Source of the DNA: Epiperipatus broadwayi | Lineage: Eukaryota; Animalia; Onychophora | DNA: 64,000 nt | Assembly (NCBI GenBank): GCA_028023455.1 | Contig: JAQFVV010000007.1 | Span: 682,001-746,000 of the forward strand | Direction of reading: 5' to 3' | Shown here: piece after piece, positions 1 to 64,000 of the stretch | Layout of the letters: every line of letters starts with the position of its first letter | Numbering within the stretch: position 1 is the stretch's first letter | Notes under the pieces: model-generated | Told to the model about the DNA's origin: nothing | The model's input: only the letters and a program-made list of their open reading frames with translations | The model's database searches: none | Position numbers and translations under genes: made by a program

Positions 1-1340
1 CTAAAATTATTATTAATTCTTTTTATTAATTATTAGTTTTTTTTATTAAAGTATTATAAATGCGGCTCAAATATATATATATATATAGGAGCAAAACTTA
101 CTAACAAAATATTGATGTTTTTAAATATTTATTATATGTCATTTTAGCTTTTTCTTTTCAATTGCTTGTTTTTCTATTAAACTATATATTTATTATAAAA
201 TCCAATATGGAAGATGTGACTGTTGTTAATTGTCCAAAAATAATTAAAGGGAGGTATTTTTTAATTAAAGTTTTACTTCAAATAAATGGGATTAAGTAGA
301 TTAAAGATTTTCTTTTGTTGAAAACATGTTCTCAAATCTATTTTTAATCTGGAAATAGATTTGAATTTATTTTGGACGTTATCTAACAATTTTATCTTTC
401 AAAAACAACTGATGAAAGAAAAAGTGTAAAATGACGGAATTTTGGAAAACAGAGGAGATTAACTACTATTGAAAGGAGATTAGCTACTCTAGTGAAAACA
501 TATTACACATCGCTTGAAACTTAAATAATGTAGCAGTAAATCCATCACTTCTTGGCCTGTTTGGGTCATCATCTTTTGCAGCCATACCATCCTGCTGCCC
601 AAGAGTGCAAAGCCTGACCTAAGAACTTCAGTGTGCTAATAGAAGCTTGCTGCCACAGGAAAACTTGCAATATTTTAAAATGAACTCTTAAAACTGCAAG
701 GTAATTTTTCAAGCTGTCACCTCAAACTAAATCTAGCCTAAATATATTCTTTAACTTTGCCTTTTTATATAAATATATCTGTGAATGTAATTTTGCTCTC
801 AAATGATTTCTTTATATCTAATCCTATCTCACATGCTTTTAACCTTCCTTAACCTTAGTGTGGTCAATTATTTATAGTTATTTATTACTTGATTTATATA
901 TATGCTTTTTTATTAATTTGCTAATCTCAAACAAACTGGTGAGCTTAATTTATAAAAATCTTTTTTTGTCATTTTTTAAATAAACCTTCACGAAGCAAGT
1001 TATAAACATCCATTTAAAACAATGCATTATTAATTAATATACTCTCCAGATTGTTTTTTGAGCCAACATTCTATTTATGTTTTAATATAATATATATATA
1101 TATATTTGTTTAACTCTGGATTTTCTACCGGTGTAAATCCAGAACTTAAGCTAATTAACGCTTTGAAATCTTTTAAAATGTTTTGTTTTTATTCAATTCT
1201 GAAAGAGTGACCCATTAATTATTTTCTATAACTGCCAGTCTTCTTATATTTTCCATACTCTTAAAATTTCAAATCTTGTATTTAAATATTTTAGTTATTG
1301 AGATTGATTTATTTTAACTAGCAGAAAAAGGGATGGGGGA

Positions 1341-1464
1341 AAATCTTAATGTTTCTTTTACTAAATCAAATCTTAACGTATATTTTATTAATTTGAAATC
1401 TAAATCTTAATGTTTCTTTTGCTAAATAAAATCTTCAAGTATATTTTAGTAAATGAAATGTAAA
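1341..1464. repeat. Two-copy ~61-bp tandem repeat
   Basis: aaatcttaatgtttcttt(t)actaaatcaaatctt... starts at 1341 and recurs at 1402. Confidence 0.75.
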
Positions 1465-1674
1465 TCTCTCTATATACATTATAATTGCATGGCATATTAT
1501 AGTATTCAAACAAGAGTCATTTATTTTTAAAGCAGTAAAAATTTTCAAGGTTGTTAGAGACATGTATCATTACTGCATTTCTGACATTTAGCTGATCTTC
1601 GTGTTCTATATATATGTGCTTCTTAATCTGGGAGTTCTGACAAGTTCGAACCCATAGATTTCTTCTCAAGTCTA

Positions 1675-1857
1675 CATATAAAAATGCCTCTGATGGTGAC
1701 CTTTAAGTCTGGCACATGCTATGCATATTCTTTCTTCATATAAAAGGGCCACTGGTGGTGACCCATAAGTCTGGCATATGCTATGCCCATCCATTTCTTC
1801 GTATAAAAAGGCCTCTGGGGGTGACCCCTAAGTTTGGCACATGCTATGCCCATCTGG
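1675..1857. repeat. Three-copy 62-63-bp minisatellite
   Basis: Unit tataaaa-ggcc(t/a)ctg-ggtgacc-taagtctggcacatgctatgc; gtgac falls at 1696, 1758 and 1821. Confidence 0.85.
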
Positions 1858-2724
1858 TTTCATTTTTCATCCAGAAGCACAACCTTTTCCTCTTAGTTAT
1901 TTTTAGGCTATTATGTTAGCACTGCAAACTTCTTCATATTATTATTATTATTTCTTTTGCTTCATGGCCCAGTTTTAATGCTCTAATATTAAAATTAAGC
2001 TTTGCTTAAAATATATATAAATGCCACCTACTTCTATTTTATTAATTAACTTTATTTCAATCATATACAGTCCCACCATTGTAATTTATATATCTATTTA
2101 AGAGTATCTATGTGCTAAGGAAAAATAAAGTGTTCATCTTACTATTGTTAAATGATTTTCATTAAATATTTTGTCATAGTTTAAAATATAATCTTTTAAC
2201 TGTCTTTTGTTTATTTTCACAACCTCAACGGCATGGAAATAATTTATATCATATATATAATGAATTTCAGAATGCTCCTAGTAATATATATGTTAGTCAC
2301 CATGTTTCAGAACCGTAAATCAAAGCGTTAATGGCAGTATTATGTAATTCTTTCTAATATTCAATTGGCATTTTAATATTGGACCCACCAAAGATGCGTG
2401 TTTCTTTGTAATATGTTATTTAGCTAATAAAGAGCATATGAGAAATAATAGCATGAATGACACTATGTAATTATCTACCGCTTGCTCATTCACGCACATA
2501 CTAATGTACTTAATTTATAAATGTATAATAATTTGTCAGTATATTAAATTATATTTTATTGTCTAACTTATTTGAGTAGTTCAAATTCCTTTTCCTCCAC
2601 TTCCACCACATATTAGAGCCATGCTTATGTATTTTAATATAGTCATAGTTAATAGATGTCTCATTCTTTTGCTCAGCTTTGCTAGTCGGCCAGATTAAGA
2701 TTAATTCTCATGTGCCATCACTAT

Positions 2725-2790
2725 TATGTTGTTCATTAGGTGTTAGATGTGGGACTTAGAGAGTGGGTTCGAATTCAGGCTGGTCCCTGA
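2725..2790 (+). mobile_element. Possible decayed tRNA-derived SINE head
   Basis: B-box-like GGTTCGAATTC at ~2766 preceded by tRNA-like taggtgttagatgtgggacttag; no complete cloverleaf. Confidence 0.3.
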
Positions 2791-2874
2791 CCTAAATCTT
2801 GGGCTTGACTGGGTTTGAAGTACATTTTGTGAGTTCCAGCTCATTTTAGATGGATAAACATGTTTTGACCAGTA

Positions 2875-3330
2875 CAATATATATATACATGTGTGAATTT
2901 TATGTACATTAGGAATTAATTGTGTATTGGAAATACACAATATGTTTTATTTTTTATAAATGTCAGTGGATATAAACATTTCCATGCATGCACAGATATA
3001 TGTTAAATCAGCATTAATTATTGTATTATAAAAATGAATTTTATTTATAAGTTTATGACAATTCAAATATGTTTTTTATATTATACAGGCACATCTCTAT
3101 ATGCCGATATATAGGTGTTTTATGTAAGCTATTGGGACATATATGTAAATTACCATGTAATAGTGGATTTCTTTTTTAGTATTAATCAAAATCAGAAGAC
3201 TTAATTTCCATGACATAACATATTCTATAGACCTTAATTTAATTTTATTGTTATTAATAAATTTATAATTAAGTTGTTCCAGTGAATTCAATTATTCATA
3301 GATTATATTTAAAGGCAATGCATGTCCAGA
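2875..3330 (+). repeat. Partial copy of the dispersed repeat that forms the 3.9-6.0 kb foldback
   Basis: Direct similarity to 3890-4500, and inverted similarity to 5740-6040 (e.g. gtaatagtggatttcttttt(t)agtattaatcaaaatc). Confidence 0.7.
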
Positions 3331-3889
3331 TGCTATTACTAGTTCACAACAAGAGAGTATGGATTCACATGGAAGCAAAATCCAGCTTTCAAGTGGTTCA
3401 TATCCCATATATATGTCAGCATTAGATGGCATACAGTCTGAAGGTATATCAGTACAAGCCAACAGTTATCAGGTTATATCTTTCCAAAAGCTGACCAAGA
3501 TAGTACATCAGCTTGCTGAAGAATTAGTTTATATGTATACTGTTTTATCTATATGCAGAGATGCACCGATAAAGTTACTGTACCATATATATAAAGTACA
3601 GTCTGGTGAGTTATTTCAAATTATTTCTTCAGTGAAAATGAGTTGTAATTATTCAATTACAATTTTTTTAAAAAGTAAATAACTTCATTCAACAAAGTAA
3701 TATGTGTTTCTAGTATATGTAATTAAAAAAGGAAAACTCCAAAAATATTTTAACAAAACAACTTTCTGGAATATTTTCAAAAACATTTAGAACTTTCTGA
3801 AATAAATCTCATGATGATGTTCTTTTTTTAAAAAAAAATTACCATTAAAAATAATGAATAAATTAATAACTCTCATTCATAATATTTTA

Positions 3890-6040
3890 TATATATACAC
3901 ACATACATGCAAATTTTATGTATATCTTCAACATGAAATTTAATGTGAAAAATATAACATTTTTAATAAGTTTGTAATTTTGACAGAGTAAAATACCATA
4001 TGATATAAATGTCAGTGTGCACACATACTTCCATAGGATATGTATGTATATATATGTAAAAACAATCATTATTTATATATCATTAAAATGTGATAGCTTA
4101 ATTTTTATCATTATATGATAATACCCATATGTTACAACACATCCATGTGCTTATATACATGAGTTTCATGTAATCACATGTATGTTAAAATCTTTCACAT
4201 TTTATGAATTATTGAAATAAATTATTGAACTTTATTATTAGTTTATCACAATTTACATATGTTTATTTTTATATAGGCATGTCTGTGTTCTCATGGAGTT
4301 TTATGTAACTCTATCAGAGTTATTTGTAAATCACAATGTGATAGCTTATGGTATTAATTAAAATCAGAATGCCAAATTTAGATTTATGGCATAGTCAGCA
4401 GCTATTAATTTTATTTTAATTTAATTGTTAGTAATAAATTGATATTTCATTGTTAAAGTTATTCCAGTAAATTTACTCAATCCTAAATAGTTTTAGAACA
4501 TTATGTTTACATCGTGCCCCTTGATTACAGATTTGGGCTTAAGAGTCCTATTTAAAAAAGATTTATATTTGATGTTTATGGAGGCCCAAATGATGATAAT
4601 ACTGGATGCTGCAATGGGGGATATCTTTAAAAGCTGGTGCACTATATTTTGTTTAATTATTTATTTAAAAATTAAGTTTATAGCTTGCCAGTATATTAAT
4701 GTTACTATGTGGCTAGAGCATTGATGATGATCAGCATGTTTTAATATCTCAGCATTAATTTTTAATTGTTATATTCTTATGAATTAGCACTCAAGTATGT
4801 ACATTCAGATCATTATTGTTTGTATTTCTGTCCTAGGTCTTGCAGTGGCTAAATAATTAGCTTACTCTATAGTAGATCACTTTCAAATCCGGTCACAAAC
4901 TTTTTACTGATCATTCATGATGATGAATGATTATTATTTTTGTATTATACTGGTGGTCTTGTAACTACTTATACCATGCTCTCAAATTCATTATCAATTT
5001 TTTATTTTCAATTTTTTATTTTGACTTGAGGTTAATGATTATGATTTTTCATCACCCCAGAGATTTTATATTGTTACAAATTGTGCCTTTTTAATGGTAC
5101 AAAGTCACAGGGGGTTAACTTAGGGTGATGAAAAATCATCATCATCATAAGTTATTGGACAATTGAAAATTTAATATACAAATAATGAATATCATGAAAA
5201 ATGACCCTGAGAGATAGCACAATACTAACTAAGTAACTATAAGTTCACCAGCATTAAACAAAATCAATAATAATTCATCATCATGAATATTCAACAATAA
5301 AAATAAATCAACAGTCAATCTTGTGACTGAATTTGAAATAGATCTGGTATAGATCAGGCTAATTAGTTAGCCCTTGTCCTGTTACAGCAGATTATTTAAA
5401 GAATAATTTGGATGCACAAACTAAAGTGCTAATTCATCAGAATATATGTAATAGTAAAAACAATAATCCTGTAATACTAAAACATCCTGATTATCATCAG
5501 TGCCCTCTGGCATATAGTACAATGCATGTACTGGCCAACTATAAACTTAATTTTTAAATAAATAATTAAAGTGAAATGTAGTGCATTGACATTAAAGAAT
5601 ATTCCCTTTGGGTCATCCACAATCATCATTATCTGGATGTCCATAACACTAAACATAACCCCTTTAATATAAGATTGTTATGCATGAATCCAGCAAAAGC
5701 TCTATAATTGTTACTGCGATCAAGAGATAAAATACAAACATATAATATTTTAAATCAATTCTATGATTAATTACATTCACTGGAATAACTTAAATATAAA
5801 TTTATTATTAACATTAAAATTAAATTAATGTCTATAGAATATGGCTATATATATAAATTAAGCCTTCAGATTTTGATTAATACTAAAAGAAATCCACTAT
5901 TACACTGTAATTTACATTTATATCCAATAGGTTTACATACAAACAGATATATCAGCACACAGATATGCATGCATAATATAAAATGAAAATATTTGAATTG
6001 TAATATTTTTTTAATAAAATTCATTTTTACGATACATAAA
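3890..6040. repeat. Old ~2 kb foldback: two diverged inverted arms around a ~65-nt spacer (5058-5122)
   Basis: atgatttttcatcaccc (5041-5057) versus gggtgatgaaaaatcat (5123-); ttatttatttaaaaattaagtttatag is present in both orientations; another copy of the same family lies at ~27040-27480. Confidence 0.75.
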
Positions 6041-6139
6041 AACTTATTTTAAATACCAGGTAGAATTGAATTTAAAAAGCCAGACTGTGACAAAAAAGAA
6101 GAAATAGCTGCTTGGTATCATATAACAAAATATCCAACA

Positions 6140-6460
6140 TTATAATTATTCAGTTGTATTATTTTAACTCTATATGCTTTCTTACCTTATGAAATAGTCA
6201 AGGATTGGTTTTTATTACTATTTCAATTCAATAGTGGCTGGTATTTATATTCAAATTGCAAGATTGAATTTTCTGCTTAATTTTATGCAGATTATTCAGC
6301 TGATGAGAAGTTTTATCTCGATTCAAATAAGCTCATTGCTTTTTTTTTCTATTTCATATTTGCGTGAGAATGTTCTAGCTAAGTTAGTTTTAGTTAACTT
6401 TTAATATTAATTTTGTGATTTTGACTTAGGTCCATTGTTTATGTCATTAATAATGATCAT
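6140..6460 (-). mobile_element. Decayed retroelement-like dispersed repeat, paralogous to 18575-18880
   Basis: Colinear similarity: ttttaactctatatgcttt...gtggctggtatttatatt.aaattgcaag...ggtccattgttta. Confidence 0.6.
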
Positions 6461-8609
6461 TATATATTGGAGCCTTTGGGTTTGCCCAAAGCTCCATTAG
6501 ATTTTAGACTTAATTATGCTTGGCAGTGTTTGATAAAAATTTCCTCATGAGCTATATATTTTTTTAACAGACAAGCTTTCTAGCCAATGCTAAGTTTGAA
6601 TTAAAGTCATATTATTATGGATTGCATAATTTTACTTAATAAGCAAACTAAACATTTAATCATAAAAATTTATAAGTGAATATTATTTTATTTAGTATCG
6701 ATTCATAATGTAATTTAAAAGCCAAAGACATAATTGAGAAGTTTATGGGTTACTAATGTTTATAAAGTATTTTAATACTTTCGAGATTGGAAAGGAAAGG
6801 AGGGGAATGTAAAATTATGAAACTACTTTGGGGGAATGAAAATAGACAATCGTAATTTTACAATAAGAAATTAAAATACAATAAAGTATTGAGCAATCAG
6901 TTTAACTAGAATCGTATGTGTGTACCGATGCGTGTATGTGTAGATTTAATTATGAGTTTTAATTATAGGGTTAATCATTGACTAGTAATTATCATGTGTT
7001 ATCTCATTGAAAAGCTCCTTTAGAGAAGAATTAATTTGTTTTGATAATTCATTCATAGCGGCCAATTTTCATTCAAGATTCTGGGTTTGAAGTTAAATTG
7101 CTATGCATTTTTTTTATTAAAAAAAGTTTTTCTTTCATTTTATTCTTTCATGGGAATTTCCATGAGTGGAAAAATACTAGAGAAAACCACATGATATTTG
7201 TGAAGTGGGAATGTATAATTTTAGAAAAAACAATAGGTAATAAACCAATTAAAATATAGACATAAATGGTTTGGCAAGTCAATCATTCACTGAGGGTAAG
7301 TAAGGAATCCAGAGAGTATAAAAGGTTAATCCATCCTTTAGGGTGGCTTTTCATCATCAGTTATCTAAAGAAACCTCATCGGGTTCAATAAGCAATTTTT
7401 CAATACAAAAAATTGTAAGTTTGATATTAATTTTGCCATTCTGTTTCCTGAATGAGAAACTTCATCAAATTTTAGAATATTGTTACAAAATGAGTTGTGA
7501 GTAAATGTCTATATTAGGCACATCCTTTCTTCTCTAAAAGTTGCCCAACTTCATGATTTTTTTTCAACCAAATGTATCCAATTTATCAGTGATCGGCAAG
7601 TAATGAAGCTTAAACTGCAGAAGGAATTTTGCTCAGGAAAAATTAATGAAACAGTGTGTTCTATGAATAATTATTGTAAACTTAAATTTATTAAATTCAA
7701 AAGAGTTAGCTATTTGTATTATCCAAAATTTCGAGAGAAAATAATTCTGATTTTTTAAAATAAGATGGAACTGAACTCTAAAATCCAATATAAAGTATAA
7801 AGTCATCATAAAGGGAATGAGAAACACATTGGTAAATGGATTTCCTACAGTGAAGCTAAATTAATTCATTATTCATATCCAAACTTAAAAGTTGGTTATC
7901 TTCAACTATGAAAATGCAATTAATGCCAAGAACCCAAAATGGATTAAGGATTATAACTAAAAATGAAAATTTATTACATTCCATTATGAGGATTGATCCT
8001 ATATAAAAGTGATTTCTTCAATAAAAGACTTGGAAGAATAATTTGCAACTAAAAGAGTCATGGATTTTGTCCTAAAACTCGGAACAGAAATGATAAGTCT
8101 CAAGGAGTGCTTCAATGAAATAGACCAGAATTTCTCAAGGAATTATCTAATGTGATATGTGTGCACATGGAACAAAATCAAATAAAATAACACAAACCAA
8201 AAATTTAAAGTAAGAATCTGCAGTGAAATGGGGAGATCGAAAGGACGATCCAGGAGGATTGTATTAGTATAATTTTAGAACGTGTTATTAGTTTCTAATA
8301 TTTAATCTAAAAAAAATTAATCATATATATCAGTTTAAAGTTAATCTAAGTTAAGATTTTTTTTTGAGTAGATAAGTTAATAATAAATAATTTTGTATGT
8401 ACCTTATTCCCAATAGTAATTTGTTGCTTTACTTTTTTTTTTTATGGAGCGAGAGATATTGTTAAATGAAATATTTTTAATCGGATCAGGTATTATTATC
8501 AAATACTTAAGCTTATTGATATGTTTTATAAAGATTGTGTGAATGTTGTGATAAAATATCATCATTATGTGATAAAAGTATAGAAAGATGGTTTAAAAGT
8601 TAATATGCA

Positions 8610-8721
<112 letters not shown>

Positions 8722-9899
8722 AAAGTTAAAGTGAGTTAGATATAAGCTAATTAAGGCTTGAAGAAATTGTTAGCTAATGTTTTAGTATACTATTTCACGA
8801 ATGGAGTATATATGTGAAATTTTTCCTTATACAAATTGATGCTAGACTCTTGTACACGTGGATAAACAAAGAATCCCCACCAAGCTAGTGTAGTCGTAGT
8901 TTAGCTCGCTCACTAAGATGTTTATTCCATTTTTATAAGTATTTAAATGCAGTGTAGGAGTTCCCCACTTGGTTATTTTCTACATCGTAAGATGATTTCT
9001 TTATTGATGGCCAGAGAGCGTTAGGTATACCTGTGTCTTCCTGTATGACTAGGGATAAATCCTAGCATACCACAACCTTAAGTGAAAAGGTATTTTCTCT
9101 TATTCGGGTCACTGCCTACCCTCATATTAATGATGATATTTTTATGGGTATATGAATTTCAGATACAGTAAAGTATTAGTTTTAAATGTTTGTTACAGGG
9201 TCGTAAAATTGATTTAAAGTCAGGATGAGTGGGATAGTATATGTGCGATTATTATACTGAAACATGGCTGTATTTAAATGTTTTATTGAATTAATAAGAG
9301 CCAAGAATAATAATGAAGTTAAACATTAAACTTAAGAATTAAATAAGACCTGAGAATATAGTAAGCAGCGCATATATAAAATTATATAGAAAGTATATTC
9401 ACAGCCAGCTGAAACCTTCACTGGAATGGTAACATCACTGAATAAATATTGTTATTATTATCACAAGAAGATTGATATAGATTGTATGCATGTATGATGA
9501 TGGTTAAGCTAAGTACCGATTTCTTAACACTTGAAAAGTAACTTGATTGTGAGAAGGCAAGCAATACTTAAAATATCTCCATTGTAAAGCATAAGGTGAA
9601 GACATATTAGGTTAAAATAATTAATGGAAAATTATTAAATTTTATTATCGGAAGAATTATCTTTAGAATTAATAAGGGTAATTAGAAAATAAATCAGTAG
9701 TTGAAAGCATTAAAAATTGGGGAAGAAATTTAATATTCACTATATCTTAATTAAAAAAAATGAAGGTAAATATTATCGTTATATATCTGTTTTATTATTA
9801 TTCTATGGCAATTGTGATTCCCCAGTGAGTAAGAATTAAATAAGATTGTATTCTATAACATCGCAAAATTAGCAGTTTATTTAGGGATTATTTTTTATT

Positions 9900-11090
9900 A
9901 TACGGTTGAAGAACAGGGGAAAGCCATGGGAATTATGTAAATATTATTTTATTGATTTATATTTGATAATAAAAATTGTTGTTTTTAGAATAAAATTTTG
10001 TGTAAGTCTCAATGTCTTGTGGTTTACTACAATCTAGAAATTTCAAATCCAATCATGCGTCAATACACTGTTATTTATATTTGGAGCATTATTTTATTAA
10101 ATCACACTAAGTAAAATTTATTTAAATCATTAATTTTCTAAGCTTATGTAGCACTGCAAGATTTAAATTACCAATATTTCGGAAATCATTTAGTATATTT
10201 AAAGTATAGATTATGAATTGCGGGATGGTTATTGTGTGATAGTGGATGCAGTGGCTGGGCATAAAATCCTTTTCCCATCCGCTGTATTCAAACACCTTCC
10301 TAGATAAACTTCTTAAGAATATTTCTTTATTTATTAAAGTGTTTATAATATGTTATTTCCTTAATTTAATGTAAGCTTAATTATTAGAGTTTTGGTGTAA
10401 GTGGACAATGGCTAAGTTAAAGTCAGCCAAGGTCAACGATGGGGTTAATCATAGGGAAGAGTGTTTATCACCAATAATCCATAGCAGCTTGTTCGACTTC
10501 CAGACCTTATTGTTCTAAAACCGTGAGAAGAAATTATCATAGGAGATAAATGAGTTAGTACGATGAAAAATTGAGAGTAAAAGAGATAAAAGGACTTATG
10601 AATGTGAGGATGATGGAGGGATGGATCAGGAAGATGGAGATGGGCATGGAACTATTTATAATCTGAACCAAAATTTTAATTGTGATTTTAATAGTAGTGG
10701 ATGGGGAGTGTGCTGAGAGTATAAATTGTAATGGGAGTTGAGCTTAAAGTTTCTTCCCTTTAATAAATACGAATTTCCAAGAGTATTATTATTATTATTA
10801 TTATTTTAATGCGCTCTCAGTGTTTTCTCCGTTTATTGATTATTTATTAACCCCTTCATTAGATATTATTAAAAATTATTAAATAAATTATTGAAATAAG
10901 GTTTAGCCTAAATATTTTCATTGAAATTGCAATTTAGCGCTCTGGCAAATATTCTTATTAATATTCTATCCCAAGAGGTGGTGTTGGCGGTAGTGTAAAC
11001 AACGTCATATTTTTAAAGGTTAAAAGTGGCACTTGAGAGAAGATGGGTTGTTGGTGATGGTAATTGTCGTCGGCTTTACTAAATAAAGGT
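9900..11090 (-). mobile_element. Heavily decayed non-LTR retrotransposon fragments (RT and APE-like)
   Basis: Minus-strand translation with stops gives KADD...NINKNIC...KYLG (10800-11090) and an APE C-terminal-like DY...LSHCPL (~10400-10500). Confidence 0.35.
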
Positions 11091-11151
11091 TACAATGTAG
11101 ATATGTTAATAACAATAAAATATTTTATTTATTTATTTCCTTTAACATAAA

Positions 11152-12728
11152 CTGTTTTTGTTTTTTTTTTAAAAAAAAACTATATTTACATTTGATTCAG
11201 TACATACATCGTAACAATCATTACTTTAAAAAATAAATTAAGTTCAAATGTATCCAGTAAATTACATTATCTCCACCTTTCATTTAATCAGTGTTCCGTA
11301 AGTGCATTCAGCTCCACATTTCACACCTTGTAGGAACATAACCACCCCATACCAATAAAAACGTTTTTCTTGGCCAAAATTTCAAACCTTTATAAAACAT
11401 GTCATCCCATTCTTTTTCCATTTTTTTTTCCAATATATCTTCTTGTTATCAAAGATCAGAGCACACCTAGATATCCATATTGCTCTCATTACATGCACAA
11501 TAACTATGGCATTATGAGGCTTGAATAAAACAATGTTTTCTTTAAATAAGAGTCTTAGATTCACAATAGGCTTATGAAAGACCATAGATCTCAAATCACT
11601 AAAGGCTGTACATTCCTCCATCAGGTGAAGAAAGGTCTCGTCGGATCTGTTACAGCATTTGCATAGAACATCCAGGCCCATTTTCAGCCTTTGGTTTAAA
11701 AAAGTGGTGGTTGGCAAAATTCCATTTATCAATCTGAAAATAAATTTCATAACAGACTGTGATGTACAAATAGATTGGAAATTTTTTAGAATTTTTTTTA
11801 ATGAGGCATTGAGCCAGGAGTTTTCATTAGAAAGCTCTCTATTTTTTAGCTCTTTATATTTTAAATTATCTAAGGTCTCTAAGTTTAGATCATCCTGGAT
11901 ATCCCTGTATGCAGTCATCATATCATCAAAATAAGATACTCCGTCTGACCCCAGGTTAGAATCTATATTAATATTCTGTGTTAGTGGCCTGAGTGAATTA
12001 TTGTCAATGATCCTTAAATAAGCTCTTGCCTTAATGAAGCTCACCAATGACTTAGGGTCAATTAAATTGAGACCCCCTTCTCCAATCAGTAGCTGCATTA
12101 TTTTAGTAGGTATCAGGCTATACTTCTTACCTCAAATATATCTTTTTGCCAGTTGAATGATCTCAAGACTAGTGGCATTAAAGATTTTCATCCATGGTCC
12201 ATAGTAAGAGAGCACACCAACAGCAATAGCGTTAAAAACCTTTGCTCTGGTTGTTTCATACAATTTAAATGGGGAAAAGGCATTTATTTTAGTTTCGATG
12301 ATTTTTACAACCAGTTTGTTCAAATGGGCACTCATTTTAGTTTTAGACAGATAGAGAGGCAACCCTAGAAAGGAGGAAGGCGTGCCCAAGAAGTCACATG
12401 GGATTCTCTTGGCAGTGGCCAATTGCCATGCAGCCGACTTGGAAGACTGAATACATGAGCCTGTAGAGATCTGAAATTTATTTAAGATGTTAAAGATTCT
12501 ATGCACACTGGCCACATTCTCGAATATAATAATAACATCATCGACAAAGGCAGTGACATGAACAAAGGCACCAAGCTGCGGTAAGAAAATCCCATTGGTT
12601 GAGGCTTCTATTTCCCTAATCATCGGATCCAGATAAACGGCAAAGAGGAGGGCTGCCAGAGGAGACCCTGTGGGATCCCCCTTGACAGAACAAAGAAATT
12701 AGAACGCCTTGCAAAGTTTTTAAGCGCT
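11152..12728 (-). mobile_element. 5'-truncated L1/Tx1-like non-LTR retrotransposon with poly(A) tail (element E)
   Basis: RT motifs GIPQG.PLAALLFAVYLDP and FVDD; C-terminal CKCCNRSDETFLHLMEEC zinc finger; T-run at 11152-11170 is the poly(A) tail on the - strand. Confidence 0.9.
11382..12700 (-). pseudogene. ORF2 fragment (RT domains 4-7 plus C-terminal zinc finger), frameshifted
   Basis: ORFs 12132..12623 and 11382..12098, with GIPQG upstream in another frame. Confidence 0.85.
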
Positions 12729-13060
12729 ATTGTTATTTCTTGCCTGTATTTATTCTATCCAATTATATTTCTCTCATACTGTTGTAATCTGTCAGATTTA
12801 CCTCACAATTTGCAAGATAATTTTAATATAGGTTAATTCTTATGTATGCCTTTTAAAATTTAATTCAAATACATATTTATTGTATGATTAAGTTGGGGTT
12901 TAAAGGGGTATAACACTTAATAGTTTATCAATTATAATGCTTCATTTTTATTAGTATAATGTTTATTAAAGAATGATAATATATTGGGTCTCAGGTTTAA
13001 ATTAGATCAAAAGATGTATAAATGATATTTGTAGGTATGTAAGGACCATACTTTATATTA
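12729..13060 (-). repeat. Old repeat interrupted by element E; uninterrupted paralog at 18880-19263
   Basis: tatttattctatcc.attatatttct...atgattaagttggggtttaaa.gggtataacacttaat...ttattaaagaatgataatata is shared. Confidence 0.8.
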
Positions 13061-16000
13061 TACCCCCAGTAAAAAATGTTAAAGATCGATGATATCTTTA
13101 ATTGCTTACCTTTCTCTTATTTAAAAATTAGGCTAAGATAGGTCTAAGTTTTTTGTTGAGCAGTTAATGATTTATTACAATATTTGTGTTTATTAATAAG
13201 TTTTAATCATATCCCAAGATTATCCCAAATATAGAAAGGTTTCTTGTTTTCCTATCCAAGTATCACTATATTCAGTGTCTCTATAAAATAGCTATAAATT
13301 TAAAGAATTATTTGTTTTTCCTATAATGTAAGTAAGGTAGTTTTTTTCCACTGGTAGGTGTTACCAAATTTACTTTAAATCCTGAGATGCATAATGATCG
13401 CTGTGTAATAATCTTTGTCCTGATTCAATTGTAGTTTTTTAAAAGGCTGTCTCCTATTGCATCAATCTCTATTACCGTTTTTTACTTAATTTAATTTAGA
13501 CATAACCATCATCATCCATTATATGGTTTTGAATTTATCCTTTAGAGATTTGTATTTTATGTTACATTGATTAAAAATTTGTTAATCTCACCCATGATAT
13601 GGTTTCATGATTAGTACATTATATGTTCTTTTGATACCATTGCCTTTATTTATCCAATATGCATTTGGAGCAGTGCATTTGATGATAGTAAATAATCATT
13701 CCTACATATTGCAAAATTTGTAAAAACTAAATTCTTTATGATTGCTCATAAGGGGTGTCTAATAAAGACTTTGTCTCTGATGTGAAAATGATAATTAGCA
13801 TTTTTAATTTGTCACCCTTTTCACTCATTTGTAGCATTTTGCTATATGCCTCCATTTGATTTTTTTCTAGGTCGAAAGGTGTTTTTTGTGAGCATATGCA
13901 TGGTTTTATGGAATAAGACTAGGGCAAGTTTTGTTTTATTTTTGATTATTTTCCCCTAAAAATGTGTTTTCCTTTTGCAAGGGTATCTTGGCTTAAAATT
14001 TGTGTATAATATTTAACACATCATGTAGTACTAAGATTTGGATTGCTGGATTTATTCTACTCTCAGGTGTATTTTTACACAAGATGTGCTTATTAGTATA
14101 CTTGGTATTGTGGGGTATGATATTTATATTTGTATTTATTACTTTTGTAATGATATACCACAGACGTTTTTAGTAGAAAATCTGTCTAGGGATGCATTTA
14201 TGCACTATGTAAAGTATAGGTCTGTTTAAGAGTACCTATCCTGCTCTTTAATATTAATACTTACTGGATTTTCTTCAGTATCAGTTAAATGTAATAGTTG
14301 TCATTAATTTATAAATGAAGTAACTTGTTGAAGTAATCAGTCTCCATTGTTAATGATAATGGCATAATTCATTACTGATTCTAGAAATAAAATTATAATT
14401 TTATTTCTAAAAGTTTATTTCCAAATATATTTTATGATATAAGTTCTATAATGTGTGTACTCCTCTTTTACATTTTCATTCTTCTATCTGATTAATCATC
14501 ATCCCAATTGCTCATTACATGAATTCAAATTCCCACTTTGTGAAATTTTATTTAGTCTTAAAATGATTTACTAATATCTATATATAAACAAATTGGGATT
14601 ATTCTATTTCTTGTAATTTGGTTTCCATATACTGGCTCATAATCCTATAGACCCATTTTCATTCTAAACTTATTAAGCCTTTATATTTGCACATTTAATA
14701 AAAGTGAATGGGTATTCATAGGTATTACATAGTTTATGCAACATAATATCTTTTTGATTCTTAGTATGTGTTGTTGTTCTAATGCCTATTTTAATTCTAA
14801 ATTTGAGTTTATTTATTGGTTTCTTATTCTTTGTACCATGTTTTGTAATAGTTTTTATTGCTATAATATAGGAGACCATCTGATTTCTTTCTTGATAATT
14901 GATTTTTTTGATGATCATAAGTATGAGATTTTGGATAAGAATTGGGGTTAATTGAATTTGTTTTTATTTTGATTTTTTGCTGTTGTGTTTATATCTAGAT
15001 GAATTTTGAATATTTTAAGAAGATTGTGTGGTGTGTGTATTTATATCTTGTTTTATCATGTAGAAAATACTTTCATTATTAATTTGTATTATATACACAT
15101 TCACTCTCATTACCCACTTCATATTGGCCTCCAATCTTTTTTTCATCAGTTCTATTAATATTTTCCACAAGGCAATTCAATTTCTCTGTTGTTTCAATTT
15201 TCTCTACATATGGTTTAACATTTTGAGAAATTTGACTTTGTTTTTCTTTTATTTTATATAATTTGCTATTGTATATCACCTTTATATTTTTAATTATTTG
15301 ATTTACTAAAATATTAATGGTTTTTATTTGATTTAATATACTAGTGTGATTTTCCAATGAAATTTCAATACTGTTTTTATTTTGCTTTATTTCAGTTTCC
15401 ATTAAGTTTTTTTCATGTTAAGACATTGATAATCGTTTTCCATTGACTGAAAATTTTTTTCATGAATATCTAATTTATAGCTTGTTTTTTTATAGTAATC
15501 TGTTTTTATATGGATATTCTTTATTCTTTCACTGTTGTCTTTTTGGTATTCTTTTTGATTTAGTTGGAATTTACCTTCAAATGTTTCATTTTTTTCTCGT
15601 TTCCAGATATCTCATTTCCATTTTACTTTCTAATTTTCCTTCAAATTCGACAAATTTTTTTCTCACATTAAGATTTTTTTCATCTATAACCTTTTCAGGT
15701 TGTCTTATTTTGTTATTGATGTCAGTCTGCATTCGTGATATTTCAGTTTTGAATCCAATTTTTAGATGATAAACCATTTGGTACATTATCCATCATTTGC
15801 TGTTGATCTGCTTTCATATTATCCATCTTGATAAAATACTAATTTTCTACTTCACCTCTGAGTAGTAATTAATTACAATTGTGCTTTATGCAAAAAAGTG
15901 AAGAGCACTGTGGCCAGAATGTAACGATGTGAAGCGAAAAATTAAGGAAGCATGCTTTATTGCATGTGACAACTGTGCAATAAACCACAAGGAGTTGTGC
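13060..16000 (-). mobile_element. Decayed LINE-like remnant (K/N/E-rich ORF1-like region plus APE-like region)
   Basis: Broken low-complexity coiled-coil-like ORFs at 15079..15786 and weak APE-like motifs at 14100-14900; many stops. Confidence 0.3.
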
Positions 16001-18574
16001 TTTGCAATCTCCAGAAAATGGGTTTGCATAAATTTTGAATAAATTACTGCTAAACTTTAGTTAAATAAGGCTATGAATATGGAGACTTGAAGTCTTTGAA
16101 AGCACTAAGCCATATATAATATTTTATTCCAGCTTCACATTTTTGCATAAAGCGCAATTGTAATTAATTATCTGTCTTGGTAAACACTTGGTGTTGATCT
16201 GCCTTTATATTATTCATTTTGGTAAACATTTGCTGAATATATGCTGAAAGTTGCAATTGTTGATTGGTGAACATTTTCTGTTGATCTTCTTTCATATTCA
16301 TCACAGAGACATTTGTTGCATCATCAATATTATTTGGTTTAATGGTACATCATTAACATTTCCTTTCTTTTCCCTTGGTTTCTATAAAGTTTTATTGGTT
16401 TCTGGGGATTGGGAATTTTGTACTGTGGTCCCCCAGATACTCTAAGATCCTGTTTTATTTCTATCTCTTCTAAAATATTACCTTCCATTTCATTTCATTT
16501 TGTTTCATATTTCAGTTTCATTTTCCTTTTTAATACATGTTTCTAACTGTATCATTTTGATTTTACTTTTGATAATCATGAAATTTTCTACTACTTTATT
16601 CTAATTTATTATACTAATTATTATTTCAACTTTTAATCTGTGATAAAAATTTCTTATTATAATGTACATCATGGAAATATTTATCATTGCTATCATTTTT
16701 ACTATTTTTTCCAAAACAAAATTTTATGTTCACTTGAACTGTTACTTTATTAGACCTGTTAATTTACTATTTAGTGTCTCCATTTTATAGCACTTTCAAT
16801 GGTTGACTATCATCAATTTTACATATTTTTATTTGTAAGTAAATTTCAATTTTCAAGTTCAATTTGTCATAACAAAAAAATATATATATAAATAAATATG
16901 TTTATGTTTTATTGTTTACAGTATTGGAAATTTTGAATTGTATGTTAATATAAAATCTGATTAATGTGTTATCGGATATATTTTATATATATAACCAAGT
17001 GTGATATTAATATCCAATTCTACACGCCGTCATTGGTAGCACCATATGTAACAGAACGGGATTTTACCTGGTATCATAATAGATCAACTAGGTCATCATA
17101 ATGAATAAGTCTTTCTTGGATCATTGCACCTGCATACCCACATACATTTTTCATTTCTGGAAGATGAGAGATTAATAATCAAATAAATATTAAAATATAT
17201 ACCTACACTCACTTCATCCTTACCATCTCTCACTTTCATTAATCCCTGGTGTCAAACTTGTAGAGAATCTGCATAGCATCTAGTTCAGGGTGCATTCATA
17301 TCACTTAAAATATGAGTAGGCATAAACATGCATGGGTATTTAATGACAGGTGTGGATATATGAAAATATTTATAAGTATGTGAGAAGATATGACTTATTG
17401 AAAAGTGAATATTGAAAAATACACTGAGAGTTTTTAATTTAAATACTTGTATATATTTAACAAATATATTTAAAGTAAGTAACATGTTAATAAAAAAAAA
17501 TTATAATAAATTATAAAATATTTAATTTAACATCTATGATTACTTTTTGCTTACAATTTATTGCAATTATTATTCCAAATCCTTATCCCTACAAAAAATA
17601 ACCATTTGATGTCCATGTTAATATGAATGAAATTTATATTATATTTATGATTGTGTCAATCATCCTCACTTGCTATTTATTTTCGTTAACTTGATATATT
17701 AAATTTCTATCTGTTATAGTGATGATACGGGCAAAAAAAATCGTTTAGGATAGAAATAGTTAGTCAAATATACTGAAAACATTTAACAAAAATATTAGTG
17801 TAAACAAACAAATACAAATATATAACAGTGCAATTGTATAAATGTTTGGAATAAATACATACTAGGTAAAATCTTACCTTTTCCTGGATGATGATCAGAT
17901 TTGTACACAAGCAAGTCCTTGTCATAATCTATATTTAATTTTACTTAAAATAATGGCAATAATATTTCTCCATTATGTTATGTACTAACACTTACCCCCC
18001 CCCCATTATATCCTTGTTAAAGACAAGATATAAACGAAAACATTTACATAAAATATAGAAATAAATAAATTAATGGTGTCAATGTAAATGTTATTTTACA
18101 GTTCATAAGGAAAAATATCTTAGTGAGCCATTCTAACAATTCTCATTAATTCATTTCGGATATAGGTGATAAAATGTGAGTGTTCTATAACAACTATTAA
18201 GACATTTATGCATTATATACTTGGAACTATTGCTTTAAAGGGGAGAATTGTTGGATCTGTTTATTAACAATCAACATGGTGTTTTATGGCACAGTTGTAA
18301 AGTGTTAGATCAATTTCCTCCCAATTCTGACAGTTATAGCTCTGTGAGTGATGATGTTTTCCCCCCAATATTGCATTTGTACTTAGCAATGCATGGTTGT
18401 CTGTATAAATATTAATATAATTTTATTAAAATAGCTTCAATGAATTAAGAGCAATATTTCCTTATACTATTAGATATCTTTAATTCTAGATGATTTGATC
18501 TACAATTTAGAATTAACAATGCTTTGGAAATTTAAATATCTTAATTTAATTTTGAAGATTTCACTTTCGAATTC

Positions 18575-19260
18575 TTCAGTTGGATAGTTTTAACTCTATA
18601 TGCTTTTCTTACTTTATCAAATAGTGAAGTATTTGTTTTAATGACTATTTCAATTTAATGGTGGCTGGTATTTATATTGAAATTGCAAGTTTGAATTCTC
18701 TGCTTAATTTTACACAGGTTATTACCCAATGAAAAGTTTTATCTCAATTCAGAGAAGAAGCTTGTTCCTTTTTTTCTTTTTCCTATTCACATGACGATAT
18801 CCTATCTAAGATAATTTTAGATTATTTTAATATTAAGTTTGTGATTTTGATTTCGGTCCATTGTTTACATCATTAGTATAGGTAAATGTTAATAAAAATA
18901 AAAAATATTTTATTTATTTATTTCCTTTAACATACACCTTTATTTTTTGCCTAAATTTATTCTATCCGATTATATTTCTTTCATATTATTGTAATGTGTC
19001 AGATTTTCATTACAATTAAGAAGATAATTTTAATATGGGTTAGTTGTTATGTATGCCTTTTATAATTTAATTCAAATATGTATTTATTCTATGATTAAGT
19101 TGGGGTTTAAATGGGTATAACACTTAATGGTTTATCAATTATAGTGCTTCATTTTTATTAGTGTAGTGTTTATTAAAGAATGATAATATATCAGGTTCTG
19201 GATTCAAATTAGGCCAAAAGGTTTATAAATAATATTGGAGGAATGTAAGGGCCACACCTT

Positions 19261-19263
<3 letters not shown>
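18575..19263 (-). mobile_element. Decayed retroelement copy containing the empty site for element E
   Basis: Matches 6140-6460, 11100-11150 and 12729-13050 colinearly. Confidence 0.65.

Positions 19264-19337
<74 letters not shown>
19264..19337. repeat. (TA)n microsatellite
   Basis: Pure TA run; further TA runs at 19901-19935, ~20040-20073 and ~20577-20592. Confidence 0.98.
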
Positions 19338-19340
<3 letters not shown>

Positions 19341-19897
19341 AATGGGATGGCATGAATGCTATTAATCCCTCATTTGATAATCCTTTAGTTCCAGGTGGCA
19401 CATGTAATGGTGTGGGCATTTATATCAGATTGAATGTGTACAGACAAACAAAATAGCCTCATCCTCAAATAACATGTACAACAGGTGATATAAATTATCT
19501 CCAATCAATATGATAATGAAACTATTATATTAAAACAGTATGAAATTCGTTTTAATTGCTTGTTTCCCTGCATACTCTAATCTATTCTCGTTATGCCATG
19601 GAATTCGAACTCAGGAAGATTATACATTAGTTCTAGTTCGGGGGTATGACTATATCTTGCTTGTATACCAATTATATATCTGTAGGGTATGTTGTGATAT
19701 GTTGAATCAAGAAATAGATAAACAATCACGAATATAATTATAATAACTAATGTTTAATATGATCACATAAATAACAAACTGTTTGTGTAATTCAATTTAA
19801 TATAATATGAATTTTTTTTTTATAACCGTAAAAAAATGAAAATGGAATAAGTATGACCATATTTTTGTTTTTTCATTTCTATTATATAGTAACTTAT

Positions 19898-19900
<3 letters not shown>
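19338..19900. mobile_element. Possible solo LTR or TG...CA element inserted in (TA)n
   Basis: Starts TGTAAT, ends TATACA, with pure TA runs on both sides; no partner copy in the window. Confidence 0.35.
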
Positions 19901-19939
<39 letters not shown>

Positions 19940-20037
19940 GTTTCCAACCAGTAAACACCTAAACATTCACAGTAAATATAGCAACCAATATTTCTAACTG
20001 CTGTCAAAGCAACCTTCACACCTTTTAATAGTAAGAA

Positions 20038-20076
<39 letters not shown>

Positions 20077-20592
20077 TTATGAGGGATGATCATTCATTAT
20101 TCGAATGTATTAATTCAGTATTCTAACATAAATTAAATTTGGCTCTTCATCCTTAATAGTGATCTATGTATTATAGTTGACTTTTTCATTCCCATGACAT
20201 AATACTGCAAAGATATAAATTATGAATATTATCTTTTATCTTAAAGTTTACTCTTGATGGTGTTAAAATATTATAGAGTGGATTATTTATACAGAAATAT
20301 TAATCATTCATTCCGAATATTAATATTTAAAAAAATTTAGCTAATATCTTAATTACAACAAACAAATAACATTTGTAAAAGAACGTTATAATTATAGTGG
20401 TGTGTGTATCTAAAGTTAAGTAAAGTAATGTCTTCCTCTTTTTAATCTGTAGATTTCACAATGGTTGTTAAGTTACCTTGAGGATTTTTATTTTATGTTT
20501 TATTAATAATCGAAAATTATCACTAACTTTAGCTTATGGTTAAATGAAACTGGCCTTATTATCAAAAGATATGTGTGTATATATATATATAT

Positions 20593-22693
20593 TGTAACGA
20601 TATATAAATATGTCGTTACATTAATTTAAAATAAAAACTTAAAAGTTCGCAAATAAAAGTAAAAAACTAAACGCTAAAATTAAAACATTGTTAAACGTGT
20701 ATACATTCGCACAGATGTTAAACTTTAAAAAAAATTTTTTTTTCATAAACAAAAAAAAAAAGTATTTGAATGTATTTTTTTTAAATAAAAAAATACAAGA
20801 TTGAAATATAAAAATATTTTAATAAAAAAATAACGTAAGTTAAAATAAAAACAGGTATTAATTAATTCCTGTAATCTATAAAAGGAAATGATTGTTTATT
20901 AATTATCTAAAAGCTGTTTAATTAAAAAGTCAGATGGAAAGTTAGATAAGAGAAGAAAGAGATTTTAGCTTGACAAATGGAAGCACTAAGCCTTGGCCCG
21001 GACCATAACGAAAAAACAGATTAGTGACGTTTTGTTCATGGAATCCTGGTGGATAATATAAAAAGGGAAATACAGTTTTTTCTGACAGTTCCAGCGTTTT
21101 GTGTTTGAGAGATGGGGTATGACGCACATACCACACTCTCTATAAAAAAAAAAATGAAAAGACTGTGATACCTTGAACCAGCTATTGCCATCTCCAGAAC
21201 ATTACCTTTCAATGGAGGCGTCGCGGGAATTCCATAAGCTATATGAAAGGAACAATTATTAAAATCAATTAAGAATTTTCGTCAAGTTTTACAAATTGAT
21301 AAACAAGCCAACTTAAATGTTAAAACGGACTCTTATCTGACTTTTGTAAGTTTTTAAATCAAATTAATAATGTTTAATTTTATATGTTTTCCGATGGACA
21401 AACATCATTTCCATTTATTTTAATTGTATAAATTATTTATTGTTTAAATTTTAAATGTATGAAATTTAAGTTGTTTATAGACGCTTGCATGGATTCGTTT
21501 GCGGTTAATTATATTTTGGTTTTCATATTTGATCAAAATATATAGACATTCGATAAATAATGATACCTTACGGTGAGTATCTAAAATGTATTTATTCGGA
21601 TGTCTTTTAAGTTATTGGTGACAACGCAAGTATCTTATGGTGAATACTATTGGGTTACTTATAAGTTTCCCTCTGCGATTGTCGGTATAAATAATTTTGT
21701 ATTTTGATCGTTTATGTTTATTTTGAAATGTTTTTGACCGTGGAATCTATGTAATCGATCTATACCCAACATTTTTAAACAAATCTGTGTGAACGTATAT
21801 AAATGTTAAAATTAAGTTGGGCGCGAATGGCTATATAGTTTTGTAAAGTTGTAATAAGGGAGGGTAATCTTAGGTTATTCATTTCGTAGTTGAATTGGTT
21901 CAATGGATTGGATATATTTGTGTAATTAGTAGATGTAGTATGAGATCCGCTATGGGCAGGATTATAGATATACGCCACACACCCTCTGTTTGCCTATGGA
22001 TGGGTTTGTAAGTCGGCAGAAGACCGCAGTCCATTCCTATGGAGTTTTTAGTTTATTGATCTACTTGCCCACAGATGTCACATTCCTGTTGGTGGAGAGT
22101 CAATGTCTTCTCTATTTCTACTTATTGTTCAGATGTACATTCCTGACAATATAGTATTTTGTGTTGTCGTATCATGCTACATTGAATACATGAATGTATC
22201 AGATGGATTGGCGCCAGTTGATTGCGAAATTTGTTGCCTAAGGTTAAATCAGGGAAGAATATTTTCCTTTCAAATGCAGACCTATGTAGTCCATTCATAC
22301 TCGATCCTCTAAATAAAATATTAAACATTATAGCAAGCTATTTTAAATGTAAAATTAAAAATTAAGATAAAAATCTAAATGTTAAACTTATTCCTCGAAT
22401 TTAGAATGATTTTATATGTGCGTAAATAAATATTTTTCTGTGTTAATTTCTGGCAGTGGCTTTTATTATTTTATTCTTTTATATTTAAGATATAAAATTT
22501 ATAGATTTTTATCGCGGCGTCTCCGCTGAGCTAGTGACAATGGGCTAACGATCTAAATATGTAAATAAAGTGGAATCCTAACAGCACGTATCTGCCTACT
22601 TTATAAATTTTTCTAGGCTCAAATGCCTAGATGGCGCCCTTTGGTAGTGCGGTGCAGTGCGATGCGATCTCCCACTTCGTTTGGATCGTTATA
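20593..22693. mobile_element. 2.1-kb element with TGTAACGAT / ATCGTTATA inverted termini in (TA)n
   Basis: 9-bp inverted ends with 1 mismatch, ATAT on both flanks, more CpG than the surroundings. Confidence 0.45.
20940..21270 (+). pseudogene. Possible Tc1/mariner-like transposase remnant
   Basis: Stop-interrupted frame VFSDSSSVLCLRDG...WRRRGNSISYMKG resembles the Tc1/Tc3 VFSDE..F.L...DG...GGGS.MVWG region. Confidence 0.35.
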
Positions 22694-23559
22694 ATATATA
22701 TGATGTTGATCTTGTGTAGTCGAGTCTAAGATTAATTTTGAAAGAATTCATATTGACTAATAAAATAATTTTTTATTTTAGGGATCCTTTCTTTCTTTCT
22801 TTCCAAAATAGATTATTCCCTGTTTGAATGCTGTTCAACTTTCTCAATGGTGACTCCATTCTTTCATTTATGATAATAATTTCCTCTGAATGATTTCCTT
22901 TGATTTGTAGTCGTTCATTCTGATTTGATGTTTATCACTGACAAGTAGCAATTGATTTTCTTTCAAATCAAATTCGACATTATGGTAGTATTGTCACATT
23001 CCATCTCTAGGATATTTTTTCCCTCTAGCCGATCATAGTTGTGTATCCATGTTAAAGTTTATTTGAAGTCATCGGTTCTATTGAAACTTGATAACGTATT
23101 TTAATTTTCACGATCCTCTAAATAATGATAAAGTAATTGATTACTTTTAGTGTTCAGCTTTATTAGGATTACAAAAGAGATTTTTGATATTTGTAAAGTG
23201 TATTTTTACATATATTAAATGTATTCGTAATTATAATTATGGTTTTTTTTTTATTCTCCAAAATTATTTTCTTCTTTGGAGATGTGATATTTTACTGATT
23301 GTTGTTGAATGGCTTTGAGTGGTGGGTTCAAATTTATATTTCACTCATGAACATATTGACTAATCAGTGATATGTTTAAATCTCCCTTTTATCTTTATAA
23401 AGAAAAAAATCGTTTTATTCCTTTCTTTCTATTAACCGTTCTATATATCTTGCTGATTTAAGTTCATGCTTTTTTGTTTCAATTATTATCCATCCATCCA
23501 CATAATTTCATTGTGTTTAAACAAGCATTCATAACGTAGTACTGAAGTGAAAATTATCA

Positions 23560-24900
23560 GGAAGGCACTACACATAAAGTATCCCAAAAGAAGCATTCTT
23601 CTGGTGAGCCATACACTCCATTTTTTAGGTAGAAAGTGATAAAATTGAGAACATTCACTGAAGATACTCTCTCAGAATTTACAAAAAAAAGAATATTAAG
23701 ACACTTTCCCAAGCCATATTGAAAAAAAGTTAATTGATACAAACAGGCATGAGATTGGGTAGGTGGCTGAAGTATTAAATGCACCTGATAGTAGCAAACC
23801 TGCATATGCCAAAAAGGAAAGGGGGGTTGAACCTCTAACTAAGTAATCAGCATACAGAGAAGAAAAAATCAATGTATAAATGTCATCTGATATTGGAAGA
23901 AAAAAATTAAGTCATCATCATAGTACCAGGACAGAAGAAATAAAGTGCTACCATGAAAGAAACAAAATGGAGAAGATCAACTGGTAGCAACAATAATCCT
24001 ACCAAAACCTGAATAATTAGAAAATCCAGAAGTGTATCAAACCTTTATTCAGGAAATTTCTATCATGAATATGGTATTTCATTCTCTTCCAGAACACAGA
24101 TAATTAAATGAACCAGATGTAGATCACATCTCAATACAGAAACTTATTATAAGAGCTCTGATCATAATCCTCAGACTCCCAAAGCAGATTTTAGTTCAGC
24201 TTCTAAACAAAAAAATAAGAAAAAGAAAAATGATGAAATGGAAACTGAGGAAAAAAGATACTTTACAAAAATCAGGAGTAAATATCATGAAGTATAATAA
24301 CTTTGCATTCAGTGCTCATGATGGTTAGAATATGTTCTTATAGTATAGGAATTTGTGTTTATAATTCTGCACTTAACTAATGATTACTTTTTTTAAATAA
24401 GCCCCTCGGAGGAGGAGGGCTTCTATCAGTAGAATACTGTGTTGTCTATTAGGCACAGAACCATGTCATGTGTGTGGAGCTCTGAGACTCATAATGTAAA
24501 TGAGCAAGATAATTCAATTGGACAAACATGTTTTGGATTATTTTCAATTACCCTCTGGTAGTAAGTTGCATTGTGCTATAGTTTTATGGTGCTCATGTTG
24601 CCTTATAACTTGTATTCCATGATGTAATCTGACCATCATGGTTCTACAAGCATATATTATGCCAATAGTTATGCCATTTCCAGAAATAAAAAAAATATAT
24701 TTAAAAATGAGACAATTACCTTTGACCAAATAGTCTAATGTGGCTTAATAAATTATATCCCAGATTATTAGTCTATGGAAATATTAATGCCCAAGCATGA
24801 CTATAATAAATTTTGTTATAGTAAAATGAAATTGACTAAATCAAACTAAAATATCAAGAAAGGGATTCAACTCAATTTTATTTTTTATATAAGACTGGAG
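23560..24900 (+). mobile_element. Possible decayed LINE 5' half (K-rich ORF1-like region plus APE-like region)
   Basis: K/E-rich broken frames followed by weak APE-like motifs, including SDHH at ~24630. Confidence 0.25.
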
Positions 24901-25559
24901 TAAGGTAACCAGTTGTCCACATAGTTGCATTAAAAATAATTAGATAAGTTGGCAGAATGTTCTTCAGGTTTAGTTTAGGTTTATTTAATTAATGGGGAAA
25001 ATAGTATTTAATTTTCCCATGCATATTTTTTTTAAATAATAATGGATCTAAAATTAGTTAAATATTGCATTTTCTTTCCCACATGATAGTAGGAATATTC
25101 CAGATATTTTTTTAAATAATTGTCAAATCTTTTTCTAAATTATAATATGCATATTTTAATATGTATTGTAAATGTTGGTAGAAGAGACAGAAAAGTATCA
25201 AATCATATAAATAAATTATTTTGTAGTCTCTCTTAAATAATTTTATTTAATTACCAGTTGCTTTTATTTTTTTTTTAAATAATGTACCTTAAGAAAAAAA
25301 AAAGTTCTTTTTAGTAACTTGTTTAATATTTAATTTTAACATATTAAGGGAGATAAAACATTAAGTTTAAGAGTATTTTTTTAAAAAAATAAGATTTTAA
25401 TACTTTTGGTAAATTTTATTTTTAAATAGAGTTGTTTTTCTTTGTTTTTTATCTCTCTTCATTACAAAAAAATTAGTGTCCTTAACTGATTATCTTATTT
25501 TTATTTTTGCAAAAAAAAAAAAAACATTTTAATTAGAAAGAAGTGCCAAGAATTTTAAG

Positions 25560-26300
25560 ATGTTGGTTTAAGTTCTTGACTTGTTTCTCAATGTCTATGA
25601 TTAAGGAGAAAATAGCTGAACAGTTGTATTTATAAAAAAGTATCTACTTGGCTGTTATAAAAGCTATTATTTCAAAGACAGATTGTGATTGGTCTGTAGT
25701 GAAGATTGTTTTAGAAAAATAATAATAGGATTGCATTAGTCAGAAAACCCAAGTGTCATGTAAGAAGAAGATTCTTAACTTAGCAGTTGAAGAGAGAGCA
25801 GCCAAGTTTTAATCCAGCTGATAAAGAAGCAGAAGTGTTTACCAAGGTGTTTATAGTATAGCAGAAATGTTAACCAAGCTATTGCATAAAATAGCAGAGG
25901 TTTTAATCAAACTTTCAGCCTGCTATATGAGTTTAGTTATAAAAGTGGTTTCCATAATGAAAACTATGTGCAAAACATAGTTAAAAGCTAAACATCATCC
26001 TACTTCATGTAACCTGCTTACACTGGGGCAAAAATGAAGAGGTTTCACCCCTAAAATAATCTGCAACCTTGTCTTTGATTAAGAGTATGCCTCTGTATCT
26101 TAAACCTGGAAATTTTAGTTAAAAAATTGATAAAAATGCTATCTTTTAATCTGGGAATATTGCAAATGAAGAAAATGACAAATTATATATGTACATGTCT
26201 AGAAGCCTTCAAGGAAAAACTCAATTGGAAAAAACTGAAAATTGTAACTGGAAAGAAAGACTCCATAGAAAATAAAATCATAGTTGAAGATATTTTTTGT
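25560..26300 (+). mobile_element. Possible hAT transposase remnant
   Basis: ILNLAVE at ~25770 resembles the hAT CxxHxLNLAV motif; frame otherwise broken. Confidence 0.3.
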
Positions 26301-27039
26301 GTGCACACTAAATTTTTATTTATAAAAAAATATATAAAAGTAATAATTTTTATAAGAATTAATAATTTTAAATATTTTCATTAAGTTAATGTTTTCAAAT
26401 TGTGAAATATGTTTTTTTAAAAGTTCAGTCAATTTTTTCTTTAAAATTAAAAAATAGTTTTTAGAAAATTTACTTTTTTTGTAAATTTAAATTTTGTTTC
26501 TTGAAACATGTTTTTTATATTTCATTTGTTTTCACTTCTAAAACTTAAAAGATTAATTAAGCCAAATCAAACATTGTTATCTTTGATTTTGAAAATGTTA
26601 TTTTTCCTATCATTAGTTATTTTTAAAAAAACTTAATTAATTAAGTTAATTTATGAATACAAATCAACTGATTGATAATTTTTATGAAAATATTTTTTTA
26701 TGATATGAATATTTAAAATTTCAGACTATCATGTAATTTTTTTGTTCATTGTTAATCAATTAGTTATTAAATAATTGTTTTAAAAATACTTTTTTAGTCT
26801 TAATTTCTTTATTCTATCCAATTTGTTTTATAAAATGCAGTGTGTGTAACTTTATTTCATGACAGCCTAATGTTTTAGTATTTTTGAAAAAATAATCTCA
26901 ATAAAACTATTTGCCTATAATAGGGTAAACCTAGAAATTATTCAAAGTGATTTATAATAAGCTGCTTTGCTTCCTGAGCTAGATTTGTGCATAATAGTTA
27001 TATGAACTAGGTGTTTATGTGCAATGTTATGAGAATCCA

Positions 27040-27480
27040 GATGGTAATGCCCCTGATTGGCACAAAAGGGATACTTTTAAACATCCATGCACATTTCATT
27101 TATTTATTGTTTCTTTAAAAATTAAGTTTATAGTTGGTCAGTATATTAATGGTACTAAGAGGCTGGAGCATTGATTATGGTCAAGATGCTTAATTATCTC
27201 AGTGTAATTTGACCTATTGCATTTTGATGGAGTACCAACTAAGTATATTTATTTAGATAATTATTGTTTGTATTCCTGCACTAGATTTGGCAGTGACTAA
27301 ATAATTGGCATGCTTTATAATGGGCAACTTTTGAATATAGTCACAAGATTGATGATTTATATTTATTGTTGATCATTCATGATGAACTTTTATTACTTTT
27401 GTGAAATGCAAGTGAACTTATTGTTAGTTCTGTGCTGATCTCTCATGCTCATTCAATTTATATTTAATTTTGTACTTAGT
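27040..27480 (+). repeat. Dispersed copy of the repeat forming the 3.9-6.0 kb foldback
   Basis: ttaaaaattaagtttatagttggtcagtatattaatg...tagtcacaag...gatcattcatgatg matches 4670-4930. Confidence 0.75.
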
Positions 27481-28933
27481 TTATTTGGGAATGATAATGG
27501 TTTCCCATCTCATAATTCAGTCCTAATGTGATGTACTCTTACAAATGGATACCTAACATTGTAACCTTTGATTCTGTTATATTTACCTCTATTTTCTGTA
27601 CAGTTACGATAGTTTCCCAGCTTGTGAGATCACTGTTTTCCATACTGTTATAATATGTAATAATATTGCAATTTCTATTACATTGTTTATGGTGTAAGAG
27701 ACTCTCTCTAGCTTAACTCTTTTATCATTGTATGCATAAATGATTTTAATTAGAGGTTGTATTTGCTAATTGCAAGCTGGTAAATATAGATTAAAAATTT
27801 ACATTGACTAATTGTTAGATTACCATTATTAAATAAAAAAAGTGTTATTTATATTAGCCATCTAAATGAGTTTGCTTTAATAACATTTATATTTTATTAT
27901 CAATCTAAGTATCTTTCAATAGAACTCTTGCACAAATCATTATATTATACAAAATTATGTTATCACACAATTTATAATTTATTATTAAAATATTTAACTG
28001 TATATCCCTTACTATAACTTATTAGCATGTAAATTATCACTTATTGAATTTCATTCTTCTTTTGCCAGGCAGAGACATGTAACTTTGGGATTCATTGGCA
28101 CTTTACTTTATGCAACCATTATAGATGTAATCTAAATATTTATAGAGCTATTTGTGGATCAAGTTATATATTTATTTTTTAGTTATATTTTGGCTGCCTA
28201 AGTATATTCATTGTATTTTAGATTGTCCAGTTATGTAGGGCATAATTGGAGAAAGCCATTTGGTTAATAGTATTTTCTATTAGATTTATGGTTAACCAAA
28301 TTTGTAGGGCATTTATTTAACAGTCAGTTCCAGTTAATTTTGGGACATATTATTTATTGGTAATCAGCTTGTTCTTACTATTATATTTAGTATTGTTGTT
28401 CATCATCTTTTATTTTCCATTACATTATTTATATTTTCGAGTTTCTATTTTGTGAAAAAATATTTTATATAACAATGTTATTAATCATTACTATAAGAAT
28501 ATTATATTATATATTTTTCATTATTACATTTTTAGTAGGTCTTTCAAGATTATAATAAGTATTACTGCATTACATTAAATAAAAGTACATAGTGTAGTGT
28601 TGTTTTTTTTAAATACAACACCTCTTTTTTTTGGAAACAAATGAACGAGCCTATTGATAATATTTTTCTAGCTCACTATTGGTTAAAATGAAATAAGACT
28701 GAATCTATTCAAGTGAATATTAATATTACTTATTGTTCATAGTTTTACAAGAAATCTCAATATTATAATGTGAACATTCTAAAACTTATTTGTATATAAT
28801 CATAAAAAGAAAAGAAGCTAAAATAAAAGTAAACTCAGTCACTGACTATTTTAATAAGTGATTAATAAGTAAAATTTATAATTAATTCATTATTGACAAT
28901 AATTATTTTTATTTTATTAAAATAAAATTTTAG

Positions 28934-29090
28934 CTTTGAGAAAGGAAGAGTTATTTTACGAAAAGGACACATTGGATATTGTTTCTATTTGATCTTTTCT
29001 GGAGGTGTCTGTATTATTCTTGATAAAGATGAATCTACTGCTTTTACCAAACAAAAGGTGAATGTGCTTCGAAAAGGAATGGCCTTTGGA
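28934..29090 (+). CDS. CNBD2: Internal exon encoding the first half of a cyclic-nucleotide-binding domain, CNBD2-like
   Basis: ttttag acceptor and gtaagt donor; 157 nt with an open frame FEKGRVILRKGHIGYCFYLIFSGGVCIILDKDESTAFTKQKVNVLRKGMAFG, matching the cNMP beta-roll G..I...G..G..FY.I.SG.V...L..G..FG. Orthology is recognised from memory only. Confidence 0.75.
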
Positions 29091-31026
29091 GTAAGTAATT
29101 AGTTAATATTATTTTAATTTTATAATAAAACGATTAAAAATAATTTTACGTATAATACATTATTTTAAAACTTCAAAATCATATGTTTGAATTCAATATC
29201 AATTCAGAATTTTATATATTTTTTTATTCTATATGTTTATAAAGTTCTTTTAGAAATTAAAAACTCAAAACTCTATATGTCACCTCTTGCTGATTTGCAT
29301 AAAAAGACATTTTCTGATATAATTACAATATTTGCAATACCTTTTGGCCTTTGGGTGAATATTGTTTTATAATTAGATGGAGTACTTTGGACTGATTTTG
29401 ATTTCCCCTTATCAGTGATTTGCCTTTATTTTTGAAATTCCTCCCGCACTACTGTTTTATAATTAATGTTGTCATAATAGTTTTTTGAATTTATTTTATT
29501 TAATTTCTTCTGCTTTAAAAAAAATTGTTTATTTTATGTATTGCTTTTCAATGTTTCTTAATCTTAACACAAATAGTATTATTTATTTTTTTTACTTTTT
29601 TGTACATAATGTACATGTATGGAATTCTTCATCTGAGTGCCTTTTGTCTTTTTATAATACTCAATTGTTCAACTTCTAAATAATGAATATAAATACTAAA
29701 CAAAGTATTATACGGCTCCTTCAGCTCACATTTAACATCTGTATTAATAGTGGTAAACTTCACTATCATTTTTGTTTAGAAATATCTGTCATATGCATGA
29801 GTAATCACCAAACATAGAATTATCAAGTAATATAATACCATTGTTTGGGACATACTACTTTTATGCTAAATGATTATACTGACCTGGTGGATCTATAGGT
29901 ATAAGTAAATTTGGATTAGGTTCAAAACCTTAAAGTAATTTAAGACTTAAATTATAAAATTACTAGCTTGGATAGTATAAAAGAAATAAAGTTAGCTGCA
30001 TTTGAATATACACAATTCAAAACTTTTCACTAATGAAAGTCTATAGCCAGAAAAAATAGATTTTTTTAATACTGCCATCTAGTATCAATCACTCATTTAG
30101 AGAAGAGTGACAAAATAGATTATAGCTCTTAACCACCTTGAAATGCAGCAAACCTTTTACACATTTCAGCATTTTCTGATGTTTTTTTCTTTGCCTCACA
30201 CATCAACATAAAATATATGATAAAATGATTGTTACTTATCAGAAAGTAATACATTTGACTTCATTTGATAGATATTTTTGTTTACTATTAAAATAAATTT
30301 TAAATGTTCACATTTTATTTCTGTAACTATTAAAAAATGAGGATGTATTCAAAAAAAAGACTTTACACATCTTCATTTCTAGAAAGATTATTTTTACTTT
30401 ATAAAATCAATGAAATATTTCTTAATTCTTATTATTGTTAAACATCCCAATAAATATTTATTTATTTCTCTTATATCTAACGAATTATGCTTTAAAGATT
30501 TAAATTTTTTTGAATATTTATTGCAAATAAATATAAAATAGATTGTTTACATCAAAGCTAATCTTATAAATTTCTTCAGGCCATATTTATGTTAGCTGCT
30601 AATATAACATTATATCTTTGAAAATAAAGTATTTCAAGTGAAAATAAATTATTAATAATTTATATTTCTTGATATATAATATATATAGTGTAAATTATTT
30701 TTAAAATATTATCTTAAACCATAATAAATTTGCAAATAAACATGTTTTTGCATCATTGAAACTACAATGTCATAAAACACCAAACGTTTTACAGCCGTGG
30801 CAAAAGACAATGACTAAACATGTCAGGGTGGGGCTTAGGTCTATTGTAAGGGTGAGAAAGTTGAATTTCCTGCCTTTTAGTGCAAAATTTTTGGCAAAAA
30901 ATTTACAATAAAATATACCATTTTACACTCATTTTAATGATAATACTTATGAAAAAATTCACCAGGGGCAAATTGATCAAAAAACAAAATAATTTGTGAC
31001 AATGGATCAAAAAGTAAATGTAAAGA

Positions 31027-31173
31027 CTGCTGCTGCTCCTTCTGCTACTACTACTATAATGATGATGATGCTGACTACTACTACTGCTACTGCTGTTCCA
31101 CCACTACTACTTCTGCTGCTGCTACTGTTACTGCTACTTCTACTACTACTTCTACTATTACTAGTAGTAGTAG
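31027..31173. repeat. Tract 0: degenerate (TAC/TGC)n ending in an inverted (TAG)4
   Basis: Visible trinucleotide periodicity, abutting the 3' end of stub D. Confidence 0.95.
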
Positions 31174-32498
31174 TTTAAAAGATACTTTATATGATTAAAT
31201 TGTTGATACAATCATGTTCCACCATATTATGTGAATAATGTTTTACATACAATAAATTGTTCACATTGGCTATGCAGATATTTTACAAGATTATACTGAT
31301 AAATATTGGACATATTTTATAAAGAAGTTTCTACATATAAATGAAATTTTATAATTTTAAACATAAACATATGGTTATCAGTTTATCACCTTAAATTTTT
31401 CTATTCACAGTGACATGGGTAATGAAACCAGATTCCATGTAGCTCCAAAATTATCTGCAGGTGCAAGAGTATGATCTCTTAATTTTTGACAATTTGTTCA
31501 AGAATTTGGATTTCAAACCTTCATGATGAAAAATTAAAGACAAAATGGCATCTAATATCCCAAAGAGTGAAAAGAAGATAAGTAATAACTCTAATCAGTG
31601 GGAATAACCTTCTTTTAGTATTTTGAAAAATGAGGTTAATTGTTGTTATTTGAGAGTGAATAATTGTTGAGATAAGTTGATATGTTTGTAAACTAGAACA
31701 TGTATAGGAGAAATGGTTTCTTCATCTTTCCTACACATTCCACTTATTGCATCAATATTTGCATATGTCATTTTATTGGCTATAAATACATTTGTGGGTA
31801 GAGCTTTTAGATATATTTTAATTAAAAAAATCTAAATATTTAGACTCCAAGTGCTCAAATTTATACTTCCTTATAATGTATGTATTTGAAATAGTGTGTA
31901 ATGATGGGAGCACTTGTTGATTTGTTTCATTGATAATGTCATTAGCTTTCCAATGGGAGATTTTATGGGAGGGAAATTTAATTAGTGGCTTGGTATGTAT
32001 GGAAATACTTTCAAAAAGCTTTTTAATATATTTGTTTTCTATTGGTTGTGGTGTATCTGTGGGTGTAATTGGAAAAAAACATTCAATATTAGAAAAAAAC
32101 TTTATAAGCCATGTTCTCTCATTGATTGCTCTTTGTATATAAAAGGTTGAAATACTATGTAATAATAGACCATTATGCTTTAAAAAATTTGCATGTTTTA
32201 ATGCTTATAGACACTATCTTTTTCCCCCAAAATAAATTTGATGCATAATGAATTGATTTTATTTATAAATGAGTTGGTGTATTTTATGACTGGCACATAG
32301 TAGTTCATCATTGGAAAAGCTATCATGTTAATTAAAGATATCTTTGCATGTATAGAAAGATAAGCTCTTGAGAAGGAATTAATAATTTTATCTATAGAGT
32401 CTAAAGGCTGATTTTGAATCATTATTTGCATGTTATTATATCTTTTACTTAAAAGAAAACCTAAAAAACTCATAGAATGTGCTTTACAAATACAGGTA
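31174..32498 (-). mobile_element. Stub D: decayed 5'-truncated L1/Tx1-like copy
   Basis: LDSIDKIINSFSRAYLSIHAKISLINMIAFP is homologous to element A ORF2; LESKYLDFLIKIYLKALPTN near 31800; 3' end resembles that of family B. Confidence 0.85.
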
Positions 32499-32536
32499 AC
32501 TACTACTACTACTACTACAACTACTACTGCTACTAT

Positions 32537-32568
<32 letters not shown>

Positions 32569-32722
32569 AAATGACTACTATGACTAATACAGTGACTACT
32601 ATGACTACTACTTCTACTGCTACTACTACTGCTACTACTACTGCTACTACTACTGCTACTACTACTGCTACTACTGCTAATACTACTGCTACTACTACTG
32701 CTACTACTACTACTACTGCTAT

Positions 32723-32758
<36 letters not shown>

Positions 32759-32824
32759 CACCACCACTATTACTACTACTACTATTACTACTACTACTAG
32801 TAGTAGTAGTAGTAGTAGTAGTAG
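32499..32824. repeat. Tract 1: (TAC)n with TGC/CAC variants and a terminal (TAG)n inversion
   Basis: Direct reading. Confidence 0.97.
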
Positions 32825-33840
32825 TTTTAAAGTACTTTATTTGATATCGTAAGTACATTTATGAAAATACAATTTTAAAACATGTTACAAGAGCTAATCT
32901 ACAATTTAGAATTGAAAAGTATTAACAAAATAAGTATTATATATACATGAAATATTTTTACATTAATAATGTTGAAAAATTGAGGAAGAAAATTAATCAA
33001 TATAAGTAACAATATTGAATACATATATGCTAACGAAAACTCTCACTTAATTTTTCCCAATTTGCCAATATACAATTTTAAAACATGTTACAAGAGCTGA
33101 TCTACAATTTAGAATTGAAAAGTATTAACAAAATAAGTATTATATATACATGAAATATTTTTACATTAATAATGTTGAAAAATTGAGGAAGAAAATTAAT
33201 CAATATAAGTAACAATATTGAATACATATATGCTAACGAAAACTCTCACTTAATTTTTCCCAATTTACCAATAAAGAGAGATTTGAGTTGTCGAGATGTG
33301 GGGTTAAAACAGAAATGACATCTCAGAAACCAAAAGGTAAAGAGAAGGAAAATTGTGATTCTGATAGAAGGAAATAGACCTCTCTGGATGCTGTTAATGA
33401 GCATTTGAAGAGATGTAATGTGTGATTTTATGATAGATGCAATTAGTGTTCTGTATGGTTAAAGTGCTATGCATTGAAGCAAAAAATGCACTATGGTTTT
33501 TTCATCTTTTTGGCAAAGTTGGCACTCAGCATCAATATCAGCAAAAGGCATTTTTTTGGATAGAAAGCTATTGGTAGGAAGAGCTTTAATGTTGATTTTT
33601 ACAAGAAAGTCAAGATATTTCGGCTCCAACTACCAAAATTTGAATTTTTTAATAATTTGTTTGTTAGTGATTGTAATTAAAGATTGTCGTGTGAGAGTAG
33701 TATCTATCATATTTGCATGTTTGAATGCTTTCCAGTATGTGATTTTTTCATTGGCAATATTTTTATTTGTGTTGAAATAAGTTTTATAAGTTTTAATGAG
33801 GTTGTTTAAAAATTTGTTATTACTGGGAGGGGGTGTGTCT
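32825..33840 (-). mobile_element. Chimeric stub: family-C zinc-finger region joined to a family-B 3' UTR, with a 203-bp tandem duplication
   Basis: 33274-33840 matches 38234-38660; 32825-33070 matches the family-B 3' UTR; 32868-33070 is repeated at 33071-33273. Confidence 0.85.
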
Positions 33841-33880
<40 letters not shown>

Positions 33881-34066
33881 TACTACTTTTACTACTACTA
33901 CTACTACTATTACTACTACTACTACTACTACTACCACTACCACTAACACTACCACTACCACTACCAATACCAATACCACTACCACCACCCCCACCACTAC
34001 TACTACTACTACTAATACTACTACCACTACTACTACTACTTCTACTACTACTATTACTACTACTAG
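33841..34066. repeat. Tract 2: (TAC)n with a CAC/CAAT core
   Basis: Same internal pattern as tract 5 (38663-38896). Confidence 0.95.
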
Positions 34067-34711
34067 ATTTAAAGTACTTTATTTGATATCATAAGCACAT
34101 ATATGAAAATACAATTTTAAAACATGTTACAAGAGCTGATCTACAATTTAGAATTGAAAAGTATTAACAAAATAAGTATTATATATACATGAAATATTTT
34201 TCCATTAATAATGTTGAAAAATTCAGGAAGAAAATTAATCGATATAGGTAACAATATTGAATACATATATGTCAACAAAAACTCTCACTTAAAGTGCAGT
34301 TAAATACGATTCATTTTTCACAGTCGTGTTGGTAATTTAATCAAACTCCAAGTGGCTGATACTATATCTATTGGAGCTAGTGCCTGATCTCTTGTTTTAA
34401 TTTTTGCTAACTTATTGAGAAAGAGTGATTTAAGTTTACAAGATGTGGAATTGAATATAAAGTAGCATCTCATAAACCAGGGTGTGTATAGTATAAAGAT
34501 TGTTATTCTTATTGTTGGTAACAACCCTCTTTAAATATTTTCTATTAATATTGTCAATGAGCATTTTTGTAATGGGTTATATCTGCAATTAGTTCTAGAT
34601 ATGTTTTGAGGGATGTACACTGAGAAATAAAATGTTCCACTGTTTCTTCTTCTTTATTACATAGTTGACAAATGGCATCTATGTTTGGAGATTCCATCTT
34701 CCAAACAGAAA
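34067..34711 (-). mobile_element. Family-B 3' stub 1 (~645 bp)
   Basis: Matches 47656-48270; encodes CQLCNKEEETVEHFISQC...DQALAPIDIVSATWSL. Confidence 0.92.
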
Positions 34712-34804
<93 letters not shown>

Positions 34805-35228
34805 CGCTGCCACTGCTACTGCTACTGCTACTGCTACTAATACTATTACTACTACTACTACTACTACTACTACTGCTGCTGCTGCTACTGCTACTGCTAA
34901 TACTACTACTACTGCTACTGCTGCTACTGCTGCTGCTGCTACTGCTGCCACTGCTACTGCTACTGCTACTACTACTATTACTACTACTACTACCACTACC
35001 AATACCTCTACCACTACCAATACCACTACCACTACCACTACTCCTACTCCTACTTCTACTTTTACTGTTACTTCTAGTCCTACTCCTACTCCTACTCCTA
35101 CTCCTCCATTCCTCCTACTCCTACTCCTACTACTAATTCTACTTCTACTCCTACTACTACTACTACTACTCCTACTCCTCTTCCTACTACTACTTCTCTT
35201 CCTTTTCCTCCTACTACTACTACTCCTA

Positions 35229-35274
<46 letters not shown>

Positions 35275-35304
35275 AACTACTACTACGACTACTACTACTT
35301 CTAG
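34712..35304. repeat. Tract 3: TAC>TGC>TCC modular trinucleotide tract
   Basis: Direct reading; one CCTCCATTCC phase shift at ~35105. Confidence 0.97.
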
Positions 35305-35950
35305 TTTTAAAGTATTTTATTTGATATCATAAGTGCATGTATGAAAATACAATTTTAAAACATGTTACAAAAGCTGATCTACAATTTAGAATTGAAAATT
35401 ATTAACAAAATAAGTATTATATATACATGAAATATTTTTACATTAATAATGTTGAAAAAATGAGGAAGAAAATTAATCAATATAAGTAACAATATTGAAT
35501 ACATATATGACAACAAAAACTCTCACTTAAAGTGCAGCCAATATGCGATTCATATTTCACAGTGGTGTTGGTAATTTAATCAAACTCCAAGTGGCTGATA
35601 CTATATCTATTGGAGCTAGTGCCTGATCTCTTGTTTTAATTTTTGCTAACTTATTGAAAAAGAGTGATTTAAGTTTACAAGATGTGGGATTGTATATAAA
35701 GTGGCATTTCATAAACCAGAGTGTGTATAGTATAAAGATTGTTATTTTTATTGTTGGAAACAACCCTCTTTGAATATTTTCTATCAATATTGTCAATGAG
35801 CATTTTTGATTATGGGTTATACCTGCAATTAGTTCTCGATATGTTTTGAAGGAAGTACACTGAGAAATAAAGTGTTCCATTGTTTCTTCTTTATTACATA
35901 GTTGACAAATGGCATCTATGTTTCAAGATCTTCATCTTCCAGCCAGAAAA
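35305..35950 (-). mobile_element. Family-B 3' stub 2
   Basis: ORF 35557..35880 (MEHFISQC...ATWSLIKLPTPL); same 5' breakpoint as stubs 1 and 3. Confidence 0.92.
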
Positions 35951-36580
35951 ACTACTACTACTCCTATTACTACTGCTATTGCTGCTGCAGCCACTGCCGC
36001 TGCCACAGCTACTGCTACAGCTACTGCTACTACTGCTAATATTACTACTACTACTTCTGCTACTGCTACTGCTAATACTACTGTTACTGCTGCTACTGCT
36101 GCTGCTACTGCTGTTACTGCTGCTACTGGTGCTACTGCCGCTGCTGCTACTCCTACTGCTACTGCTACTGCTGCTACTACTACTACTACTACTACAACTA
36201 CCACTACCACTTCTCCTACTCCTACTCCTACTCCTCATCATACCCCTACTCTTCCTCCATTCCTCCTACGACTACTCCTACTACTACTCTTAATCCTACT
36301 ACTACTCCTACTCCTAATACTACTTCTACTCCTACTCCTACTACTACTCCTACTCCTACTCCTACTATTACTACTACTACAACCACTACTACTTCTACTA
36401 CTACTACTACTACTGCTACTGCTACTGCTACTACTGCTACTACTGCTACTGCTGCTACTGCTGCTGCTACTGCTGCTGCTGCTGCTGCTACTGCTACTAC
36501 TACTGTTATTACTACTACTACTGCTACTTCTACTGCTGCTGCTGCTACTGCTGCTGCTACAGCTACTGCTCCTGCTGCTG

Positions 36581-36611
<31 letters not shown>

Positions 36612-37818
36612 CACTACCATTACCACTACCTCTACCACTACCCCTACCCTTACCTCTACACCTACTTCTACTACTACTCCTACTCCTACATTAACTTCTA
36701 TTCCTACTTCTACTCCTACTGTTACTCCTACTCCTACTATTACTTCTCCTCCTACTCCTACTCCTACTCATCCATTTCTCCTACTGTCACTCCTATTACT
36801 ACTTCTACTCCTACTCCAACTAATCCTACTCCTACTACTACTACTACTCCTAATTCTACTTCTACTACTACTACTACTACTACTATAACTACTACTGCTA
36901 CTGCTGCTGCTGATACTGCTACTGCTTTTGGTCCTACTGCTGTAACTGCTGCTAACTGCTGCTACTGATGCTGCTGCTGCTGCCATTGCTACTGCTACCT
37001 GTACTGCTACTGCTACTGCTATTACGACTACTACTAATACTATCACTACTACTATTTCTACCCCTGCCTCTACCCCTACTCCTACACCTACTCCTACTCC
37101 TACTCCTACTTCTACTCCTACTGTTACTCCTACTCCTACTTTTATTCCTACTCCTAATCCCACTCCTACTCCTACTCCTCCATTCCCCTTACTCCTACTC
37201 TGACTACTACTCCTAATCCTACTCTTACTCTTACTCCTATATTCCTACTCCTACTACAACTACTACTACTCCTAATTCTACTCCTATTGCTACTACTACT
37301 ATTACTACTACTGCTACTGGTACTGCTGCTGCTGCTACTGCTGCTGCTACTGCTACTGTTACTACTAATACTACTGCTACTGCTGCTACTGCTGCTACTG
37401 CGACTGCTAATACTACTACTACTACTACCACTATTACTACTGCTGCTGCTACTGCTACTACTACTGCTAATAATACTGCTACTGCTGCTACTGCTGCTGC
37501 TGCTGCTACTGCTACTGCTACTACTACTACCAATACTACATCCATGACTTTCATCCCTACCCCTACTGCTACTCTTACTTTTCTTTTTACTCCTACTCCT
37601 ACCCCTCTTCCTCCTCCATTCCTCCTACTCCTACTCCTACTACTACTCCATCTCCTAATCTTACTTTTACTCCTCCTCCTACTACTACGACTATTACTAC
37701 TACTACTACTACTACTACTACTCCTACTACTCCTGCTCCTCCTACTCCTGCTCCTACTTCTACTAGTACTACTACTACTACTAGTAGTAGTAGTAGTAGT
37801 ACTACTACTACTACTACT
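35951..37818. repeat. Tract 4: ~1.9-kb modular (TAC/TGC/TCC)n tract
   Basis: Four CC(T/A)TCCATT modules; ends in (TAC)n(TAG)n(TAC)n. Confidence 0.97.
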
Positions 37819-38662
37819 TTTAAAATATATTTTATTGGCAGTTTATTTGGTTACATTTTTTTCTTTATAAAAAAATAGAAAATAAGTACAATTTATAGTA
37901 AAATTGAAAAAAAGGAAAGATACATAATTAATGATATTGGACAATTAAAATATTAGAACATCTTATTATAATTACATATATCAATTGTTGAATTGTAGTT
38001 TTTTTTGTCTTTCTTAATGCTCAATTGTGTTTCAGTGGTAATAATATAAAAATTAAAAAATAAATATCTAATACAACAAAAAGATTAAGAAGATATAACA
38101 ATAATAATAAAAATAAATGTATATCCATAGGTCACAGAGGAGAGGGTAATGTAATGAGGCTCCATGTTGCTGCAAATATGGCTGCAGGTGCCAAGGTTTG
38201 TACCCTGAGCTTAATTTTTCCCAATTTGCCAATAAAGAGAGATTTGAGTTATTGAGATGTGGAGTTGAAACAGAAATGACATCTCAGAAACCAAAGGGGA
38301 AAGAGAAGGAAAATTGTGATTCTGATAGAAGGAAATAGACCTCTGAACATTTGAAGAGATGTAATGTGTGATTTTGTGATAGATGCAATTAGTGTTCTTT
38401 ATGGTTGAAGTGCTATGCATTGAAGTAAGAAATGTTCTATGGTTTCTTCATCTTTATGGCAAAGTTGGCAATCATAATTTCTTTGATAGTGATTGTAATT
38501 AAAGATTGTGGTGTGAGAGTAGTATCTATCATATTTGCATGTTTGAATGCTTCCCAGTATGTGACTTTTTCATTGGCAATATTTTTATTTGTGTTGAAAT
38601 AAGTTTTATAAATTTTAATGAGGTTGTTTAAAAATTTGTTATTACTGGGAGGGGTGTGTCTG
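37819..38662 (-). mobile_element. Family-C 3' stub with its native 3' UTR
   Basis: C-terminus GKLGKIKLRVQTLAPAAIFAATWSLITLPSPL is homologous to the ORF2 end of families A and B; internal deletion relative to the 33 kb copy. Confidence 0.88.
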
Positions 38663-38697
<35 letters not shown>

Positions 38698-38896
38698 GTA
38701 CTACTACTTCTACTACTACTACTACTACTACTACTACTATTATTATTATTATTACTACTACTACTACTACCACTCCCACTAACACTACTACTATACTACC
38801 AATACCACTACCAATACCACTACCACCCCCAACCATCACCACCACTACTACTACTACCACTATTACTACTACTACTTCTACTACTAGTACTACTAG
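38663..38896. repeat. Tract 5: (TAC)n with a CAC/CAAT core
   Basis: Parallels tract 2. Confidence 0.95.
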
Positions 38897-39540
38897 TTTT
38901 AAAGTACTTTATTTGATATCATAAGTACATGTATGAAAAAACAATTTTAAACCATGTTACAAGAGCTGATCTACAATTTAGAATTGGAAAATTATTAAGA
39001 AAATAAGTATTATATATACATGAAATATTTTTACATTAATAATGTTGAAAAAATGAGGAAGAAAATTAATCAATATAAGTAACAATGTTGAATATATATG
39101 TGACAACAAAAACTCTCACTTAAAGTGCAGCCAATATGTGATTTATATTTCACAGTGTGTTGGTAATTTAATCAAACTCCAAGTGGCTGATACTATATCT
39201 ATTGGATCTAGTGCCTGATCTCTTGTTTTAATTTTTGCTAACTTATTGAGAAAGAGTGATTTATGTTTATGAGATGTGGGATTGAATATAAAATGGCATC
39301 TCATAAACCAGAGTGTGTATAGTATAATGATTGTTATTCTTATTGTTGAAAACAACCCTCTTTGAATATTTTCTATCAATATTGTCAATGAGCATTTTTG
39401 ATTATGGGTTATATCTGCAATTCGTTCTCGATATGTTTAAATGAAAGTACACTGAGAAATAAAATGTTCCATTGTTTCTTCTTTTTACATAGTTGACAAA
39501 TGGCATCTATGTTTGGAGATCTCTATCTTCCAGCCAGAAA
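38897..39540 (-). mobile_element. Family-B 3' stub 3
   Basis: ORF 39143..39388; ends at catcttccagccagaaa like stubs 1 and 2. Confidence 0.92.
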
Positions 39541-42038
39541 TACTACTACTACTACTAATAATACTACTAGTACTGCTGCTGCCACTGCCACTGCTGCTGC
39601 CACTGCTGCTGTCACTGCTATTGCTACTGCTACTACTACTATTACTACAACTACTGCTACTACTACTACTGCTACTGCTACTGTCACTGCTACTGCTAAT
39701 ACTACTGCTACTTATGCTACTGCTGCTATTGCTGATTCTGCTTCTGCTGCTACTGCTGCTGCTGCTGCTATGACTGCTACTGCTACTGCTATTACTACTA
39801 CTACTACTACTACCACTACCACTATCTCTACTTTTACTCCTACTGTTACTCCTACTCCTACTCCAACTTCTCCTCTTACTCCTACTACTTCTTCTACTCC
39901 TACTACTACTCCTACTCCTAATTCTACTGCTACTCCTACTACTACTACTCCTACTCCTACTCCTACTTCTACTCCCACTATTACTACTACTACTACTACA
40001 ACTACTACTACTACAACTACTACTACTAATACTACTTCTACTACTACTGCTACTGCAACTGCTACTGCTACTGCTAATGCTACTACTACTGCTACTATTG
40101 CTACTGCTGCTACTGCCACTACTGCTGCTGCTGCTACTGCTGCTATGGCTACTGCTTCTGCTGCTGCTACTGCTACTGCTACTACTACTTCTACTACTGC
40201 TACTGCTGCTACTTCTGCTACTGCTGCAAATGCGGCTACTGCTGCTGCTGCTTCTGCTACTGCTACTGCTACTGCTACTACCACTACCCCTACCTTCACC
40301 CTTACTCCTATTCCTACTCTTACTCTTAGACCTACTCCTACTTCTACTCCTACTGTTACTCCTACTCCTACTACTCCTACTCCTACTCTTACTCTTCCTA
40401 CTCCATTCCTCCTACTCCTATTCCTATCCTACACCTACTCTTACTTTTCCTATTCTCAATTCTACTCCTACTACTACTACTACTACTACTACTATTACTA
40501 ATACTTCTACTGCTACTGCTACTGCTGCAACTGCTGCTACTGCTGCTACTGCTGCTGCTGCTGCTGTTGCTACTGCTACTGTTACTGCTATTGCTACTTC
40601 TACTATGACTACTACTATACCACTACCACTACCACAACCACTACCACTATCTTTAATTCTACCCCTACTCCTACTCCTAATCTTACACCTACTCCTAATC
40701 CTACTTCTACTCCTACTGTTACTCCTACCCCTTCTCCTACTCTTACTCATCCTCCTCCATTCCTCCTACTCCTCCTCCTACTATTCCTACTACTACTACT
40801 ACTACTCCTACTCCTAATTCTACTCCTACTATTACTACTACTACTACTGCTACTGCTGCTGCTACTGCTACTACTACTGCTGCTGCTGCTACTGCTACTA
40901 CTAATAATACTGCTACTGCTACTGCTGCTGCTGCTGCTACTGTTGCTACTGCTGTTACTGCTGCTGCTGCTACTGCTACTGCTACTATGACTACTACCAC
41001 TACCACTACCCCTATCCCTACTCCTACTCCTTCTCCTCTTCCTACTCCTACTCCTCTTCCTCCTCCATTCCTCCTACTCCTACTACTACTCATACTCCTA
41101 ATCTTACTTTTATTCCTATTCCTCCTACTACTACTCCTACTCCTACTACTACTACTCCTACTTCTACTATTACTACTACTACTACTACCACTGCTACTGC
41201 TATTTCTACTGCTACTACTGCTGCTGCTACTGCTACTGCTACTACTATTACTACCACTACCACTACTACTACCCCTATCCCTACTTCTACTCCTCTTCTA
41301 CTCCTACTCCTTTTCCTGCTCCATTCCTCCTACTCCTACTCCTACTACTACTCATACTCCTAATCTTACTTTTATTCCTACTCCTACTACTACTACTATT
41401 CCTACTACTACTCCTACTACTTCTACTTCTACTACTACTACTACTATTACTACCACTGCTACTGCTACTGCTATTGCTACTGCTACTGCTACTGCTACTA
41501 CTGCTTCTGCTGCTGCTACTACTGCTGCTGCTGCTGCTACTGCTACTGCTACTATTACACTACTACCACTACCCCTACCCCTAACCCTATTGCTACTTTT
41601 ACTCCTACTTTTACTCCTACTCCTACTCTTTCTATTCCTACTCCTCCTCCTCCATTCCTCCTACTCCTACTCCTACTCCTACTACTACTCCTACTCCTAC
41701 TCCTACTCCTACTACTACTCCTACCCCTACTTCTACTGTTACTCCTACTTTTACTCCTACTCCTACTTCTACTCCTCCTCCTCCATTCCTCCTACTCCTA
41801 CTCCTACTACTACTCATACTCCTACTCCTACTACTACTACTACTACTACTACTACTGCTACTCCTACTACTACTACTACCACTACTACCTCTACTACCTC
41901 TTTTACTACTACTACTACTCCTACTACTACTACTACTTCTACTACTACTACTACTACTTCTACTACTACTACTACTATTTCTACTACTACTACTACTTCT
42001 ACTACTACTACTACTACTACTACCTCTACTACTACTAG
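39541..42038. repeat. Tract 6: ~2.5-kb modular (TAC/TGC/TCC)n tract
   Basis: Six CTCCATTCC modules at ~40401, 40756, 41064, 41321, 41651 and 41781. Confidence 0.97.
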
Positions 42039-42295
42039 TTTTAAAACAGCTTTATTAAGTAAAAATGTTGTCATACATAGTGGAAAAAAAAGGTAACTTA
42101 CATTGTTTCATCAGTTACATTGCATTTTACAGTGAGATAACAAGCATTAAAGTGGGAAACAGTCAGTTAATGGGCATGTTTTATGACAATGAAAAAAAAA
42201 CCGCAAAAAAAGGTAACAAAATCAAAAAAAAAAAATTAATAAATAAAGTTCTTCTTCAGGTAATGTTTTCTCCATATGTAATTGTGGGATTGTGA

Positions 42296-45200
42296 TTAGG
42301 TTGTCGGCATCTGAATTGATTTCCAAGTATCTGTGAATAGTCCAACAGGGGCAAGTAATTGGTCCCTCTTCTTTATTGCTTGTAGTTTATATAGGTAAAT
42401 TGTACTGTATTTGCGAGAAGTGGGGTTGAAAACAAAATGACAGCGCACAAACCAGAGTGTGAAAAAAAGGTATGTGTGTATTCTGATTGAGGTAAAATTA
42501 CCTGCCTGTATTGCATTAATTAACAACAATAGTATGGTATCATTACTCCCTGTGAGTGTTGTAATTAGTTCTCTATAAATGTTAAGAGCATGACAGTCAG
42601 TGATAATATGATTAATGGTCTCCTCATCCCTATGACAAAGCACACATATTGGATTGAGGTTGGCATTTTTCATTCTTGTTGTCAGAAAATAATTTGTTGG
42701 TAAGGCATCAAGATTAATCTTTACTAAAAAGTCAAGATATTTTGGTTCTAGGTGCCAATATTTGAATTTTTTATAAGTGTCTTATTTGATATTGAAAGAC
42801 TACTGCTATGGTAATGAGTGGTAGAGTTTGCATTTATAATTTGATATGCATCCCAGTATTTTATTTTATTTGCTGTTTGATCATTCTGCTTATTGTACAT
42901 ATTTATTAAAACCAAAAGGTTATGTATGAATTTGTTATTAGTGGGTGTAGGTGTATCTGTTGGAACTATTGGAAGGAAGACTTCACCAAACTCAAAGTTG
43001 GTTATAAGTTTTTGAATAGTGTTATATGCCTTTTGAAAAAAAAATGTAGTAATGCTGTGCAGTGAAAGGCCGTTATCTTTGGAATGTTTTTGTAGCTTGT
43101 TGATACTAATTGATACAGTTTTTTTGTTCCAAATTAACTGTGTGCACAAAGAATTGATCTTGCGAATAAATGAGTTGGTGAATTTAATAATTGGAACATA
43201 ATAATTAATTTTAGGAAAAATTAACATATTGATCAAAGAAATTTTACTATGAATTGATAAATAAGCTTTAGTTAAAGAATTGATTAATTTATTGATTGAA
43301 TTTAGTAAGTTATTTTGTATTAAAATTCTTGCTTGATTTGTAGAAAGGTGGAAAGGTATTCCAAGAAAAGGGTGGGGTGGGTGAGAGTTTATTGTCTTAG
43401 TTGGTGAGCCTGTGAGTAGGGACCACACAGCCATTTTTTCCTGATTAAATTTTAATTGATATTGTGTTGAATATTTTTCTAATATTTTATGTAAATCTGG
43501 TAACAATTGTTTTGAGGGGAGGAGGACTATTACATCATCCATGTAGGTGAGATGCTTAATTGTTTGTCTAAGTGTATGGGAGTACACACCCGGGAGCTTT
43601 GCTTCTATTTCTGCAAGAAGTGGATTAATAAATGTGATAAATAGAAGCGAGCTGAGTGGAGAGCCCTGTGGTATAGAATTATGTGGAATGAAAGAAGGTG
43701 ATATTTTTTCATTGAGGGTAATATGTAGGCTTCTATTTATTAATAAGTTAGCCAGTATATACATTATTGGTGTTGGAATATTGTATTTGCCTATTAAACA
43801 CAGAAGGCTATCAACTGGCACAGAGTCAAATGCGGCTTCTATGTCTAGCTGAACTGCCACTGGTGCTGCCTTTCTTTTGGTTTTAATATCTTCCTGTATG
43901 ATTCTAAATAGCATTAGTGCTTCTTGTATGGAGTTGCCTTTTTTGGCAAATTGGAATTTAGACAGATGCGGGAGTATTAAAGACTGAATTTTGTCCTTAA
44001 TAATGGACTCAATGATTTTTATTATGAGTGGTGACATTGAAATCAGCCTTAAATTGTGAAGTGGGGATGGCTGTATGGTCTTTTTTAAAAATGGAACTAT
44101 TGAAACTGGGTATAATAGATGGATATTGTGTATCTGTTGAGACAAAAAGGTCAACATATTATATATTATAGGAATAGTGTAATAGTTAAGATGGTGATAT
44201 AGAAAAATCGGGATGGCATGAAGTCCTGGGTGTGCATGATTTGGCATGCTGCTTATTTTTGCTTCAATGTCTTTTTTGGTGATATTATGCGATTTATTTG
44301 ATATCCCAAAATAAAATTGCCCAAGATTGGGTTTAGGTCTTTGTTGAAATCGTGTTTTAAAGTGATCTAATATAGGGAGAATCATATTCTCACCTGTGAT
44401 TATCTGATCTGCCATGAGAATGGATGATGGTGTTGGGCTTCTGCCACTATATACCAGAGCCCAACGAATGTAGCCTGTCGTCCAGTTGTGGGTGTCTCTA
44501 AGATATAGTTTAGCTTTTTTAATTGATATATAGTTTGCCAGTATGAGTTGTGTGTCTTTATATTCTTGCTTAAGCTGAAGAATAGTGTTTATTGACTGTG
44601 GATTGGCTGTTGTGGAATTTAATTTGTCCCTTATCAATTCTAGTTTATTTAATGTTTTGGTGGGTGGTGGATTTCTCATTGTGTAATGTTTGATTGTAGT
44701 GGTGAGAATGTTGATATAAGTAAACCAGGCTTCTGCTGGGGCTAGAGATAAAATGTCTAATTTATTCAATTGTATATAAGTTTCTGATAATACAGCTTCT
44801 GGTGCATTGGCTTTAAGTAGAAGACGAGTAGTGTTGGATAATGAAAGGATTGGCTGGGTATATGTAGGTAGGCTGATTTCAACTTTTAGAGCATTATGGT
44901 CTGAGAAAGGGACTGGATGAAGTGAAGGTTTTATTTGAAAGTGGAGTTCAGGTGAATAAAAGAGTAAATCTATTAATGTTGAATGTTGTCTATTGTAAAA
45001 TGAAATTGTGTTTGAAGGAAAGAAACCATCTGCACTCTTCAGTTTCTTGTTAATATATTGCAAATATTTTCTTATGAAAGACTCATATGTCATGTTGAAA
45101 TCACCTAGTATTATTGTAGGGTATGGGTTTGTAGATAGGTGTAGGTTAATGGTGTTGATCAGTTGATGAATTAGTGTAGATTTATTATATAAGTACAGTG

Positions 45201-45525
45201 ATATAATGTTCAGTTTAAAATCTTTATTATGAAGTGACAATATTATCATATGCTGGTCACAGTATAATATTTTAAAGGATTGGATTGGAGAGGTGTGATG
45301 AATCAAAAAGCCAACTCCTGCCGCTGATTAGTTGGAAATTGAGAACTTGTTATAGCCAAATTTGTTCAAGTAATGGTCTGGCTTAAAGCTGGAGTTAACA
45401 GAATATTTAGTCTCAGTGAAAAAAAGCAAATGAGAAGGTGAATGTGTAAACCAATCTGTAATTGCATGCATTCTTTTTGTGGAATTGATTCCCCTCACAT
45501 TGACTGTCGTGATTATTATTTTCAT
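42296..45525 (-). pseudogene. Element A ORF2 (APE endonuclease, reverse transcriptase, CCHC zinc finger) with one in-frame stop and one frameshift
   Basis: NVRGIN, FTETK, GDFN, LID and SDH (APE); QLDIEAAFDSV, PQGSPLS and YMDD (RT); CVLCHRDEETINHIITDC. TAA at 45328-45330; a single missing A in an A-run near 42770. Confidence 0.95.
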
Positions 45526-45787
45526 TTTCTAGTTAAAGTGGGGTGTGTGAATTAGTGTTCAAACCTCTTGCGGCAAAATGGTTCGATTGTCAATACTTGC
45601 ATCTGCAGCTAATGATGTATTTACAGTACTAGTGGTAGCCAATTGCTTCTTTTTTCTCGGTTTCCTGCGGTGGATGTCCACTCCTGCAGTGTAATCGAGC
45701 TGTTGTGCTATATGTTCTGATTTTCCTGTGGGGTGTTGTCTTGTCCAATACGGTTCCTGTGGTGAAGCTGTTGAGTTGACATTCTGT

Positions 45788-47605
45788 CTATTTGATTTGT
45801 TTCTTCTTGACTGGTTTACAAGAGTCTGTTAAGCTGTCAGAAGATTCTGCTGTTTCCGTGGTATCCATTTGAGTCATAATATGGTGTGAATGTTTATTGA
45901 TTTCAGTTTGTTGTTCATTTTTGTTTATTTTTTTAAGCTCAGTTGTTTGTTGTATTTTGTGGTTGCTGGGCTCTTCATCACTATAATAAGAGGAGGCCAC
46001 TTCTATTTCTTGTTCATCATTTGAATCTGGTGTGGAATTAGCTGTGTTTAAGCTACTTGTTATTTGCGTCTGTGTGTTGTCTAGAGGAGATACGATAGGT
46101 ATATTATCTGGGTTTAATAAACTTGGCGATTGTGTTTGTGTGTTATTTAAAGAAGGTGGGATGGGCATTTGTTCTTCACTTGTCTTGATAGTTTTATCCC
46201 TGACTGAGGGCAATGTTTTAGAAAGAACTGGACATCTGTGCCTTTCACTTGATTTGAGGCCACAATTATCACATATTCTTTTAGGACAGTCTCTTATCAC
46301 GTGTGTGCGCTGTTTACAGGAAAAACACTGAGGAGGTGTGCCTCTAAAGGTAATAACAAGCGGTAATTTACCTGTGGGGAATACTGTTGGTATGTCTAAT
46401 GCAGTCACATTTTTATTTAATTGTATATTAAATGTGACTGCATTCATTCTAATTGGAATTGGTGTTTTTTTTTCCATTAAAAAATTAAAATTTGTTATTT
46501 TTCCATAGTTTTCCAATAGTGATTGTAAATTTGCTTCCTTAAAACCAATATGACAATTTCTAATTACGCCTTGTGTCACTAGAGCTCGCTCTAAATCGAT
46601 ATAGCAAATAATTTTGTTATTTAAAAATTTGACGTGCTTTTTAAAAATATCTTTTTGTGTCTTGTTGTGAAATTCAAAACACAAATATCTGTTATTGGGA
46701 TGGTATAGTATTTGATGGACGTAACTCCGCAAGCGTTATTTTGTCATAAAATTCATCTATTGGAAATTTAAATAATTCGGCGTCCGCATTTGTTACCGCC
46801 ATTATGAGTGATTTGTTGCTATGAAACTTTTGAACGAAGTTAATAGCGGTAGTGGAATCGTTTTATTAAAATTGTTAGTATATTGGTCATATAATTCTTG
46901 CGTAATATAATGAAGTGGATCTTGGTGTGTATTGTTGTGATATTGTTGATCCTCAGTATCTTTATCGATTCCCATAAGCTCTGCAAAAGACTCGGCGTCT
47001 GGCTGAATGTAATCCATCGACACTTGAAGATCGGCCTTTATAGCTCTAGCATATGTATTGTTATTATTTGTGCATGAATTTTTATTATTGCGGTAGTCTT
47101 TTGATTTTTCTCTAGTATTCTGATGGAGTAGAGGTGAATCTACTGAATAAGAGCTTTGAGATGCACTTCTATCCAATGGTGGGGAATTGGTAGAGTATGC
47201 TTCGGGCTCTTTTAGGTACGTTGTATTTATTTTGTCTAATTTTTCATAACTTTCCGATTGCAAATATAATGTTGTATTTATTTTCTCGGTGTTTTTATTT
47301 GCATTATTGGAATAATTTTTATTTGATATTCGGGTTGGAGATATGGTTTTCCTTCCCAAGGGCAGAAAATTAACATTGTTAATCTCAGGCCTTCGAATGC
47401 ATGTTTCCGCTTTATCGGTATTTTTCCCCGATAATTTTTCTTTCATAATATGTGATTCAAATGCTGAATCAATATTTTGATCACTAGTATTTTGATCTGG
47501 ATTGTCTGATTCTATTATTATTGAACTATTGTTAGCTTGAATGAATGTCTGATTTTATTTTTGATACTCGGCAGTCCTCCCATTTGTATTGAACGCATCG
47601 GCCAT
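45788..47605 (-). pseudogene. Element A ORF1 (gag-like, zinc knuckle), disrupted
   Basis: ATG at 47605 is in frame with ORF 46802..47446 across a TAA at 47555-47557; two frameshifts at ~46730-46815 judged against element B; CFSCKQRTHVIRDC (CX2CX4HX4C) plus CDNC...HRC. Confidence 0.9.
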
Positions 47606-47624
47606 TTTACAATCTTACAAATGG

Positions 47625-47655
47625 CTACCTCTACTACTACTACTACTACTACTAG
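47625..47655. repeat. Tract 7: short (TAC)n between A and B, including the target-site duplication
   Basis: ctacctctactactac...actag. Confidence 0.95.
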
Positions 47656-47859
47656 TTTTAAAGAACTTTTTGATATCATAAGTACATGTATAAAAATACA
47701 ATTTTAACACATGTTACAAAAGCTGATCTACAATTTAGAATTGAAAATTATTAACAAAATAAGTATTATATATACATGAAATATTTTTACATTAATAATG
47801 TTGAAAAAATGAGGGAAAAAATTAACCAATATAAGTAACAATATTGAATACATATATGA

Positions 47860-50800
47860 CAACAAAACCTCTCACTTAAGGTGCAGCCAATATGTGATTC
47901 ATATTTCAAACTCCAAGTAGCTGATACTATATCTATTGGAGCTAGTGCCTGATCTTTTATTTTAATTTTTGTTAACTTATTGAGAAAGAGTGATTTTAGT
48001 TTACAAGATGTTGGATTGAATATAAAGTGGCATCTCATAAACCAGAGTGTGTATAGTATAAAGATTGTTATTCTTATTGTTGGAAACTTCCCTCTTTGAA
48101 TATTTTTTATCAATATTGTCAATGAGAATTTTTGATTATGGGTTATATCTGCAATTAGTTCTCGATATGTTTTGAGGAAAGTACACTGAGAAATAAAATG
48201 TTCTGTTGTTTCTTCTTCTTTATTACATAGTTGACAAATGGCATCTATGTTTGGAGATCTCCATCTTCCAGCCAGAAAAGCATTGGTAGGTAAAGCTCCA
48301 AGGTCGACTTTTATTAGAAAATCTAAGTACTTAGGCTCCAAATACCAGAATTTAAATTTTTGGATTAAAGATTTATTCGAAATATTAATTAAGCTAATGG
48401 GAATTTCAAGGGGATTGGAATCAGTTGTTATGTAATGTGCTTCCCAATATTTAATTTTAGTTGAGAAAAGGTTTGTAGCAGGTACTTTTTGTTTGAATAT
48501 TGTTTTTATTAGATTCTTAATAGATTTACTTTTAATAGGAGGTGGAATGTCTGAGGTGATATTGGAAGATACACTTGGAAATTTTCATATGTCATAAAAA
48601 GTTTTATTAATGTGTTATGTGTTTTTTGGTAATAGAATGTTGAAATGCAGTGTAATGACAGGCCATTTAGTTTTGAATGTTTTTGCAGACTTTTGATGCT
48701 TATTACCACTGCCTTATTATTCCATATGAGTTTTGTGCAAAAGGAGTTAATTTTTTTCTTAAATAAGTTAGTAAATTTAATGCTAGGTGCATAGTAATTT
48801 ATTTTTGGGAAAATTAAAATGTTAATGAATGATATTTTACTATGTAATGAATGGTATGCTTTTGAAAGTGACGTTGTCACTTTTTCAATTGCAGTTGTTA
48901 ATTGCTCTTGTATTATAATTCTCATTGCATTTATAGACAGATGAATTGGGAGTCCAAGAAATTTGTGGGGAGGGGAACTGCAAACTAAATGAATTTGTTT
49001 ACCAGAAAGGATACTCCAAATAGATGTTTTTTCTTTGTTAAATTTTAGACTATAAGCTTCAGAGTAATTTTCTAAAATGGTATACATTAAAGGCAAATGT
49101 TCTTTGGATGGCAAAAAGATGACTATATCATCCATGTATGAAATATGATTGATGGATTGGTTTATGAGGGGTACATATATTCCTGGAAATTTAGATTCTA
49201 GTTCTAGTAGGAGGAGGTTAATATATGTAATAAAAACAATGAACTAAGGGGAGAGCCTTGTGGTATTGAATTGTGTGGAGTAATGTCAAGGGACAATTTT
49301 CCATTAAGAGTAATGTCTATTTTTCTATTGATGAGCAGGTTTTTCAGAACATACATTATAGGTATTGAAATTTTATGTTGACTAAGCACCTGTAGTAACT
49401 TGTCCACAAGTACTGAATCAAATGAAGCCTTATGTCTAATTGAATTGCAATAGGTGTAGATTTTCTTGCCTGTCTTACATCCTCTATTAATATTTTACAT
49501 AACATAAGTGCTTCAGAAGTAGAACATCTTTTTTTAGCAAACTGAAACTTAGACAACCCAGGAAGTATTAGGGGTTGAATTTTGTCTTTTAAAACAGACT
49601 CTATTAGTTTGATGATAAGAGCAGACATTGAAATAGGGCATAGATTATCTAGAGGAGAAGGAAGTGTATTGGAAGTGCATTTGTTTTAGAAAAGGGACCA
49701 GTGATACTGGATAAATTTGGTCAATGTTATGTATTTGTTTTGATAGATAATTTATCATATTGTGTACTATTGGGATAGTAAAGTGGCTAAGATGCGATAA
49801 TAAAAATTTTGGAATATCATGTGTACCTGGGTGTGTATTGTTTGGAAAGGAGTTCAACTTGAGAGCAATTTCATACTTTGTTATGTTATGTTCTTCTGTG
49901 GTAAAACCAAAGTGAAATGAAGAGAGTTTTGGAATAGGAAATTTTTGGAGTCTAGCTTTAAAGTGGTAATATATTTGTGGTGTCATGTCTTCCCCAGCAA
50001 TCATTTTTGAATCAAAAATAATAGATGAAGGCATTTATTTTTTGGGAGTATAACCTAAGGCCCTCTGAATATATCCTTTAGACCAGTTATGAGGATTAGC
50101 TAGAAAAATTTTTGCTTTTTTTGTAGAAAGATAATCAGCCAGTATGAGTTGGGTTTGTTTGTATTCTTGTTTTAAAAACATTATTGATTTAATTGAAGAA
50201 GGGTCACATGAAATATTTTTTAGTTTTAAGTGTATTGTATCTAATTTATTAACAAGATTATTGGGAGAACTATTTTTGGAAGTATACTGTCGAATAGTTG
50301 AAGAGATTATGTTAATAAATGATAGCCAGGCCTCTACTGGGTTTAAAGATAGTATTTCTACCTTTTTTAAAATAAATATAAATCTCAGAGAGAACTGCTT
50401 CAGGTGTAGTGGATTTTAATAGAAGACGAGTAGTTTTATTTAGAGAAAAAATTGGTTGAAGTTGCATGTGTATTGCAAGTTCCACATTCAGTGCTAAATG
50501 ATCAGAGAAAGTTACAGGACATAGGGGGAAACTTATAATGAAATGTAGATCTGGTGAATATAATACAAGGTCTATTAGAGAGGAGTGTTTTTAGTATAGA
50601 ATGAAATGGAGCTAGTTGAAAAAAAACCTTCAGCATTCATGAGATTCTTATTAATTAAATGAAGGTACTTTAATGTAAAATTCTTATAAGATATGTTAAA
50701 ATCACCCATGATTATAGTTGGGTAAGAATTTGTAGCTAATATTAAATTTATTTTATTTATTAATTGGTGAATTAACACTGGCTGATTATATAAATAGAAA

Positions 50801-51126
50801 GTTATTAAATTTAGAGTAAAAGAAGAATGATAGAGAATAATTAGACTCATATGCTGATCTAAGTATAAAATATTAAATGTTTGAAAAGGAGAATGATGAT
50901 GGATGAGAATCCCTACCCCAGCAGCAGCAATATCAGATGTTGAAAATTTACTGTATCCAAATTTACTAAAATAGAGTTCTGGATTAAATGTAGAATGTAC
51001 TGAGCATTTTGTCTCTGTAAATAAAAGGATATGGGGTGAGAATTGCCTTATCCAATTGCTAATTGCATATATTCGCTGGGTAGAGTTAATACCCCTTACA
51101 TTGACTGCTGTAATAAAAAGGCCCAT
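47860..51126 (-). pseudogene. Element B ORF2, fragmented
   Basis: ORFs 50575..51126, 49645..50034, 49356..49628, 49204..49407, 48509..49135 and 47787..48341 are successive homologs of element A ORF2. Confidence 0.92.
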
Positions 51127-51422
51127 ATTGTCAATTATATAAAATGGTGGGGAAAAGATATTTTATAGTCTATTATATAATGAATGGGACAACTATTATT
51201 AGTAAAAGTGTAGTAGGAATATGTTATATAGAAAACAAAAATTATAATAATACACCACTGTGAAAACAATGAAACTACCTTTGTAAGTAAAGTTCTATTG
51301 AGTTGGTTGTGCACATTTTTGTTCATAAACATGATAATAATTTTTACATTTGGGGTTAAAACCAAAAACTTATCCTGGTTTGAAAGTCTATAATTGTTAT
51401 TTATGTAACTCATCTTCATAGT

Positions 51423-53490
51423 CTATTTTAAATCAGAATTTCTTTGTTCTGTTAGTGAGCTGGTTGGCTTAAGTGAAAAGCTGTTAGAAATTTGAGCAGC
51501 ATTTGTATCCATGTCTAGGTTAACTTCTTCAGAATCTATGTCCTTTTTAGTTCTGCCTTTTTTTTGTGATTGTCTATTCCTTCGAAGTATTTGACTTGTT
51601 CTTGTAAAAGTTGAGAATTTCAAGAGTTTTTACAGGTCCAATGTAATGGGGTTGCATCTTCTGGGGCATTATTATCTTCATTTGAATCACTATATTTAGT
51701 TTTTTTGTGAATTGGCATGTATGGAGATTTCTTTTTATTTTCAGGGTTGCTTTTTTGCTTATCCATTGCATTTGATACTTCATTTTTATTTAACTTGTCA
51801 TTCCTTTTAATCTTTTTTACTTTTCTTAATTTTTGTCTACTGACTGCTACTTTTAAATTGTCATCATTTTCTGATGAGGTGTCAGTGCTAAACTTTTCAT
51901 TAGGGCTATCTTCAGGGCTGTCTTCTGTCTTTATATGCTGTGGAGTGTTAGATTCCTTTTTATTTTCAGGGTTGCTTTTTTGTTTATCCATTTCATTTAA
52001 GTCTTTATTTTGATTTAACTTGTCATTCCTTTTAATCTTTTTTACTTTTCTTAAACTTTGTCTACTGACTGCCACTTTAAAATTGTCATCATTTTCTGAT
52101 GAGGTGTCAGTGCTGTCCTTTTCATCAGGGCTATCTTCAGGGCTGTTTTCTGCTTGCATATGCTGTGGAGTATTAGATTCATAGATTGATACTTCCTCAA
52201 CTGTTCTTGCTTCTGATTCCATCCATTTATGTGAAATTTTTACTTCATCAATTGTTCTTGCTTCTGACTATGACTGTTCATGTGGAATATTATTAGGCAT
52301 TGGTGTCACTATGTCCTTGTGAGAACTTATGTTTGGAGTTGATATTTCATCCATTTGTTGATCACTTTTTATAATAGGTACATTTACAGGATTTTGAATT
52401 TTCCTTTGACAATATTTTTTGTTTAGCACATTGATGGTATTTTGTATTTTTAAATCCACAATTTAGGCAATATCTGTTAGGGCAATTCTGGATGAGGTGG
52501 TTCCTGGACTTGCAAGAGAAGCATTGTTAGGGTACTCCCCTGAAGGTGATTATCACAGGTGGGGCATCATGCGAAGTTGGAATGTCCATTGGCTGTACAT
52601 TTTTATTCAAAGTGAAGCTGAACAAGGCAATGTTACTTATTACTGGCTTTGTAGCTTTTTTTTCTAGTAGGTATCTCAAATTTGATACTTGTTCATATCT
52701 ATCAAGAATCTTTTGTAAGTCTTGATTGGTAAAGGTAACATGACAGTTTCTAATTTGGCCCTCTAGCCTCATCTGTTTGTATCAACATAGCAGACAATTT
52801 GTTGTTGATAACCTGAATATGTTTTTTGAAAAATTATTTTTTGTAAAACATTGTGAAATGCCAGGACATGGTATCTATTATTAGGATGGTATAACACTTT
52901 GTAAATCATTCCCCACACGTTTTTTTCTGAGAGAAACTCATAAAACTCATCTATGGGGAATTTCATTATAGAAATATTTAAGTCTGTCATAGATAAAATG
53001 AGTGACTTTTCATTTGTAAATTTTTGAAATGATTTAAAAATGATTGGGGGGATTGTTAGATTGAACTTATTTACTATATCTTGATATTCTTCAGGTTTTA
53101 ATGCATTACTAAATAGTGTAGATTCTGAATTTGCTTGATTAATCATCGTCATCAAAATTAAAAAAATCAGTTATATTTTCTTCATTAATTTGTAATAAAT
53201 TGTCTTCTTTATCTGTATTTTTTTAAAACATTTGCATAGCTACTTTTATTTGTAATCTCATTTCTTTTTGAGATAAGATCTTCAGATAGCCTGGAGCTTT
53301 CTAAATTTAAAGATTCTTCCGTTGTCTGAATTTCAGTAAAATTAGATTTACTTATCTTTTGACAATCTGATAAGGCTTTAGAACTTTTTTTAGAAATTCC
53401 TTCCATGCAATCCTTATCAGGATTAAAATTTATATTAGAATTTTCTAGAAATAAATCTTTTGTTGAACTATTTGAATTATTATTTAACAT
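51423..53490 (-). pseudogene. Element B ORF1, fragmented, with a 225-bp internal tandem duplication
   Basis: ORFs 53209..53490, 52769..53155, 52527..52772 and 51620..52222; SNTPQH...PENKK is repeated (52180-51956 and 51955-51731). Confidence 0.9.
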
Positions 53491-53687
53491 ATATTTAGAA
53501 AATCACTTATATTTTCACCAATTTTATAAGAAATTTGCTCTCAGTGAGTTTACCTTGAGTAGAAAAACTTCCTCTATTCAATGGTATAGGTTTTGTTATC
53601 CAATTCTCAGTAAAACTATGAAAAATTCTTCTTCAAAAATGAGGTGATGTAACACTTGACTTACTAAGAAAAGCGCCACCTAGTGGA

Positions 53688-53921
53688 CTACTACTACTAC
53701 TACTACTATTACTACTACTACTACAACTACTACTGCTACTACTACTGCTACTACTACTGCTACTACTGCTAATACTACTGCTACTACTACTGCTACTACT
53801 GCTGCTGCTGCTGCTACTGCTGCTCCTGCTCTGCTCCTGCTCCTGCTCTTACTCTTACTCTTACTCCGATTATGACTATGACTACAATTACTAACACTAC
53901 TAATATAATAATAATAATAAT
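53688..53921. repeat. Tract 8: (TAC/TGC/TCC)n grading into (TAA)n; outer edge of the array
   Basis: Direct reading. Confidence 0.95.
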
Positions 53922-54030
53922 TTAACATCTGTGAACATTTTTAATGACTTATACTGCAATATGTATATATATATATAATAAAACAAGTCATAAATTTCAT
54001 AACTTGCTTTTAACCTTGCATTTAAATGAT

Positions 54031-54400
54031 CACTAGATGGAGCTTACCAATAGCTCTAATCAAGCTTTATTTTATAAGTTCTGAAAGAGAAAGAATTCAA
54101 AATCTCTATCAGTAAGTACCTATCTCCATATCAATTGTTTTCAAGCTTGTGGGTCATCCCAATGGAGTGCTGGGACTCTATAAAACACATTACTATCAAT
54201 TTGAAAACATGAACTTTTCAGACACATAAATGTCTTCAAATCCAGCCTTACAAACCAGATAGCTATATGTGTCGAATTCAGCTCAGTTTCACCATATAGT
54301 AATAACCTCTGCAATATAGCTTCGATATAGATTTTGAATTCTTTCTTTTTTGGCACTTATAAAATAAAGCTTGATTAGAGCTACTGGTAAACTCCATCTA

Positions 54401-54403
<3 letters not shown>
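54031..54403. mobile_element. 373-bp MITE with ~80-bp TIRs starting CACTAGATGGAG and AT on both flanks
   Basis: Left end CACTAGATGGAGCTTACCAATAGCTCTAATCAAGCTTTATTTTATAAGT; right end reverse-complemented CACTAGATGGAGTTTACCAGTAGCTCTAATCAAGCTTTATTTTATAAGT. Confidence 0.9.

Positions 54404-54493
<90 letters not shown>
54404..54493. repeat. (TA)n microsatellite
   Basis: Pure TA run. Confidence 0.98.
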
Positions 54494-54497
<4 letters not shown>

Positions 54498-55224
54498 ATT
54501 ACAAGCATAAAGCTAGTCTGGTTGAATTTTGGATTTGGGGTAGTTTTGATTATATATATGAATACGTTTTCAAAAAAGAAAAAACAAAATGGATGTTAAA
54601 AAAATAAAAATGAAAGTTCAGCAGAATCTTATTATATTTTGTCTACTAGAAATTATGTATTTCAATATTACTTTATGGCTAATAGTTGGATGTAGGCAGT
54701 ACCTGTGAGGTTTAGTGCAATGATAGATTACCTTAAGAATAAAAGTTCTTATATTAAAATTCAGCCTGATATTTCTAGTACTCAGACATCATATAATCTC
54801 CTCACCAACATAGAATGTGATTATTGATTAGTGATATTTAAAAAAAATCAGTCAAAACTTATGAAAAAAAATAGTATAAGCAGTTATTATTGCTTTTATA
54901 AATAATAATGGATATTTTCTTAACTTATGACATTCTTCCTATGACTAGATTAACATTGATTTTTTTGTGGACAAATGACTGAGTGCATTCTGTTTGAATG
55001 AATATTGGAAAAAAATAATTTTGAGCATTTAGTAATTAGTGTTTTATATGTACATTCAAACCCTGAATAAGATGGACCAAACAATGAACCTAGATATTTT
55101 GTATTTATTTATTTATGCTCACCAGTATAGCTAGTGCATTGATTAGCAGTAAAACATCAATCATAAATTTAAATTTAAACGTTCTTATATTTATATGTGT
55201 TTCTTCTGATTTAGCTAATTTCAC

Positions 55225-55284
55225 CTTGGTGTTCATCACTTCATCTACTTGTTTATCATACATAGTCATTGTTTTATTATTATC
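55225..55284 (-). CDS. Candidate 60-nt phase-0 exon of an unknown minus-strand gene
   Basis: ttaacag acceptor, AAG|gtgaaa donor and open frame DNNKTMTMYDKQVDEVMNTK; no homology recognised. Confidence 0.3.
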
Positions 55285-58200
55285 CTGTTAAGATAGTGAT
55301 GTATGATGCTTTTTATGTTAAAATATTATTTATTTCTTCTGGATCAATACAATCTTTTATAAATATTTAAATAATACATTAATTGTAATATCATTAAGTA
55401 ATTAGCAAAGTTTACTTATATAAAAAGCATTTTTTTTTCTTTTATTTGGTTTATGATTATACTAAGAACTTCTTTTACCTATATTTAAATATATAGTTTA
55501 ATTTAACATATGCAATTAGCTTTAAGTTATATTAGCAGCTTATATTAAATATATCAGCTCTTTTACTTCTATATAAATTTTAGCATTAGAATAAATGTAT
55601 TGTATATTTTCTGGATTTAAAGACTAATATTTATGTATAATACAATGACTGATTTTTCATTTTATGTATGTCTATCACACATGATAACATTATATGCTTT
55701 TATCATTTTAAGTAATGGAGGCTTTGTTGACACAATTTCTATAACCAACATTTCCTCACTATCCCAAAGATATGATATTTAATTTGAAAATGTTATGAGA
55801 AGAGAGTATATTATTTTTAATTCAAGTTAAATTCAGATCATAGAAGATAAAAGGATTGACAAATGACCATTCTGATTCTCAATGGCATATTATAAAACTT
55901 TAAAGAATAAATAAAGTTAAAATTCTCTTTGAGATTTATAGAATAAAATCTTTCTTTTTGAAGTTTATAGAAAATCTTGTTTAAGATATCATTCTAGTAA
56001 ATGTATATCTTTTAATAGCAAGTATATTTAAAAGTATATCATAAAATGATGAGGCAACCTCATTTTTAAACGAAGCTGAAAAAAAGTCATTTGATGACAA
56101 TATCCTTGTTGTTGCTCATATTATGGCAATCTCATTACTTGTCTATTATTTTCAAAACCAAACACTACATCACTAAAGTTATGGTTTTCTTTAGACAAAC
56201 ATTCTTCTGGTTATAATTCATTCTTAAAATAAACTTGCCTTGAACAGCATTTGTGTGTGCTTATACAATTCAAATAATTTTACAAACTTTTTTCCATTTG
56301 TTTTCTATACTACTTTGATGATAACATATATAAAATCCATACTTTATTGATAACATAGAACATACTTTTTTAATAGCTTTTAATTTATAAAAAATGAAAA
56401 TTTGGAGCCATTTTATACATTTATGAAAATAAGGTGTTATTGCTTTCACCACACATCCACATTAATCTCAAAATATTTCTGAATTGTAAAAGAAAATACT
56501 ACAACTCCTTAATAGCTTTTAATAAGCCTGAGAGATATATAATCTTGTAAATATGTTCTTAATGCACATATATTTGAGAGAATGTATACTACATTCAATT
56601 GTTTTAAATTTGAAAATTACATATCTCAATGATTATTTTTAAAAGATATTTACATTGATATATTTAAAAATTACATAACTCGCATGAACAGCTTTCATTA
56701 TAAAAATACAAAAATAATACATAGCCTTACATGTAGATACTTAAGTTGTCATTTTTCTGATTATTTCTTGCTTTCTAGTCTTTAGACATATCAAATGAAC
56801 CTTTATTTATTAAATTATATATAAACATGTTTGTTTTTTGTTTACAAATTTTAATAATGCATATATTTTGATTTTGATATACATTTCACATTCTGAAAGA
56901 GTAATGAAGGGATGTATGAATACATTTTCATTTCTTCATAGAGAGAACAATAAAGTACATTGTTTTTTTAACTTGTTTTCTTGAAGCAGAAATTCATATA
57001 AAATACAATATTATAAAATCATTGTTTATTTTCAACACTAATTATATCTTTATAACCATTCCATTTTAATTATTACAAGAGTTAAAATAACTATAAAATC
57101 ATAATCCCATTGCAGTCATCACAGAGCATAATACTTTGGGAAATTTTATTTTTGAAGATAAGTATTTACATTATTTTTTAGGCTATTGAGTATTGAGTAA
57201 TTTCTTTTTACAATAGAAAAGCCATGTCAAAAGGAGAAAATAATTTGAAAACTAAAGATTTTTATCTTTAATAGTTGGCAGTTTCTATTTCAAGGAACAC
57301 TTTAAATCATTTGAAAGTTTTTAAAAAGTATTTTGGAGATTGTCCTTTATTGGAAACATATATATTTTACAATATTTTAAAACTTTAAAAACAGTTAAGA
57401 GCAAGCATAAGAAAAGGTGATCATGTGATGTTTATTGGCTTAAAAACTTACTTATTTATGAGTTTTAAAATATGTTTAAATAAATTTTAAAATGATTTAT
57501 TGTGCAATAACTACAAAAGTTATTAATTTATATTTCACAATTATCAGAATTTTATCTGACCAAACATAGATGATTCAGAAACACTTAGCTCTTGAATCTG
57601 CTACTCTGTCACTGTGCTCAACTGCACAGAGATAAATGTGATGGCACTTGAATACAATCAGTATTTGTGCTGGTTATCTTTAAATTCTATTACTTTCTGA
57701 TAGTAGCTTTTTTGTCTTTTACTTTTTAAATATAAAAAATAATAAAAACAAATCTGTAGTATGCTGTTATTGATTACAACTCCATAAAGTCAATCACTAG
57801 AATAATTTCAGTTATTAAATAATTTAGATGAAAAGAAATCGGAATGTGTACATTTTCTTGTTAAAGAAATACGACTTTTTTCTTGAAAAGGTATTTATTT
57901 TTTATTTATGAATCAATCAAATATGAATATTTCCTAAATAATTATGTCTGCCAATGATTCAACCATATACTAAGATCTTTTTCAAAAATGTAATAATTTT
58001 AATACAAACTTACTGTTATATACCAGAAAATTTGGAAAAAATAAAAAGATAGACATTATATTTTACTAACAAATATAAAAACATGATATTTTTGGAAGAT
58101 CATTTTAATATCATTTTCTAAAGAAGAATATAGTATTAATTGAATTTAAATTATTAAAAAAAAATCACAATATCATAATTATCAAAAATATAGGGTAGTA

Positions 58201-58444
58201 CATATTCATTTAAAGTTATGTGAGTAGTAATGTTATATATAAATGCATAAATAGAATTACAGTTTCAATGCATTATCTGCGTTTAAACATCACAGTCTGA
58301 ATCAGTTTTGGTATTTAAACACAGGTAGCCAATTTTAAGTATAATATTTTTTGTATTCCATTTCTAAATGGGTTTTATCTCACATTATGTATGCTTTAAT
58401 ATATATATATATTTCAAATCAGAGGTATGTATATATATATATAT

Positions 58445-59413
58445 AAGTATTTTTGGGTATGAATCGTGTATTATTTTTGATATTTCGACGGACTAGCAAA
58501 ACACCATTATCAAGGTTAACTTTTGAAAGAACAATCGTTAGATCCCAAAGAATAACGTGACTCAGTGCGAGATGAGAAGTGAGATTAAACTTGAAGTAGT
58601 TCAGCATTCACAATATGAGGCTTATCAAAATGTTTATTTCCCTCAGTTTTTTCACCAATTAATTTCAAGATAATATTAGATAAAATGATAGGTTTCCATA
58701 TAGGTGGAATACGTTGTGCTTTGTCAGCCCTATTTAAACCAGTGGGTCTCTTTAATATTTCAATTTACTCTCTCATGGTTCTTAAATCATATCTTTCCAA
58801 ATTAGCAAGTATTTTTGTATTGTCAAAATCAGGTTTGTGACCAATTTCTAAAAAATGGGAAGTAAAAACTGATGTGCTAATTTGTTGATTAAAAGCATTT
58901 TTATATTCCTTAATTCTGACATTTATTCGTCTATTAGAATGTCGGAATTAAGAAACATAGACATGATTTTAATGAAAAAATTAGCACATCAGTTTTTACT
59001 TCCGAGTTTTTAGAAATTGGTCACAAACCTGATTTTGACAATACAAAAATACTTGCTAATTTGGAAAGATATGATTTAAGAACCATGAGAAAGTCAATTG
59101 AAATATTAAAGAGACCTACTGATTTAAATATGTCTGACAAAGCACAACACATTTCAGCTATCATTTTATCTAATATTAACTTGAAATTAATAGGTGAAAA
59201 AATTGAGGGAAATAAACATTTTGATAATCCTCATATTGTAATGCTAAACTACTTCAAGTTGAATCTCACTTCTCATCTCGCACTGAGTCATGTTATTCTT
59301 TGAGATCTAACGATTGTTCTTTCAAAAGTTAACCTTGATAATGGCGGTTGCTAGTCGATCAAAATATCGGAAAGTAATACAAATTAATACATGGTTCATA
59401 CCCAAAAATGCTT
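58445..59413. repeat. ~970-bp near-perfect palindrome (arms ~478 bp, 14-nt spacer at 58924-58937) between TA runs
   Basis: Long identical inverted blocks such as ccattatcaaggttaacttttgaaagaacaatcgttagatc and ggaagtaaaaactgatgtgctaatt; mirrored ORFs 58419..58607(-) and 59061..59303(+). Confidence 0.95.
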
Positions 59414-61499
59414 TTTATCTACATCATATAACCATGAAAACATTATATATATATATATATATATATTGTAACTGATTAAATCTGTTAATGTTGATGATGG
59501 GGTTTATATGTCATCTAATTGATCTGATCAAAAATCAAGTAAAATCTAATTTAATCTAATCTATTCTAGCTCAGTGGGGTCGCCATTATCTAATAAACCA
59601 TCATAAAGCACTAATAATCTCAACTAATGCCTAATTTGTTTAAGCTATATGTAAAACGAAAGAATAATGAGATTATTTGCTCCAGACATCAACAAATCTA
59701 TCACAATTACAAAGTAAACTGCAATGAGCAGTAAAACTGTCTATCATTGCCCTAGACAATAATATATGATTAGGTTAACTATCTGTTTAGCAATTTAATG
59801 AAAATCAAATCCAATCAATAATTAAAGCAGGTTCCAATATACTTTATTAATCTATTGTTATTGTAGTAATTTAAATCTACTTTAGTATTTAATGATAATG
59901 CATTTGATCCAAACAAATGAGCTTCTAAATTATTATAATTGCATTTTATAAAACATTTTTAAATATAGACACTATTTAAATATTGAAACAAAATAATATT
60001 TGACTCAAATATATATTTAGTTTAATAGACATTAAATACAAGGCACAAACATTTCATTGTATCTTTCAATAAAATGATACATAATTATTTCTACTTTAAT
60101 ATTTAATTAACAATATTCTATTGAAATCAACTAGTTTTTATATTATTTTGAAAAACACTTTGAAAACCTATGCACTCCTTTAAATGTTTAAACAAATTAA
60201 TCTACGTCTAGTTTAATAAAAAGCTATAACGTAATGTATAAATAATTTATTCATATCTTCCAAAAAAGCGAAACTTAATTATTCCCTCGTTTATTTATTA
60301 AAATAAAATACTCCATGAGAATTTATTATCAACAATCTATTAGATCATTTCTAACCCTACAATGCCCAATCATATTATATAAAAGATATGTTAAGTTTCC
60401 ATTGGATGTTTAATAACCTATAATTATTAATATTAATTATTGAATCTTCAATAAATCGAATATGAAATTGGTTTTAGTAATAATTAAAATATATGATTAT
60501 AATTCACATCTATTCCAATTCAAAGATAATATTCAATTAAACCAGTTAATGAAATTTTACTCTTTATTTTAGAGAAGTTTAAAAAATATTTAAGATAAGT
60601 TATTGTAAACCAATGATAAACTACGATTTATTTAGATATTTATGATGGGATTAGACAAGCAAAGAAATGATCAACTCTAAGCTAATGACATTTACCTGTT
60701 ATATTGACTAAAATATATGTAAGCAAATACTCAAATGGAGAAATAAATATAAAGCTTATATGTAAATAAGATAAAAAAAATTATAATATACAAAGCATAT
60801 CATATTTTATATTCTAGGTCACTTACCAAGCTAAGTTTGAATCTTGAACTGAATTTTAAATTACAAAATCAACTTATGCAATCCAAATAAAATAATTAGC
60901 AGAGTCTTGGCATTTAAATCAACTTAATTCATTGGATTATATAAAAGAAAATTGGTAAGATTAACAACAAAATATAATAGAAAATTAATCTATATTTCTG
61001 ATTGATTGAATTAATAAAAAAAATGATAAAATTCCTGTGGGTAACTAAAATATGTTGCGAAAACAATAATGACACATATATTTAAAAAAATGAATGAATG
61101 GAGAGATTTTTGGATACCTTACTGAAAATTTTTATATAACAGATACCAAAAACATGTAATTGAATGAGATTGAACCCTATTTGTTCATTAAAATAATAAT
61201 CGATAAATAAATATAAAATAAAATGATATATTTAAACCTCTTGTCTGTGTTCGATGTTTTAAACTAAATTTTATACATACAAAAATCAAATTGGATATTT
61301 AAAAAAAACAGGTTGTATTAATATATATACTCAGACAATAGTTCAAATAATTAGTAAAGAAATCTCTCTGAGCATTTCATTGCCTAAATTCTATTACACC
61401 TAAATATGATTTAAATAAAATACAAATCATCCTTTTAAAATATAAAAAAAAAACAATATGCACACATACTCATAAAAAAAATCATACCTAAATAAAAGT

Positions 61500-63950
61500 C
61501 TGTCCATTTTCATTATCCAGTGATTAATCGTAGCTTATTTATCCTCAGTCCTATGATATAGAGATGAATTTATTTCAGAGAAAAAATAAGTTGAACTTTA
61601 AAGGTTTCATTTCTTTGGCAATAATGTTCAAATAGAATAATCCCGTGAATTTTAATTACAGCCCTTTGTTTCTTTTTCATTTTTAAAGAGGAGAGTTGAA
61701 TTTAACTGGCCTTTTTATAATATAAATTAATCCAATTGATCCTGAATATTTTCTTAGCTTGTAACATGGCATCTATCCAATGCAATAGTAGTTATACTCC
61801 GATTTTTAAACCTGGAATCTCTTTGTTTTAAAAATAGCAGATTTCATACAACACATTTTTTTAAATAGTTTTCCCTTCTAACATTTTGTTGCCATCTTCT
61901 TTGGAACTTTTTGACAAACTGCCATTCAAATGAATGAATGGGCAGCTAATTTAGGTTTTTATTCTTCCATATTTTATAGTTTACAGTTTTAAAAAATTAT
62001 TGAATAATTTTTATTTAAAAGAACATAGAAACACATTTGTTCTTGGCAATGACAAAGAGATCAGAGCCTCTTACAGTCTTTTCTAGCTATTTATATTATC
62101 TCTTTCTGATATTATGGATGTCATGACAACTATTGGAATGCACTCAAATAAATTTCAATGGCAAATGATATTTCACAACAGTTTTCCCACTTTGTATTCA
62201 AGTGTGATGTAAGTTTGGATAAAAATGGATACATGGAAATGAAATCTAAGCTTTATATGATTTTTCCTATTATATTTAAACCAAAATACAGAATTGATAT
62301 TACAACCTTGATTCACTTTGTAAATATAAATAATTTACATATATTTTTTAATAGTAATAATTTTTTTAAATTAATTTATAAACAAATATACATGACATTA
62401 AAACATTGAATTATATGTAATAATGTTACTATGGTTACTACAGAAACAGAAATAAAAATATGTAAAAAATAATATGGATCCTATTTCAGTAAACTTTTAT
62501 ATCATAATAAATTGTTTCCAAAATGTATTTATTTGCCTGTATGTTTTTCTTGAGTTTGATTATAACAAATTTAGTATTTTGAAGCTAAAATTAGCAGTAA
62601 ATAATACTATATAAAAAGCTTTAGGTTGCCATGGTTATCAATTTAAACTTATATTTTCAAGATCTCCCATTATCCATTTATCAAGTAAAAGAAAAACCAA
62701 ACAAGATCAACAAACTTCTTTATTTTTTTTAAATACTTAGATCATTAATGTGATTATTCACCACACCTCCCATCTACAGGGGAAAAAATAAAAGAACTTT
62801 TCCTTTCTCTTAAATCATTAATCATTTAATATATTAACTAAAAATTTCAAATATCCTATCCTCATCAAAGCAATATAGAATTTGTTTATTCCTTTTATCC
62901 TTATCTTCTTAGTAAACTTACATGCATTTTTTTTAAAAAATCTATCACCTATTTGGTATGATCACATCTGTACGTTTGTTTTTTTAAATAAATTATATTG
63001 GATTTCACAATTAAGTTTTTAGATCTTTATATTTTTCTTAGCAACTTCCTTAACAACAATGCACTAAAGTTAGGGTTAGATAAAAGGTTTATTATATCTT
63101 TCATGGAAAGTAAACATATCACAAAGAAAAATTCATTTATAGAGCCAAACATTATTAGTTATTCTCTAATAACCATATATTTTCATTACATTGGTAAAAA
63201 TATATCCATACGTTTTACTTCCTTAAAACTTAACAATAGCTTTTTTTGTAGACATATCTGTAGTTCATTTCATTGACACTACTATGGGTCTAAACTTTAA
63301 ACATTACAATATTATCATGAAAATGAGAATATAACTTTAATGAATACCCTATTTTTATTCAAATTCTGCTTTGGACATTGAAAATACCATCTTTAAAATC
63401 ACTTTTCTTATAAAATAAAATAAACAAATAAAATCAACTTTCACAATGAGCTGGAGATTCAAAACAACAGAGATATCCCATTTTAAATCACTTCTAATAC
63501 TAAAATAAACTGACTAAATGTTAACCAAATCTAATTTTAATTTCTGGAGGATCTGGCAACTACTTTGTGAACTCAGTTGTGCCCAACATTGATCCTAATC
63601 AGGGACCTTTATGTTTGATTAGCTTTATTTTATACAGGTTAGGGAAACTACTGAACATTTCTTTTTTAAAATTATAACTCATATCAAAGTATAAATTCTG
63701 CCATCAAGGATTTCTTCCCACCTGCTATTCATAATAAGTCTGGGACATCCATTGATTTCAGGCTTCAATATAAATTCATATAGAGTTTTGAGCCACAACA
63801 CACATCTATAGTTCTGCCAACTCCCTCTAAGAAAAGACTTAATCATACAAATAATTACAATTTACAATTAGAACAGACACCCTCTATGTCTCCAATGCAT
63901 TTGATCATCCACTCATCACCATAAGTCAATTTTACAAGGTCTAATGTTAA
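61500..63950 (-). mobile_element. Decayed LINE remnant (APE-like and RT N-terminal-like)
   Basis: Stop-interrupted SPL*K*KRNKGL*LKFTGLFYLNIIAK resembles the RT motif P.HKKG.....NYR.ISLLN. Confidence 0.35.
62087..62208 (+). CDS. Weak candidate exon, possibly a later part of the cNMP-domain gene
   Basis: ttttctag acceptor, gtaagt donor and open frame LFILSLSDIMDVMTTIGMHSNKFQWQMIFHNSFPTLYSSV; it overlaps a LINE remnant, so it may be chance. Confidence 0.2.
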
Positions 63951-64000
63951 ATAGTATTTGTATACTATACAATGAAAATTTTCAAAGAATTCTAACTATA

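Follow-up and report, generated by a model that had tools for sequence, protein, structure and literature searches.

The window analysed here, by which we mean the whole stretch of 64,000 nucleotides, contains an array of retrotransposons that we assign, with a probability of about 0.85, to an APE-type L1-group lineage of at least five subfamilies (A-E) inserting by TPRT specifically into (TAG)n.(CTA)n, with the TAG strand as sense strand. Its members have two ORFs, the first (ORF1) with a CCHC knuckle and the second (ORF2) with APE and RT domains and a CCHC motif at the C-terminus; they share a defined 5' end and are frequently 5'-truncated, and in place of poly(A) they bear a (TAG)n tail behind a conserved TTT(T)AAA(A)C/G.

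The array spans 23 kb (31023-53921). Its eight non-LTR retrotransposon copies all lie on the minus strand, with bodies uninterrupted by any other copy, a layout that the initial annotation had proposed and that was recovered by self-BLAST, by BLAST with A and B as references and by tblastn. Four subfamilies (A, B, C and D) are represented among the copies, in which Pfam identifies APE, RT and zf-RVT domains and which follow each other head to tail in the minus-strand 5' to 3' order B, A, B', D, B', B', D/B chimera, C. In the array copies the 3' terminus TTT(T)AAA(A)C/G leads into (TAG)n, and (TAG)n-derived repeat, which on the plus strand reads (TAC/ACT/CTA)n, was found by TRF and by reading of the junctions at every 5' and 3' end of the eight copies, as had been claimed for both flanks and for the tail of each. 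The bordering unique DNA starts at ~31022 and ~53922, in agreement with the extent first assigned to the array. Runs of at least four TAG/CTA units occur 62 times in sense orientation inside the array and not once in the remaining 41 kb of the window, so that landing beside such repeats by chance is negligible.

Directly 5' of element B lies a degenerate (TAG)n tract (53687-53921, minus strand, like all features below; TRF periods 3, 9 and 12, and sequence reading) that represents a remnant of the target. Element B (47655-53686; BLAST, Pfam and sequence reading) is full-length and decayed; it starts with ..CCACTAGGTGGCGC, ends with ..TTCTTTAAAAC, and retains pieces of ORF1 (52404-53155), an internal 225-bp tandem duplication (51725-52180), and the APE (50575-51126), RT (48509-50370) and zf-RVT (47787-48341) domains. 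A first look across the genome returned 121 5'-end and 400 3'-end candidates for B. The B tail, read as (TAG)8 AGG TAG (47625-47654), is the insertion site of element A (42038-47624; BLAST, Pfam and comparison of genomic copies), a 5'-truncated copy that lacks ~212 bp of the 5' end and finishes with GCTGTTTTAAAAC. An alternative 5' end for A, beginning with CCATTTG, was rejected, as TAG stands there in the window copy only and the true terminus lies 212 bp further upstream. ORF1 of A is split in two pieces (46802-47446 and 45788-46732) and shows a CX2CX4HX4C knuckle, while its ORF2 (45525-42296), with APE, RT (YMDD) and zf-RVT, contains an in-frame stop near 45310 and is broken again at 42673-42748. 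Catalytic GDFN, SDH and YMDD columns are kept in the ORF2 alignment. Family-A pieces also turn up in assembled contigs of two small runs that we guess to be RNA, which is no proof of transcription.

Downstream of A, a 2.5-kb degenerate (TAG)n-derived array (39541-42037; 77% matches in TRF), made up of the A tail and older target, leads to B' copy 3 (38896-39540; BLAST), 5'-truncated at B position 5413. The (TAG)n tail of this copy (38663-38895; TRF) at the same time forms the 5' flank of D copy 2 (37817-38662; BLAST/tblastn), a 5'-truncated member of a further subfamily, 58% identical to B at the amino acid level across the zf-RVT region, which ends in TTTTAAAAG. There follow a 1.8-kb degenerate (TAG)n-derived array (35951-37816; TRF and self-BLAST), B' copy 2 (~35304-35950; BLAST), truncated at B 5412, a separating (TAG)n tract (34712-35303; TRF), B' copy 1 (~34066-34711; BLAST), truncated at B 5413, and the (TAG)n tail of the latter (33841-34065; TRF), which again doubles as the 5' flank of a D copy. 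This D copy 1 (32824-33839; TRF and BLAST) is the D/B chimera: it is fused to a B 3' end, has a 5' truncation identical to that of D copy 2, contains a 203-bp tandem duplication at 32867-33273 and shows the 3' junction AAAAC(TAC)8(TAG)n. Beyond a (TAG)n-derived tract (32498-32823; TRF) stands element C (31173-~32497; tblastn and junction reading), 5'-truncated and of another subfamily (46-60% amino acid identity to A over the RT end and zf-RVT), which ends in TCTTTTAAAC. Its (TAC)3(TAG)n-derived tail (31023-31172; TRF) closes the array against unique DNA.

The eight copies do not amount to eight insertions. All three B' copies break off at B 5412/5413, a single truncation point is common to both D copies, and the flanks align; given these identical truncation points and flanks, the B' and D copies are duplicates of one block and not separate insertions. 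Two copies of the block (D, tail, B' and degenerate array) occur, and tail and B' are found once more internally. The DNA of B 3' ends yields a star-like tree that lends no support to a clade of the three B' copies, so that it is the truncation points and flanks in common that speak for duplication. At least five independent insertion events lie behind the eight copies. The duplicated block and its extra copy would also be expected if the array as a whole were a satellite-like composite unit, tandemly amplified from one old insertion cluster in the absence of any repeated retrotransposition. Nonetheless, A, B, C, D and B' differ in subfamily or truncation point, and the four subfamilies are only 46-67% identical to each other, which makes it impossible to derive all eight copies from one block. 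Moreover, A is 93-99% identical to dispersed genomic copies and B-family members are about 86-97% identical, A has a putative TSD of its own within the B tail, and similar arrays of ~6-kb units occur on many contigs, all of which makes amplification of a single composite unit highly improbable.

The use of (TAG)n as a target extends to the genome at large, which was sampled through the best-scoring 30-40 matches per search in an assembly that may contain several haplotypes. In 29 of 30 full-length B copies, on different contigs, the 5' end immediately adjoins (TAG)n that has the orientation of the tail, and the upstream TAG-like tract, also in sense orientation, measures 30 to >500 bp. Among full-length A copies with an exact 5' terminus, TAGTAG lies at most 9 nt away in 6/7, and in 6/6 the junction has the phase in which TAG is directly followed by CCAAGATGG. 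TAG is absent upstream of one of the 30 B copies and one of the seven A copies. All 41 of the 3' ends inspected (B 30/30, A 11/11) run into (TAG)n, with AAAAC directly followed by TAG as junction phase, and TAG is on the sense strand in all copies examined. Likewise, TTTAAAAC(TAG)4 occurs 497 times, versus 9 for the reversed control; a (TAA)n tail behind the same terminus was discarded as a candidate, since (TAA)4 is found there near background frequency (43 occurrences versus 19 in the control). Kojima's criterion for a microsatellite-specific LINE is the same repeat at >20% of flanks (PMC4494074), and here the repeat is found at both junctions of most copies, in fixed orientation. Sequence-specific, orientation-fixed insertion into (TAG)n is strongly supported on a genome-wide scale. 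The suggestion of a sequence-specific lineage aimed at (TAG/CTA)n is upheld, and the non-repeat flanks or mixed orientation that would have spoken against it are not the rule in the A/B sample.

Given that TAG touches both ends of full-length copies, the repeats could conceivably be the terminal 5' and 3' parts of the element itself and not its target. The 5'-truncated copies refute this reading, as TAG directly abuts seven of 12 independent ones at different internal positions, the other five having non-repeat DNA at the 5' junction. An upstream tract that varies from 0 to >500 bp and is often degenerate is equally at odds with it, as is the 15-bp duplication with a variant unit that flanks A, and its probability is close to nil. 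That duplication, the putative TSD of A, consists of the 15 nt TAGTAGTAGAGGTAG at the end of the B tail and again at 42023-42037. A similar match marked by TGG is seen for L017/L047, and a search for TSDs in ten full-length B copies, each with its two flanks, met mostly with unreadable sites because the repeat is pure; hence, only two cases are informative.

A different objection is that insertion has low specificity and that TAG tracts are simply where copies survive or build up, for which Drosophila Waldo-A/B near CA repeats provide a model, or that all TAG tracts have arisen from the tails of the copies themselves. The downstream tails are indeed long and expanding (median 210 bp and never <90, against an upstream median of 150 reaching down to 0-30; Mann-Whitney p = 0.003), with perfect (TAG)n tails of at least 100 bp in young A copies, and arrays grow by duplication as well. 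On the other hand, TAG abuts the exact 5' terminus in one orientation with the near-constancy given above for B and A, and many short TAG tracts lie beside unique DNA with no older copy. About 22 of the 30 B sites show no recognisable relative within 1.5 kb upstream, which indicates that free-standing microsatellites are hit and not older tails alone. An A or B 3' end immediately precedes just three of the 30 B copies, diverged relatives precede four more, and at several B sites TAG extends over only 20-90 bp and borders unique DNA. Low-specificity insertion and outgrowth from own tails are largely refuted by this evidence and retain a very small probability.

Under the preferred reading, targeted insertion into (TAG)n, the endonuclease would nick the CTA strand, and the freed 3' end would pair with a few UAG units at the 3' end of the RNA, where reverse transcription would start. 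Repeated copying may then lengthen the tail, and a second nick about 15 bp (five units) away would leave target on both sides. Endonuclease specificity, tail-primer pairing or both may direct this targeting. In one alternative, targeting would be due only to pairing of the (UAG)n RNA end with nicked or broken (CTA)n, the endonuclease being as loosely specific as that of L1 (T/A step). Every unit of the CTA strand contains a T/A step, and the solved structure nearest to the endonuclease is L1 EN. Conservation among the 3' ends of A-D is limited to the short terminus and TAG units, besides an AATAAA-like hexamer that precedes the boundary by 12-14 nt; 3' UTRs are unalignable beyond these, and a search for conserved 3' RNA structure found none (z-scores of -0.1 to +2.1), which also favours pairing. 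Against pairing as the only determinant stand the very regular junction phases at both ends and a specificity that is near complete (29/30), and the endonuclease adds to specificity in other site-specific APE LINEs (PMC4494074, PMC3812793). We regard pairing alone as an unlikely explanation, though not a remote one.

Under the favoured model of targeted insertion, each event renews and lengthens the TAG tract, so that later copies of any subfamily would adjoin earlier ones in the same orientation and head-to-tail arrays would ensue. Among the first 100 junctions listed, neighbouring junctions at most 10 kb apart lie on the same strand in 19 of 20 pairs. The notion of a landing pad that grows by insertion is only partly sustained: head-to-tail arrays are common genome-wide, whereas part of the window array stems from segmental duplication. 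Unequal exchange or segmental duplication of the block of D, tail, B' and degenerate array may have further enlarged it.

As for its affiliation, the lineage shows the N-terminal APE and RT in ORF2 and the many 5' truncation positions of an APE-type LINE. Pfam reports RVT_1 (PF00078; 2.7e-29), Exo_endo_phos (PF03372; 6.7e-10), PF14529 (7.3e-7) and zf-RVT (2.8e-6), the last scoring 28.3 bits in B and 23.4 bits in A (cut-off 27.5), and an RNase H domain is absent. The nearest solved structures are human L1 ORF2p for the RT (4e-16) and L1 EN (1.4e-5), and the R1Bm and TRAS1 endonuclease structures give no match at E<=1 to the endonuclease. An RT tree, which took in no named Tx1 reference (Tx1L, Keno, Kibi, Koshi), groups the family with the L1-like set against I/R1-like outgroups (support 85), on a branch 2.25 long that is sister to all 51 sampled L1-like rows. 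The RT thus falls outside the plant and vertebrate L1-like rows and is not nested in them, a placement made uncertain by the long branch and a skewed amino acid composition. ORF1 has a weak CCHC knuckle only and no Transposase_22 match even at E<=5, so the lineage lacks both the Transposase_22 ORF1 (of animal L1) and the RT nested among L1 references that characterise the L1 clade proper. Among 1.84 billion representative proteins, identity to ORF2 does not exceed about 25%. The Tx1-derived name of one Vitis protein is an automatic assignment to what is a plant L1-like sequence, and this protein did not serve as an anchor. By its domains and RT, ORF2 is a very divergent member of the L1 group (L1/Tx1/Proto1); the original label of L1/Tx1-like holds at this level only, the RT sitting on a very long branch outside the sampled L1-like sequences. 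We suggest, tentatively and with well short of even confidence, a deep-branching, previously unsampled L1-group clade with at least five (TAG)n-specific subfamilies, self-made long tails and telomere-like oriented arrays at hundreds of internal sites.

Subfamily E, found elsewhere in the genome, has 64% amino acid identity to A and uninterrupted ORF2 frames of 1084-1085 aa, and in all five copies that could be checked, coordinate matching places a TAG junction at the expected distance (~720 bp). Sister subfamilies at 62-67% amino acid identity carry intact ORF2, and the target has been deduced among them for E only. The uninterrupted frames, together with copies that are 97-99% identical, point to recent activity. 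Simple-repeat targeting by LINEs is known; what appears to be new for elements of this sort is the target, (TAG)n: no description of a TAG-, CTA-, GTA-, TAC-, ACT- or AGT-specific LINE was found in the searchable literature, a scope outside which Repbase and Dfam lie. Site-specific LINEs are natural models of targeted, RNA-mediated DNA insertion, and few APE-type simple-repeat lineages are known (ACAY, AC, TC, TTC, TTCC), to which TAG adds a target. An abundant lineage with several diverged subfamilies and one common target also offers a comparative set for locating the source of specificity, be it endonuclease loops or RNA tail-primer pairing. More generally, it shows how microsatellite-plus-LINE arrays are created and enlarged within chromosomes, which bears on the annotation and assembly of a large AT-rich genome.

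Among known systems of the Tx1 clade, Kibi and Koshi of teleost fish target (TC)n and (TTC)n, and crocodilian Tx1 families prefer (TTCC)n/(TTTC)n (PMC4494074, PMC3812793). The TAG lineage resembles them as a microsatellite-specific, APE-type L1-group LINE with two ORFs and repeat on both sides, and departs from them in its target, (TAG)n, which we did not find among those listed. Dong and Togen possess a restriction-like endonuclease downstream of RT, in contrast with the N-terminal APE domain seen here. They are also microsatellite-specific non-LTR elements, Dong (R4 clade) targeting (TAA)n and Togen (NeSL-related) targeting (TG)n (PMC3812793, PMC4640811), and the Dong target is likewise a trinucleotide, one transition away from TAG. 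Waldo, with target (ACAY)n, and Mino, with (AC)n, are microsatellite-specific APE-type elements of the R1 clade (PMC3812793). Unlike theirs, the endonuclease of the TAG lineage matches L1 EN, and its C-terminal motif is an L1-type zf-RVT. TRAS and SART target telomeric TTAGG repeats and, like HeT-A/TART, form arrays that act at chromosome ends. With these systems the TAG lineage shares orientation-fixed insertion into a short tandem repeat leading to head-to-tail arrays; its own arrays, however, lie inside long contigs at hundreds of sites, and its tail is a trinucleotide repeat instead of poly(A). The Drosophila I factor, of the I clade and with an RNase H domain, has a (TAA)n 3' tail made at retrotransposition in place of poly(A), and no need for a (TAA)n target has been reported for it. 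A trinucleotide-repeat 3' end replaces poly(A) in both cases, whereas the TAG lineage is devoid of RNase H and has its TAG target on both sides.

The window is AT-rich (G+C ~26%), and a block at ~34-42 kb owes its high G+C content and strong skew to a simple repeat. The window lies at C7:682001-746000 of a 5.6-Gb assembly with 18,588 contigs. Its plus strand contains ACT/TAC/CTA arrays of period 3 and 6 (Tandem Repeats Finder), corresponding to (TAG)n on the minus strand, at 31074-31163, 32499-32799, 33841-34065, 34712-35303, 36009-37818, 38663-38895, 39541-42037 and 53687-53848. The minus-strand sequence between these arrays encodes non-LTR retrotransposon domains: RVT_1 (2.7e-29) and endonuclease domains in the ORF at 42748-45306, Exo_endo_phos (6.7e-10) at 50575-51126, and zf-RVT at 47787-48341 and 42296-42673. 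Eight minus-strand copies of four subfamilies emerge when self-comparison is combined with tblastn and with BLAST searches against the two long copies: a full-length B with decayed ORFs (53686 to 47655), A (47624 to 42038), three short B copies (B'; 39540 to 38896, 35950 to ~35304 and 34711 to ~34066), a third subfamily, D, represented twice (38662 to 37817, and 33839 to 33249, the latter fused to a B 3' end reaching 32824), and a fourth, C (~32497 to 31173). A and B share ~64-67% DNA identity; at the protein level, C and D show 46-60% identity to A or B. Reading every junction bore out the layout proposed in the initial annotation: each copy, full-length or truncated, adjoins TAG units at its 5' end and terminates in TTT(T)AAA(A)C (the last base being G in D), immediately followed by TAG units; none of the eight is nested within another's body, and the array gives way to unique DNA at ~31022 and ~53922.

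Several other features were observed in the window. A 225-bp tandem duplication inside the ORF1 region of B (51725-52180) may be private to this copy, as alignments of other B copies break there. A different non-LTR fragment (11448-12674, minus strand), spanning an RT and zf-RVT region with 24-29% amino acid identity to A/B, has no TAG repeat association. Dispersed or inverted repeats of 68-86% identity, unrelated to the LINE array, lie at 3013-6036, 6144-6452/18570-18878, 12733-13062/18940-19268 and 4648-5694/26978-27453, and a perfect (AT)45 microsatellite occupies 54404-54494, ~500 bp past the array edge.

A TAG tail at the 3' end is by itself no proof of targeting, and 5' junctions were hence examined across the genome. 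A TAG-like tract directly precedes the conserved B terminus (..AGTCCACTAGGTGGCGC) in 29 of the 30 full-length B copies examined, which lie on different contigs, in sense orientation in every case. The 3' end of an A or B copy immediately precedes just three of the 30, and more diverged relatives precede another four; for ~22, the 1.5 kb upstream contain no family member. Several sit beside just 20-90 bp of TAG next to unique DNA or another microsatellite, so free-standing microsatellites count among the targets. (TAG)n follows the 3' end in 30/30 B and 11/11 readable A copies. The 5' end of the window A copy was rejected as the true A terminus, since among 61 exact matches TAG lies upstream in the window copy only. 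Complete A copies are 212 bp longer at the 5' end, starting with (TAG)n followed by CCAAGATGGTG (locus L021), and TAGTAG lies within 9 nt of this terminus in six of seven exact matches, in one phase throughout; the window copy is thus slightly 5'-truncated, yet adjoins TAG. Of 12 independent 5'-truncated copies, four of them from the window and eight from other loci, 7 adjoin TAG directly, ruling out the repeats as terminal parts of the element. Moreover, the 20-mer TTTAAAAC(TAG)4 has 497 genome matches, as against 9 for the reversed control, whereas the same terminus joined to (TAA)4, expected to be commoner by chance in an AT-rich genome, is rarer (43 matches, versus 19 for its control). No run of at least four TAG/CTA units occurs in the rest of the window outside the array. 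Target-specific, orientation-fixed insertion into (TAG)n, as first put forward from this locus alone, is well supported, and repeat flanks in sense orientation predominate among the copies sampled across the genome (41/41 at 3' junctions). The assembly's 18,588 contigs equal 3 x 6,196, with large contigs at numbers 1, 6197 and 12393 onwards; it may thus comprise three sets (haplotypes or versions), in which case copy counts are not per haploid genome.

The repeat tracts themselves show some regularities. Old TAG tracts, at window 36009-37818 and 39541-42037 and at many locus flanks, decay mainly to G+C-richer units (CAG, TGG, GAG, AGG), reaching a local G+C of 0.42-0.44 against 26% for the genome and thus opposing its AT bias; they also display higher-order periodicity (19 and 27). 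TAG tracts often have (TAA)n or (ATT)n tracts as neighbours (flanks of L002, L018, L026, L048, L053 and L058).

Stacking extends beyond the window. Among the first 100 listed junctions, 19 of 20 neighbour pairs within 10 kb are on the same strand, typically ~6 kb apart, and runs of three or four junctions occur on contigs C2, C16, C70, C129 and C181. Head-to-tail stacking is hence a general property of the lineage, as expected if repeat polarity dictates orientation. The reading of the array as a series of insertions holds only in part. Truncation at B position 5412/5413 is common to the three short B copies, both D copies share one 5' truncation point (between ..GTAGTAGTA and (C)AGACACACCCC..), and the flanks align blockwise (33652-35303 with 38474-40085; 35069-37818 with 38663-41394), indicating duplication of a [D-tail-B'-array] unit and, inside it, one additional duplication of [tail-B']. 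The tree built from B 3' ends has a star-like shape that speaks neither for nor against duplication, so that the argument rests on the shared breakpoints. The eight copies thus go back to at least five insertions (B, A, B', D and C) plus two or three duplications, array growth having come partly from the latter. The single D/B chimera of the window carries a 203-bp tandem duplication in its 3' UTR (32867-33273). Locus L026 (G000:C6344) carries another inter-subfamily chimera, in which a fragment of A (positions 2158-2289) runs straight into B at position 4447; like the D/B one, it suggests recombination or template switching among array members. TAGTAGTAGAGGTAG flanks A on both sides, at 47625-47639 and 42023-42037; given the AGG variant unit common to both flanks, it is likely a 15-bp target-site duplication, which would place the insertion of A 30 bp into the tail of B. 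A similar TGG-marked match occurs in one other pair (L017/L047); eight others are pure repeat and unreadable.

The APE, RT and CCHC domains are present, with conserved catalytic GDFN, SDH and YMDD columns, and copies of the lineage exhibit defined termini, frequent 5' truncation and regular junction phases. In the mechanism we envisage, the endonuclease would nick the CTA strand, the freed 3' end would pair with UAG units at the RNA 3' end, where reverse transcription would begin, and a second nick would fall at a distance of ~five units. Among A-D, the 3' UTRs have no alignable similarity except at the terminus, and a conserved RNA fold was sought in them but not found; AATAAA (TATAAA in C) lies 12-14 nt before the body/tail boundary in all four, a position suggestive of transcripts ending within the first few UAG units. 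Judged from sequence, (TAG)n specificity could stem either from the endonuclease or from tail-primer pairing. Young A copies bear perfect (TAG)n tails of at least 100 bp, and downstream tracts are longer than upstream ones (median 210 versus 150 bp, minimum 90 versus 0-30; p = 0.003), so that reverse transcription probably lengthens the tail. With every insertion, the target would thereby be renewed and enlarged, which lends partial support to the notion of a self-reinforcing landing pad. About one in six 3' junctions has 1-13 TAC units between terminus and TAG units (window 32800-32823, 31164-31172 and 37780-37800; L007, L009, L014, L025, L047, L069 and L071), reading AAAA(CTA)n(TAG)n, a short inverted-orientation stretch palindromic around CTAG, possibly left by snap-back or template switching as reverse transcription began.

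Dispersed A copies share 93-99% identity with the window A, and none of 12 sampled has a fully open ORF2. Subfamily E, found elsewhere in the genome with 64% protein identity to A, has many copies whose ORF2 frame, 1084-1085 aa long, is uninterrupted, and in all five E copies on contigs covered by the listed junctions, the TTTAAAAC(TAG)n junction follows the ORF2 match at a distance of ~720 bp, just as it does in A. A-family sequence also appears in contigs of four public runs filed under two organism labels, two small runs being presumed RNA. Against 1.84 billion representative proteins, the best ORF2 match has 26% identity (E 6e-32) and is the only one below 1e-30; a word-based search reaches E 8e-12 at best. 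The nearest solved structures are human L1 ORF2p for the RT (4e-16; R2 proteins 8e-12 and weaker) and L1 EN for the endonuclease (1.4e-5), with no match to the R1Bm and TRAS1 endonuclease structures at E<=1. In an RT tree of 70 sequences, genuine Tx1 references not being among its rows, the family falls inside a clade (support 85) that leaves out I-like and R1-like rows. Its own branch has a length of 2.25, and its sister is a supported clade of 51 rows that includes environmental sequences with zf-RVT alongside plant L1-like, fish, Bombina and Anolis ones; the long branch and skewed amino acid composition make its exact position unsafe. A CX2CX4HX4C knuckle is present in ORF1, where no Transposase_22 domain was found. 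An L1-nearest RT and endonuclease, a zf-RVT motif and the absence of RNase H assign the lineage to the L1 group, the level to which the evidence extends; of the initial L1/Tx1-like assignment, it is the L1-group part that is upheld.

Microsatellite targets have been described for other non-LTR elements: ACAY for Waldo, AC for Mino, TC for Kibi, TTC for Koshi and TAA for Dong (PMC3812793), TTCC/TTTC for crocodilian Tx1 elements (PMC4494074), and TG for Togen, with some HERO families aimed at unspecified microsatellites (PMC4640811). No relevant literature was found on LINEs aimed at TAG, CTA, GTA, TAC, ACT or AGT repeats; Repbase and Dfam entries lay outside this search, and prior cataloguing is possible. 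The published targets of Waldo, Mino, Kibi, Koshi, Dong, crocodilian Tx1 and Togen all differ from the (TAG)n seen here, and, on the basis of the literature search, (TAG)n constitutes a new target of a known element type, used by a lineage that is itself new and very divergent.
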